From: Amoebophrya sp. A120
Taxonomy: Eukaryota > Protista > Dinoflagellata
NCBI GenBank assembly: GCA_905178155.1
Contig: CAJINV010000007.1
Coordinates: 2,523,151-2,587,150, forward strand
Length of the DNA stretch: 64,000 bases
Reading direction: 5' to 3'
Part shown: positions 1 to 64,000 of the stretch, piece after piece
Position numbering within the stretch: the stretch's first letter is position 1
Layout of the letters: every line of letters begins with the position of its first letter
Made by a program: the position numbers and the translations under genes
The notes under the pieces: generated by a model
What the model was told of the DNA's origin: nothing
The model's database searches: none
The model's input: only the letters and a program-made list of their open reading frames with translations

Positions 1-965
1 GCATTCCCCGTAACACGAGGCAGTGCTGCCCTCCGGCTGGCACAGAGAGGTGATCAACGTGTTGCCCATAATTTTGATGTTGGTAAGATTTTTGTTTTTC
101 TACTCTGGTGAAAAAGCGATAGTGATACCGAAGCGCCTCACAAAAGTCTGCATCAGGTCCCCCCTCTGCGTTGTATCTTTTACGACGGAAGCTGCTGCTG
201 TGTGCGCCCTTTTTGGCGGGTTGCAAATGGGATGGAAAGTGAAACAAGAACCGATCTCGTAGCGCTAGCACGTTCTTTCGAGGCCGGGACTACAACAACG
301 AGATGAAGTAAACGAGATAACGACTGTACCTACAAGAACGACATCCACATCAGACAATCGAACCATAAAATACACGATTTAATATTGGAGACGCGGCGAA
401 GGCGGTTGCGATTGCGAAATGGAACCACTTCTGTGCTGTCGTGAGAACAAATCCCTCAACACATCGACGAAGACAGCGCATCCAAAAACGATCGAATCAC
501 GATCAACTTTCGTTCAAAACGACCATAACAAGTGACGATTTTCCGTGTCGAAAGGGACCACGATGACGATGCAGTACAGATAAAAGTTTATCCGACGTCG
601 CAAAATAGCAGCACTGTTTCAAGAAAAAACTGCAGTGGCAAGAAGTGCAATATTAAAGGCATACGCAATACGAGTACAAACTACTCCTTGCCCAGGAATT
701 CTGTCGAAACTTGCTTCTAGCGACAGCATTGCTCGCATAGCCGGGATCAAACCAAGAGTGCTGTGTATCCAGGACGCTTTCGACAGGATGCGATGGAGGT
801 GATGTTGCCCTTTTTAGAAAACCGCGTACGAGTTGTACATTTTTCGATTTCTAGCCGACGTTCGAGCGTCCGCATTTTATTCATGGTCGTCATATGGTCG
901 TATTACGAAACATCGTGATAAAGAAAATAAAACAAGAACAACGCTGCGTTTCGTTTCGGTAGCTG

Positions 966-1655
966 CTATCTTGTCATGCCTTGCTGTCGTGGCACTCCCA
1001 ACGCCAGCTCTACTTCCGTTCGCGCGATTTGCTGGCCGTAATTATAATTCGGCCGCTGTAGCGTTCTGTCTATTTCTCCGCGGTTGTCGACGTCGATTAT
1101 TGTCAACATTTTCGTCCGCTTCCGCACACAACATTTACAACCACCGACAGGCTGATTTTGCTTTCCGACGGTGGCAATACGGAAGCAGCAACAAACGGGG
1201 TGCGTGAACAATGTAAAAGAAAAAACGTCCCTGTCATCGTCGAAGATGTCCCTCTTGGGCACGCCTCGCTCCTTCCAAAACGGGCAGCAGGTAGAGACTT
1301 CTACAGTGTCACTCGAGAACAACGGGACCCCGCCCTTGTCCTGCGCGACCAAACCCCCCGGATCGGTGGGTCTCTCGACAGAAAACCGCTTCCCACACGG
1401 ATTCACCGCGCACGCGTAGCGGATGGTGCAACATACCGGGTTGGGAATTTCACAGTGGGCAACGTTCTTCAGGTCGTGGCCACCGAAAGCGTGGTAGATA
1501 CGGTGTGCGTCGGCACGCGAGAAAGGAGCAGGAGGCATAGTATTTCTATGGTTGCCATTGGAAGCGTGTGAGTAATCTTGTCTAGGACTTGATGCGCATG
1601 GAGATGGATGTGTACTTCGAACAACAATTAGAATAGCATCTATTTTATAGACCAC
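966..1655 (-). CDS. hypothetical protein (Cys-rich, exon structure unresolved)
   Basis: 229-aa minus-strand ORF with coding-like composition (PFSRADAHRIYHAFGG..., CCPFWKE); family not recognised; start uncertain. Confidence 0.35.
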   Translation of the reverse strand: MVYKIDAILIVVRSTHPSPCASSPRQDYSHASNGNHRNTMPPAPFSRADAHRIYHAFGGHDLKNVAHCEIPNPVCCTIRYACAVNPCGKRFSVERPTDPGGLVAQDKGGVPLFSSDTVEVSTCCPFWKERGVPKRDIFDDDRDVFSFTLFTHPVCCCFRIATVGKQNQPVGGCKCCVRKRTKMLTIIDVDNRGEIDRTLQRPNYNYGQQIARTEVELALGVPRQQGMTR

Positions 1656-2946
1656 CGGGAAGATTCACCTTAAAAATCAACTCAACAAGGAAAAATCACT
1701 CTCAACTACGAAGCCACAAGAATCGTCCTCTCGGAGCAGGTGGATGTGAGGACAATTATTCAAGGGCATCAAGGGGGAGAAGTGAAAAAAAAAATCACAG
1801 CATGGTTCTTGTCCCCGGCGATACGAAATCATAATTTTTTGGACATTTGAAAAACGCCTCAGGCTCAGCCACAAAGAAAAAAAACACGCATCAAAAATTG
1901 TCCCTGCTTCAAGCGGCTCTTGTAGTGGTATCAACGTCGGGGCTCACCTCCGCACACGATGGCTTATCGAGCGTATTTTTCCCATTTTTATTGCCGTAAA
2001 AAGTTCCGAACCGAGAATCGCGGCGAAGGGATTAGGCTTCGTCCACCGCCTCGCAGTCGCAGAAGTTAGTTCGTCGGAAGGCGGCAAAAGCGTAAAAGTG
2101 ATTTAATCAAAACTGTTGTACGTGGAAATAAACAATGTTTTTTTTTGACGGTCCGCAATCTGCTGTACTGTATTGTTATAACAAGGTTCGACCAATCGTA
2201 CAAAATTATTTCAAGTTCTGTACTCAAGAGTAAAGTAGAATATCGAAGATCAAATTGTTATTTCACAAAAAAAAAGCTCATCGCTTTGTTTATTCCGTTT
2301 CCACCGAAGAAGTTAGGACTATTAGATCGAATCGGAGTAGTACGGAGACAGCAAAAGGAATATATAAGAAAGTTGAGCAAGTTCTTGACACTCGATGTCT
2401 ACATAGTTCTGTAGTGTTAAAATGTTGGAGCAATATTCTCCGTACTTGTAGGTAACTAAGTATGCCTCACTCCCGAATTAATTTCCTTTCATGCAGCTTA
2501 CACCATCGTCCCGGGTCGCGAGTAACTCCGAAATCGGTCCAGCTGAATGGCTCGATGAAGCGCTCGCAGGTCGATTTCCTCTTCAGCATCGGAAAAAGAA
2601 GCCAGATCCACTTCTACTTCTACTTCTCGGCCATTCTCTTGTCGCTCAATAATCGGAATATTGAACGAAGGGCTAGCCGCTTCCTCGTCGGTTGAAAGCG
2701 GAGACGGCGCGCTCGTGGACATTGAACTGTAGCGCCGAGAATGGCCTGCGTTCGGGTCTAGTAACTCTTCCAGTTGTGTCTCGTGGTGAAAGTCGCGGCC
2801 GTGGTGCTCTTTACTTGTTATGCATTGCAAAAGTATTCATCGTACTAGTAGTGGAAATTACAACAGCACAAATTCTTCTGTCATGATGAAATATGCAACT
2901 TCTCATGCGGATTTAGGAAAGGACACCAAGTGCGAAATTACGATCA

Positions 2947-3585
2947 CTACGAGTACGGATGGTTTATTAATTTCTTGCTGTGGATATTGCAAGTGGTCGC
3001 GCTTCCCGCCTCCCCTTGTCCTTCTTCATCCACGCAACGTGGTAGATCCTCTCGACGATAAGTGCTGGTCGCAGAAGCAGCCGGAGGCTGGCCAAGGGTG
3101 TGATGCTGTTGATTTGTTCGCGCAACTACAACAAGTTGTTGGTCAACTTGAACTCTGCTGCAAGTAGCTGCGATCAACATCGCTGATGTTGAGGAGCGAA
3201 ACGCAACAACAGGATCTTCAACAGACCGATCGACCTTCGAATGATCCGCATCGACGGAAGTCGAGGTCATCGCGGTCGTTCCTTCAAAAGTTTGCGTCGG
3301 TCTGTCGACCCCAGCAATTTGCTGGTCGTGCTGGTATGGCAGTTGCTCGTCTTGTCCTTGATCAACGGCAAGAGTTCCCATGTGCAGTTGTCCTGCTTCC
3401 AGAGCCACGCAGTAATGGTCCTGGTCCTTCCACTTGAAGTAGAAGAAACTCACGGCCAAGACGAAAGCGACAGCGACCACGAAAATCACAATCGGTGGGA
3501 CTCGTGCTTGCAGCTGCTCCAGTTGGTGCTGCAGTTGTCCGTGGGAAAGCAAGAAAGATTTGATGGAGAACAACTCCATAATCAC
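2947..3585 (-). CDS. hypothetical single-TM protein
   Basis: 212-aa ORF with one hydrophobic segment (IVIFVVAVAFVLAVSFFYF); same strand as all other genes. Confidence 0.35.
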   Translation of the reverse strand: MIMELFSIKSFLLSHGQLQHQLEQLQARVPPIVIFVVAVAFVLAVSFFYFKWKDQDHYCVALEAGQLHMGTLAVDQGQDEQLPYQHDQQIAGVDRPTQTFEGTTAMTSTSVDADHSKVDRSVEDPVVAFRSSTSAMLIAATCSRVQVDQQLVVVARTNQQHHTLGQPPAASATSTYRREDLPRCVDEEGQGEAGSATTCNIHSKKLINHPYS

Positions 3586-4446
3586 GAAGGACTAACGCCC
3601 CGATGAAAAAGGAAAGGCGAGCGTCACCATGGTCATTGGTGATAAACTAAAATGGTGATTGAGAGGGCTACAAGTAATGCAGCAAGTAGCTTCGAGGACC
3701 CATCTTGGCCTATAAATTGTAAAGTACTAATATTTTTTGCAGTTGCGTTCTTTACGCGCACGCGTCGATCCCCATTCCGGGGTGTGACCAAGTAGACATG
3801 TATAAACAAGACATCTTCGAATTGTCTCCATGAGACGAAAACACGGCTCGTTCGCCTGGTCTAGGTTTGTGCTTCTCGAGCTTCAAGGTAATTTCTCAAT
3901 CACTCCCACTCCTGGTCCGCTACTCACGCTCAGTCTCAACACCATGCCTCACAGTTTCGATCTTTACAGTGAGACCAGCCTTTACGAGAGTGCAAATAGT
4001 TCTCGCACAATGAATCGATGACTGCTACTAGCGCACCAGCTCGATATCGCCGACAAGGTTGTTTGTCTTCGTGCTACTTGACTGTTAGTTACTAACCCAG
4101 ATGCTGACGCAAATGAAACGCGCAGGGCGCATAAGGTGAAAACAGCAAAAGTCACGACGTGGTCAACATCAGCAACATTTCTTGCGGCTTTCGTTAGTGA
4201 CCGACGAGCGGTTTTCAACTCTGGGAATCTATTGAGCGTCTGCTTCTCCTGTGACACAGCAGGTATAATTCCATTCGTCGACAACTTCAACTACAAGGTG
4301 CTAGACTAAGAATTCTTTCAGAGCGCTAATAGTTGAGACCACGTCGTGTGCTCATCTTTGATGAAGTAGAGTAGGTGTAGGTGGAGTGTCGGCTAGTAGT
4401 ACACCTAGCAGCACACGCAGAGTACCACTTTTGAACTTTCTGCCGA

Positions 4447-6675
4447 CTACACTACCGCGGCCGCCGCCAGCGTCTGCAAATCCTGTAATCCACAACTCTG
4501 CACGTCCATTGCCCGTATGACAGAGCTATGCGTTGCGAATATGATGTCTGAGTCTGGAGAGGTGTGACGCAAGAAGTACGCGTATACTAGACGGACTCTA
4601 ATGCACATCAAAGTACTTATTCTTTTTTGTGAATCTTTGTTGCGTATTCAGCACGACAGCCTGGGTTTTTGCATGACAGGCTTGAGGAGTAGTTCGTCGT
4701 GGCCACGCAGTATAGAGCTCAGAGAGATGGACATCCCACACTAGCATGACAAGTCACGCTCCCGCAATCTTCCAGGAGCCTGGACCAGGCGACCCAGACA
4801 TTATATTTGCATCGGATAAAAGCCTACTTCATCGTTGAACAGTTGGCTGTTGAACCGGCCTTTTTTCTGAAAAGCGTCCAACTCGTGGTCCCTCCCCGGC
4901 AGCACCAGAAACCGACGAAACTGCTCGGTGTTTCGCAGAAGCGGGTTCGGCGGGTTGTGGCTCGTCGGGAACTTTTCGCGCAGATACCGCATGGTGTCGA
5001 TCCCCTTAGTGTAGTCAGCGAGCGTGTCGTTCCGGCTCATGATGAGCAGGTAGGAGGGAAGCAGACTGACACTCTGCTTCCAGTACTGGTCCGGCGGGAA
5101 CAGGGGCGCCCACCCGGCGAGCGCGCCCGATTGCTGAATCACGAAGTTGATGGGGCTTGTTGCCTGCGCCAAATGCTCGTCGTTTTCAAACGGGATTGCG
5201 TTTGGATTGCTTGATGTTGTTCCCGCGCCGGCCACATTCCCCGTCGTGCCTAGCCCTAACTTCAACTCTTCGAAGAATCCGGCGTGCCCGGCGTTGTGCG
5301 CCCCGGCCGCGGACCCGACGAGGCCGATTTTTGACGCGTCGATGTTGTAGGCCGCTGCGTTTTGCTTCAGAAACCGGATGCTAGTCCACACATCCCGCAC
5401 CGGGTCGGAGAGAATGCGGCTTTTCCACTCGGTTGTCAACGAATTCCACCGTCGGTACTCGACGGAAACCCCTACAAAGCCTCTTTTCGCCCAACCTCTC
5501 GCGTGCTTTCGCGCCTCGTTGGAGCTTTTCGAAGAGTTGCGCTGCGCCGCTTCCGGCAGCCAGGCACCGCCGTGGAGGAACAGGACAGCGGGGCGGGGGG
5601 GTTGACGTTGGGGGGTCGTCGGCGCGCCGTTAGTACTTGATGGAGGTGTAGGAGGTGACGCCAGCTCTAGTACATCAGGTGGAAGGTACAGATCTAACTT
5701 CAAAGGGTAGCTCTTCTGGTCGTTATCCACCAAATTCCGCCCCGTTCCGTACAAAACATTGGTAACTTTCGTGATCTGGCTATTCCTGAATTGATTCGCG
5801 CAACAGGGCAGCAGTCGCGGGCAGAAGAGGGATTCCTTCCACATCTTGTCGATCAGCAGCTGTTGTGCCGTTTGGATGATCGTCTGTGCGAAGATTGTCG
5901 ACGAAGCATTTGATGGCACTGCTCCTGTAGAAGTTGTGTCATTCGTATCGTTCATCGCCGAAGTAGAATTAGTGCTACTCGCGTTCGTAGTTGTGACATT
6001 AATCATATCGTCCGTCCAGACAATGAGTCCAGTGCTCGTCGCGTCACTGACAACGTCGGTCCAGGTGTTGCCCGACGTGTCTGTGTCGGCCGCAGTTCCA
6101 GGTTGCGCTGAACTACCACCAGAACTAGTCAGTGTCGCATTGTAGTTATTTTCTACTCCGAGAAAGTTGTCGAAGTTCAGCAGGTCATCTGCGTTGAGAA
6201 TCAGTTCCTGTTGCGCGGAGTTGTCCACTGCGATAGTGGTTGTTTTTAATCTGTCATTCCCCCCGTCTTTGGACAAAGCAAACGTCAAGAAGACAAAGCC
6301 CACGACGAGACCACCGACCGCGAGCAGGGAGAAGCCAACCGCGAAGGTTGTGCTTCTGGAAAAGGTTCTTGTTTTTCCGACAAGCTCCGCCGTGGAACTC
6401 CTGGCGGTGGAAGAGAGTCTTGCGAGGCGAGCAGAAATCTGGCTTGAAATTGACGGAGATTTTCGTAGCTCTTGTTGATGATGTGGTCGTGCATTTTTGT
6501 CCTCCTCGTCATCTTCACCGTCGTCAACGTGGTCATCCTCCCAGGGAAGACGGGTCGTGGTGCAGCTGACAGCACCTGCTGCAATTGGGTTAGAGTTGGG
6601 TCGGGTTGGAAGGTCAAGGATTACCACGCTCTGGAGGGAATTCGGGGCCACAGCTGGTCTCGCTTCATCTGCCAT
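4447..6675 (-). CDS. type II membrane-anchored alpha/beta hydrolase (HSL/BD-FAE-like esterase), possibly inactive; 2 exons
   Basis: LKLDLYLP, PAVLFLHGGAW, GFVGVSVEYR, IDASKIGLVGSAAG motifs and one N-terminal TM helix; removing 4522-4818 gives ...NDEVG(F/S)VIRAMDV...TAG at 4447. Confidence 0.75.
4522..4818. mobile_element. TIR introner, family A (non-canonical intron, 297 nt)
   Basis: TIRs tatgcgttgcgaatatgatgtctgagtc / rc tatccgatgcaaatataatgtctgggtc; imperfect TSD agagc/aaagc; removal restores frame. Confidence 0.75.
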
Positions 6676-7882
6676 CGATCATCGAGCAGCTTTTTTATGC
6701 AAAGGTAAAGTTGTTGTTCGGAAATAAGGAGCTACAGGTCGTGCTGGTGATACTGGCATAGATCCAGAAAGACTCGACAGTATTTCCAGCCACACCAGCT
6801 GCAACTTCTAGAAGTAAACAGGCTACCTTAGTTCCTTCTACTAGAGGTACGGCATAATCATAAAACATACAAGACTTCTTTGTCGTAATCCAGAATCAAA
6901 TATTGATTGTTTCCAGTACTACAAAAAGCTGGACTTCTGCAGTCCAAGCTAAATACGGCGCGTCAATGTAGTGCCACAAGGTGTATCAGATGAGAAAGGG
7001 AAAGGCAAAGGCAAAGGTCCTGAATGATTTCGATTCTTTTTTGGTAAGAACGAACAGAACTGCAACTGTCTGAAGATTGTTCTTCTGCTTCCGATTCTAC
7101 TATCATGCAATCGACTTCTACAATAAGAGAGACTCACTGCCGACGAATTTCATTGTGAAAGGGACCGAGAGAAATTACTACAATGTCACAACATGGACCG
7201 AAATAACAGACGATGGCTCTAACAAGGATTGTGTGATGAGCACGAGTAGCAATCCTCGTCATGCGCGTGTTCATCAAACAATCTTACAACCGAACTGAAA
7301 TTCAGTACAACAGGACACACCAATGCTATAAAATTTTTGCTTGCATTGATTTGATCAACCGATAATAACGGATTCTGCGTGTTCACAGCTCTTACTTCAT
7401 TTCTGAACATCGAATAAGCAAAAAACCATGCGGACGAAGAGAAATAGAGCAAGATTCTCGGCGCATCCTTTCTTATTCTCATCCAACACACAACTCGAAT
7501 TGGGTCGGCAATGAAACTGAAAAAGAAATATCAAAATCTTCAGGTTCAGATTAAGAATCCTCCAACGCCAAGAAATAGAGTATACATTTTATGGTTGAAA
7601 AAAGCTTGGTGTCAATCACCACGACCGATCGAAATTTCAAACATAACACATGTGGTTGTCCTGCCATAAGTAAAACAATGATTGAATAAAACAAACATGG
7701 TAACTTCGAACAAGAAAAACAAAAAACATTCACATAAAATTCACATGATCGGAAAGGCCTACATAATATCATCGACTTGAACTTCTTGGATACTATAATA
7801 TGCGACTACAAATACAACAAGATGAAGAGCCCCTAGCCCCTCGTGCCTTCTGCACTCATTTTAACATAAACCGAAATCATTT

Positions 7883-10800
7883 TTACGGGCGGAGCTGCAG
7901 CTGTGCTGCTTGTGCGAGCGCCTCCCGTGCGTGCTGCGGAGGTTGCCACTTGTTGATGTCCGGTGGCAGGTCAAGTGGGTTACTCGGGTCTACGGGCCCG
8001 GCAAAGGTGTCGGCCCAAATGCTGTCTTGGTCGGTGTGGTTTACCCACCGTCGGTTCCAGTGAAAATCTTCGTGCGTCATCCAGTTGAAGGATCGCATGA
8101 GTGACGTGCCGTCGCTGCGCCCACTGGCCGTAACCTGCGAAAAGACCTGGATGATGGGCAGTGCAAGCACGAGGTAGAGCAGCAGCACCTCCGCGAGGAA
8201 GGAAATTTTCGCGACACCAATGGGCAAGTCCGACATGAGTAGCAGCGGCAACTGGGTTCCGAAAGCGAACACAACGAAGGCGGCCCAGGCGAGTAGCAGA
8301 ATGACTGCTCGGATCGGCTGCCAGACCCGTCCCTCGGACCGGAGGACGTTGATCGACCAGGTGTAGCCGGGGCATTTTACCTCGTTTGAATGGAAGTTTA
8401 AACTGCTCCCGTCTGCGTCCCCGTCGTCGTCCGAAAAAAAGGAGACGCATTCGCCGTAGAAAAGTTGGTAATTCTCAAAAAAGAGCAACGCCGTCATGGC
8501 GAGCATGGCGGAAGTCCCGTGCAGAGCATGCATGTACCCCCAGAACGTCGTGTCCACTTCGGTGTCAAGTTCTTGAAGCCTCAGCTGCGCTTGTTGCGGT
8601 TGGTCCGTACTGCGGCCGCGATCCCCGTCGTTTAGGTCGTTACTCACTTCGACAAAAGACACGGGCTCCCAGATGTTCGGCTTCAGCGTTTCAACCGTCA
8701 TCATTTCTTGCTTCGCGGCCACGAGCGCCTCCGCCTTCGCTCTCGCCCGCGCATCTTCCTCCGCCTGCAGTTCCCCCGGCGAGGCCGAGATGTCCAAGGT
8801 GGCGCGGGCGAGGCTGTCCTCTCCGCGTTTGTCGACGACACTCTTGCTGAATTTGTTTCCCACGCTCGCAATGATCTTGTTCTTCGCCTCATTTTTCGCG
8901 TCCAGCCTTGCCTTGCTACTTTGCTTGTTGAGCAACTGACTACGCGGACTAGAAGCGCTTCTGGGTGTGGTAGCAGCAGCAGGAGTGCCACCACTGCTGT
9001 AGTTGTCACTGTCCCCGCCTTGCTCGATCTCCGGAATCAGGGCAACATTCTTGTTCGGAAGATGACCTGGGGAAGTTTTACTTATGCTTGGCAAAAGGGA
9101 ATCCAGCTGCGAATCAACATCTCCATCCGGAGGGCCTCCACCAGCAGCCTCCCCCTCACCGCGCCTCCTGTTGCTGCCGGACATCTTTCCGCCGCGGCCA
9201 CCTATGTGCGTCAAAGTGCCGTCTGGGCGCGGGACGACTGACGGGCTTGACGTGGCAAAACGGGACGAGGACAACCACCGGGGCTGGGTTTTATCCGTCA
9301 AACTGGGGATCGCACCGGTCAGAAAGAACCCCACCGCGGGCACCACGTACCACACTGAGCGCCAGAAGTTCTCGGGCGCGGAGTTCACCAGCGGCTGCAG
9401 GAGGCCGTTGTAGTCCTTGTCTGTCATGGGAATCCAGGCCGGGTAGATGTGCAAGGGGTAGGCCGTGAAAAGCAGGGCGAGCGCGAACAGGATTAGGGAC
9501 ACGCTCCACAGCTGCCCGGCCACCGTGTCCTGCCGCTGCGTCACGTTGGACAGCGTGCCTTTCTTGGGAAAGTTCTCCGGCAACAGGTGCGGCCGGCTGA
9601 ACACGATGTTGCACGGCAGGCAGGTGCCCAGGATCAGCATCAGGTACGTGACGGAGAGCAGAACGAGAATATGGGAGTGTCAGAGTTGAAATCGACAAAG
9701 TTGAAATGATTTGTCATGCATAAAATGCGACACAAAGACTGACTCTATTGCTGAAGGCGCAAGGGAGGCAGATTCTAGTGCTGGCAAGGGAAAGGGTCAA
9801 GAAGTGGGCTGCTGACTAGCATGACAGGGAGCAGCCTCCTTGCCCTAAACAGCATGACAGACTTGCTTCAGAGGCCAGGAAAATTTGTCATGCGCCGATT
9901 GGAAACTGTGGGTCCAACTGGTATAGATTTTATGCATCACACACAAATTATTTCAACTTTGTTAATTTCAATCCTGACAGTTCCATAGAGGACCATCACG
10001 TCGTAGTTCTCCGCTTCTAGAAGGACGTTTGCGTGCTATCAACTGTAAAAGTGTCTGGGTCTGGAAGAATGCGCGATTTGTAATGCAGTTTTTCCATGCC
10101 CCATGAGGTCTGGAATGCAGGGCCTAGCATGACAGATTCTGCGAGATCTCTATCATGCCTATCCTGCATGAGAAACTCCTTGTCACCTTGGTCAAAAATG
10201 CACGGCTTTATTTGGTACTCATGCAACACAGATTGTTGCATGATCCAGATTTAGCATGACAAACATGCATTCTTCCAGACTGCTCAGACATTTTTACATT
10301 TGATACGTGCAGTTTCAACACCAATTGCTCATCCGTCACGGCTATGCACTGCAAATATGAAGTTTTATGTGTATGTCTGGGTCTAGAGCGTTCGAACTTG
10401 TAATGCAAATGCTGGAGCATGCGAACTGGTAAATGTAAGAACTTTGCGTGCTGCATAACCAAGAAAAGTCGCAGCCTCCTTTGTCAACAAGCAAAAACGC
10501 AGTTTCTCATGAGGGCTGCGTATGAGAAAGCGTTCTGGGTGGCAGCTGTCATGCTCGGCTGCCATCGGAACTGTTTCCTTTCCATATCCATGGCCATGCT
10601 GCGCATTTTAGCATCACAAGTTTCCAGAAGCAGACATTCATATTCATAAGCATTTGCACTGCATAACGGCCCGCTCGCGCATCCGCTTGAAAACAACCGC
10701 GAGATTTTCGTTCAACGCGGTGACGTTGTTCAGCAGGTAGTCGAACCTCTGCCACTCCTGCGGGGTCACGTCTGGGGGGTGCCGCAGCCCGTAGGCCAGC

Positions 10801-12125
10801 GAAGTTTCGTGTCCGCGCTTTCCTTTTCGCAAATCGTCGCCGGTAAACATTTTCTCTATGCCCATCCTCTTCGCCTCGTCGTTCTTCTGAATTTTTCTCC
10901 ACTCTTGTATGGTCATGTTATCGTACCGGGGGTCGAACAGATAGCCGTAGCGCGTGTCGTATCCACTGCAAAAGAAAAAGTATCGCGCTCCTACTAATCG
11001 CAATCACGACGCGTGACAAATCTTGCTTCAGATACTGAATGATCTGCATGTACGTTCTTGACAGCTTCCAACTTTCTTCTTGACAAAATCATTTGTCTAT
11101 GCGATTGATGCTAACTCGTGCGATACTTTTGGAATGCGAATGCGTATGTCGTATGGGGGAGGTGGAGCAGCGCCAGCAGCGCCTCCAACATCATTTGAGT
11201 TCATAGAGGATGAAAGCAGCGGCGAAGGTTGCTCGTGCTCTGAGGTGGCAACGACGCTGGGGTCTTTCGGTTGCTGCGGTTCTTCCGGTTCCTGCTGAAA
11301 ATTGCGAGGCGCTGCAATACCAGGCGAGTTTTGCACGATTGCTCCGCCTGTACTTGATGTGGTGGAATATGATCCTTGCGCGTTCTTGTCATTGAGATTT
11401 GCAGCGTTATTGTTTCCGCTGGCGCTGGAAGGACCGCCTGCTTGTGTGATCATTGTAGTGCCTCCCGTACTAGGTGAGGACCGCGACAGTTCTACTTCCG
11501 GAGCAAGGGCGTCATCAACATTTTGCTCAATTTGATGATTTCCACCGTCAGGAGGGTGGCTTTGGTTGTAATTGTAAAGCCCTGGTAGTCTCCTTTTCAC
11601 CTCCGAACTTTCGTCTTCTTCTTCACCGGCGGCGTTCGGACGAGCAGCTCCAGGCAGCTGCACAGGATTACCGCCGATGCTCATCTGCCGCACGGCCGGG
11701 GACGCGTTTTGGTTTTCGGTCGTACTCTTGGTCTTGTCGGATGAATCAGCAACATTTAATATCCCGGCGCTTCTGGAGATTTGACGCAGCTCCCGATAGG
11801 CTTTAGAAGTGCTACTTCGTGTAGTTCGTGATGCTTTGTTCTTGTGGTCCTGTTGTTGGCGTCCGAGGACGAACAACGTTGTTGTAGCAGTACAACATGT
11901 ACCTCTTGGTGTAGCTGTGAAAGTTCCACCAGAGAAGTCGGATGCTGGAAGCCGGAAAAAAAAGCACAGCAGGCATACTCGCGGCAAACTGTCCAGGAAC
12001 GGCTGGAAGACGCGGACTGGGAATCCGAATTTGAGGGAAGATCGACTACTTGTCCCCTGGAGCTGGAGCGGTGGAGATGATTTGCTGCTGCGCAACATTT
12101 TTGATAGCGACCACGTCGTACCCAT
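7883..12125 (-). CDS. multi-pass membrane protein of unknown family (paralog 1), 5 exons
   Basis: ORFs 11097-12146, 10644-11003, a ~32-nt micro-exon, exon 9988-10031 and ORF 7883-9640 join in frame (PPPYDTRYG, RERAVTDEQ, KLHANVLL, VMVLVLLS) after removing four introners; several TM helices; start codon uncertain. Confidence 0.7.
9665..9987. mobile_element. TIR introner, family B (323 nt)
   Basis: ~44-nt TIR tatgggagtgtcagagttgaaatcgacaaagttgaaatgatttg / rc tatggaactgtcaggattgaaattaacaaagttgaaataatttg; TSD gagaa/gagga. Confidence 0.85.
10032..10305. mobile_element. TIR introner, family A (274 nt)
   Basis: TIR tatcaa.tgtaaaa.tgtctg; perfect TSD cgtgc (10032-36, 10306-10); interior closely similar to 22919-23194. 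Confidence 0.9.
10338..10665. mobile_element. TIR introner, family A-like (328 nt)
   Basis: TIR tatgcactgcaaat / rc tatgcagtgcaaat; perfect TSD acggc; removal restores frame. Confidence 0.85.
10955..11146. mobile_element. TIR introner, family C (192 nt)
   Basis: degenerate TIR with aaaagtatcgc core; perfect TSD tgtcg; joins PPPYD-TRYG. Confidence 0.8.
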
Positions 12126-13444
12126 ATGAAGAAGATGCAAGTGCAACTACCACTACGTCAAGGCAAATAACTCTGTTGTATCTACTTGCTGTAGTTTTGT
12201 TTATTTTCGCATTCTACTACTAAGTATACTCCTCATCAGTGAGGAGTCTCAGGACGACGGTACCATACGAAAAAACAAAAAGCTGTAAATACCATAATTT
12301 GTTTACAAAGTGGAAGTGAATAAAGATCTACCTTGACAACGATGAGAACGATAAAGCAAGGTTATAACTGACGATTTGATCTTGATGGAAGACTCCCACA
12401 GGAGATAGATTTTGCTTTCGCCCACCACGACGACGACGAGGGAGGATAACATCTTTTTTTGTTTCTTTTTGCGAGACCACGACTGTGGGGATCATCATTT
12501 TGTTGTAGTGCAGCTGCAAGGAGAAAATGGAAGATATTCGTTTCAACTGGGGAGAGATTGTTGGAGGACTGCATTTTTTCTTTCTACGACCCATCTACGA
12601 CGACCTTCCACAACGATAATACTCGATGAAGCCGACAAATCACCTTTGACTTGCTTCTGTTTCACGACAATCACATTGATGCTGTGACTGGTTATGAGGA
12701 AAACGATAATAACGAAGAACTCGCTATTTTTACTTCTTTGTATGATTTCGCCATTGCTACTTGTTCGAGCTAGGCGGGAGCTGCTTCGTGTGTTGCGTCT
12801 AAAATATCGCGAGGCAAGAACTTTAATAAATATCTTGTACATAATCATAAGCTCGAGCTCGTTTCTTTCGAGGTGTACAAACGAAATCAATTTCGAATTC
12901 AGACAGATGTTTGAAGAAAGCTGTAGTCTTTACATAAGGATAAGAGAGAACCAGAGGACACACAAGAAATAAATTGCTAGAGTTTAACGAAGACGATTGG
13001 TAGTGGTAGTGTACAACATCAACAGCGAGATTTTTTATCTTTGCAATGGATTAAGATTTTTAACATTAATTCGAGAGATTTATCTACATGCTTTCTCGAT
13101 TTTCTTAAAATTTTCGGAAAGGAAACGCAAAGGATCGCTGCATCTGATTCTGACCAGATAGCTGCCTTCTGCTTGCAACTGCCGGCGCGAGGAGTCCTAC
13201 TTATTTGTGGTGGTTCTACAATTTTATATTTCTAAGAAGATTATTGCTTGTTCCCTTTTGTACAACTCGAGATAATATCAATCCCGCTGTAGTTTCCGAA
13301 CATAAAACACCAGGACGTTTGGGTCGTTTAGTTACGTTTCGTAAGTACTTCTACTGTCGAATCTTTCACGCTGACTAAAAACTTTTCTCCGTTTTTTATT
13401 GCTAGTTTCACACTACAACCTCCACAGCGCTTTCCAGATGAAAC

Positions 13445-16400
13445 TCACGGCGGTCTAAAAGTGTCGTACCAGAGGGAAAACGGTCCGCCGTCGCCCACCA
13501 GCAAGTTGGTCTCGTCAGCGTGATCGAAGGCCGTTCGGCGCAGCATCTGCAGCATGTCCCTGCTCGCCGTTGGGTCGGTACTGAACGCGAGCGACCGGAT
13601 GTGTTGCAGACACTGCAGGAGGGGCAGGGAAAAGATCAAAAAGTAGAGAAGAACTTCCAGCACGAAGGAAATTCTGGCGGTTCTTGGCATTGTCAAGGTT
13701 CTTGCTGCTCCTACAACTGCCACGCCACCGTTTGATACGTTGCTGTCCCGGCCGAGCCTTGTTTTGAACAGGTACCCAAACCAGCAAAGCGCCACTTGCG
13801 CGCCGAAGACAAACATGACGAAAACGACCCAGGCAAGTAACACGGCAACTGTGCGCACTTGCTGGATCTGGAACCCGTTGTTGGTGTGTAGCGTCAGGAT
13901 GTGCTGCCCGTGGTCTTTACAAGCGTCCACGTTGAACATGCTGGAGGGCTATCCACAATAAATCGAGTTATTGATGTTGTTCCCGCACACGTACAAATTC
14001 AAATCAATGCTGCCTCAGGCTCTGCATGACAAAACTCTTCTTGAATGCTAGTCAACATGTTGAGAAGTTCGAAGCTGTTCAAGTGTTACGCTCTTCTGAG
14101 TTACATAAATAATTTGTGACGCATTTTTCTTTCATCTTTGCATTTACATTTTGTAGGTGTACAACTATACAACTGCAATAATTTTTTTGTACTGCCTAAG
14201 TGGAAGCTGAAGGTCGGTGGCGGACTGCCAGGCTCTCCGTCCAGATCGTCGTTTTCGTACGCAAGAATGGTCACGCACTCCCCGTAAAACAGCTGCACGG
14301 TTTCGAAGATCAGCATGATTAGCAGGGAGTACGGCGCCGCGAGTTTCTGTGCGAGCAGGAGGAGTTGCAGGTTCGACACAGGGAAGTAGGAGGAGGGTTT
14401 AGCGCTTCTGTTCCTTGCCCCGGCATCATCATCCGGGTCACCGTCACCCCCACCGCTCCTGTAGTTTGTTTCTTCGCTATCTTCCGGATTGTACCCTGTA
14501 ACCGGGTTGTCCGCGTCCGGTTTTCCCGCCGGTTGCTCCATCTCCGTAGTTCCCTGGGGTGCCATCGCATGTTGTCCCTCCACGGCTTTATTCTCGCCAG
14601 CAGAACCAGCCTTCTGCTTCGAAGCTGTAGCACCAGGATGGTGCTCGTGCTCCTGCAGATACTGCTTCTCCACGTCGTCGGGGCTGACGTTCGCGCTGGA
14701 AGGAATCCCGGGGCGGGAAACCAAGTCCATGGAGTGCCCACCGCCCGAACCATCCGAACCGGGCATCTCGTCGGACGAGGGCGGCGCGCTGCCGAGGTCG
14801 TTTTCGTTGCCAGAAGATGAATGCGGCTCGTCGTCAATTTGATCCCCACCGTCGTTGTATTCCTCAACTGGCGTAGTACTTGAGATGATCCCACCACCGC
14901 GCTCGTCGTTGTAAAAATCGCTGCCAGAATCACTCGCAGCTGCTCCACCTGATTGCAGTGCAGATGGAAGATGATGGCTAGCGGCTCCTGGACTCCGTCG
15001 CGCTACACTTCGCTGCCGTTTTGTAGATGTTCCCGCTGCACCAGAAGCTTGTCTTTCACGATTTCCCCTCTCCGCATCGACGAAATCCCCATCAAGATCT
15101 TGAGCTGGCGCGCTACTCTTGACCGAAACGGCCGCAAACACCGCAATCGGCACGAGGCCGGAGAAGAGAAACCCCACAGCGGGTAGTAAATACCACAACC
15201 CGCGAAGAATTTGTTCGTTGATGGGCATAATCCCCGGGATCAAAAACACGTTTCCGTAATCCGCCGTCGGGATCCAGGGTGAGTAAATCCGGTTCGGATT
15301 ATGCAATACAAATTTCCAGAACATGCACACGTACAAAATACATCACAAGAAGTTTCGCTAACTTTGTTCATCGTAAAAACTACCACGACTCGTCATGCGA
15401 ACCAGGGTCGAAGGCAAGCTTTGTCATGCGGAAATCGCATTGCTTGTGCGTGTACGGTAAATTGAGATTTACTGTGGATACGGGTACTCCGCGAACAACA
15501 GACCACACCCGATCAGGACCGAGCACACAGACCAGAGTTGGAAGCGTTTTGTCGTTTTCGATTTGATCAGCACGGTGCTGTTAATCGTTCCGACCCGTTC
15601 GAATTCGGCCAGGAATCTGGAACGGGACGGATCTTCATCTGCTGCAACTAACGCTGGTAGGTTTCCAGCAGTCATCCTTGTTCCTCGAAACCTAGCCGAC
15701 CCGAACACCAGCAAACAGGGCCCGAAGATTAGGCCGAAGAGGACAGTCAAGCTGATTAGCAAGACGATCACGAGCGTGACACCGTCCTTCTGGAAACCTT
15801 CCTTCATCAGCAACGTGCTCATCGTCATTGCATTTTCCTCGTCCATGATGGACCGCTGTTGGATTCGCCGCAGGACGAGGGGAAGGTGTTCGCGCAGAGC
15901 CGTCTTGTTCCGGACCAAATAGTTTCTCTCCGTCCACGCGGGGTCTTTCACGATGTACTTGAAACCCGGTGTACCCTGCAGCCGCTCCTCCTCTTCCAGC
16001 TGAGCCTTAATCTTCATCGCGTCCGGGGGCGTTCTCTATCACAAGAAAAGTCGTGCTTCAATACGTTATTAACGGCATTCGGCCGGCAGCAGCGCAGGCA
16101 TGCAAAAGCAGACTGAAATTTGTATGTGTGCTAGGTATATTTTGAATTTGTCACGAAAAAGAATCATTTTGTGCAATAAAACTGCTATTCATCTGTGTTC
16201 AACAGCACTTTTCTGTGTGATATTTTCCTGCTCTCCCGCGGAATGGATTGCAGCTCTTGGGCCTCCAGCACGTCTAGCTGCGCCTTTAGCTTGCGGATTT
16301 GCTCGTCGATGGCTTTATTTTCCTTCTCCTTCTGCCTTTGCTCATCAAGCTCGTAGATGTCCTTAAACGCGTCGTTGATCATTGCGACATGTTCTTCAGT

Positions 16401-18479
16401 TGTCATCGGCTTCTTCTTCTTCTTTTGATTTGTGTGTGCACCACCGGATTTTGTGGTTGGTCTGTCCGAAGAAGTTTCCTGCTTGCTACCTCCGGTCGGG
16501 GTGGATTTTTGCGGCTGCGACAATGGCAGCGGCGTAACGGGGCTTGGTGTGGAAGTAGTTGTTTGTCTCTGCAGGCTGGTAAAATCTACTTCCTTGTTCC
16601 CGGAGGTAGTTGTGTCCGTTGGTGGTCCGGTCGGGGTTGGCGTGCTCGTCATCATGAAGTTCTTGTCAACATCTACTTCTTCGCTGGAGGGTGTACTACC
16701 AGCCGCAGTCGACGTTACTTCACCCTGCCTCAATGTTCTTTGTGGCAGATCATCTGCCATCGGCCCTTCGTGCGACGTCTCGTCAGGACGAGAAGACAGT
16801 GCGGAGTTTGCGCCGGATGCTGCAGCCGGGGTGCCCGCACTACCTGCGCCCCCGTTGCCGTGGCCAGCGGTCTCACCGAGAAGTGGATCTCCTCCTGCGG
16901 GCTCTTGCAATTCCAATTGTTGTTCTCTCGAAACGTCTGGCGAGAAAAGAAAAGGCGCCGGCTCCTGGAGGGATGCAGAACGGTCAGCCACAGAATCAGT
17001 AAAAGCGCCTTCTTCATCACGCTCCTCCGGCAGCACTCGTGGTGCACCAATGTCCGCCAGTGGTAGCGGTGGACCGCGGCCATCTGGTGATGTTGAAAAT
17101 AACGGTAGAGAAGTTCTCGTCGCAGGAGCGGCTGTAGATGATGCAGCGCCTTGTCTTGGCGCCGGTAGTTGCGGCTGTCCTCGTCCTCGTCCCCGTTGGG
17201 CCGCAGTTTGCGGGGTGCTTGTCTCTGACGCGTGCCCATGCGCTTGCGTGTAGTAGCCTGGGTCGTACCGTGGCGCGAATTTCGGCGGGTTGTTCGACAC
17301 TTTCTCTCGGTGCTCCTGTCGTCTGCGCCGCGCAATCTTCACATCCTCCTCCGCCTGCAGTTCCAACCGTCTCTCCCGTGCTAGCCGCTGTTTCTCTTCC
17401 AGCAATTGCTTTTTTTCCTGCTCTAATTCGATTCGTTCTTGCTCAAGTTGCTCGCTTTCGCGTGCGAGCTGCTGCGTCTCTTGCTCCTGTTCTACTTGCC
17501 GATTTTGATTCTCTTCTTGTTCCAGTTCGATAAACATGGACTTGCCGCCTACTTTCTTGCTCTTCGCCGCCTTCTGGCTTTCCAGGTGGCTGCTGTCCTC
17601 ACGAACACCCCGCTCCTGCTCCCGCAATTTACTTTCGAACTCCCTCTCCATCGCCTGCTCTTGAAGTTGAATCAGCCGCACTTCATCCATGCTCGATTGC
17701 GCGAACTGCTTGTCTTGGAGTTGCTCCTTTTTCATCTCCGCGTCCAGCTCCAGTAGTTCGCGTTCGTGTTTTGCTTTCTTCAACTCGTCCAGAGACCACT
17801 TCGTTGCTTCTTCCCGTCGGTGCTCCTCGGCAAGTTTTCTTTCCAACAGCATAGTTTGCTCTTCCGCGATATCGAGAAAGGATGCTTGTTGGGGAAGAAG
17901 TCGTGGTAGCCCCGCTGAAGCAGACGAAGGAGGAGGTCCAACATCTTCTCTTGCACCTCCAGGACGACCTGCATCATGATGGTTGTATTGGTCATTTACA
18001 TTTTCCTGGTTATCGCCCTGGCCGCCAATGAGGTAGTAGTCCTCATAACTGGTCGAAGGTGCCGCGCCATTGGTTTCATCGGGTGGAGTCGAAGACGCAT
18101 AGGAGTTCTTGGAAAAATTAGGTCGATCAAAATAACCATAATTGTCGTCACTTGCAGTCTGCTCCGGCGCTGGTGCAGAGAGTCCTCGCAGATTTCCCCT
18201 CTTTGTTCGCGGACTGTAGGCCACCACGATTGTTTGTGTTCGTTTTCCTCCGTCATTAGCGAAGAAGAGAAAGACGTGAAGTAGGAATGCCAGAACATGG
18301 CGTATTGGAAGGGAGGATGAAGGCATGATCCTCATATTCGACGCTTTTTGAAAGTTGAGGGCAATAGCTGTTGTAGTCGTACAACTCAAAGAGCGGACAT
18401 TATCAACATACATTCTCCAACAGTTTTCGCTTCGTGCTGAAGAAAACGCTTTCACTCCGTCGAGGTCGAATTTTACCAT
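13445..18479 (-). CDS. multi-pass membrane protein (paralog 2) with long low-complexity/coiled-coil N-terminus, 4 exons
   Basis: ORFs 16185-18479, 15469-16017, 14101-15336 and 13445-13939 join in frame (ESRKTPPDAMK, AEYPNRIY, FHSSMFN); shares YP..IY..WIP, WY..PAVGF, QLFYGECV, ISF..EVLL and W.DTF with paralog 1; true start may be a downstream Met before the signal-like segment. Confidence 0.7.
13945..14198. mobile_element. degenerate TIR introner (254 nt)
   Basis: TIR tatccacaataaatcgagttattgatgttg / rc taggcagtacaaaaaaattattgcagttg; TSD agggc/agtgg; removal restores frame and matches the paralog (FHS). Confidence 0.65.
15295..15480. mobile_element. TIR introner, family E (186 nt)
   Basis: left end tatgcaatacaaatttcc (identical to rc of the end at 27776); TSD cggat/cgggt; removal restores frame. 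Confidence 0.75.
16032..16222. mobile_element. TIR introner, family D (191 nt)
   Basis: TIR tatcacaagaaaagt / rc tatcacacagaaaagt; TSD ttctc/ttttc; removal restores frame. Confidence 0.8.
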
Positions 18480-19149
18480 CTCATAAATAAAGCGGTGAAG
18501 GACAGATCCAGAGAAGTACGGCAGAGATAGATTGCATTTGTTATCTACTTTCTTTCATCTTGCGAGAAAAACGATCCAACGATGGGAGTATCAACGATGG
18601 ACAACACAACCCCGAGCGAATGCGAATAAATAAACGCGATTCATCAATCATCGATTTTTACCTTGATGAGGACCTAAGTCAATACCGAGACCTTTGGTCG
18701 TGGGGTTACGCGACTATTTTTACCTCACCTCTCCTGCGTCCTGGTGATGCCTCGACAAGACTCACTCTTGAACCATTTCGACCGATTGCGATTACGAATC
18801 CGATTGCTAAATACCTCCCGTCGACGATTTTTACGAATGTTGCAGAGAGAAAACCTAAAACGGAGGTCGTGGTTTCTTCAATGCTTCGCTGGCAGACATT
18901 GAATCATTGTTCGAATTTTAGGCGATACTTGCTTTTTCCTCAATCTGCGTTTTGGTCGTTTCCTGGTGACCAGGAAGTCGTAGTTGCATCTATTTCTAGT
19001 TCAGCAGCCCGAGTCCAAGATAGAAATCAAAGGTGTCCTCGTCTAGAAGTATGAGTATCTTCATTCAAATTCAACCTTTTCACGACACCTTCTTCTATCT
19101 TCCACAAGAAGATGTGCTAGCGCTTAGCTCATAGTCAGAAGTGAATCAA

Positions 19150-22100
19150 TCATGCGTCTTCCACTTTCTCTTCCGTCCCACCGCCCTTCTCCTCCTCCGC
19201 ATCCCCGACTGCAGACCCGCTGACTGACACCGACTTCACCACAACAGACGCTCCGATTCTTCCGCTTTCCGCCACGTTAGGACTACTACGACCAGCATCA
19301 TCTTTCGCAGTTTCCTCTGCCCTAACTTTTTCCAGATTCAGGAAATCAGGAATGTCAACCCGCTCCCCGTTCTCCACCTTCCTTGCCCATTCCTCCGTTT
19401 CGTTCAATTCCTTCGATTCCCGCTCGTTGTGCGCCTCAATTTCCCCCCTCATGATTCTTTGTTTTTCCAGATACTCTTCCCTCACCAGCTTGTAGAACTG
19501 TCTCCGCTCCTCCCGCGCGTCCAACTTCGCCTGCCGCTTTTCGACCCGAGCCTTCGCGTGTTCGTAGATGTAGTATTCGGCCATCGCGCGTTCCGTGCCG
19601 CGGAGATCCAGTTCCTCGTCGTACAACTTCCGTTCGATTTTGTGGCCCTTTTCCAGGTTTTCCTTGAACATGTCCTTCATCGCCGACACGTCCATCACCG
19701 AGTCGATTAACAGTTCCCCAGTCACGATGTCCCGCTTCGTGTCCTTCAACCGGCGGATCTTCACCTCTCGCGGTAGCATACACCGGGGGAATTTGTTCGC
19801 CTCCCGAACTTCCTTCAGGACGAAGCTGCTCAGGTGCTGCTTCTGCTCGTTCGTGATGTCGTTTGCGGTTATGAGGAAACACTGAATGCGGTCGGCTTTC
19901 AAGTTCGACGGGTGGCCTTTCACAACGCAGTCCTCCACGAACTCGTCAACCTGTTCATTTTTATTTTTGGAAATCGAAATCCTTCTCTTTTTCCCCAAAA
20001 AGATAAGATCTGCTGCACAGCAGGTTCCGGTCAGATGAAGTTTTCAGATTCATCTCCTCCCGTCCCAGAAGCCGAATTATAGCATGATTGATCAAACTGC
20101 AACTAACTGCATAAACTACTAAAGAAACACCACGACGTCAAGAACAAAGTGAAGAAATGATACAACAATATACCAAATTTTGTCCGTGTTGTGTTTTCCT
20201 CCACCTCTCTCGATCCCTTTTTAGTTGCCTTTCCCTATCACCCTTTGTCTGCAAGTTCATCATCATTCGCAGCCTGGTTTTCCATTTCCGCCCCACGATC
20301 CCCCTCCGGTTCCGATATTTCGGTGTCGCAGGTCCCTTGATCTTCGTACTACTGGTCTTTCCATCACCACCACTCGTGGATCCGCCGGTGGTAGTCCCTG
20401 CAGCTCCTGCGGTGTCTATTTCGTCTTCCGGATCATCTTCCAAAACGTTGTCAGGCTTGGGAATCCGTTTGGAAGCCAAGGACAAGACGAAGTTTTCGAT
20501 CTCCGCCGGGTAAAAGACCTGCGGAGTGGAGGTGACGTAGATCACCCGGTCGATGTTCCCCAGGAGCTGAATCGTCACGGGGGCACAGCTATGCGTTGCA
20601 AAACAAGTATCGCACTCGCAACAATTGCACCTAATCGCAATCATGCAAGACAAATCGCCTTCCCAAGCTAAATCAGCATGGCAAAGTCCATTTGTCATGC
20701 ATACCCGACTGCACCACATCAAAAACCTTTGCACCGTCGCCGCAAGCAGCTTCGGACGCAGGAGATCTAGGGTCAGAACCGCGAAAAAACATCGCGAGTA
20801 TTTCTTCATCCCCGGGCACTTATGTTATCTTTACCTTACTTCTCGCTAAGTCCATTTGTCATGCAAACCTAATTTGTATTGCAAGAATTGCTACTAGTTC
20901 TAGTACATGTACGAGACAACTTCTACAATGCATAAGAGGAAACGTGTTGCAGGGGCGGGAGAGACCTGAATTCCTCTTCCTCCGGACGGTCGTTCTGGAG
21001 AGCGGCGAGTTGTGGTTCCACTTCGGAGGATTTTTGCATTTGCTCGCTGACGGAAGCTCCTTGACCTTGGTCTTCATATTGCAAAATCGCCTTCTTTTTC
21101 TTATCCTCCATTAATCTTTTCTGCTTTGCCTTGAATTCCGCTCGTTCCGCCTTCCCCAGCAACCCACTCGCGTACTTTTTTAAGGCGGAGCTCCCGGGTA
21201 ACAGTTTCATCAACTTGTCCCCGATCACCAGAAACTGCTTCGGCAAGGGGTTGACCCCGATCTGTGCCAAAAACATCTCGATCCGCTTCTATCGTGAGAA
21301 AAAAGTGCTTCGCTGTAACTAAGTTTTTTGCAGGTTTTGCATCACAAGTTCGCTCTACATGACAGAGGAAATTTCATCCATGCAAGGTTCCTACAGGGAA
21401 AACGCAGGTGAAATAAATCCACTGTCTTGCATGTGACAAAGACAAGAAACACTACTTGTGACCTATATTTTCTGCCACCTTACATACAAGTTTACAGTGA
21501 AACAGTTTTTTCTGGCGATAGCTTCCACTGCAACTGCAGCGGGGTCAACGCCGACAAGTACACCGGCTGTGTCGGATTCCGGACGATGCACTGCATCAGC
21601 TTCGTCGAATTCGCGGACCGTAGCGCGTCGTCTCGTGCTAGCCCCAAAGCGGTTTCCTTGATCAAACAATCCGCAACGCCTTGCACCACCACGTTGCAGG
21701 ATTTCTTCTTCTTCGAAACACTGATCGCCTGCTTCTGCGGGGAACAGTACGTCGTGTAGGAGGTGGAGTGGTAGGGGGTGGCGATGGTCGAAGTTGATGT
21801 CCTTGCTCCCGTAATTGTTGTAGTACAACCACCTACGGAGGCCTTGGACGGGCTTTGTCTAGGATGAGTACTTGTTGCGGCACTACTGAAAGCAGTTCTT
21901 TTACTCGGAGATGAGAACGGCGTCGGTTTCTGCTCTGGTACTTCCTTGTCCTTCCTACCACTGCCTTTCAACGAGGTCAAAAACCCGCCAACGCCACCCT
22001 TCGAGGACGCAGATTTATTTTTTCCGGGTGATGACAGAAACGACTTCTCCGCAATCGCTTTCGCGGTGTTCCGGTTTTCCGCGTATTCGAGCGCCTTCGC

Positions 22101-25100
22101 GACGTCTTCATCCGCCTTGTCATACAAGCAGTGGTAAAACTGCCTCCGCGGACTCGTCGCTCGTTTTTCCTCGGTGTTCCCAATGCCATCCAGGAAACTG
22201 GTCGTGCGCGCCGCCGTCTTCGCGCCGCCCCGGTCCAATTCCGGCAGGTTCAGATCGATCGACGCGATGGGCATCGAGGTCGTGTGCGCCGGGACGAAGA
22301 CTTCTGTATTGGGGCCAAGCATCAGAGACTTCTCCAACTCTTTTCGCTCGTTACTGTCAAAGGCGAAATTCTTCGGAAAGAAATACTCCAGCGACCCCGT
22401 GCCGGAAACGAGAATGTGCTTCTCGATGAACTGGTTCGCGATCTCCTCCTCTGGATTCTTCAACAGCTGCCAGTTCTTCTGCTGTTTAAACTGCTCTATT
22501 CTGTGCAAAAGTATCGCTTCGCATACTGCTCGTAGTAGAATTCTTGCATGACTTTGGTGGTCTACGGGCAGGAAATCCCGATGGCACATTCTTGCATGAC
22601 AGATTCGTTGTTTCTTCAATACCTTCATTTCCGGCATGAAAAACAGAACTGCAGTTTTGATGCTTTTCTTTTTGAGAAATTAAAATCAATAGTAAAACGA
22701 TGCGCCGGATGCTAGCTTTTATTGTACTGCATATGCTCCAAGACGGACTTCGTAACGTCAATGCGGCTCATTTCCTCGCCGAGGACCAGAACGTCCGCGA
22801 CGGTTCTCGCCGTTCGGGAATTGGCGCCGTAGAACTTGTTCTGGATCTTCTTGTCGTAAAGCGACCGCGCATGGGCGTACTTCGGTCCGCCGTGATTGAA
22901 GAAGCTGGCTTCGACGTTCTTCTTATCAAATGTAAAAATGTCTGGGTCTGGATCTGGAAGAATGCAGACTTGTCATGCAGGTTTTCCATGACCCATGAGG
23001 TCTGGTATGAAGGACATAGCATGACAGATTATGTGACAGTTCTATCATGCGTATCCTGCATGAGAAACTGCCTCTCGATTAGGTCAAAAGTGGCCGGCCA
23101 GCTTTTTGTAATCACGCAACACAAATTTTTGAATGATTCTGATTTAGCATGACAAGTTAGATTCTTCCAGACCCAGACATTTTTGCATTTCATACTTCTC
23201 CTCTTTCAGCAATCCGTAACGACTGTGTTTTGCCTCCCGTTTCTCTTTTTCCGTCCGCGGGGAGAAAGTTCTCGGGATCACCTCGTGCGCTCGTTTCTCC
23301 CCGACCACATCGTGCACGCGCACCGCCTTCGGCCGGGAAAAGTTCAGAATCGCGTTGCCCTCTTGGGTGCGCTCCAAGAGATCGTCGGCGGCCAGGCGGA
23401 GTTCGCCGGGACTGGGCGGGATTTCGTGATCGATGGCGGGGTTGATACTGTAGTTCTTTATTTGCGAAGATGTTGATGATGTCGCACTATTACTTGCATA
23501 AGCAGCTGCGTTGTTCCGGTCCAGCTGCACAGACGAATTGGCGGACGAAACCAGGTGGATCGAGTTCTGTGACGCGAAAGTGACGCCCTTGCTCTGCTGG
23601 TTTTGTTGTTCATCTCTCGACGTCCTCGAGATGGTCCGCTTCATGATTTCCGAACCACTTTGCTGTTTTTGTGGTCCTGGTGGTCCACCGGCTATCAGCG
23701 AGCTCTTCGCCGGTGAGTTCGACGCTGAGCTGACGTCTTTCACCTCTAGCGCGGGCAAGAAGCCTCCGTAGCGCGGTTTGGCTTTCGGATCCGGTTTTTT
23801 CAAAGTCTCCCCAGTGACTCCTGCGGATGCGGAGGACAGGTCCGCACCGGGATCAGTGGCAGCTAGTTCTTCGTGCTCCTTTGGCCGCGGCAGCGTCGGA
23901 TCCACCGACGACGTTGCTGGCATGACTTTATTTCTTGTCGATGTTTCAGCCGGACTGCGACTGGAGGGTCTCGTCGTGGTAGTTACAAGTACACCTGCCC
24001 TTATCTTCTCAGCAGCCGAAAAATGATCCTCCTCTGGTTCTTTGTTGTTCCCCTTCCTCACTGGGGACTCAATCCAACCCCTCTTCCGCTTCCTGTGCCA
24101 CGGGACCACTTCCCCCTGACTGTCGTCGCTGTCGACTGGGGACGGCGGTGGCACTGTTTTTTCACTTACAAAGACCTCCGCGGGCTGCACCCCGTCCAGC
24201 ACCGTCCAGGGCATCCGCGCGTTCTCCTCGTCGAGCAGCCGCTTCGTGACTTTGAAGATGACGCTTTCCAAGATCAAAACCGCTTTCTTCCGCTGCAACA
24301 ACATCGGGTCCTGCAGAATTTTCCCCGGGCACGACCTCCTTCGGGCGTAGTACAGCGGATCGAACAGCGTCGCGGTGCCCTTCTTCTTTTTCTTCTTCTT
24401 CACGTGCTGGCCTTTTTTCTTCGGTTTCGGCGATTTCCCCCCGTCCATCATCATCTGGTCCGCTAGGGAAACCGGCCCCGCGGGCGGTTTTGCCTCCTTC
24501 TTCGGCGTCTTCGCTTTTTTGGGTGTTTTCGGCCGATCGCCACCAGCCACGATTCTTCCCAAATCCACTCTGTGGTCCGCAGTATTCTCCTCTCCTGCTG
24601 GTCCTGCGTTGTTGTCCTCTTTGTCCGAACTTGGATCCAAAACGGTTTTCACGTAGTACATCTGTCTTTTCTGCACAACGTTCCGCGGCAATGGGTTGTC
24701 CACGCTCGTGAATTTCAACCTGCCCGGGCAGAGCTCCGCCAGTTTCAATTTTTCGAAATTCCGCCTCCTCCACAGCTGGCCAAACAAGTCGCATCTCTCG
24801 CTGCACTGGATCCTCTGCATGTGGATCAGCTCAAATTCCGTGGGTTTGAACTTCGCCATGTTGTGCTTCTTCATATCAGCTAAATTCCGGGCCCGCATGG
24901 TCATCTTCTGGAGCGTCGGGCTTGCGCACTGGAACTTCGTCGGTACGTGCTGTGCCGCGGCCGCGATCTCTTTTTCCGTCGGCGGTTTCTGGAGCCGGGC
25001 GGTCAGCGGGTCGAACTCCTTTTCTACTGGAGGGAGTTGTTCATGATCATGATCTCCACCAGCAGCTCTCTGTTCTGGATTCTTGTACCCCGCGGCTGTT

Positions 25101-28100
25101 GCTCCTGCTGTTCTTCCGGAAATAAACGGTTCCCTCGCCAACCCGTTCTCGATTTCCTCCGCCGTCGGTAAAATTTCCTCTTCTTCTTGCTTCCGCTGGT
25201 TCAGCACCACAGCCGGTTCCCCGGACCACATGGACGCTTTGAACGCCAGGAAGCCGGAGCCGAGCAAGCGGATCCGATGCTTCTTTTGCCTCTTCGATTC
25301 TTTAACTTCACGTGCTGGGATTTCAGGTAGTAGAGTTTGTTCCAAAACAAAGGGGTCTTCAAACACCCAGGAACCCTTTGTCTGCAGCGCCAGATGGAAT
25401 CGCTGTTTGTGCTGCTGCTGTTCTTCTACTTGCTCGAGTGCTTTATTTTCGTTGTAGAACATCAATGCCGGAGGAGCGGCATGTCGTGTTGCGGTAGCTT
25501 GTTCACCATGATCATCTTCCGCTACTTCGACCGCCCCCACCGTCTTCGTCCTCGTTCCAATTTTTTGTTCCGACTGTTCATCTTCGTCGTAGATTGCTTC
25601 CCTCCTGCTCATCACTTGTTCCAGCCTCTCTCTTACTTTCTTATCCCGCTCCGAAAACTCTACTTCCACTTCCGGATCCCCGATGAACTTCGGGTACATG
25701 CGCGCTGCCCGCATCCCCCCGGCGATGATTCTGTTCATCCGGTCCTGCCAGCTCGGTTTGTGCACGACGCCCCGCATTCCGGACAGCGGATGGTAGATCA
25801 TCGCGTCGGAATGGAGCTCTTTCCGCAAGCGGTTCCGCTCCATCCCCATCTGACACACCGCCTTCAGCATGTTGGCGTCGAAGTAGTAGCCGCAGAAATT
25901 CGACTGAGACCGCACAAACAGCTCCTTCGTGAACGGATCGCACTTCACGGGGGAGACGCAGACGAGCGTTCCGTTCGGGATGTCCCGGCAGTCCCCCGCG
26001 GACAAACACCGCGCTTCGTGGCGCAAGTCCAACAGCGCGCGGTACTCCTTCTTCCTCCGTTTCCACGTCAATTGCTCCAGTGTCAACGGCGGCGGCGATT
26101 CCTTCTTCTCCCCCCGTTTCTTCTGCATCGGCGTCTGCCGCTCCTTCTCCAATTCCCGGGCCCGGTTCTCATCCTGGAGGTCGGTTTCGGTTGTCACTTT
26201 CTGCGAAATCATAAGCGCCGTGGCGAGTTTGGTCCGTAACTTGCCCTTCGCTTTCGACCGCATCGCGAAACCTCCGAGACCACTGGGCGTGGCGGGCGTG
26301 GAAGCAGTAGCAGTTGCGCCTTCGCCAGCAGAATGAGGTGTGAGACTATCGGCGCCAGCTCCTGCAACGGCAGAAGAACTCGAATGTCCACCTTCTTGTT
26401 CTCCTTGTTTCGGCGTGGTTCCCCCAGCGACATCTGACTCCATCCCGGCCCCGCCTGTATCCACTGAAACTAATTTCCTGTACAACATCAATACCCACAT
26501 CATGCGCATTATATGGCGCCTCCGCAAACGGACTGCTCTCGGCCTACCTTACTCGGGATTCCAAAAGCCGCCCGCCTCCAGCTTTAGGCTTAAAAAACCA
26601 GCATCTGTCAATTTCATGCATTTGTTTTATGTTTTATCATTCGTACGTCAGAACCAATCCACGCGGCGTGCGCCGCGTGGGAAAAATTAAAACAACTATT
26701 CAGCGTAGGCCTCATTTTAGTGCCAGTCTGTCCTGAAAAATTTTCGCGCTCGACTTTGTCGGCCCAGTGCCAGTCTGTCCTGAAAAATTTTCGCGCTCGA
26801 CTTTGTCGGCCATAATAAAGTGGCCGCGTTTGGCTTCTCTCGAAGTGGCCAAATTCGGGAGAAGACAAAGACGGCCAGCTTTTGGCTTCGTCTCTGAGGC
26901 CCAGACTAACAAACAAGCAACGGGGTCGCTTCTCGCTTTACAATAGTGGCCAGCAGCTTTGGCGGCTTTTATTTCGGAGGCCCGGCCAGATCATGAGGAA
27001 ACCAGGAAAGTAAGAGCTCGCCTGTTGTCCGCTACCTAGCCAGGCCTCGCTTTTTGCTTTTACAAAAGCGCGCAGCTTTAGTTTCTTGTCAAAGTGCCAG
27101 GCGCTTCTTGAGCGACGGGAATCGAGACAGCACTGCGCGAAGCATCTAAACGCGAACGAGGCCCAGTCGCGCTCTTTCCACCCGGCGCGTTAGTCGAAAA
27201 AAACACTTCTTGGGTTTGCAAGCTTCAAAAAAGCTGCAGAAAACCTTCAGAAGATTTTTGGACCTTCAGAAGAGTCTCAACCTTCAGAAGGCCTTCAGGA
27301 AGGTTTTTTGACCTTCTGAAGGTCAAAAAATAATGCGCCACTTTTCGCAATTTTTTTTGTCAAAAAATGCCAATTTTTTTCATTCGGCCTTCAGAAGGTT
27401 TTCAAATTTCCACCTTCAGAAGATCAAAAACCTTCAGGAAGGTCAAAAATGAACAGCAGAAAAACCTTCAGAAGCTTTTGCGCATCAAAATTCTTCTGAA
27501 GGTTTCAAAAACCTTCAGGAAGGTCAAAAACCTTCAGAAGGTCAGCTTCTGAAGGTGTGAAAAAAAAACTGTTTTCTTTGAAACAGGACCTGAATCCGTT
27601 CCGATTTTATGTCTTTTTCAAAACAGCCATTTTTGAACCTTCAGAAGATTTTTGAATTCTTCTGAAGGTTCTTCTGAAGAATTTTCTTCTGAAGGTTGTG
27701 GTGATTTTTTCCCTTATAGTCCTTCTATTTACTTGCGTGCACTGGTACAAGAACTACGGGAAATTTGTATTGCATAACCCGCTAACGGATGCTCCAGATC
27801 AACACCATCCACGCCCTCCTCGTCGATTAGCCCGGATTCCGCGTCCAAGCTCTATGCATTGCAAAGGTGTCGACCGTACTAGTAAAAAGCGCATCACAAT
27901 AAATTCCAATTCGGCAAAAATGACATTACAAAAGTGGAAGTTGTAGGGCGGATTTGCGTGGTTGAGAAAAAGACTTCCATTTTTTCTTGTTCAGTCCATG
28001 TTTCTGATTTTTGCAACTTCAAAAGTACAACGAGTACGATACTTTCCTTTTTTTGCAAAATGCGTAAATCTTGCAATTCCTCGATTTTCCTATCCTCCTC

Positions 28101-31100
28101 ATCCGGCGTCAACATGGGTTCCCAGACGCGCCAGGCGATCAACCCGCACTCTGCCGTGTAGTACGCTTCGATCACCTGCCTGTGCTGGTTTCGCAGAGTC
28201 CGGCGAAACGTCCCCCGCAGCAGACTGTTGTTCACGACGAGCAGGATCACGAGATCGAAGCTCCACTGGTCGATCAGGCGCAGTTTGTGAGGGGGTAACG
28301 CAGTGAAAGTCGGCTTCACGCGCGGGAGCCACTGTCGGTTGATCAGCTTCTGTCTGATGACGGGGGGATCCGTGTTGCAGACGGTTTCGCTGGTGTGGAT
28401 GCAACCGCCCGCCCACAGGGTCACCAGCATGTAAAAGAGCGTGCTGTAATTTTCGTATGGCGGGAGAAAGAGGCCGCGCGCGTGGGAGCCGTTGACAGCG
28501 GATTTCAGGGCCTTTCTTTTCTCGCCGGGTACTAAGGGTTCTTGATTCGGGTTCTTCATGCTTGTCGTGGTCAGAAGCTTCTTCGGGTCGAGGGCATAAT
28601 TCTTGCGATTCTTGTCCGTTGATGTCATGATCCCCGCCGTTTTTAAATCGACGGGAAACCCGTTCTCATCGTATTCCGTTCTTTCTTCGACGATTTCCGC
28701 TTCTTTCGCTAGCGACTCGGTGTCCTGGCAGGTCTTGTGCAGCCGCAAAGCCCGGACGTGCGGCTGCAAAGTTGCGAAGACCGACTCGAAGCTCCGGACG
28801 AGCGGTCGGCAGAGCGTTTCTTCCCGGGACCTCACCTGGTACTGCAGGAACCACACCGACTCGGGCTCGATCGCCACGCAGCTCGGTTTGAAATAGAGAA
28901 TCGAGCCGTGCTTACAGAGATGGTCCACAGACGTGCACACGGGGACAGTCAGCATCCCCTCCCTGCCGACGTAAACTTCGTCCGTGTACGGGGGGACGAC
29001 GTCAGATACGTCGATCTCGGGCTTTACTGGGATTTCCGGTTGTTCCGGGGGAGGCGTGGCTGCCCCGCCCTTTTTCTTCTTTTTTTTCTTTTTCGGCTTA
29101 CTATCTGATGCTGCTGCCTCGCCATCCGCCGCTTCGCGGCCTTCAGCTCTCGCTGCAGCTTCTGCTGCATTTTTTGGATCTCGATCTGCTGCAGTCATTT
29201 CACCGTCCTCGCCGGAGTTGTTCTCTTGTTCTTTGTTTTCAAGAATGCTAGCGCTGTTCATTCCCGCCGTGTCGATACTCGGCTCCACGGAGTGTGCGAC
29301 TTGCTCGATACTGGGCTCCGGGCCGTCCTGGCTGTCCACGTCGTGGTCCTCATCGTCTTTATTTTCTTCGGCGTCGTCGTCCCCGTCTCCACCGCCCGCA
29401 GCCGCAAAAGCGGCCAACTCCGCATCCAAGTCCTCCTCTTCCTCCGCCTTCACCACGATCGTGGGCGGTTTCGGAATCTCCTGCTCGAACCCCGGCTCCT
29501 TGGGGAAAAAGATCAGCTTCGGCTCCACCTGCGCCACGATTTGCTCAACGAACGTCGCCAGCTTCGCTCTTCGGTCCCGGTCCTTTATCCAGGAAAAAAC
29601 ACCCATCCAAACCCATTTTTGGCATGACATCAAACACTGGAAATTATGCATCTTTCGCATGACAAATTGGATAGAGATGGGTGTTTTTTTCTGGATATCT
29701 TTCTGCCAATCGACACGCCAGAGGTGTGGGAAGCGCCTATCCTTCGCGGCTTTCCGGTGCACCTGTCTAGTTTCGTAGTCCGACTGGTCTTCGTCAGACC
29801 GCATCTTCGCGCCCTCGGAGTCATCCGAGCCGTATTGCTCCTCGTTGTCGGAGGATTCCGTTTCCGAACCGCCGATCAACGCCTGCACCATCTGCGCCGA
29901 CGCCGCCATCTGGTGTTCCACCTGGTCCTCCTGGTGCTGGTGCTTCCTTCTTGTTTTCCCAGAAGATTTGTTTGGCGCGGCCCTAGCGGAGACACCGTTG
30001 ATCCCTGGGGGCGCGCTGGCTTGGTGCGGAGGTTCTTCATCGTCTGCATGAAGATCTTGATCTTCCCCCGCAGCACTTTTCTTCGGCGGCGTCTCCCCAG
30101 ACTGTTTCAAAGCGCGGGCTTTGTCGTCCAGCAGTTTGTTCTGGAATTTCGCGACGTTTCTAGTCTTCGACATGGTGTTGTTGTTGTTTGAGGAAGGACT
30201 TCTACTACTACTAGCAACGCGACCTCCTCCTCCTCCTGCCGTTCCCGGTCTGCTTGGCGCTGCAGAGGAAGACGACGACGTCGTCGCACCACCGCCGCCT
30301 TGCGTAGAAGTGCCATTGTCTTCTCCAGCGGTCGTCGTCCCCCCGTTTCCCTCCTCACTCGCGGCCTCTTCCCCGGGTGATTTCGCTTTGCCGCCGAATA
30401 GCTCATTCCCACCCGGCGCACCTTCGTACACCTTGATTGTCGGGGGACCGTAACTGCCATCGGGCTTCGCTTCCTTCGCCCCGTTGGACCGCGCAGCGAG
30501 CAGCATGTCTCTTCGTTGGTCTTCCCACTTCGATTTCTGCAGTATGGGAGTTGTGCACAACTGTCGTGGAGGTCGTCCCTCTCGCTCTACCCTCATAATT
30601 TGCATGATAGCATGATCTACAAAGAGTTGCAATACAAGCAGCAAAGAACAATGCCAATGCTGCAGCTTCTCCATGACAAACATGCCCGTCGATTGTGTAG
30701 CGCAGTTTCGCTTCACCCAGGGACTTTTGTGCGATGCAAACAGCGCTGCCAAAAGGCTGCAAACTAACAGGCAACGCAAGCCGGTTGGCGGGTATACTTT
30801 GGCTTTGGTATTTACTTTGCATGACAGGTAAGGAGCGAAAGAAAAAACAAAAACGACTCATGCACTCTCATATGCAGTGTCCCGCCCTGCGGCTTGATTC
30901 GCCGGAACCAGCTGTCTAGCATGCGGTCCGGGTCCCGCGCCGCCGCAATGCCCTCCAACTTCGCTGTTTCCGCCGCCTCCCTCTCCGCCGCTTCCCTTGC
31001 AATTCGCCCAGTCGGGTCGTCGAGATCCTCTTGACTCGGCCCGCGGACGATTTCAGTCCCATTATCCTGTGCAGACCCGCCCTTCTTCCCTCTCTTCTTC

Positions 31101-32440
31101 CCCAAACCGAACTTCTTCTTCGAAGCAACTGATCCTGCGTTGCCCAAAGCCGCTTGCCTTCTTTTTTCCTCCGCTGCCGTTGCTTTGTCCATGGCTGTTT
31201 GGATTGCCAAGCTTTGCATCTTCTTTTTCATGTTCTGCACGTCCTCCGCTGCCTTCTCCAGCACCGCGGCGGCAAGCCTCTGCATCTGCGGATTCAGCGC
31301 CGGCGCGGTCTCGTCCCGCAGTCTCGCGATCTCCCAGCCTTCGAGCAATTTTCTTAACTGCCTCCCAAACTTCGTGTCTTGCCCGCCGGGGAGCCTGGTG
31401 AGAAACGTGTTCCGGTGGATGTTGTCTCGCCACTTTTCGTCTTCGGTTTTCCGCGGCCCGTGGATCCGTTGCGCCATGTCCGGCGGCGGCTCCTCTGGAA
31501 CTGGGATCAAGGCGCTGTTCGCCTTATTGCTTTCTTCGGCTTTTTTCTTTTTCGTATCTTCATCTGCTGCTGAAGCAGTAGATGGTCGCACTCCTACTTC
31601 CCCACTGGCTTGCTCCACCGCATTCGCGGCGGCCTCCTGCTCTTCCCTTTCTCGTCTCGAGGGCAGCCTCCGCCCGGTCTCCTCATCGTACTCCGTATCT
31701 TCCGTATCGTTGCCACTGTCGGAAAAAGCGTCGAGGCCGTCGGTTAAGGCAGACAGCCTCTGTATCCCCGTTTGCTTCCTTTTAAACTCTTCGAATTCGC
31801 TACTGTAGATGAACGCCTCTCGGACTTTATGGGAATGTCAGGATCGAAATCGACAAAGTTGAAATTATGATTTGCCATGCATAAAATGGATGCCAGTTGT
31901 GACCCAGTAGTTTCTAAGTGGTTCATGACAAAGTTTTTGGGTACTAGAGCCGCTGCCGCAGTCCAGTTTGTCATGCTGTTTAGGGACAGAACCAGAAGGC
32001 GTCTTTTGTCATGCTACTTTAGCAGCTTTATCGCAGCCCCCAAACAGGCTGACAGTCGGCCTCACTTGCCATCCCTGCAAGAGAGGCACTTCACGCCTTG
32101 CAGTTTATGCACGAGAAATCATCTCAACTTTGTCGATTTCAATCCTGACACATCCATAGACTTCGTCGATGGAATAGTCGGAAAAATCGACGAGAACCGG
32201 GATGAAACCGAAGAAGCTGCAGGCGAGCAGCATCTCCAGAAAGTCGACGCCATTGTTGGACAGGAGTAAAATCCGGTCACCGGGGACCAGAGAATAGAAG
32301 GACTTCAACCCGGCGCCGGCCTTCAAAGCGCGCTCGTGGAGTTCGCCGTAGGTGCGGGTGGTTTCTTTCTCCTTGCTCCATTCCAGGACGGCTAGGCGGT
32401 CTTTCCAGTGGCGGAGGACGGATTCCAGCGTGGCGGTCAT
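19150..32440 (-). CDS. giant (~3,200 aa) protein with a fragmented, degenerate AMP-binding/adenylate-forming (ANL) fold, 11 exons
   Basis: Exons 32440-32159, 31822-30918, 30501-29698, 29580-28067, 27847-27777, 26452-23195, 22918-22734, 22491-21521, 21284-20935, 20584-20173 and 19994-19150 total 9597 nt in one frame; ANL-like motifs occur in canonical order (TYGELHERA, GDRILLL..PVLVD, EAYYTAECG, ELFVRSQSNFCGY, LLGNIDRVI..PAEIE, VEDCVVKGHP..MLPREV..TGEL). Confidence 0.7.
19995..20172. mobile_element. non-canonical intron, probably a decayed introner (178 nt)
   Basis: direct repeat ccaaa; removal joins QNL-GKKRR; TIR barely recognisable. Confidence 0.5.
20585..20934. mobile_element. TIR introner, family C, with internal cargo (350 nt)
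   Basis: TIR tatgcgttgcaaaa / rc tatgcattgtagaa; TSD acagc/agagg; joins HVSS-APVTIQ; contains a ~160-nt segment shared with 44753-44910. Confidence 0.75.
21285..21520. mobile_element. TIR introner, family D (236 nt)
   Basis: TIR tatcgtgagaaaaaagtgcttcgctgtaa / rc tatcgccagaaaaaactgtttcactgtaa; perfect TSD gcttc; joins QWK-RIEM. Confidence 0.88.
22492..22733. mobile_element. TIR introner, family C (242 nt)
   Basis: left end tattctgtgcaaaagtatcgc; perfect TSD tgctc; joins SVLE-QFKQ. Confidence 0.8.
22919..23194. mobile_element. TIR introner, family A (276 nt)
   Basis: ~29-nt TIR tat.aaatg.aaaaatgtctgggtctgga; perfect TSD cttct; joins KEEK-NVEA. Confidence 0.92.
26719..26811. repeat. 47-bp tandem duplication
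   Basis: agtgccagtctgtcctgaaaaattttcgcgctcgactttgtcggcc, two copies. Confidence 0.9.
27230..27700. repeat. cluster of ccttcagaag/cttctgaagg motifs in both orientations
   Basis: many copies of (aa)ccttcag(a/g)ag and its reverse complement separated by A/T tracts. Confidence 0.85.
27848..28066. mobile_element. TIR introner, family C (219 nt)
   Basis: tatgcattgcaaagg / rc tacgcattttgcaaaa...aagtatcg; degenerate TSD; joins ELQD-LDAESG. Confidence 0.65.
29581..29697. mobile_element. short in-frame TIR introner (117 nt, stop-free)
   Basis: 22-nt TIR tatccag.aaaaaacacccatc; TSD tcctt/tcttt; internal gcatgac motifs; lies inside ORF 27894-30779. Confidence 0.85.
30503..30918. mobile_element. degenerate introner (416 nt)
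   Basis: direct repeat (a)gcatg; internal catgaca motifs; joins DRM-LLAARS. Confidence 0.65.
31823..32158. mobile_element. TIR introner, family B (336 nt), inverted relative to the other B copies
   Basis: TIR tatgg...tgtcaggat.gaaatcgacaaagttga; perfect TSD gactt; joins IDEV-REAF. Confidence 0.92.
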
Positions 32441-34126
32441 GATTGTGAAGCGCAATATCGGTATCTAACTGAAGCTCTAGTTGTAGTACTTACATCAATA
32501 TCTACTTCAGTATCGCATTCTCACACGTCCTCACAATCTCCCAGCGGAAGCTTTTGAAACGAAAACAGGCACTGCGTGTGCTTTTCGAATCGGCTGAGTT
32601 TTCAGATTATCATTTGCCCAATCGGTGCTCGCAGCCGCAGGCTTGAGAACGCATAAGCGCGGCTCGTGCTTGCCGACGAGCGATAGGCGAGCGAGTAACT
32701 TTTTTGACGACGAAGAATGCGAAAAAATATATTAACGATATTACAAACGATCACGACGACAACACGATTTGCCGATACACGACCATTCATGAAAGCTAGC
32801 AGGCGATCACGATGACGAAGATTGACATTGATTGCTACTTACTGTATAGAAGTTGAAGTCATCTTCATTAGAAGCTGTAACGATGTCGAAGGAGGTTGCA
32901 TCAGCGCCACTTTCTCAAAACCGACCACTATGCATGTCTTTGGCAGCGCGGCTGCACGGAAAGTACCGCGGCTTTTGCTCCAAATGCAAGTAACAGAAGC
33001 GAGATTGACCTCGTTGGCCATGATTTTGGAACAAGATACTGCAGGAACTAGAAACACCTCCACGTCCGTCGTTCTTACGATAGAAAGATGGGACCTTCCA
33101 GCAGTCGTTTTCAACTCATAGGGGCCGGCGACCATAAACCAAAGGAGGCTCTTGTCGATCGCTGCGACTCTGAGCTGCAATCGCAAACGCAATGATGTAG
33201 TTGATGCATCATTTGACATTGATCTGTTGGAGTAGGAGTAGTCTCTCTACTTCCAAGAAGGCAAGACGAGCAACTGGTGGTGGTGGGCGTGGGAAGCAAG
33301 CTCGTCAGTAGAATGCAGACAATTCTGAAAACATCACTGTCTTTTCTTTTTCCACGGACCTGCTAACAAGATCGAATCAGAGTTGCTTGTTGTCATCCTC
33401 TATTCAAAATAAAAAAGTTCGGGTAAAAGAAAAGGAAAATTTAGGAAAATAGGAGGAGACGACTTTGCGATAAACAAAAGAATCTCACTCGTTAAAAAAG
33501 TTCTCTTCCAAATAGTGCTGCCCAGTTGTAAGTAATGCAGTGCTGGGGCACATACTTCAGTCAGAACGTGAATTTTTCTACATTTTAACCTTCGCTATAT
33601 TATTCACCTGCTTCATTTGTTCAGTTCTGGAATTTTTAGGCTCCTGTGAAACACAAAGAATTCAGAATCCGGGAGACGATGGAAACAAAAAAAATGACTG
33701 ACAATTGTTCACGTAGTGTAAAATCATAAAAGCTCGAAGAAAAAGTCGAAGTTCTCAATCTCGGTGTCAGAATTGATGTCTGGTGAGTTAGAGTTTGCAT
33801 GGCATTTCATCTATCACGACCCAAAGATGGCAATACAAAATTAAAGTTGGGCGCTGAACTTTTTCAAAGAAATTCTTTCAAAACAAAGAAGAGCTCGTCT
33901 GAAGTGAGTATTAACCAATGTTGACGTTGTAAACTCAATATCAACTTGTCCGTTTCCTGTTCAAAACAAATTCGATTAAGATTGAGTAGATTCATCACAT
34001 ATTTATCAAAACTCTATATCGCCTACAGATAATTTGAAATTTTCTCAATTTCAGAGTAACGATTGTTGTCGTGAGAAGATGAAGAAATAGTTGTTGATAG
34101 ACAAAAGCTCCTCACGCTCACCGCCC

Positions 34127-37100
34127 TTACCACCGTGTCGCCTCCGGGCTGCGGTTCCCGTAGACATTTCCCCCATCTACCACTTCCGAAGACTCTTCGG
34201 AAGGCAGATAAAATTCACCAGACCCGCCGCGCTGACCCGCCAAGCGCCCGCGCACCGGTTCCGCTAATCCTAATGGCGAGTGCAGCGTCGGGATTTGCTC
34301 GACCGCAGGATAGACGACGTTCTTATCTACTTCATCTTCGTGTGGAAAGCGGGAAAACGAGTCGTTTTTGCTGCTGCTGCTCCTGCTGATTTCGTTGTCC
34401 TCGGCATCGTCCTGATCTTCCGCTTTATCCTCTTCCATTGCAGCAGCTGTTTGCTTACGGGGGAGCTGGGCACTGAAAGATTCGTAGTCCCTGTTCACAC
34501 CGAATGCGTCGTCGAACTGCCAGCCGTAGTTAAAGTTGCCACCCGGAGAGGGGACGATCGGCGGGATCACCTTTATTTCCGGAGTGGAGGACTCGCTGTT
34601 CATCTTATCGACGTGGCTAGTGGTACAACTGTTCTTCTTTTCGTTGGCGAAGATCTCGCTTCGATGATCCACCTCCACCTCCTCCGATTTGTTCGTAGTA
34701 ACACGACCAGGACCTCCACCAGTGCCGGTCGATAATCCGGCTCCTTGAGATGTGACGTGCCGGATGAAGCTCCTTCCGGCCCGCGGTCGCCTTCGTTCCC
34801 CAAGTACTTCTCTCTGGAAAAATTCTGCGTTGTAACAGAAGACCCCGGTGGTTGGGGGCGACGGGCTCGAGGAAGCAACCACGGAGCGCGTCGAAAGTTC
34901 CACTCGTCGACCTGGTCGTTCTGCAACTATTTTCGAAGTCGTCAATTCTTGTGCTGGTTCCGCCACGACAATTGGGTCCGGTGTCGCGATAGTGTACTCC
35001 TGCGTCTTCGCCGGAGTGCCAATGTGGTACGTGGTAGAGGAGGACGACGAGGCTGTCCTCGTCGGTGGTCCCGTTGCATCAAGCTTCGGCGGGGCTCGCA
35101 AGTACCTGATGGGTGAAGTCATTCTTGTATTTTGCTCGTGGTAACTGATCAAGAACAAGTTCAACGCTCAGGCAGTGGCAATGGCGACGGCCAGGAGGAT
35201 GAGAGAGGTGTAGTAAAGTGAAGAGATGCTGCCGAAGATGCTGAGTGAACAGGTGTAGGCCTAAAAGAAATAGGGAAGATAGAGATACACATCAAGTGAT
35301 GTTGTCCAACTCTTGCTTACATAGTTCCTACCTTTGCTGATCCGGCGGCGTCAGGCCCCACGTCCGGTGGTGGTGAATTTGCGAGTTCGGGAAGGAACGC
35401 GCCAGTTGCTTTTCACCAGCCGCGACTAGATCCGGACTGCAACTCTCGCTCCCGCCGGTGTCGTCCGGCGACTTAGAGAATGCGGATGGAAGCTGCTTGT
35501 TTGGCGGAAAGGAGTTCGACTTTTCGTTTTGCTGGATTTCATCGCCTACTTCGCCCGTCGAAGAGAATGGGTTCCACCAGTCCCATGGAATTTTTGGCGC
35601 GACTACACCCGCCCCCGGAGATGTTGACGAGGACGAACTCGAGCTGCCACTCACACTGCAGCTGGCAACCTCCAAAGGCATCGTCGTCTCCACCTCCAAC
35701 GAATTAAAATTATCTGGTGCACAACTGGTCATCAACATTTCCCGAGCCCCCGCTGGCGCACCACGACGCGGCACACTGGGCGGCTTCAGATCACTGCGAA
35801 GGAAATTCAAGTTCTGCGGACTGGTCGCCTCGGCAAACCCCGGGATCGGCGGAACCAACATGTGATTTTTATCATTATTTCGGCCTTGTTGCTCAGATGA
35901 TGAAAAGTGCGCATTTATTCCACCACCTCGCGGGCGATTGTTCTGTCCCAAGTACCGCGGGGCGTACAGGGAGCGCGGCGTGTTTCTTCGCTGGCTCTTG
36001 GCCGCGAGGAGATGGCTCTCGTAGCTGCCCCCACCCCGCTGCTGGTGCGGCAGATCGTCACTGGTGAGGGGCAAACTCTGGGTCGCCCGAAACGGCGACT
36101 CGTGTTGATGTGTGCCCTCGCGCTGATGACGGTGTGCGGCGACCGCAACGACCGGCGTGTCGTCCTCGTCCTCCCCTTCTTCGTCGTAAAAATTGGCACT
36201 ATTTCGAGCTTTGTTTTGCACACCAATTGCAATTCCTCCCGCATCGACGTCACTCTCCTCGTCATACTCGTCCTCCTCCACATCAGGACCTTCTTCCTGC
36301 CCGATTGGGGACGACGTGTGGCTCGACCGGGACTCGGAAACTCGCCCCCCCGGCTGCGCCATCCAGAAATTCCGGTAGTTACTGAAAAAAACACCGGCAG
36401 TATAATTTGCGGGGAGAGGAGGAGTGCTGCGGTGATGGGAGATGTTGTAGTGATGCTCCTGTTGATCATTATTTACATCAACTGTGCCGTAAAATTGATG
36501 ATGATCCACGCGCTTCGGCGACTGTGGGTCTTCGTGAACCTCGGACAGGCCGAGAAAAGCTGCGTGGTTGTTGACACAGCAACAGAACTTTTCGATGAAT
36601 AAGCAGCTCGCAGCGGCGGCGACGATGGAAACGAGGATCGTGATAAGGAGCCAAAACCCGAAAACGCCACAGATCTCGATTCCACGAGTGGCGGCCGTGG
36701 CAATGGCCTCGGTGAGACCTTCGCCGGGTCCCATGTTGGTGCGGTTCTGAATGAGTAGGACCTGGTGTAGTTTCGTTAATTATTGCCGCTGAGAGTTTTC
36801 TGAAATGCTTGCAAGCAAGTTCATCAATTTTGAATAACCAAGAAAGATGAAAACTGCATGTTGATCCTATATCGGAACCTCATAGCCACAAAGTATTTTG
36901 CACCTGCTCAAGAACTATCACTGGGCGTAGTTTGAATCGAGTAGACGTTTTTTCTGGTCGGTTTCTGCACCGTTAGCAGGCTCGGTATTCCACCAACCTC
37001 CGACCTTTGATTGTAGAAGTGCTGGGCCGTCAAAATCGCAATGCTGTTCCTCGCAACGATTCCGAAAACGAGCGGCAGCACCATCCAGAGTGATGAAGTC

Positions 37101-37540
37101 CTTGAAGTTGATGTTTCTTGGACCACAACTCTTCAAACCGCGATGCTCCTAATCACTTCGGCGTCACTCAGCGTCACTTCGTGCGGTTGAAAGTTGCTCG
37201 CCGCCGGTACCAGGTGTCGTCGCAACTCCGGACCCGTGCCGGGAAGGACAAAGAGCGCCAAATGAATCTCCGGGGTGAAGTCCGTCAATTCGCAGTACAC
37301 CTGCACCCAGGTTTTGTAGAAGTTGGTGAAGATGATCAGAAAGTAAAGAAACGCAAAAACCTCGCCGACCGGGGAAAGCTCGGGCGTGGCCCTGGCGCTG
37401 CTCACGTTGTCGTAGAGGTGATCGACGTGGTGATATTGTAGTTCCGCCTCTGCTCCTGGTGCTGGACTTGATGCTGGGATCTCGAGCTGATGCTGGATAA
37501 ATGGATGGTATTCAACAGTGTCTAAAACTAAAACGAACAT
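34127..37540 (-). CDS. hypothetical membrane/low-complexity protein(s), structure unresolved
   Basis: minus-strand ORFs 37133-37540, 35328-36734 and 34127-35164 with hydrophobic segments; could be one gene or several. Confidence 0.35.
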
Positions 37541-38951
37541 CTAGAATTAAAATTATATATTTCTGGTGGGTCGTGCTCGTGAAGAAGCTCTAATAGGTGT
37601 AGCCCTCTAGTTGTGTTCTAATGGAAAAATGGAAAATCTAATAGAGTTCCTATCTTTCTACTACTGATATATAAAGCGAGGAAAGCACAAAGGTGGTGGT
37701 GGACGTCAAAGGAAAGCGACCAGCTATAGCTCTCTGCGGGTTCTTCTCAGAAAGTAAATGTAAATGACGAATCGAGCGAGAACATCAAGAACATACAGCA
37801 ACACCTCCGTCGAAAAAAATAAGATGCCGATAAGCGAATTCGAAAATAAAACCAAAAAAATCTCAAACTCGCGACTCGATGGCGATTTGCTTTTGGTGCT
37901 GCAGCAGGCGACACGACAGACGAAGATCGGATCCGAAAAACGAAGATTTTCATACACTTTGTCGATTTTTGCGGTCCTCAGCACCCACTCTATCACGCTC
38001 GTGCAGCACGACCACGACCAGGCTACGACTCACTGGACTGCATTTGAAGAAGAAGAAAGAAAAAAGATCCGCATAGACTTACTAGAGATGGATCGACACA
38101 CAGCGCAAAAACTGAAATAAACAAACTGAGCTTGTTCATCAGAACTCACTGTACTAGCGCCGCAGGGCCATCATAGATATAGTTTATTTGAACTTAAGTT
38201 GAGTCGAACAGACGAGTATAGCACGGTCATTCTATCTATGATCAATTTCAAGCGGCGCCGGTCCGGTACTTCCAGGAGTCTGCTTGTCGCTGCAGCTTCC
38301 CGGAGAAGAGTGCGCCCTTTCTTGAGTATACCAACCCAGATCAAGAACTAATGCAGGAGTCTCTTCTCTCCTTGTTACTATTAGCCGCACTGGACCCATC
38401 CCGCCCGCTGCTATTTGCGCAAAAATACTTGTTGTACTCCGTCTATTGCTGAAAAAATTGCCTTTTGCTTTTTCTATTCCTGATTCGGTGTGGCCTTTAA
38501 TCAATGAGAATATTAAAAATGGATGGAAAATAAGTATTGAATCCAAATTCGCGAGTTATGTACACATCCGATAGTGGCAATGCCTTTCTTCTTCGTGGCG
38601 TTATTTTTCCCTTAGTTACTAGACAACCCTCGTAAGAACTGGCCGTAGAAGTGTACAGCGTTGACATACAATGGAAAATTTTGTTTCTGACCTAAGGTGG
38701 CCCTTCTGCCAGTTAATAATGCAGATCATTCACGCCTGATAAATACCTGTGAAGATTCCCTTTTCTTTTGATTCTCTCTTTTGTAAAATGAAGTATGTCT
38801 CAGGACTTCTTGTAGCTGCCCGAGACGCCATGTTCGTGTAAAGTTGATTCGACATCGTGACCGTCTTATTGTTTTTAAAAAACTGTTTTAGTTTTATATT
38901 AGTGCGGCAATAATATGCTGGTGGAGACACTATCTGCATGTGCTCCCTCCC

Positions 38952-41697
38952 TTAGTTATCCTGCCCGTGCAAAATCCGTGAGTACTCTGGTTTGACCTTG
39001 CCCAACGTCACGTCCCTTCTGCGGTTGATTGCCGATCGGGCAATCTTGGGGTGTAAGTCGACCGGTTTCCGACGGCCAACCGGCTCGTAATCGCGGAGCA
39101 CTTCGCCTGTCGTTTTGTATGATTTATGATGTTTCGTCGATGAAGATGCGGCTTTTCAAAAAAGCGAAACGCTTTCACTTTGAAACACGTCCATGTGTAA
39201 GTGAAAAAAGTAAAGTGATATGACACCATACGTAGTAGACGGTGAGCGAGCTGTGAGTATTTCACTACACCAAGATAAAGAACGACCGCTTTAGTGTACC
39301 CTTGTAAACTTGGAATGGTCTGTAGATTCTGTTTTCCGGGTCCTGGACCCACTCGGACCAGTGCGCCAGCCACCCGGACAACCGCGGGATCGTAAAGAGA
39401 ACGGTGAACACGTCCGTTGGGATGCCCATGGCCTTGTAAATCAGGCCGGAATAGAAGTCGACGTTTGGGTACAACTTTTTCGACTTGAAGTAGTCGTCCG
39501 AGAGAGCGATCTTCTCCAACTGCATCGCCACGTCAATCAGCGGGTCGGGGCCGGTGAGCGCAAAAACGTCGTCCAGAATCTTGCGGACGACCTTGGCGCG
39601 CGGGTCGTACGACTTGTACACCTGACGAAGATTATTTTGTTCTTTTGCACAACGATTCAACCAACTTGTGATGAGGAGTTGCAGAGCGCTCTGCTGGAAA
39701 TTATTACGCACCGGCATGGAGAATAAAAAATTTACCACCCACGATAAACTTCCCCGTCAGACAAAACTACATATCATGATACGCAATTCGACGAAATATT
39801 ACAGTGTAAAGTCGAAATACAAGAACTGTACCCGATGCCCGAACCCCATCAACTTCGCCTTCTTGTTTTTCACCTTCGCGATAAATTCGTCCACCTTCGA
39901 CACATGCCCAATCGAATCCAGCATCCGCAGCACCGCTTCGTTCGCGCCACCGTGCCTCGGCCCATACAAGGCGCCGCAGGCTCCGGCGATCGCCGTATAG
40001 ACGTCCACGTTGGAGGAGGCCAAGTGGCGCATGGCCGACGTCGAACAGTTCAATTCGTGCTCGGCGTGGAGCAGGAGCAAAACGTCCATCGCCTTCACGA
40101 GCGTCGGGTGTGGTCGATAACTCGGTCCCTCGTTCATCACGTCGAGCATGTAGAGAAAATTCTCCGTGTACCCAAGATTTTCATTTGGCGCCACCATGGG
40201 TCTTCCTAGTCTGTGCCTGTACGCCATGGCGGCGAGCGTGGGGCCGGCGCCGATCACACGGGCGATCTGCTTGTTGCGTACTTCAGCGGACTTGTAGCTG
40301 ATTGTAGTTTTTGTTCACTAGTTGCAAGTTTATGTTTAATATCTTCTTCGTAGTGCGAAGTAGAAGTAGCTAAGGTCATATTCATGTCTTCTTCATCCAA
40401 CGTGAGCGTGAACGTAGCAGCTTGAATTTGAAGTAAAATCAAATAGAGAACTAGATGTCCGCCTCCAGCAACATCTTCTTCTAGGTTGTTCTCAAAAAAA
40501 TACATGTCCTGCCCCGCCAGCGCGGGATTTTGCTCCGGGTAAATCGTGCCCAGAGCCGCAAACGCTGCTGTGATCATCCCCATCGGGTGTGCGTCGTACC
40601 GGAAGGTTGCATGCATTTTCACCAAATCCTCCGACACGTATCACAAGAAAAAGTGTTCACGTTTACGGTCTTCACAGATTGCAGCCATGCATGATCACAA
40701 ATATAGCCCCCTAGTATGCAGGTTATGAATGAGGACAGATTTGGGCACGTTTTGCTTTTGTGATGCATTGCTGCATCACAAGTTCCAACAGTTCCGTAAA
40801 CGTATAAAATTTTTTCTTGTGATAACACGTGCACGTGTTCCATGATCGCCGTGTTCCACGACTTCAGCTGGCTCGCGTCGGGTAGATTTCCGTAATTCAG
40901 CAAATAGGCCACCTCCAGGTAGTTCGACTGGGCGGCTAATTGCTCGATCGGGATGCCGCGGTACCGGAGAATTCCCTTGTCCCCGTCGATGAAGGATATG
41001 GAAGCGTCAGAATTGAAATCGTCAAAGTTGAAATAGAAATAGTTTGTGACGCATATATAAAATGCTAGACGCAAAATGCCTGTCTTGCAGAGCAGGCAAC
41101 TGAGGCCGATTATACTCCTGCTTGGGGTGTGAGATAGAGCTGCTAAAATAGCATGACAAAAGCGGTCTTCTCTGCCCAAACAGCATGACAAATTGGATTT
41201 CCATGCTGCCTAAATTTGTCATGCGCAACTTGCAACCTGGGCTCCAGCTGGTATCGCTTTTTTGCATTACAGATTATTTCAACTTTGATGATTTCGATCC
41301 TGACACTCCCATACAGGAAATACGGGAGATACAGCACGTGGTGTTCATGTACCCCGGATCAAATGTTTTCAACGGGGCGCCGTTTGCGTCTTTCACTTGC
41401 TTCAGATCCGTCGCTTTGATGGTGTTGTTCGTGATGGCGAGCTTGTAGCTGGTGATGTGGGAGTACGTTTGTGATGTTGTCGTGCACTGAAAAAAAAAGC
41501 CAATTTCGAATAACAAAAAAAATGCGGCTGCAGGATTTGTCACGCAGGTCTTCTTATACATCAACCAAAAATCTCAATCTATTATACCTTTTCCCATTCC
41601 TGTTATCCGTGATTGTAATTGTGTCGCCTCCACCTCCGCTGTCCGTCTGGCTCGCTGCGACGACCTGATTCGCGATCCGGTCGACGCGGTGCGCCAT
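38952..41697 (-). CDS. CS: citrate synthase, peroxisomal/glyoxysomal (type II-like), 7 exons
   Basis: [73 protein letters not shown]; GT-AG introns 41449-41587, 40298-40503, 39622-39831, 39107-39299; introners 40992-41313 and 40634-40824; PTS2-like N-terminal RVDRIANQV. Confidence 0.93.
40634..40824. mobile_element. TIR introner, family D (191 nt)
   Basis: TIR tatcacaagaaaaa...acgtttacgg; perfect TSD acacg; joins HVHV-SEDL. Confidence 0.9.
40992..41313. mobile_element. TIR introner, family B (322 nt)
   Basis: 39-nt TIR tatgg.ag.gtcag.at.gaaatc.tcaaagttgaaata; TSD aagga/cagga; restores conserved [10 protein letters not shown]. Confidence 0.92.
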
Positions 41698-41814
41698 CTT
41701 GTCGAGAAAGATCCTGCTTCAGCGTTGTCAATTAGAAGAATATGGGTATTTTTTATTTTTTGGAGGGTGCTATTTTTGCGTACAGCCAGGTGCGGGTTGC
41801 GGAATATTTATATT

Positions 41815-42449
41815 AGAGCGCGGTAACAATTAAATCAACTAACTCGGATCTCCGAGTTAGTGGCCCGGCCGTCCGAATCCGGGCGGCCGGACGACTAACT
41901 CGGGATTGTAAGTGGGAAAGTTTTTCGATATAGCGACGCCGGAGCCGACGACTTCGATCAGAGGCGTGCTTTGAAAACGTCCTGGCAACATATGCAATTC
42001 GTGCGGTTTTGTGCATAATTTTTGCGCTTTCATTAAAAAACGCGCTTCAGTCGGAAAGCGTGTAAAACTGTTGCGCTTCGTAAATGTTAGCTTCACGGCA
42101 GGGAATATTTCGCCATGACAAAACAGGCATCGCCTGCGTTGCAAAGAAAGCGAAAACGTTGCCCCGCCGATTTTCAAAAAAAACCCTAAGAGCACAAATA
42201 ACATGCACAAAAGCACAAATCCGCATAGGGAATTCCGGCAGTCACCGACTGCGCGAGTTGCCTGCTAGCTAGTGGTCGCCACGAGTTTCCCTTACCTGGC
42301 TAGGGAGCTCGTGCGTGGCGACCAGTCTCGGCCGCCCGCAAAACTTTCGCACTTACAGGCCCGAGTTAGTCGTCCGGCCGCCCGGATCCGGACGGCCGGG
42401 CGACTAACTCGGAGATCCGAGTTAGTTGATTTAATTGTTACCGCGCTCT
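41815..42449. mobile_element. intergenic MITE/foldback-like element with ~110-bp TIRs
   Basis: agagcgcggtaacaattaaatcaactaactcggatctccgagttagt... is nearly perfectly inverted at 42340-42449; internal hairpins; no clean TSD. Confidence 0.85.
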
Positions 42450-43021
42450 TATACATAACGGGCCGGGGAGCGCAGTGATCCGGCGAAATGTATATAGTGT
42501 AGTTTGCCAGAGGAAAACTAGGTAAATTTATAAGGTGCAGAACAAACAGCGGACCGAAGAAACGCCTCCCAACCTGCTCTCCTTGCACTCAAGAAAAAAG
42601 AGGACACAAGTGGCATCAGAAAAAAACAAATCGCATAGGGCGTGCTCTCTGCCTCAGGCGTTTTTTTACGTCTTGCAAAAACAAAAAGAAAAACGAAAAG
42701 AATAGTAGAGAATGACTAGCAAAAAGAAACAATTAGGACAAGACAGGTGATGTGGAAGTCGTGACAGTGAACGCAGGCACCAGATGTTTTAGAACGTAGT
42801 AGCGGCGCGAGAAACTGCAGCGCCAGAGGTTGCACTGAAGATCATCTTGTTGTGGCTCTAATTGCAGCACCCCAATACCAGCAGAACGTGAAGCTCTTGT
42901 CTTCACAAGTGTGGTGGTTCTCTGCACCATCGTGTTTTTCTCTGAACGCCCCGCTAGTAGGCTTCTTCGTCACGACCAGATGAAATTTCATCTATTTCAT
43001 CTGCCATAAAAAACATAGTGT

Positions 43022-46000
43022 TTACTTCGCCGGCATCACATACAGATCTTGAATTTCCCGCTCAATAAAGGTCATTCTGTTCCTCTTCAAGTCCCGCAGG
43101 TCTCCGCACTGCTTCCGCCAAATATCCGTGTTGAAATCGTGTTTCAAGTGGATGAATTTCGCATCTTCGTCGAACTTCGATACCCGGATGGAAAGCCATT
43201 CGGGAACTTCCTTTGAAAATTCCACCAGCACGTCCGCGATTGTGTTGACGGAAAAGTCAGACTTGTTGTTCCGCGTGATCTCCTTTATGCCGGCGTGTCA
43301 ACGTTCTCAGACAAAGGACTCTCAAAATTTTTTCAGTAACCAGCGCAGTACCTCGGGACGAGACCTCTCCGAAGGGGTCGCCAAAGTGGTCGCGTGAGAT
43401 AGCTAGTTTGATGCGTTTGGCCCCTCGCGCAATACTTCCAGACTCAGTTAGTGGATTAGCAACGTTCTCAGACACTAAAAATAATGAAGCGCCTCGATTT
43501 ACAACTTTTTCAACCCGCCCTCCAGAGGGTCGAGGTGGCATTTTCGATGCGAGTGGCGTCGTTCGTGTTCGTCAGTGTTCAGAGATCATCCAAGAGCAAC
43601 AGCTTGCTCGGCGGAGCGGGGAGCTAGCTATTTGAATGATATATCTAGTGCACGCGCTCCTTCAAGTAGCATGCAACTCTGAATCTGAAAGTCAAAATAG
43701 GTACCCATAAAAAAATACAAAAATTAAAATAGTTTTATCTTCTACTCCAACTCCAGTACCGAGTTCAAATTTTTTGGGTTTTTTTTTTGTTGAGAACGTT
43801 GACATCGCCATATCCTTCACCAGCTCGTTGTGCGGGACAAAAGTTGGTCGCTGCCGTTGGTCAAAGCTGATTTGGATGAGGGGAAGGATTTCCAGAAGCC
43901 TCGCGAGTCGGTCAGACTCTTTCGCCAATTTTTCCTTTTCCGCAGTCAGCTTCTTCACGCGATTGGCGATCTGTGGTGATCAAATGCAGGCTCGGGTATC
44001 TTCCTGTTTCTTGTTCACTGCAGCTATTCAAACTCATGGATGTTGATCTCATGGTGCGTCTTCACAAAAAAGCAGACCTACGAGTGACAAGTTCTTTAGT
44101 ACCTTCCCCTTGTGCTTCGCTTTCTCCGAGATACTCAGTTTCTTTCCGCTAGCGCTGGAGACTTTCCATGCGCCTTTCTTCGGATCTGGGGTAATGGGCG
44201 CACCGCCGGCCGCCTTGGATGTCTGTTTCGGAAGCTCTGGTCCAGCGAGTTCGGGCAGCTTCGCATGCGGAATGTCTTTGTTCAGGCCGAATTTGCCGAG
44301 ACTGTCGTGATAGTTAGACGTGGATGAAATTCGAAGAAGTTTCGACACCATACACGAGAGACGAGCGCATTTAACCCATAGGTACTACATGCATTTTCGT
44401 TATGCGCGACACCAAAAATCAATGATTAAATACCGCTCAGACACTGTTCTCCATCTCCTGTACAGCACGTCGGGCGTCATGTTTCCCACGCACAGCCGCG
44501 TTTTCGGCGTCTTTGCCTCCGCGGCTGCTGCCGCCCTTGTCTTCTTCAGAATGGAATTCGGTGCGCTGCTACTGCTCGAATAACTGGACGACGAAACATT
44601 CGCACCTTCCTCCACCCCGTCTGTCGCGGCGTCAATTGCGGTGTCCGCCGAGCCTTCGTCGGCTTCCACCTGCGTCTATTCCTTGAAAATTTACCATCCC
44701 CATGACCATTCAGTTTGTCATGCAAAACCTGTACGCAAATCCAAACTCTGTGTTTGTCATGCATACCCGACTGCGCCACTTCAAAAACCTTTGCACCGTT
44801 GCCGCAAGCAGCTCCGGACGCAGGAGATCTAGGGTCAGAACCGCGAAAAACATCGCAAGTATATCTTCATCCCCGGGCACTTTTATTATCTTTTCCTTAC
44901 TTCTCGCTAACACTGTATAAGCTGCAATGCAAAAAGTGGATGGGGAGGGTTAATTTCTAGAGAATAGGGTCAGCACTATGTTTTCGTCCCCGTGGACCAT
45001 TTCCACCCGTTCGTCCCCGTTCGCGGGGACCGCCGGCACCCTTTCCGACCGGAGCAAGTCCTTGGCAACAAACAGAATGCGCTGCAAGCGCGACACCGTC
45101 AACGACCGATTGCAGTCCTTCTCCGCGTCCTTCCGTAAATCTCCAATTTTCGTTCTCCCGCCCCGGATCTGCCGCATCGCGAGCAAGCGGTCGATTGACT
45201 GAAACAGGTGAAGCAGAGATTTCTGCTCGTCATCCAACTGCGGCGGAACGTACTGTCGATTGAGCGCTGTGTTCTTCGAAACCTCGTCTTGTTGTCCGAG
45301 GACCACCTCCGTCACTAACGGCGTCAGCGGCTTCGCCTTCGGCGACCGGATCTCGAGGTGTAACCCCCGCCGAGGACCACCTCCCCCCACTGCAGCTCTC
45401 GGGTTCGGCGACAGCAGCCTGTTTCGTTGCGAGCTTTTCAATTTCGCCACCGCGTCCGCGTGCCTTTGCGCTTCCAAGCTTCCGACGGCGGACTGCCCGC
45501 CGAGAACCTCTGGGTTTGCGGTGAGTATCACGAGAAAAAAGTGTTACAGTTACACATTTGTTAGAGTTTGTTTCTGCATCACAAATTTTCTCTGTGTGGC
45601 AGAGAAAACTTGTAATGCGAAGATCATAAGGGAAAACAGGAAGGAAACGAGGCTCCCAAGCATTTCCTGCATGAGAAAGGTTGTCTGTGTTGCCGGTCTT
45701 GCAACACAATGTGTAACTGTAACACTTTTTTCTTGCGATAGTGAGCTTCCGTCGTTTATTGTCTTTGTCATCCGCCTCGTCCAAATCGAATGACAGCGTC
45801 ATCTTCGTTTTCCCCGCTTCAGCGGATCGTGGCCCGGGAGAGATCAGGTTTTCATTGATGGCGTCTTGCGGGGTTCCGAACCGCTTGGGTGTCGTCTTCC
45901 TCATGCCGCCAAACGGATGCCAGGTATTGCGGAAGGGCGATTTGTTTTTCGAATCTAAGTCTTGCAACGGAGTGTCACCTTTCTTATTCGTTTTTTGTCG

Positions 46001-46108
46001 CTTCGGCGAGTGGTGGGAATCTTGCTCGGGAGAGAGGCGCGAAGATGAATTGATGTCCTGTAGATGTTGTGATTTTAGAGTTGATAGAACAGCAGGAGAT
46101 CGTGTCAT
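43022..46108 (-). CDS. CDT1: DNA replication licensing factor Cdt1-like
   Basis: LLHLFQSIDRLL...RSLTVSRLQRI (Cdt1 middle winged helix) and RLARLLEILPLI...VLVEFSKEVPEWLSI (C-terminal winged helix); S/TP-rich N-terminus; several introns, the junction near 44370-44430 is unresolved. Confidence 0.7.
43291..43804. mobile_element. TIR introner with TGT ends (514 nt)
   Basis: perfect 14-nt TIR tgtcaacgttctca (43296, 43804); removing the element plus 5 nt gives KDMA-SIKEITR in frame; TSD not recognisable; a partial third copy near 43460. Confidence 0.65.
44672..44966. mobile_element. TIR introner with cargo (295 nt)
   Basis: TIR tattccttgaaaatttaccatccccat / rc tattctctagaaattaaccctccccat; TSD gcgtc/gggtc; joins VLT-QVEADEG. 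Confidence 0.85.
45521..45740. mobile_element. TIR introner, family D (220 nt)
   Basis: 33-nt TIR tatc.c.agaaaaaagtgttacagttacacatt; perfect TSD gtgag; joins RKLT-ANPE. Confidence 0.93.
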
Positions 46109-48003
46109 ACTTCGCACGTGTATGAGGAAGTAGAAGAAGTACTGGAAGTTTTCGCTTTTTTTACTAAAACATCCTGATAATACAGCCTAAGCATTTTCGT
46201 GATATTGCAATGAAGAGTTCGAAGCACATGGTGCACTTGTTTGGATGTCGAAAAGACGAGATAACCACCAAAAGCAAAACCTTGTCGTCTTCGGGAGGGC
46301 TGACCACCGCTGCGCCCCGCTTGTGACTCCCCCGCACAACCGCCCTTGCGTTTTATCCTGTGCAAAAGTATCGCATTCGTATAAATGCAAGTCTTGCATT
46401 ACAAATCTACACTACTCTTAAGGTAGATCAGCATTACAAATTTAATTTCTCACGCTGAGGAAATTTGTAATGCATTTATACGAGTGCGATACTTTTGCAG
46501 TTCATACGTTTCCCTGCGACTCAATTTCCGTCACGTCGATCGAGTTCCGGAAAGAGACGCCTTTCTTCTCAGACAAAAGTTGCCGACTCCTGCCTTGTAA
46601 AACGTCGTCGTCCTCGGTACTGTCTTTCGAGGCCTGATTGAATTGAAAATTAGAATTGAACAATTGTCGCATGGATAAGTTGATCAGGAGATCAAGATCA
46701 CTCCAGCACCAGCATGATCTTCGTGCAACCATGCAACGTTTGTTCTTTCCTCGTCAGGCTCAGGGGATCATGAGGACATCGACCGGATGATCAACACCCT
46801 GGCCTTATTGATGTTATAACCACATGGTTCATTCGCTCGACGTTCATGTGCGGCGAAGTGCGCCAGAAGTCCCTATCTACCTTCCTTTTTGGCTTTGCCT
46901 TTTTCCCACTGGTTTTTCGCTCATCCTCCGCGATCGTTTCCAGCTCGTCGGCGTCAAAAACGGCCCCCAGACCGCTATTGAGAGGAAAAATCCCCCCTCC
47001 CCATATCGAAAAGGTATCTTTCCGCAAATTTGTGTTGCTGATTTGAGGCCACAAATCACGTTTGTCTTGCAAGAAGACAAGGGCAGAGGCTTCCGCCCCA
47101 TCATGGACGCGATTTGTCATGCTGTTGGGCCTAAAGGTTAGCCGTTTGCAATGCTGAACAACTAGACCCATACGCCCCTATCAAGCCTGGGGATCTGGCC
47201 GCAATGCCTTCCTGCAATACAAATCTGATTTGTGTACGCAAATCCAGCGTCACAGATCTCGTTTTTGATATGGGGAGGGGGGATCTTTCCTTTTCATAAC
47301 CGCGCTTTTTGTCCCCCGGCGTCAGTGCTCGTTTCGGCGTTGCGAGCTTCTTCTTGCCCTTCCCCTCCTCCTCCTCTTCGTCCGGCGCCCACGTAACCTT
47401 TGCCATCTTTTTCGTTGCGCGCTTCATCTTGTTTCCCGACTTTGAGGACGGCGGCTGCTGGTCCTCGTCCTCTTGAGTAGGCTGCTTTTTGTCCTTCGAG
47501 CCCGGAGCACTTTTGCCTTTCTTGGAGGCTCCTGCCTGTCCCGGCGTAGGTGTGGCTGGAGGTATTTTCTTATTTGCCGCGACCACTCCGCCCCGGGAAG
47601 AGGCAGAGGGGGACAGCAGGTGGGCTGCTGCGGCGGGAACTTCAACTTCTGCAGTAGATTTGCTACAATTCTTAATATTCTTGGCCTGCTGCTGGAGTGT
47701 TTTCCCAGTCTCATCTTCGCTCGTGAAGACGTCGTTAGAAATCTGGATTGCAACTTTCTTCGCTGAAGAGCTGGTGCTACCTCCCGCCGCGGCGCCGCTG
47801 AATGACGACGATGAGGCTGAAATATTACTGCTCCGGCCAGGTCGGTTTTTGTCCTCCGCGAAAAGTCGCGCGAGGCCGGGTTTTACGACGCTCTCCTGGT
47901 ACAGGTCGGATAGCCCGGCCTGCTCCGCCACCTTGAGCTGCGCGAGCTTCTTCTGTTCAGCTTCGACCTTCAGCTCGAGAGCGGTTTTCTTTCCGCGGGC
48001 CAT
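46105..48003 (-). CDS. hypothetical Lys/Ser-rich protein, multi-exon
   Basis: ORF 47131-48003 joins 46791-47171 across introner 47023-47236 (LDLR-KDTF); downstream exons flank introner 46349-46506; 3' end uncertain. Confidence 0.45.
46349..46506. mobile_element. TIR introner, family C (158 nt)
   Basis: 36-nt TIR tat....tgcaaaagtatcgca.tcgtataaatgca; perfect TSD cgttt. Confidence 0.9.
47023..47236. mobile_element. introner-like non-canonical intron (214 nt)
   Basis: direct repeat cgcaaat; short IR atttgt.ttgc; internal tttgtcatgc; removal restores frame. Confidence 0.6.
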
Positions 48004-48877
48004 CTTCTTGGATGTTTGTTAGCTTACGTATACGTTTCTTATGTTGTGATTGTGTAAATCAAGAAAGTAAAAATTTGCGACTTTGAGCGGGAAACAACCG
48101 TCTTCTGTTGCCTCCACTAGACGATCACCGTGCGTCATAAGAAACTAACTATCAGGGTGGTGGTCGCACAAGGAGCTTTTGGTACCGCAAACGCACAAAC
48201 ATAGAAAACAAATAGAAGCAGAAATCTTGCAAATATCTTCGGAAACACGAACCGAAGAGAAAGGAGACAACTTTGCAAGGTAGCTATCCTCAAAGAGAAA
48301 GGCGATTGCAAACTAGAGCCGCGCACGGTACCTCTCAACACAGCTTACCGCCAGAACGTACCCCAACAACAACATCAACTCGCTAGTACTTGTACCATTA
48401 ATCACATACACGTTCATATTTCAGCTTCGTCAGTATCCGCTCGCAAGAATGCTGCAATCACATCTGCAGCAAAGACGCACAGCGAGGCTGTGGCAGCTGC
48501 CTTCCTTCACAATCGAAGTATGCGCCGACCTAGCGCTGTGGTTTGGTGTGATATTGCCGCGTAAAAGTTCTTGTGAAGACAACAACTCAGTAGATCGCAA
48601 ATCGTCCACTTCATCAGTATCTTTCCTCTTTACACCCAGGGCTTTGTGACGGGCTGACAATCCATAACCTTTACCTCGTTTTCTTTCCGGTTTTGTTCTA
48701 CTTACTTCTAGAGTCACGGAATTATTTATAACCACAAGTTTGGAGGCCGGTTTCGGTTATGATGCTCAACATAAAATCTTCATCTTCAAAAAGTGATCGT
48801 ATCCTCTAAGAATAGTTTTTCGGTCGCTCATAAGTACAAGAACGAACTCGTCTCTGATCTGTACAACTTTTTCAAAG

Positions 48878-49703
48878 CTACAAGTTCTGATTCTGCGTGC
48901 TCATTCTCCGCATGATGTCTGGATGCTCGGAATTCACGTACTCCGCTAACATCAAGTACACCGAGTTCTCCAGCATCTTCTCCGGCGCCGGTTTCTGGGC
49001 GGAGAGCCAGTGAAACAAGTCCGGATTGTCGACTTCTAGAATCTCCTCGAACAGCACACACTCCTCCTCGGTATCAACTGCAAATAACGCGTCTGGGTCT
49101 GGAAGATTGATGCAGCCATTTGTGATCATGCAGTGTCTGCGTAACCCAGAAGGTGTGGCATGCGAGTCTCAGCATCACAGGTTTCGAGCAGGTTTCCGTT
49201 TCTCAATGCCTAATCCGCATCACAAATCGTCCCTTCTTTCGATGACAAGGAAATGGCCGAGGTTTGCCGCCCATGCGTGCATGACAGATTTTTCTATCTA
49301 TGATCTAGATCTAAAAGTAAAATGCGCATCACAAGTTGCATCTTTGTCTTTCGTCCAGACCCAGAAGAGATGATATTTGCAGTCCATACTCGGTCAGATT
49401 CGCCAAGTGCTTCTGCGCAAATGTCCCGAGCAACCAGTCCAACTCCAACCACCCGCGTTGCTTCGCGCGCCAGGATAAACCCTTGCGCCGGGCGTCGTTC
49501 AAGTCGATTTCCTTTTCCGGTTTCAGAAACTTTGTCTCGGTTTGTTTCGCTGCGGCGGGAGCCGCTGCGGAGGAGAAGTTGCGAGGGACCACGACGAATG
49601 TGAAGACGGAATAAAGTTGTCGTGCTCCTGTGGCTGAGGTAGCTTGATGCGGACGGAAGAGTCCTCGCCCGGCACGGGAAAGCTGTTGAGACGCTGCTCT
49701 CAT
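48878..49703 (-). CDS. SDHAF2: succinate dehydrogenase assembly factor 2 (Sdh5 flavinylation factor), 2 exons
   Basis: mitochondrial-transit-like N-terminus; RKGLSWRAKQRGWLELDWLLGTFA and ILEVDNPDLFHW; NLTE-EECV restored by removing 49067-49388. Confidence 0.9.
49067..49388. mobile_element. TIR introner, family A (322 nt)
   Basis: TIR tat..actgcaaata with gtctgggtctgga core; perfect TSD ctcgg. Confidence 0.9.
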
Positions 49704-50422
49704 TTCTTTGGAGGTAGTGATACTGAAGGTCGTGATGGAATTTTTGCCCGGTATTAAGGGACCGCAGGGTAGATTTTTAGGTAAATCTATTATGCGCAAA
49801 ATGCGCAGCTAGTATTGCTATTCCTGCTGTTCTCAAATAATCAGTGGGGAGATGGGCAGCAGCGGCTACTGAGTCACACTCACATGGATGCTGGGGTGAG
49901 TAATTATGATGGCACACACACAAATGTCCGTCGTACGGTACAGTCACAGTCAGAAGTGAATGAATGACAAAGGAAGGACCGTGGCTCAGTTGTTATTTCA
50001 CTATCGCTCCAGCAGCATGTGGGCCACACCAAACATTAGCTGCAACAGCTTGGGTATCTCCTCCGCTGTCAAGGAGGTTGATCTAAACATTTCTTTTATT
50101 GCTCGTCCCTTCTCATCATCAACGCACATGATCTACTTTTGAAAACCGATACTGATTCACCGAAGGAGGCGAAGAACTTCTCACTGCATACAAAGAGAAC
50201 ATCCTCGTCAAGAACTTCAACCGATCTTGTATCTGCTCCTTACTCGCGCACTTTATCTCGCAAACGCAGGCGCTCTTGAAGTGTACTTTTTACAAGAACA
50301 AGTCTGTCAATTTGCGTTGCATGCGTTGTCGGAGTCGGACGACGTGAATTCAGATCATCATGCAGAGAGAATTTTGAGATTGCGTGCGTGTTTTTTTCAA
50401 AAACTTTCCTCGTGGTCCACTT

Positions 50423-53400
50423 TCAATTCTCATTCTCGATGGCCAGCGCCGCTTTCTCCTCCTCTTGCGCATTGGGGTCCTTCTCGACCGATTCCGCTGC
50501 CTTCTGAAATTGCGCACCGTTTCGCTCGAGCAGGTTGGTCACTTCTTTGTTGAGTCTCTCCGCTTCGTCCGGAAAAAACTGCGCGACGATCTTCTGCTCC
50601 TCGTCCAAAAACTGTCTTTGTAGCGCTAGATCCTCGTTGTGGAGGCACTGGAGAAAGGAGACGAATCTGAGCATGACCGGGTGCGACCCGTAGACCCGTT
50701 CGAGACATTCCAGGATGACCTCGCAGATCTTCGTCCCGTCCTGCTTGTTTACCGTTTCCAGATTCGCTAGCAGCCCCTCGTGGAAGTAAAACCAGGACGC
50801 GGCAAAGACCATGTAGTGGTGCTTGGACATCGGCGCTTCCGGCGTATATGCGTCGGCGGCCGAGCAGCCCTGGCGACGCATGAAATCCTGCTCCGCCTGG
50901 CGGCAACGCTGCGCGAACTCGGGGGTGGCTGTTTTTTTTTGATGTTTGGGGGAAGTGATGGCGTAATTTTGTTCTTCGAGGACCAAATGTAAATTCCTGC
51001 CGCATACAATGAGATGACACGAGCTACGTACTGACTATGGAATGCATCAGCTGCAACGAGAAACCTCGAGCGAACGATGAAAACCAAAACGAAATCAAAG
51101 CGATACCTTTCTGTCCGCACGCTCGACAGCTGAGCGGGTGATTCCAGACTTCCGCCGGGTCGACATTATGCGTGCAGAATTCGTCCGCCCCGCAGCTCGG
51201 ACACGTGAAGCACCTCGTGATCTCCAAAGCGCTTTTCCAGCGTGGATTCTTCTCCTTTTCAAACTCCAGATGGCTCTTCTCCTGACTCTTTACCGGCGCG
51301 TAACAATCCGGAAACCCGACAAAATCCACCGTCAAGGGCTCGCCTTTTTCTATCGGCTTCAGCGCTCTGATCTCAACAGACGTGGTCATGAAAAATCCAC
51401 CCGGATTGCTGCTGTTTATATTTTGCTCACCCGCAGAACAAGTTAGTGCAGAAGTTTCTGGCTGACAGGCGATGAAGGAATCCCCAAACCCTTTGTTGTT
51501 TTCGTTCAGGAACCTGCGCATCAGCGGGCCGATGAAACAATTTGGGGTCGAGCTGTGCTTTACGACGGCTGGCAGGGCGTAGGCCGCGACGGCTTCGCTG
51601 GAATTGTCGTCCCAATCTTCGGCGATGGAAATCCACTGGTCGTCTTTATCGTCCAGCACGTAGCAGTTCAAGTAGATCTGCAGCAACGCATCCAAATCGT
51701 TCTTCGTGATTTTCTTCTGGAACTCCGGCCTCAGCCACTGCTCGTGAAGCTCGATCGCCAAGTCCGCGGTCTCGAGCTCACGCAATTCCTGCTCCTCCGG
51801 CGCAGGTATGGCGCTCTCAAGCGTTAGACTCTCAACTGCTACATGAATTTGCAAGAACGCAAAAACAGCATCAGCGCTGAAGGGGCTGGCTTGCTGCTTT
51901 CGCATCACAGATTTGGCACCGATTTAGATGCTGTCTAGTAGCCTTTCGGAGATTTGTCATGCGATGAAGCAGCTTGAAGATCATCTGGCGGCCGCGGCTT
52001 GCGGTAGTTTTGCGTGACAAATTCATGTAACAGTTGAGCATGTGCCGTTTGAGAACGCCATAGCAAGCTGGTTCATGTTTGGTATGGCGAGTTGCCGCAT
52101 TTCGGCAGATGAGCCCGGATCTGGTGGTGCTGCGTCCGCATGATCACTGATCTCGATCACGTGTGGATTTTCGACGCCCGCACAAGTACTGGAGGCCGAA
52201 GCTGGCGTTGTACTTGGTTTCTGCTGTATCACCGCCATTGCCAACGCCGGCGCGGTCACGTTTCCCTCGTGGTCGGTGATTTCGCTAGGCCTCACCGCGG
52301 TTTCGTACTCAGCACCACCAGCTCTATACCTATGTCCCGCGGGGTCGCGTTGTAGTTCTACCGAGCCGCCTCCTGCTTGCACTACCGCCACACTAGCCTC
52401 GTCGTTGGCGTCGAACAAAACGCGGGTAGAGGAGAGTTCGTCTTGGGCGGGACTCGAACCTGCACCGTCCTTGTCGGGTAAAGCAGATTGATGTTGACTG
52501 CTGTGCTGTTGTGCTGCTACTGATGAGCTACCGCCTCTTGACGATGATTTCGGGCTCCTCACCGCAAGCGCGTACTGGTACTCCTCTTGTAGTTCCTCAA
52601 CATTGCTTCGCTCGCAGAACTTCCGAAAAGAGTCGTTCTTCGTCAGCTGCTGCTCGAGAATTCGGAGTCGGTCGATTAGTTTCGTAACCCTTTCCTCCGC
52701 ACCGGGACGCTTCGAAGGGGAACTGACGTCGAGTAGGGTGGCAGGAACAACTGCACTGGCGTTGTTCTCCGAAGTGGTTGTAGTTGTGCCATCCTCTGTT
52801 GAAACCTCGTCGTCTTTCTGCGCCGGATAAAGCCGGGTATATCTGTGTGTGTTTTGGAGTTGCGGAGCTTTTACTTTTTGTCTTGCAAGACAGTGCACAT
52901 GAATGGTGATGCACAGCACATGAAGATGTTCATGTTCTTGCACATGCTAGTGCTACTGCTTTCTGGTTCAATGGAAATACTTCACGTCGTCGGAGGGAAA
53001 TCGGCCTAGCAACTGGGTGGCTTCTGAAACGCGCTCAAAATGTCCACTACCATGGCCATGGGACGCCAGGCGGCGATAGGGAGTGGCGCTGTCGAAGTGT
53101 TTCTTTTGGCCCCAGAGCCCAACACAAGAAACACAAAAAGAAGACGCGCAAATTGGACAAGTTCCCAGCTGCAAGTTGCCAGAAAAGGCCTCAGTTAGCG
53201 GCCAGGCACAAATGCGAGGGCCTAGGGCGGAAGGTCACCGGGCCCCTCCGGCCAGGCAGCAGCAAAAGGCGCAGCGGTCTTGTTCAACAGGTCTCGGCTG
53301 ACAGGCTTTTTCGACAAGTTGGGGCCGCCAAGTTGCAGAAAAAGCTCGTCTTTTCGTTTCTTCGCAGCTATCGCAGCCAAGAAGCCGGCTTGCACCCAAC

Positions 53401-55118
53401 CGCGCGCCCAGCTGCGCGCCCAACAATAGCGAGGAAGCATCGCCCGAGCCAAAGAAGCCAAGCCAGACCAAGCGCGCGCACTTGCTCGCGGCAATCATTT
53501 GGAGGCCTTTTTCTGCAACTTCGGGCCGCCAAGTTTCAGGAAAAGGCCTCTTTTCCCTTTTCCGGGCGCTTCGTGCTCTCTCCCATGCCGGCCAACCGAC
53601 CCCCGCCAGCAGGGCGGGGGCGCCGGTCTTGAGTACTTTCTGCAGCAAAACATACAGCGCGGCCTTTTTCTTCAACTTGGAGCTGCCAAAGTACAGAAAA
53701 AAGCCGTATTTTCTGTTGTTCAAAAAAGCAGAATGTGGCGCAAAAAAAGGCAGTCGAATTCGGGAAGAAAAGGCGCAAAAAAATGAACACGCTCAGACAA
53801 GCAAAACGTCCAAAAAGTGACACGCAGTTGACACGCAGTTGAGTCCAAAAAGTGACACGCAGTTGACACGCAAAGTGATACGCAAGTGACACGCAGTGCG
53901 TGTCACACTGCGTGTCACTTGCGTACCGCAATGCGTGTCACTGCGTGTCACCAGAATATAGGTGCAAAAAGTGACACGCACTCAGTGCGTGTCACCGTAT
54001 ACCATCGGGGAAGACCAAAAGACGACAGGCGTTGTCTCTCTCCTGCACGGTATGGTAGTGACACGCATCTAGTGCGTGTCAGTGCGTGTCACTTTTTGCA
54101 CCTATATTCTGGTGACACGCAGTGACACGCACGACCGAATCGCTGGTGGCGAGAATACAGGCGTGAAGAGTGACACGCACTTGACACGCAGTGAGTGCGT
54201 GTCACACAATACCGTCGGTGAAGGATATTTCCAAAACTTTCCAAAACCTCTCTCCGGTCTGTAAAAGTGACACGCACTGACACGCACTCACTGCGTGTCA
54301 ATTTACAGAGCGGTTTGACAGTACACACTCGTCAAAAACGAGAAACAGGTCGTGTTTGACGAGTGCGTATCAGTGTGCGTGTCACTCTGCGTGTCACTTT
54401 GCGTGTCAAAAAAAAGGCGGAGTGCGTATCACTCTGCGTTTTTGAAAGCTCCCAAAAATTTGCCGAAAATCTACCAAAATCCGAAGGAAAGGCTCAAGGA
54501 AAGGGACAAGGGGAAGGGGCCGCTATGTGGCAGGCCATACAGCTACGTGCAGGCGCACCGGCCGGGAAGGCCTCGCGGCCCGCCAGGAAGCCGCCGGTTT
54601 GTCCTCAGACACGGTGGGGCGCTCCATTTTCTCCGGTTGGGGGCCCCTCCCAACCGGAAAAAATCGAGAATCCCACCGTGTCTGAGGACGGGCCGGCGGC
54701 TTCCCGACGGGCCGTCGAGGCCTTCCCGTGGCGCCTGTTGCTGTTCTTTTTTCGCCTGCTGCTTTCTGGTTCAATGGAAATACTTCACGTCGTGGCGAAC
54801 AGAAACACAAAACCGCAGATACTCGAACACAACCCTGCAGACCGTTTCCAGCAGGGTTTCCGTGTGTATCGCCCGAACGTTCTTTAGTGCGATGTTTTCC
54901 AGAAACGGGCCTTTTAACACGTTGTCCGTGTACCGAAAATCGGCGTAGTAAGACGGGTCGAGCAGGGCGCGGTCGCTGAAAAGGATTTTGCCGACCTTGC
55001 TGCATGGCTCGCTCGCTACGAGGCAACCGTGGTTCTTGGCAAGGTCCGGCTTCACGGAAGGGCCATAGAGGGCCGTGGCCCGGTCGGAAGAGAGAGCCGC
55101 TGACGACGACGGGAACAT
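50423..55118 (-). CDS. SMYD-like SET-domain protein (divergent)
   Basis: N-SET HGCLVASEPCSKVGKILF (54771-55118), long insert (52023-52842), C-SET KHSSTPNC...EIRALKPIEKGEPLTVDF, post-SET FTCPSC...CRAC and helical C-terminus; GT-AG intron 52843-54783; junctions near 51000 and 51830 unresolved. Confidence 0.65.
51830..52049. mobile_element. TIR introner (~220 nt), exact junction unresolved
   Basis: 21-nt TIR ctcaactg.tacatgaatttg; internal gcatcaca and tttgtcatgc motifs; no clear TSD. Confidence 0.7.
52956..54793. mobile_element. 1.8-kb intronic insertion flanked by a 35-bp direct repeat
   Basis: ctgctttctggttcaatggaaatacttcacgtcgt at 52956-52990 and 54759-54793. Confidence 0.75.
53815..54410. 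repeat. gtgacacgca/tgcgtgtcac motif array with a 51-bp perfect inverted repeat
   Basis: dozens of tgacacgca copies in both orientations; 53932-53982 is the reverse complement of 54081-54131. Confidence 0.9.
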
Positions 55119-56059
55119 CTTCTTCTGGAAAGATCAAGGATGTATTCTAGGTGGCGCAGCTGAGTCCTTTATTCGAAATAATTTCGATAACTTTGAATTT
55201 ACTACTTGATGAAGTGATCGCGAACAGCAACAATATGCACGGCAATTGAAGCCAATCATCAGGAGGTCCTGGACGTGGTCAGCGTCGAAATAGATGCGCG
55301 ACCGAAAGTAAGAGCATCCTGCTTGTTGCCATCTTTCTAGCGCCGAATGAGGCTCGGGCTCGAGCCCTCTCCTCTACAAGGGACATCGGGATGCAACCAA
55401 TGAAGATGAATAAGGAGATGGCCATCGTATTGACGCACCAATAGACTTATGAATGTTATAGGCTAGCAGATTACTAGCACGCGCTGACCCCTATCACCTA
55501 GCGGCATTCTGATTTCCCTCCTCCGCATCTCTCTCCGTCTCTCCTTTCCTGTCCCTGTGTCGAAATTCAACTGCGGCAAGAACGACAAACGAGAAGTGAT
55601 GTAATTGGAAATGGACCAGGATAAGGATGACCAATAACCGTCAAAAATACTGCTTTGGCTTTCGCCTTCACACTGTAGTCGGAATGCTCTCGTCAATCTC
55701 TATCTCAATGACCGCCTCCTTCTCTCATCACTAAAAAGAACGCCTCCTTTTGTCACCTCCCTCTCGTTTCCTCTCTTGGTACGAACTGCATGGCCCTGTC
55801 GCTTACTACTCAGGATTTGGATTGTTGTTTTTCTCGTTTGCCTATACTCTGCATCTGTTTCTGTTCAGTTGTGGTACAATACGCATCGGCATCAACGGAT
55901 TAAAGCGCTCATCATGTAGGACTACGCCCACGCCCACCAAGCACAGAAAACGAAAAAGTGGTCAGCACCCAATATTGCGAGCTTCTTCTTTCCCAGGCCG
56001 TGCCATGTGATGTCGTAGTCGTTGCCGAAGTCCTCCTAGTCGCTGTCAGATTTGTTTGA

Positions 56060-59000
56060 TTACAAACTCACAAACTCCTCGGGTGGATCATACTTCTTTT
56101 TCCCACCTCCGCCACTTCTCCCCGTCCTCCCTTCCCCGGTCCGAGCCCCATCCCCGATGTCCGGGCGCGCGCAGGGGTCAAATGCCTCAAATCCGGGGTC
56201 GAACTTCTCCGCGCCGGTGGTCGAGAGGTCCTGCGTTGGGTCGAAGTAGAAGCCGCTGAGGAGATCGGCTGTGGATTCGGAAAGCGTCGAGTGGTTGGAC
56301 TTCGGACCGGAAGACGACGTCCCTGTTGCCGCGGAAGGTTGCCGACCTGACAATTATATTTTTGAGCGATGGATAATTATATCATGATCTTCAGGCTGAG
56401 TCATAGTAATTTATTGCCCTAAGTGAAGGAGTATTTTTTGAAATAGCGGCGACCACTAATGCTCACCATGCACGCACTAGCAGCAAAAATCTGGATCACG
56501 AGCACGGAGCCGCTAGTCAGATTAGTACCATAGGCTGCGTAGATGTCCTTTCCCGCAGACACCCCTGGCGCACCAGCAGATGTGTTGCTTGCCATTCCGG
56601 ATGAACTAGACACCGCAGCACCGTAGGCTTTGGGGTCGATCTGCCCCACCATGTTCGGTGGCACCGCCGCGAACTTGTACGTATTGCCCTGAAACGGTCT
56701 CGTCGCCGGACCGACCCCACCGTAATCCCGATTCGACAAAAACGCTTCGAATTGCTTCTCCCGCTTCAGCATCTCGTCCTCCTCTTCCTTTTTCTTCTGT
56801 TTCGCTTCTTTCTGCGCCTTTTCCTGTTGCTGTCTCTCCTCCAACACCCGCTGTCTTCGCAACTCCACTTCCCTGCGTAAGTTGTCTTCCTTCTGCTTCG
56901 CCGTCAGTTCCTCGAATCGTATGCGGTTCTTGACCCTGACCTCCTCGAGCTTCTTCCACTTCTGCAACACAAATTTTCGCACCGGCTCTAGGTCCTCGTC
57001 GAAGTCCAACTTCTGGGCCGTCTCCAAGTCCGTACGGGCGGCGTCCCAGCGCTGCAGTTTTCTATTTGTATTTCGGAAAAAGAATCGTATCGGTCGCACG
57101 CCTGTAACTGAATAAATTATGCTAAATCATAGTTAAGAAGTAACAGTAGGTAAAAACAAAAAAGGAAAAGGAATAAAAAAAAAGCAACTCATCCGCATCA
57201 AAATCTGATGACTTCTTGACCTCGGTACCTATTGGCCTTCCCCCGTACCCGAAATGCTTTTGCCGAGTCCGGGTTTAGTTCCAGTGCCTTGTTGCAATCC
57301 CGGACCGCGGTTGCTGGCTTCTTCAAGCGCAAGTAGTATTCTGCGCGTTTTGCAAACTGCATGGCCGTTCCCCGCCCCTGCTTCAGAATGAGCGTCATGT
57401 ACTTCACAGCACTTGCAAAATCTCCGAACTCCGCCGATTCCGCCGCGGTCTGGCTCCACTCCGCACAGTTCGATTGCTCCTTCGCCGTCGGCTCTGTGCC
57501 GCAATTATTCGGGAGATTTTCCTCCTCCACCAGCTCGGCGTGCTGTCTCTCTTCATCCTCAGCGTCGGAGGGGATTTCGAATAATTGCTGGCTTTTGCTG
57601 CTTTGGTTTGCTGTATTTGTGTTTCTTGCTGTCGTTTCATGATTTGGCTGATTTTTGTACGCGGAGCTGCTGCTCGTTGAGTTGTGCGATTACAGCTTGG
57701 ACGCCCATTAGATATAGGGGCGGTGAATTTCCAGTGATTTTAGAGGTGGCGCACAATTGGGGGGCTGCTCTTTCGGGTATTAGTGGTTCGTGGGGCAAGG
57801 GCTAGCAAAAATAGAGGCGATGGCATCACTGTGCTCGTCATTATCGCTCCATTACATTGATGGCCATCCCCCTCCGCGCAACGCCCAAGCCACCACATCT
57901 GATTTCTTGTTTTTTCGCAAAGGGATTCATTTGATGGCTTCATGATTTTCTCCTTTCCTTCTTAACCCTTCAACTTCCGTGTCCCAATTTTGGGCAACAA
58001 AAATCGCACAAAAACAGCACCCACTTCCATCGGGAAAGGCTTCCACTCAAACATCAATCGCCATGGTGTGACGAAGATGACTTTTTTGCTAAAAATCATC
58101 GATGCGGAGTGCCGTGCTGTTTGGCGCCAAAAAGCAGGTTAAAAGCACCCCCTTTCCCGATGGTGTGCTGCGATCGGTGAGTTTAGCGGTGAATTTAGAA
58201 ATGGGCGGCCGGTGAATTTAGGAAATGGTGGCCGGTGAATTTAGCTTCCCCCCACCTGATTCTGGATTCCCGGCCGCCACAAAACAAGCACCCATCTTGC
58301 CCTTCATTTCTAAATTCACCGGACCCAAAAAATCTGATCCAGAACAATGACCGTCGCATTTGCTCAAGAAAGTGCCAAACCTTTGGAGCATGCACGCACA
58401 AATACGAAACGACCGAAATTCTATTGCATCTTAAGGTCGCGCGAAAAATCAAATTAATGGAACTTGCCTTAGCAAAAGGCGTCGGCCAGCTCCAGACACC
58501 AAAGCCCGGCCAACCAGCCAAAACACCCAGAAAACAACACGAAGCGCGCGAAGTTAGTTTGCAACTGGCCGGGCTAGGATTCGAGCGTTGGAAATGCAGC
58601 TACGTATTATGGCTCCCCAGCCCGTGCTTTTTTCCTAGAAAATTTCCGCCGCTAGCGGAAGCCTGTTGAGATGTACGCTGCTACGGTTTTTCCATCGGTG
58701 GGCTTCGATACTTGCAGCAGGAAATATGTTGCGGCGCCACTCACTAAATTCTGGCAGGCCCCTAAAATCACTTGAAATTCACTCTGCTGAAATCTAATGG
58801 CCGTCCAAGCTGTAATTGTGCGAGTACCTCTTCGTCGTCGCATCTTCTGCGGACTCTACTTTCGGCGCTGTCGTGTCGGCGACGAAAACGGACTCGGTGC
58901 CCCACTTGTTTCGCTTTCGCTTACTGGGTTTATTTGTCTCGCCGACGTCCTCCACTTCGTTTTCAGATAATGGTAAGGGCCGCTTCAACATGGTCGAAGT

Positions 59001-59288
59001 CCCTGACTGGTCGGCTAGTACAACCGTGGCTGCGCCATCGGTCGTGGGATGGGTACTGCTAGTAGTTGTCGATGTCGTCGATTTGACTTTATTAGCGTCA
59101 GCGGGACTGTCGACGCGGAGACAGTCACGTGGTGGCTCTTTTTCCCGCTTTTCAATCTGCTTTTGTGCGTCGCTGATAAACTCTCGGAAGAAATCCATCT
59201 CGTCGCGAAATAGCAAGTCGTGGCTGGCGTCTTTGCTCCAATAGCTCACGACCTCTCGCGTTTTGGAGTACCAGATCGGGTCGACCAT
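56060..59288 (-). CDS. Hsp70-interacting protein (Hip/ST13)-like TPR co-chaperone, 4 exons
   Basis: N-terminal LLFRDEMDFFREFI (HipN-like); TPRs AKRAEYYLRLKKPATAVRDCNKALELNPDSAKAFRVRGKA and AARTDLETAQKLDFDE; GT-AG introns 57062-57228 and 56347-56528; TIR element 57683-58816. Confidence 0.8.
57683..58816. mobile_element. 1.13-kb non-autonomous DNA transposon acting as an intron
   Basis: ~58-nt TIR attacagcttggacg.ccattagat...gtgaattt..agtgattttag; TSD tgtgcg; removal joins YSH-NSTSS in frame; internal gcggtgaatttag-like repeats at 58185-58245. Confidence 0.85.
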
Positions 59289-60388
59289 TTTGATTTTCCG
59301 ATTATCTTAATTTCAATTTTTTGTGTTGTTAGACGAATGAGGAAGTCCTCCCGAACAGGTGGGTGTGGTGGTGTTCAGATATTTGAATTCGATATCGTTG
59401 TAAAACAGAATGGGACCCGTCTGTATCAACAACTAACTCGATGCAGTCTAGTACTGCAGCGGGAGGTAGATGTACTAGTACAACTCATACTTACTTCTAG
59501 AAACGCCATCGGCTTTCTAACCAACTAATTTCTTTCTAAGCGTAGGCCAAGCGCCTCTTTAGCGTGCTGTTTGCAACCCGAAGAGCAGCATGATATTTGC
59601 ATTTTGGTTTAGCCTGAAAAAATGCGATGAAGGCGACCACGGTGAAAGAACTTAAACAGGCTAGGCGAACTGGTGCGTGTCATGATGCAAATAGGAAATC
59701 TGTTTTGGACAATTTTTGGGCTTCCTTTTGATGTAAGATCGCCATCGTCATCACTGCGAGAAAAATGAATATATGTGAAGATAAGTTAGCTCCGAACACG
59801 ATAGGAATAAAAGCGATCTTGTATCTCGCTTGGACGAGGAGGTGCGACATTGCTGCAGGGCTGTCGCTGGTCGCGCGCCACTACAATTTCTTTCTCCATG
59901 CGCTTTGCGATTGCTCGTTCTGATGACACGAGGAAGTAAAACTCAGGTACAAAGGTTTTTCATATCAAATTTTCATCGTACTAGGGCGGGACCTAGCGTC
60001 GAAAAGGGAGGCAGAAAAAAGCCTAACGGTACCGCGAAAAGCGCAAATTCATCAACATGCTGCTGCTGGCGCAATAATGGAGTGCATTTTTTATATGTTC
60101 AAAAGCGAACAAGGCCAACAGAAACTGAAAACTCAAACGCAATGCGTCAAATCCTGCGACTACATTTTTTGCACTAGCAGTTACTATACCGAAGTATTCA
60201 TTTTTGTAGAAGTTTAAGAATAAGAACATGAAAACGGTAATGCCGCCTCTACTCGTTTGCATTCTTTCTAAAGAGTTCTTGATGTTCTCCCTCGAAGTAC
60301 ATGTTGTACATGCAGCTCGTTCAACATCTAGTACCGCCGTTTTATTATTATTACTAAGCTCGTCCGATCATGCAGGAAAAGGAATGTC

Positions 60389-61243
60389 TTACAATTCCAT
60401 TCTCGGGAAGCAGCACCGGTTGAAGTTGAACATACCGTCCCAGCACTGGGTGTTGCCGTTTGGGCCGAACTTCGGATCGCAGCAGGTGTCGTAGTCGAAC
60501 CCGTCCATCCAGCACTCCGTGTTCCCCAGGATTAGTTTTTCCGTGTCGACCGGCTGGCACGACTTTGCGCCGGATGTCCACCCCTCGCCCTCCTCGCGCC
60601 CGTCGTCGGCGACACGCAGCCTGATTTTTTTTGAAGCAAGATTTACATTTCATTTATGTTTTTTTTCGAAGGTCGTGTCGGTGGCAGCTCTCCTTTGCGA
60701 AAGTCTTTTTCGAAGATCGATGCACACAATCAGGTGGATCGAAATCTTTGTAGAGAAAACGCCAAAACGTCCTCGAACTCACGGAAAGCACGGTGGAAGC
60801 AAGTACCAGCACTTCTGCATGCCCTCTTCCTCGCCGAAGACCCACCAGTTGCATTCTGGTACGCTGTTGCAGACCGCAATGCAATTTTCCAGGGTCGATA
60901 CCGCGAACTTATCCGTATTTATGCAGTCGTCAATGAAGCAACCCGCTGCGGCGCCGTAACCTGATTTTTTGTCTCAAGGGTGGACGACGAGGCAGCGATG
61001 AATTCAACAAAGACGAATATGAGCTTTGCTGCGGCCGCCTGCGCCAGCCTGCTTTTGTTTCCATGTCTTACCACATCAAAGAAAAGCTCTCGTACCTGCG
61101 ACATTTGTGAAGAGTGCTTTGCCAGCATTTCTGATCACCGTGTTTTGTTCCATACACGCCGGCCATGTTGTTTCCTGTGCGAGCACCTGCTGCACTGAAG
61201 ACGAAACGAGAAGAGCAGAGGAGACGACGAAGCTGCGAAACAT
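60389..61243 (-). CDS. secreted Cys-rich protein with a PAN/apple-like module, 3 exons (not in the ORF track)
   Basis: signal peptide MFRSFVVSSALLVSS; GT-AG introns 60961-61095 and 60621-60806; ENCIAVCNSVPECNWWVF...KCWLR; two CW.DG.....CC repeats; ends in RMEL. Confidence 0.8.
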
Positions 61244-61723
61244 CTTTATTTCTTTGATAGAATTACGAGGGCACTATGCAAATACTTGATGAGCGGAATG
61301 ACGTCGATGCACTACAACAATCCTGTTTCAGATTCTAGATTCCTAAAGTCGAGACGTAATCTTCATCGAACGAGCGAGCAGTGGCGCGATCGATCAGGAT
61401 CAAAAACAATGCATATGGATATGCAGTGCTTGGCGTTAATTGCATGACAGAGATGATATTGGAAAAAAAGTAGATAAAGATATAGAAAGAAAAAGTACAA
61501 CATCCAAAGCCATACACTTCTTGCTGTTGTTGAGGACCATGCTGCTTCAACGCAGTGGAAAATTTCGGGAGGCAAAACGGTTTTCCACTTCATGCTAGCG
61601 TGCGGTGGATAAAAAATTTAACGTTCTGCTCTTGCTCAACATCATGGTGATGGTGAAGTTGATAACCTCAGCACTTTCATAAGTTTGAGTAATGTTAATA
61701 AGGGCAAAAAAAAACAAAACACT

Positions 61724-61861
61724 CCAACCAACTCGCACCACTCAACCAACTCCGTGACCCCAACCAACTCCACGACCCCAACCAACTCCGCGAACCCAAC
61801 CAACTCGGCGACCCCAACCAACTCCGCGACCCCAACCAACTCCGCGACCCCAACCAACTCC
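61724..61861. repeat. 18-bp minisatellite running into an assembly gap
   Basis: about 7-8 copies of ccaaccaactccgcgacc. Confidence 0.9.
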
Positions 61862-62579
61862 NNNNNNNNNNNNNNNNNNNNNNNNNNNNNNNNNNNNNNN
61901 NNNNNNNNNNNNNNNNNNNNNNNNNNNNNNNNNNNNNNNNNNNNNNNNNNNNNNNNNNNNNNNNNNNNNNNNNNNNNNNNNNNNNNNNNNNNNNNNNNNN
62001 NNNNNNNNNNNNNNNNNNNNNNNNNNNNNNNNNNNNNNNNNNNNNNNNNNNNNNNNNNNNNNNNNNNNNNNNNNNNNNNNNNNNNNNNNNNNNNNNNNNN
62101 NNNNNNNNNNNNNNNNNNNNNNNNNNNNNNNNNNNNNNNNNNNNNNNNNNNNNNNNNNNNNNNNNNNNNNNNNNNNNNNNNNNNNNNNNNNNNNNNNNNN
62201 NNNNNNNNNNNNNNNNNNNNNNNNNNNNNNNNNNNNNNNNNNNNNNNNNNNNNNNNNNNNNNNNNNNNNNNNNNNNNNNNNNNNNNNNNNNNNNNNNNNN
62301 NNNNNNNNNNNNNNNNNNNNNNNNNNNNNNNNNNNNNNNNNNNNNNNNNNNNNNNNNNNNNNNNNNNNNNNNNNNNNNNNNNNNNNNNNNNNNNNNNNNN
62401 NNNNNNNNNNNNNNNNNNNNNNNNNNNNNNNNNNNNNNNNNNNNNNNNNNNNNNNNNNNNNNNNNNNNNNNNNNNNNNNNNNNNNNNNNNNNNNNNNNNN
62501 NNNNNNNNNNNNNNNNNNNNNNNNNNNNNNNNNNNNNNNNNNNNNNNNNNNNNNNNNNNNNNNNNNNNNNNNNNNNNNN
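61862..62579. other. assembly gap (N run)
   Basis: N characters. Confidence 1.
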
Positions 62580-64000
62580 ACTTCGCATCCTGCAATCATC
62601 CTGCCCCATAATTTCCTGCCCCCAACTGCCCCCCTCCCCCAATACGCCCGCCCCCAGGTAGGGTCGCCAGATTACCTCTGCTAAAAACCGCACTGCGGGA
62701 AAAAAAAGGCGCGGCAAAAAAAAGGAATAAATATAAGCTGAGTAATAAATTAAAATAAAAAAGGGCGGCGGGCCTCTCTAGGACAGGGCTACCGGGACCG
62801 CCCGGCCGCGGGCGCGCCCGCCTTTACCACGGGCGGCCAGTTGCCGCCCGAACTGAAATCGCAGGTCTCCGCCCGCCCTTGCATTCGAGCAGGAACGAAG
62901 GGCCCCGGACGTGCGCGCGGAGCATGCAAAGAACGCGCGACCGAGGTCGGTGATCTGGAAGGCCGGCGGAAAAAGTTGCCGCCCGGCCCGCCGCTTCGAA
63001 AAGGGCGGCGCGCGCGCAATCGGATGCACAGACAAAGGGGGAAATAACATAAAGCAGAGATGGCGCGGCGGGCCATGCAGAAAACAAAGGGCCGGGGCGG
63101 CGTGCCCTGGCGCCAGTCCTTCCGTGGCCTTTTGCTGCATCCACGCAAAGTAGCAAAAAGCTTAGCAAGCTGCGCGGATTCGTTTGCCTTTGTCCATTGT
63201 CCAATACCAGAAGGCCGGGGGCCCTTCCGTGGGGTGGGTGCGCGGCAAAGAGACGTGGGGTAGGGGGGCGCCCGCTTTCCGGCGCGCCCGCCTTCTTTCC
63301 TAGGCCCTTGCGCGGCCAAATACCGAGGCGCGGTGGCCACGCGCTTTCCCCGCGGCCAAAATAAGGGTCGGGCCCCCGGGTACTTCCGCTATGTGAGGTT
63401 GTCCGGGCGGGGGCGGCGCGCGTGCGCGCGGGACAGTAAGCTTAGCGCGGCGCCCGGCAAGGCGGGCGGGCCGGGCTCCCTTTGTTGCCTGGGCTCACCT
63501 CATCGGCTGGCCAACATGGGTCGGCGGTCGAGCGATCCGAAAGAAACAGGCCAGCGCCAGACAAACTAACCACGGACCCGACCGGCGCCCGGGCCCGTCC
63601 GACCCTTGCTTGGAGCCGGAAGGGGGGCGCCACCGGAGCCCGTCGCGAAAAAAAGGGCCGGGCGACGCGCGGGCGCTAGCTTTCAATCGCGGCGGCATGA
63701 GGAAGATGGTTGGGGGCTCTCATATGCGCCACGCGCCTGGGGGCGGGGGGCTAGCGATCCAATTCGGGTCCCCCGCCGGCCCGCCTTCCCTCCTTCGGAC
63801 CCGGCCGCCCGGTCGATATCTGGCCCACCGCTGGCCCCCACCCCCCCGACCTTGGTTCGTACGTTTGTCGCAAAAGGAGGCCCCCACAACTTCCACCCTC
63901 CCCCGCCCGCATGGCACCCAAAGCCCGGCCGGTCCGTCGGTCGCCCGCTAGGGAAGGCAGGGGGCCCCCGCTTCACGCCCTTCCGCCTGCTTGCAAGCTA
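62580..64000. repeat. very GC-rich non-coding/repetitive region
   Basis: abrupt composition shift with G/C runs and A tracts; no credible ORF. Confidence 0.45.

What the first reader, a model, noticed from the sequence alone, without database searches (positions are those of the whole stretch)
4522..58816. About 28 transposon-derived non-canonical introns following one rule: TA(T)...(A)TA TIR element plus a 5-bp TSD, no GT-AG
Seen: many long ORFs break at short elements with TIRs of at least five families, mostly starting TAT and ending ATA, flanked by perfect or near-perfect 5-bp repeats. In all but the unresolved 51830 element, deleting the element plus one repeat length restores the frame. 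This includes conserved motifs of citrate synthase ([10 protein letters not shown]) and SDHAF2. In the cases checked, sliding within the TSD gives no GT..AG pair (SDHAF2 offers only GT..GA or TA..AG). Known: introners with inverted and direct repeats are reported from Amoebophrya, but the excision machinery is unresolved. Inference: removal is guided by the TIR hairpin or a TIR-binding factor rather than by U1/U2 dinucleotide rules.
Basis: partly seen in the sequence, partly recalled or inferred. Interest (0 to 1): 0.92.

Follow-up and report, generated by a model that had tools for sequence, protein, structure and literature searches.

The report
Amoebophrya transposon introns, one fixed cut
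These are the already published transposon-derived introns of the marine parasite Amoebophrya A120, which lack normal splice signals; five informative copies together point to one fixed cut position beside their inverted-repeat ends, likely read by a modified spliceosome.

Summary
I find 27 TA(T)...(A)TA elements with terminal inverted repeats; 22 have a 4/5 or 5/5 five-base duplication. Removing element plus 5 nt opens the frame in all 27, including the 'unresolved' 51807 copy. The window is Amoebophrya sp. A120: three spliced models equal its annotated proteins. These are the introner elements of Farhat et al. 2021, so the system is known. RNA-like contigs skip two elements exactly; a DNA-like run keeps them. 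Two exceptions: 26458-27776 can be placed as GT-AG, and 57690-58815 has an 8-bp duplication.

Added here: one register fits all five informative copies, intron = N|TAT...ATA|NNNN, where the paper calls the border variable or unknown. It holds even where the duplication has decayed. It puts TAT at +2..+4, as in this genome's GTA(T) donors. An interior motif GCAT[GC]ACA lies in 21 of 27 elements. The ends resemble IS3EU/GingerRoot, but the duplication is 5 bp, not 6. The catalyst is untested: modified spliceosome about 0.55, separate nuclease-ligase about 0.3. The scan noted similar hairpin introns in other dinoflagellates, none on this DNA.

The parts
2819..2986 (-).
4527..4818 (-). Introner in BD-FAE hydrolase gene, repeat 4/5; annotated protein allows only k=4 or 5
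9670..9987 (-). Introner, repeat 4/5; family with 31828 and 40997
10037..10305 (-). Introner, repeat 5/5; family with 22924 and 49072
10343..10665 (-). Introner, repeat 5/5
10960..11146 (-). Introner with one TAC end, repeat 5/5
13950..14198 (-). Introner with one TAG end, repeat 3/5
15300..15480 (-). Introner, repeat 4/5
16037..16222 (-). Introner, repeat 4/5
20590..20934 (-). Introner, repeat 3/5; shares a 159-nt interior (94%) with 44677
21290..21520 (-). Introner, repeat 5/5
22497..22733 (-). Introner, repeat 5/5
22924..23194 (-). Introner, repeat 5/5
26458..27776 (-). 1319-nt introner with a nested repeat, repeat 3/5; the only one of 27 with a GT..AG placement (k=3)
27853..28066 (-). Introner with one TAC end, repeat 1/5; +5 keeps the frame
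29586..29697 (-). Shortest introner (112 nt), repeat 4/5; in frame and stop-free if retained
30543..30872 (-). Introner, repeat 5/5
31828..32158 (-). Introner, repeat 5/5; opposite orientation to its relatives 9670 and 40997
40639..40824 (-). Introner in citrate synthase, repeat 5/5
40997..41313 (-). Introner in citrate synthase, repeat 4/5; Phe82 requires k<=4
43286..43812 (-). 527-nt introner, repeat 5/5
44677..44966 (-). Introner, repeat 4/5; RNA-like contig piece starts at 44967 without mismatch, so k>=4 (other side of the joint not shown)
45526..45740 (-). Introner, repeat 5/5; contig piece ends at 45520
46354..46506 (-). Introner of a very abundant family, repeat 5/5; frame test alone ambiguous
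46976..47298 (-). Introner, repeat 5/5; contig pieces start at 47299
49072..49388 (-). Introner in SDHAF2; skipped as 322 nt (317+5) in two RNA-like runs, kept in the DNA-like run
51807..52062 (-).
57690..58815 (.). Different class: 1126-nt TIR element, TTACAG..CTGTAA ends, perfect 8-bp duplication; in-frame GT..AG options around it; removal not observed
38900..41697 (-). Approximate span of the citrate synthase gene: four GT-AG introns and two introners; model identical to A120 GSA120T00008050001 (494 of 494)

Best explanation
These are the introner elements of Amoebophrya sp. A120, short TA..TA inverted-repeat elements with a 5-bp duplication that likely arose as non-autonomous DNA transposons; they are absent from RNA-like contigs where seen, are likely cut at one fixed register (1 nt before TAT, 4 nt after ATA), and are predicted to be removed by a modified U2-type spliceosome. 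Steps. (1) Insertion by a DDE transposase with a 5-nt stagger, in either orientation: the repeat and both orientations are shown, the enzyme is inferred. (2) Removal of element plus 5 nt from RNA: shown for 2 elements, half shown for 3, inferred from frame for the rest. (3) Fixed register N|TAT...ATA|NNNN: inferred from five copies, about 0.85. (4) The register places U-A-U at +2..+4, the positions of this genome's GUA(U) donors, so the catalytic core would read +2/+3 with G+1 relaxed. The 3' cut would be measured from the terminal AUA instead of an AG, with the TIR stem or a TIR-binding protein standing in for U1. This step is inference, about 0.55.
For: Identity: models equal A120 proteins at 494/494, 643/643 and 302/302 (names). 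RNA level: runs X3 and X6 skip GT-AG introns and the 49072 and 51807 elements; X6's SDHAF2 contig ends in a short poly(A)-like tail; X1 runs through 49072 with no difference. Register: 2819 allows k=3 or 4, a test set up before the protein was retrieved; 4527 allows 4 or 5; 40997 allows <=4, and Cys occurs in 0 of 81 homologue motifs; 44677 needs >=4 and 51807 >=2. Only k=4 fits all. At 2819 the repeat is 1/5 and neither allowed placement has GT or AG. Farhat Table S4: 9 of 9 commonest A120 ends start N-T, and 9 of 9 in A25 start TT where the IR begins TTA-purine-purine. Canonical donors here have A at +3 in 6 of 7. One family sits 17 with and 14 against transcription, so the signal is symmetric. 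Farhat reports 83 of 89 spliceosomal proteins and U2, U4, U5, U6 in A120. Tunicate non-canonical introns are reported as spliceosomal.
Against: No lariat, branch point or intermediate was seen. At k=4 there is no base preference at +1 (A38 G25 C23 T23 of 109) or at -2/-1, which an ordinary spliceosome needs. The TAT match may simply be the transposase's end requirement, and my scans demanded TA ends, so its constancy is circular. Three of the five register points are annotated proteins (transcript-guided genome models), not reads, and each copy gives only a bound, so a common register is assumed. Table S4 may reflect aligner habits. No G-U excess over A-C. Euglena has a similar 3'-longer offset and is thought not to use the ordinary spliceosome. 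30 of 155 metagenome elements had no open frame in their flanks.
Confidence: 0.55

Rival explanations
1. Same elements and same register, but removal is by a separate endonuclease-ligase that docks on the terminal stem and cuts with a 3-nt 3' stagger, convergent with euglenid nonconventional introns.
For: No end-base preference at +1, -1 or -2. End stems are predicted in most elements (SDHAF2 intron z=-3.2). The Euglena code is N3-CDG...CHG-N5-6, also 3'-longer by 2-3 nt, with circular products. U1 was not detected in A120.
Against: The N-U-A start recurs in both strains with different TIRs. There is no G-U excess. 2819, 13950, 15300 and 22497 have weak or mispaired ends, yet 2819 is removed at the same register. 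No candidate enzyme is known.
Confidence: 0.3
2. The cut is not fixed: the machinery takes whichever position in or near the duplication best resembles a splice site, and k=4 is only the commonest outcome, as the paper's 'variable' border suggests.
For: Farhat Fig. 3 legend calls the sites variable relative to the hairpin. 26458 offers GT..AG at k=3. Only five copies are informative.
Against: Five of five informative copies are compatible with k=4 and no other single value is. GT/GC-AG placements are not enriched (3 of 82). Perfect duplications make apparent variability an alignment artefact.
Confidence: 0.12
3. The elements are excised from DNA (IES-like or somatic transposon excision), and transcripts come from cleared templates.
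For: TA ends and TIRs recall ciliate IESs (recalled). One DNA-like run cannot cover every life stage.
Against: X1 has contigs through 49072 and into other elements, and zero depth for the 49066-49389 joint. Removal is element+5 with a transcription-polar register, which DNA excision would not have. X1 may be the assembly's own sample.
Confidence: 0.03

Closest known systems
Introner elements / non-canonical introns of Amoebophrya sp. A120 (Farhat et al. 2021, PMC7789003; families also in Gozashti et al. 2025, PMC12130899)
   Same: Same strain, TAT-N7-AAA inverted repeats, 3-5-nt direct repeats (5 bp in Fig. S19 legend), about 240 nt, mixed with GT-AG introns in one gene, mechanism open.
   Different: Nothing in kind. 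The text I read gives no fixed register (border 'variable' or 'unknown'), no shared interior motif and no superfamily; I could not see the Fig. 3 logos, which may already show N-TAT.
Euglenid nonconventional introns (Nomura et al. 2025, PMC12501133; review PMC11282704)
   Same: MITE-like origin, paired ends, motif set at fixed spacers from the cuts with the 3' spacer 2-3 nt longer.
   Different: Motif CDG/CHG with spacers 3 and 5-6 and a purine after the 3' cut; here TAT/ATA with spacers 1 and 4 and no purine rule. Circular products are reported there and unknown here.
Fritillaria non-canonical introns (review PMC11282704; PMC13326754)
   Same: TIR/TSD-bearing transposon-derived introns without GT-AG.
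   Different: They keep preferred end dinucleotides (AG-AC, AG-AT), U1 is conserved and the spliceosome is reported to remove them; here the terminal bases are free and U1 was not detected.
IS3EU/GingerRoot DNA transposons (PMC10045372, PMC12730594)
   Same: TA..TA (TAY..RTA) termini with TIRs.
   Different: Usually 6-bp duplications against strictly 5 here; no transposase found; not reported as introns in the passages read.

Membership tests
Amoebophrya A120 introner elements | Host is strain A120 | tested here: met
   three models identical to annotated A120 proteins
Amoebophrya A120 introner elements | Terminal inverted repeat starting TAT, then 7 variable bases, then A run | tested here: met
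   TAT in 51 of 54 arms; A at positions 11-13 in 39, 41 and 47 of 54
Amoebophrya A120 introner elements | 3-5-nt direct repeat overlapping the borders | tested here: met
   22 of 27 match >=4/5
Amoebophrya A120 introner elements | Non-GT-AG ends | tested here: met
   26 of 27 have no GT/GC-AG placement within the repeat
Amoebophrya A120 introner elements | Repeated in the genome | tested here: met
   families within the window; 19 of 27 hit metagenome loci over >=80 nt; thousands of element-like contigs in X1
Amoebophrya A120 introner elements | Removal supported by RNA | tested here: met
   2 of 9 elements in the laid stretch fully, 3 on one side, 4 not among the rows shown; contigs only, RNA status is the tool's guess
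U2-type spliceosomal intron | GT/GC-AG ends | tested here: not met
   only 26458 qualifies
U2-type spliceosomal intron | Lariat with branch adenosine | not testable with these tools
   no raw reads of this strain were laid
Euglenid nonconventional intron | N3-CDG...CHG-N5-6 signature | tested here: not met
   end profiles
Euglenid nonconventional intron | Full-length circular product | not testable with these tools
   needs RNase R or junction reads
IS3EU/GingerRoot | TA..TA termini | tested here: met
   27 of 27; 214 metagenome elements, selected on these ends
IS3EU/GingerRoot | 6-bp target duplication | tested here: not met
   exact repeat of 5 in 145 of 214, of 6 in 0
IS3EU/GingerRoot | Cognate DDE transposase in autonomous copies | tested here: inconclusive
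   no Pfam transposase in window ORFs or in the 2459-nt copy of L067; whole genome not held
Ciliate-type IES (features recalled) | Excised from DNA | tested here: not met
   DNA-like run X1 keeps 49072; one run only

The most novel reading that the evidence does not exclude
A120 runs a second mRNA-splicing machine, independent of the spliceosome: a nuclease-ligase that reads transposon ends as a ruler (1 nt before TAT, 4 nt after ATA), perhaps recruited by the shared GCAU[GC]ACA motif. It would make any TA..TA transposon with a 5-bp duplication a perfect, scarless intron, convergent with Euglena.
Probability: 0.3. Interest if true: 0.85.

Novelty: already known. Interest (0 to 1): 0.42.

Why it matters
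About two thirds of A120's introns are non-canonical and nobody has shown how they are removed. A fixed N|TAT...ATA|NNNN register turns 'variable borders' into one testable rule. It explains why a 5-bp duplication gives scarless removal in either orientation, tells where to look for a branch point or circle junction, and would let the annotation be corrected. If the spliceosome does it, its G+1 and AG requirements can be dropped wholesale; if not, there is a second mRNA splicing enzyme. The system itself has been public since 2021.

Tried and rejected
No whole genome is held, so no search for autonomous copies, U1 or U6 was possible. The run search listed no holder on record as RNA; raw RNA run X9 laid 3 reads and says nothing. 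Only 32950-52949 was laid, so 18 of 27 elements have no read evidence here, and 198 joints were not shown. A search for the 2963-codon product among 1898-5000-aa proteins found nothing (weak). Rfam: 0 hits. Register from duplication mismatches in metagenome loci: 23 mismatches in 82 stranded elements, no pattern, no stop-dependent case, underpowered. G-U versus A-C test for RNA pairing: no excess. GT or AG enrichment in the duplications: none. The 2459-nt copy in L067 has a 415-codon frame without Pfam match: not shown autonomous. 41811-42453 (long TIR, flanks 2/5, upstream of citrate synthase) and the 1.8-kb insert near 53-54.8 kb were rejected as members. My first end guesses for 2819 and 13950 were wrong and were corrected. 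One search was swamped by the N run. Filing under IS3EU was rejected on duplication length.
Full report
OBSERVATION. In a scan of end-paired candidates, 11 of 201 TA..TA pairs carry a perfect 5-bp flanking repeat, against 0-2 of 366-799 for each of the other 15 dinucleotide ends (three repeat regions left out). Scans and inspection gave 27 elements of 112-1319 nt (median 269), all in minus-strand genes; 24 are TAT..ATA, and the repeat matches 5/5 in 14, 4/5 in 8, 3/5 in 3 and 1/5 in 2. Removing element+5 from all at once gives frames of 2963, 1492 and 1048 codons. Against +4 and +6, +5 was best in 23, tied in 1 and shorter in 3. Two exceptions: 26458-27776 has a GT..AG placement, and 57690-58815 has an 8-bp duplication with in-frame GT-AG options.

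WHAT IT IS. The spliced citrate synthase model, with four GT-AG introns and two elements, is identical to GSA120T00008050001 of Amoebophrya sp. A120 (494 of 494). Two more models equal GSA120T00008057001 and GSA120T00008058001. Farhat et al. 2021 (PMC7789003; I read the abstract, passages, sections 10, 11, 12, 16, 25 and 32, supplement part 1 and passages with Tables S4, S5 and S7 and figure legends; figures not visible) describe 29,850 such introner elements in A120, with inverted repeats starting TAT, seven variable bases and an A run, 3-5-nt direct repeats, a hairpin model and no detected U1. The system is therefore known.

RNA, NOT DNA. One stretch, 32950-52949, was laid. X1 behaves as DNA (flat depth near 43 on unique sequence) and runs through the SDHAF2 element without a difference; it may be the assembly's own sample. 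X3 and X6 (contigs, RNA by the tool's guess, two samples of one study) skip GT-AG introns, skip 49072 as 322 nt and 51807 as 261 nt, and X6's SDHAF2 contig ends in an 8-base poly(A)-like tail. Pieces also stop at one border of 44677, 45526 and 46976. The other four of the nine elements in that stretch were not among the rows shown. X9 laid 3 reads.

THE REGISTER. Let k be the number of bases of the upstream repeat copy kept in mRNA. An exhaustive search of deletions against annotated proteins allows k=3 or 4 at 2819, 4 or 5 at 4527, and 4 or less at 40997. At 40997, k=5 would give Cys, seen in 0 of the 81 motifs found among 122 citrate synthase proteins (F 47, Y 24). Contigs give k>=4 at 44677 and k>=2 at 51807 (the tool left-aligns joints, as 49066-49389 shows). 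Only k=4 fits all five: intron = N|TAT...ATA|NNNN. At 2819 the repeat has decayed to 1/5 and neither allowed placement has GT or AG, so the cut follows the TIR ends, not the repeat. Limits: three points are transcript-guided genome models, and each gives only a bound. Table S4 agrees: all nine commonest A120 ends start N-T, all nine in A25 start TT, though aligner habits may shape that table. The paper's Fig. 3 legend calls the sites variable and the border unknown; its logos may already show part of this.

A LARGER SAMPLE. A motif scan of metagenome contigs gave 131 loci; I used the 86 on JACKZZ01 contigs (269 kb) and left out 45. They hold the same families. Of 214 strong-TIR elements, 145 have an exact 5-bp repeat, 37 one mismatch, and none an exact 6-9-bp repeat. 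My choice among overlapping candidates favoured good repeats; the unfiltered control is 156 of 311 for TAT..ATA against 0-1 for eight other ends. Of 155 tested, 30 had no open frame in their flanks and 82 got a confident strand. One family lies 17 with and 14 against transcription. Only 3 of 82 allow GT/GC-AG. Over 109 elements the bases at +1, -2 and -1 show no preference. G-U wobbles do not outnumber A-C mismatches (52:46; window 18:19), so selection for RNA pairing is not seen.

INTERIOR MOTIF. GCAT[GC]ACA occurs 41 times in 21 of 27 window elements (about 7 kb) and 4 times in the other 55 kb. It occurs 304 times in 133 of 182 metagenome elements against 3-9 in five shuffles. It crosses families that share no alignment, often lies 32-44 nt from an end, and leans to one orientation on the sense strand (96:56; 36:18 by element, p=0.02, related copies not independent). 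A subterminal transposase site is the simplest reading; an RNA-binding site is not excluded.

MECHANISM. At k=4 the intron starts N-U-A-U-(G/C). The seven GT-AG introns I fixed in the window have A at +3 in six and T at +4 in three, and A25's repeats start T-T-A-purine-purine. I infer that the spliceosome core reads +2/+3 with G+1 relaxed, and that the 3' cut is measured from the terminal AUA. Fixed branch-to-3'-site distances are known in some intron-poor protists (recalled). Against this, no end base is preferred, and Euglena's code N3-CDG...CHG-N5-6 has the same 3'-longer stagger with circular products (PMC12501133, abstract and discussion; PMC11282704, passages and section 6). Tunicate non-canonical introns are reported as spliceosomal (PMC13326754, listing and passages). 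Diplonemids add another paired-end case (PMC12621601, abstract and passages). I put the spliceosome at 0.55 and a separate nuclease-ligase at 0.3.

ORIGIN. TA..TA ends match IS3EU/GingerRoot, whose duplications are usually 6 bp (PMC10045372 and PMC12730594, passages); here they are 5, so this is a lead, not membership. Gozashti et al. 2025 (PMC12130899; passages, and 21 of 58 A120 rows of supplementary file 8; files 13 and 14 not searched) class most families I saw as TIR DNA of unknown superfamily and note an integrase-like frame in one. 'IS3EU' occurred in none of the 12 files searched.

NOVELTY. Paper searches found no work fixing the register or naming the motif. Subscription journals, theses, figures and bioRxiv supplements were out of reach and may bear on this. 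PMC12005148 and PMC11453091 (passages) only restate the 2021 result. The scan's own notes hold nothing on this genome and two unverified reports of hairpin-bounded introns in other dinoflagellates. Verdict: already known system, with a testable addition; interest 0.42.

Noticed in passing
window 26458-27776: An introner swollen to 1.3 kb by a nested repeat (870 nt, 86% to L074); the two differences between its repeat copies create GT and CAG, a possible non-canonical-to-canonical conversion.
   Followed up: partly
window 57690-58815: 1126-nt TIR element with a perfect 8-bp duplication (hAT-like length, recalled) in coding frame of a TPR gene; in-frame GTAC...CAG sites lie just outside it; no interior motif.
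   Followed up: partly
window 52957-54793: About 1.8-kb insert between two copies of a roughly 35-bp direct repeat, rich in tandem and inverted GTGACACGCA units; contigs stop at a CAG at 52843, so it seems to sit in a GT-AG intron. No Pfam match.
   Followed up: partly
window 41811-42453: TAT..ATA element with about 100-bp near-perfect, internally repeated TIRs and no clear duplication, just upstream of citrate synthase.
   Followed up: partly
window 20590-20934 and 44677-44966: Two elements with different TIRs share a 159-nt interior at 94% identity, suggesting mosaic families or a nested module.
   Followed up: no
window 20141-32464: After removing nine elements, one 2963-codon frame; no Pfam match in the two large exons tested and no long homologue found.
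   Followed up: partly
window GT-AG introns (e.g. 39622-39831, 50929-51106): All seven fixed introns end in CAG, and those printed have A-rich 3' ends without a pyrimidine tract.
   Followed up: no
L067:202-2660: 2459-nt element with 22924-family ends and a perfect 5-bp repeat, holding a 415-codon frame with no Pfam match.
   Followed up: partly
window 61740-64000: Short tandem repeat, a 718-N gap, then GC-rich sequence unlike the rest of the window.
   Followed up: no
whole window: Every gene modelled lies on the minus strand, as in the unidirectional clusters reported for this genus.
   Followed up: no

Follow-up and report, generated by a model that had tools for sequence, protein, structure and literature searches.

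A giant Amoebophrya gene with scattered ANL-like blocks: a candidate pseudoenzyme

The ANL superfamily (PF00501 and PF13193) comprises acyl/aryl-CoA synthetases, FAALs, NRPS A domains and luciferases. A gene of Amoebophrya sp. A120 is predicted to encode a protein that appears to descend from this superfamily and is not classed as an active member: as in the superfamily, its putative A1–A10 blocks are ordered, exon 1 scores above the family cut-off and the protein is free-standing from its N-terminus, but unlike ANL enzymes it lacks the A3, A7, A8 and A10 consensus sequences, and its core is scattered by eight inserts. The Dip2/CPS1 FAAL-like proteins are likewise eukaryotic ANL derivatives with diverged motifs (PMC8460268). 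Dip2 combines a DMAP-binding domain with a tandem pair of FAAL-like domains and is considered active (PMC12055004), whereas the gene described here carries a single set of ANL blocks, apparently one exploded domain, and gave no DMAP-binding Pfam match in nine ORFs. Plasmodium, another alveolate parasite, is described as having metabolic enzymes that contain hydrophilic regions of low conservation (PMC3197514); here, unlike in those enzymes, ~84% of the protein consists of inserts and the catalytic motifs have been lost. The trypanosome prozyme offers a precedent for a dead enzyme derivative that is kept in a parasite (PMC5201418), but it has a different fold, and for the present gene catalysis is judged from sequence and no active partner has been identified.

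The introner side of the locus is already known. Amoebophrya introners have terminal inverted repeats, 3-5-nt direct repeats and, in A120, a TAT start, and the genes lie in co-oriented blocks (PMC7789003). The introner-type introns and gene neighbourhood described here agree with that account in these features, and measured against it the sole novelty is an element of 1.3 kb that contains nested repeats. Some 60% of Amoebophrya proteins are described as lacking a functional assignment (PMC7789003), and should a fold of 520 aa be able to go unnoticed within 3,200 aa, some of these unannotated proteins may be recognisable as enzymes or pseudoenzymes. Introners break up the DNA of this gene and inserts its protein, and the locus forms a natural test of insertion tolerance in a two-subdomain fold. 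A literature search that covered few subscription papers found no description of the gene or of such a protein, which is a candidate free-standing ANL pseudoenzyme.

The reading favoured here, at a probability of roughly 55%, is that a spliced and transcribed gene encodes one 3,210-aa protein in which nine ANL blocks (~520 aa) would refold into an inactive core that scaffolds ~2,700 aa of inserts. The case for a single gene, ANL ancestry and the loss of catalytic motifs is backed by spliced contigs, by the anatomy of the introners, by two homologs and by comparisons with profiles, and what the original prediction had observed is largely borne out.

Gene structure, transcription and introners

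Within the window (the whole 64-kb stretch of DNA analysed), an 11-exon model on the minus strand, 32440-19150, yields an open frame of 9,633 nt, or 3,210 aa, with a single terminal stop, in agreement with the frame of ~3,200 aa and ~9.6 kb that had been proposed. Ten introns had also been proposed, all of them non-canonical; the number holds, and nine rather than ten are non-canonical because 19949-20171 is a canonical GT-AG intron. The features are as follows.

32159..32440, minus: exon 1, N-terminal ANL part (A1, A2), aa 1-94
31823..32158, minus: intron 1, 336-nt introner, TAT..ATA, 5/5 direct repeat, terminal inverted repeats; predicted, no spliced form among the RNA contigs
30873..31822, minus: exon 2, last part of the first ANL block, followed by a charged insert
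30538..30872, minus: intron 2, 335 nt, introner type, TAT..ATA, 5/5 direct repeat, frame kept; predicted
29698..30537, minus: exon 3, insert, low-complexity
29581..29697, minus: intron 3, 117-nt introner, in-frame and stop-free; joint 29580/29698 in X1
28066..29580, minus: exon 4, degenerate A3 region (28871-28788), A4, A5 (28169-28143)
27847..28065, minus: intron 4, 219 nt, introner type, TAC start, 1/5 direct repeat; joint in X1
27777..27846, minus: exon 5, 70 nt; predicted 3' boundary
26453..27776, minus: intron 5, introner of 1,324 nt whose length is increased by nested palindromic repeats; predicted
23195..26452, minus: exon 6, A6 (25927-25883), possible A7 (25375-25352), first part of the 1,217-aa insert
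22919..23194, minus: intron 6, 276 nt, high-copy introner; joint in X1
22734..22918, minus: exon 7, insert
22492..22733, minus: intron 7, 242-nt introner; joint in X1
21521..22491, minus: exon 8, insert
21285..21520, minus: intron 8, 236-nt introner; joint in X1 and X7
20935..21284, minus: exon 9, insert
20585..20934, minus: intron 9, 350 nt, introner type; joint in X1
20172..20584, minus: exon 10, degenerate A8 hinge (20566-20495) followed by a 99-aa insert
19949..20171, minus: intron 10, 223 nt, canonical GT-AG; joint in X1 and X7
19150..19948, minus: exon 11, C-subdomain, degenerate A10 (19779-19705), charged 175-aa tail, stop

The locus is transcribed and spliced at seven of the ten joints, all present in spliced public contigs of run X1 (19948/20172, 20584/20935, 21284/21521, 22491/22734, 22918/23195, 27846/28066 with 25 nt on its shorter side, and 29580/29698) and two of them also in X7 (19948/20172 and 21284/21521); the RNA support for the gene consists of assembled contigs from one sample. 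The contig at the 3' end of the transcript runs past the stop to 18921. No contig spans the whole transcript, and X1 depth is 0 across 25288-26615. The three other introns (31823-32158, 30538-30872 and 26453-27776) are predicted from introner anatomy and homologs, and their joints would complete one continuous mRNA. Among the raw RNA runs, X4 and X5 contributed just 28 and 8 reads, all partial, which matched intron repeats at 90-95% identity, and X6 placed 0 reads on the locus at 99% identity.

Nine of the introns are of introner type, TA..TA plus 5 nt, with direct repeats of 5/5 in five, 4/5 in one, 3/5 in two and 1/5 in one, and the Amoebophrya-type hallmarks of terminal inverted repeats, a 3-5-nt direct repeat, a TAT start and further copies were all found. 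Relatives of intron 1 lie elsewhere in the window at 40997-41316 and 9670-9990 and a copy of intron 6 at 10037-10305, and introner depth in run X2 is very high. Intron 1 is missing from the 96% identical homolog P0003, whose sequence crosses the junction uninterrupted.

The predicted intron 5 is the key link that joins the gene halves. Its 5' end agrees at 18/18 positions with a terminus of introner 15295-15480, which is confirmed by RNA, its 3' end is similar to the other terminus, and its removal keeps the frame. The first model of this intron, a GT-AG version (26478-27732) that also keeps the frame and gives 3,233 aa, was used for the motif, tiling and profile scans, in which positions beyond aa ~1220 run 23 higher than in the final model; it was dropped because the introner termini account better for the boundaries. 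It is very improbable that the region holds two co-oriented genes, one ending near 27.73 kb and the other starting at an ATG near 26.5 kb. Readthrough from exon 5 does meet a stop, Met codons lie upstream in the exon-6 ORF, no RNA was found across the 1.3-kb gap, and this length far exceeds the Amoebophrya median intron of 208-247 nt (PMC7789003); however, the gap ends in the termini of an RNA-confirmed introner family with the frame restored, A5 and A6 share one ORF in the distant homolog P0002, and RNA depth declines from the 3' end, the pattern expected of a single long mRNA.

Order of the ANL blocks and homologs

The named motifs occur in the order originally proposed, with A1 at aa 29, A2 at 50, the A3 region at 928, A4 at 1061, A5 at 1162, A6 at 1395, A8 at 2814-2837 and the C-subdomain from 2949. 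Judged by profile matches, ANL ancestry is firm at the N-terminus: exon 1 matches PF00501 over model positions 4-78 only (E 2.9e-11, 43.2 bits, cut-off 29.9) and hits 33 NCBIfam families at E<=10, the best 25 of the 33 all being acyl-CoA ligase or adenylation types. Beyond the N-terminus the blocks are correctly ordered, and ANL ancestry is weakly suggested. Exon 4 matches PF00501 positions 210-331 at E 0.28, exon 11 matches PF13193 positions 11-66 at E 0.016, under the cut-off, and the score of the C-subdomain profile block is reached in 0/300 shuffles, so that this block, like exon 1, stands clearly above chance. Taken singly, the middle blocks score at P 0.03 (A4), 0.21 (A3-left), 0.65 (A5) and 0.15 (A6), and they gain support only jointly and via P0002: in HH-suite, A4-A6 with P0002 reach 32.2 against a maximum of 24.0 over 60 shuffles, and A8 with the C-subdomain 39.9 against 24.2 in 40 shuffles.

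Profile comparison of the joined blocks, the check proposed at the outset, gave a match with HH-suite, while plain hmmsearch recovered the first and last blocks and no others. The nine-block construct of 523 aa, hand-picked by eye and post hoc, matches the ANL profile end to end over 446 columns at 98.5%, and at 90.6% once exon 1 is left out, with a score of 54.3 where the highest of 40 within-block shuffles reaches 22.2; when the order of the blocks is shuffled (n=40), the best score is 54.31 against 54.30 for the actual order, with a mean of 29.5. Blind tiling gave P<=0.025 in just 2/6 settings, and the motif chain picked several wrong blocks. The best sequence matches among solved structures are 3kxw, 5kei, 8wev and 8weu; when the PDB was queried by sequence with the middle blocks, with P0002 or with an alignment of both, nothing came back at E<=10, and the C-subdomain gave three weak, unrelated matches. 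Single-sequence AlphaFold was uninformative about the fold: it gave the exon-4 core a pLDDT of 34 and the C-subdomain fragment without the A8 helix, in one of five models, a pLDDT of 69. This fragment model had no Foldseek match at E<=0.001, and its best VIA matches (Z 8.1) are unrelated alpha/beta domains, with no ANL among the matches listed.

Two homologs bear on the core. P0003, the only hit of three word-index searches, two of which returned nothing, differs at 1/94 residues in exon 1 and by substitutions and indels in the next insert. P0002, the sole distant homolog found, does not cover A3 and holds A4, A5 and A6 within one ORF that spans the position of intron 5, with insert lengths between them that differ from those of this gene; its pairwise matches are E 4e-8 and 4e-6 to exon 4 and 9e-7 to the A6 block of exon 6. 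The other match of the full HMMER scan, P0001, was dropped as a repetitive artefact. Two scans of metagenomes and one of viral sequences contained no relatives, and two stretches queried in Atlas gave no usable match. It is improbable that the N- and C-terminal blocks are the only real ANL remnants in a protein with no joint fold whose inserts do the work. The middle blocks are individually weak, the blind tests are mixed and 1,217 aa separate A7 from A8, all as such a relic would have it, but A4, A5 and A6 are selectively conserved in P0002 despite the differing insert lengths, and removal of the inserts restores the block spacing of a ~520-aa ANL protein.

Catalytic motifs, inserts and possible function

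The A5 motif of ANL enzymes is YGxTE, which is also the A5 consensus of the local ANL profile; the profile comprises 16 of 19 candidate proteins, chosen for possessing the P-loop, and is therefore small and no independent control of motif presence. At A5 the Tyr and Glu are kept and the Gly is lost, in this gene as in P0002, and this common non-canonical form points to selection on a non-standard core. The P-loop, the A8 Arg and the A10 Lys had been predicted to be lost, and the A3, A7, A8 and A10 consensus sequences, taken from PMC10510592, are indeed missing in register. The loop aligned with the A3 phosphate loop (S/T)(S/T)G(S/T)TGxPK (aa 938-955) has neither Gly nor Lys; the candidate for A7 (S/T)GD (aa 1579-1586) retains the Asp at most; the hinge aligned with A8 Rx(D/K)x6G (aa 2814-2837) has Asn in place of Arg and no Gly, two matches to the pattern lying at other positions, out of register (first model); and the C-subdomain lacks the GK of A10 PxxxxGK, the top-scoring A10 site (P 0.22) being at aa 597, ~2,400 aa further upstream and inside an insert. 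Strings of the TSGxTG, [ST]GD or YGxTE type occur nowhere in the protein, and Pfam found no second catalytic domain in nine ORFs and 11 sub-stretches. The protein is thus probably catalytically dead. That the enzyme is highly divergent yet active, its chemistry changed in the way suggested for the FAAL-like domains of eukaryotic Dip2, has little probability: every ANL block is retained in order, eukaryotic FAAL-like domains have divergent motifs (PMC8460268) and Dip2 is regarded as catalytically active (PMC12055004), but all four consensus sequences fail and the A10 Lys is experimentally required (PMC10510592).

With its catalytic motifs missing, the protein is therefore likely a non-catalytic scaffold. 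On this scaffold reading, a free-standing acyl-CoA-ligase-like ancestor would have lost its adenylation chemistry, core strands and helices would have been retained under selection, hydrophilic inserts would have been gained at loop positions, and introners would have entered the gene later and independently. A bolder extension, possible though doubtful, is that giant ANL pseudoenzymes form a conserved family specific to this lineage. Their two-subdomain fold would reassemble despite inserts as long as 1,200 residues and would have been co-opted as a structural hub regulated by conditions. If true, it would rank among the most extreme discontinuous domains, missed by standard annotation, and would hint at the nature of many unannotated genes in these parasites.

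The A4, A5 and A6 blocks line the ANL substrate pocket, and they are the parts conserved with P0002. This would suit a non-catalytic binder of a ligand (fatty acid, acyl-CoA or nucleotide) or a regulator of an active paralog, with the inserts as mostly neutral baggage, which is an unlikely reading. The Tyr and Glu of A5 and possibly the Asp of A7 are retained, exon 1 of P0003 is near-identical (1/94) next to an insert with substitutions and indels, long loops occur in neighbouring genes, and the non-globular regions of Plasmodium enzymes are described as near-neutral (PMC3197514). However, glycine is missing from the phosphate-binding loop, which speaks against binding of ATP, and the 64-kb window contains no active paralog.

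Neighbouring genes bear long low-complexity loops (~270 aa in neighbouring paralogs), so the inserts of the putative scaffold are extreme in degree and known in kind, and by this analogy may be partly neutral. There are eight of them, ~2,700 aa in all, dispersing the ANL core across 3,035 aa. The blocks had been described as parted by hundreds of charged or disordered residues; the inserts are mostly charged, but they range from 32 to 1,217 aa and some do not look disordered: the largest, between A7 and A8, includes hydrophobic windows at aa 1744-1823, 1915-1982 and 2656-2734.

Gene model and its introners

The minus-strand region 32440-19150 holds nine ORF pieces whose frame changes from piece to piece and which are parted by lower-GC stretches bearing terminal inverted repeats. 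Seven stretches are skipped by contigs of the public run X1, which otherwise match the window letter for letter, and two of these seven joints are also present in X7 (X1, X7 and X8 are runs of a single sample, recorded as RNA on the basis of a guess).

Joints skipped by X1 contigs
19948/20172, minus strand
20584/20935, minus strand
21284/21521, minus strand
22491/22734, minus strand
22918/23195, minus strand
27846/28066, minus strand
29580/29698, minus strand

Splicing is the best explanation of these skips, because contigs of another run, X2, read through the same kind of intron and retain it unspliced (e.g. 27702-31857). X1 depth falls from ~25 at the 3' end of the gene to 0 at 25.3-26.6 kb, further 5' of which lie two spliced low-depth X1 contigs; no contig covering the whole gene was found among the matched runs. 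The final model has 11 exons and an open frame of 9,633 nt that would encode 3,210 aa, and together with the seven X1 joints it largely bears out the original prediction of one frame of ~3,200 aa; of the ten non-canonical introns proposed, nine are of the introner type (repeated intron-forming elements) but one is GT-AG.

The pattern TA..TA plus 5 nt is found in each of the gene's six RNA-seen non-canonical introns and in two of the neighbouring gene, an anatomy that agrees with Amoebophrya introners, including the TAT start of strain A120, as described in PMC7789003. The remaining three joints of the model are predicted. Introns 1 and 2 follow the same rule, with perfect 5-nt repeats and the frame kept, and the homologue P0003 (NCBI protein, 261 aa; 96% identity over 224 aa) is uninterrupted across junction 1. 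The 1.3-kb gap was the main doubt because read-through of exon 5 ends in a stop, as it would if the region held two genes. That arrangement is very improbable, however: the introner 15295-15480, confirmed by RNA, has one terminus identical (18/18) to the 5' end of the gap and another similar to the gap's 3' end, and excising 26453-27776 by the TA..TA rule restores the frame. The interior of this intron consists of nested palindromic and tandem repeats. It includes a perfect 47-bp tandem duplication (26719-26811), and parts of the element recur elsewhere in the genome, judged by X2 depth. In 4527-52062 a simple scan picked up 18 TAT..ATA elements carrying both inverted and direct repeats, some sharing families; a 159-bp internal segment (94% identity) is common to intron 9 and an element near 44753.

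Relationship to ANL enzymes

Exon 1 matches PF00501 above the cut-off, as well as many acyl-CoA ligase families and four solved ANL structures. Among 11 isolated stretches, two gave weak, correctly ordered matches (PF00501 210-331, E 0.28; PF13193 11-66, E 0.016) and two others weakly matched unrelated families. Sixteen bacterial ANL proteins were combined into a profile; of 16 motif windows, eight placed the expected site first and two placed it second, with P<0.05 only for A1, A2, A4 and the C-subdomain. The motif chain exceeded 1,000/1,000 local shuffles, yet several blocks in it are wrong.

The independent evidence for ANL ancestry is a distant homologue, P0002 (432 aa), found at E 8e-5 among 1.84 billion representatives. 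It is a single ORF sharing A4, A5 and A6 with the window, with different spacers, and the pair stands in register with ANL positions 217-402 (score 32.2, with none of 60 shuffles above 24.0). The proposed order of ANL segments is favoured by this register and the ordered Pfam matches, but P ranged from 0.005 to 0.4 across six settings of a blind ordered tiling that left out exon 1. In the suggested profile search with concatenated blocks, nine hand-picked blocks (523 aa, chosen post hoc) aligned at 98.5% (HH-suite) over 446 columns of the ANL profile, and at 90.6% without exon 1; the version without exon 1 scored 54.3 vs at most 22.2 for within-block shuffles, but the best of 40 block-order shuffles equalled the observed score.

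Catalytic motifs, inserts and preferred reading

By the motif definitions in PMC10510592, none of A3, A7, A8 and A10 matches the consensus in register, and adenylation has therefore likely been lost, in keeping with the predicted loss of the P-loop, A8 and A10 features. In the window, as in P0002, A5 keeps Tyr and Glu and lacks Gly; the coverage of P0002 leaves out A3. The gene looks ANL-like but fails the catalytic features of the family, and is therefore not filed as an active member; a divergent enzyme that is still active is improbable.

The inserts measure 588, 162, 90, 32, 160, 164, 1,217 and 99 aa, followed by a 175-aa tail. When window stretches were folded unjoined, the C-subdomain fragment gave a moderate predicted model and the exon-4 core no usable one. 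Structure searches with the C-subdomain model gave no Foldseek match at E<=0.001 and, among the matches listed, a best VIA Z of 8.1 to unrelated alpha/beta domains. Long hydrophilic inserts are a habit of the Amoebophrya sp. A120 genome, as seen from the loops of two nearby paralogues, neither with a Pfam match, and Plasmodium has them too, according to PMC3197514.

Paralogous multi-membrane-span genes
7883-9679, minus strand, ~270-aa low-complexity loop between conserved blocks
14101-16035, minus strand, ~270-aa low-complexity loop between conserved blocks

A ligand-binding or regulatory pseudoenzyme with neutral inserts is an unlikely reading, and an unfolded relic an improbable one. The best reading, with a probability of roughly 0.55, is a single ANL-derived pseudoenzyme in which a core without adenylation chemistry would refold across the inserts and serve as a scaffold bearing long charged arms. 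There are known examples of pseudoenzymes, of alveolate proteins laden with inserts and of introners; their combination at such scale was not found in the literature searched.

Expression and other features of the window

Depth over the 3' exons was about 25, 5 and 0 in the runs of one sample, against 14, 9 and 8 for the upstream gene, which hints at condition-dependent expression, contig depth being a poor measure. The downstream neighbour (14199-18486, minus strand) shows the same run-to-run pattern, with a single spliced contig of 5.3 kb in X1, low coverage in X7 and none in X8.

Other features
39799-41209, minus strand, citrate synthase gene pieces (PF00285) broken up by introners
4801-6678, minus strand, alpha/beta-hydrolase (BD-FAE) with a membrane anchor predicted by eye and a long Ser/Thr-rich stalk
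51024-51923, minus strand, SET domain, weak match (E 4e-4)

At ~61700-64000, a short tandem repeat array is followed by an assembly gap of Ns and a GC-rich (68%) repeat-like element.
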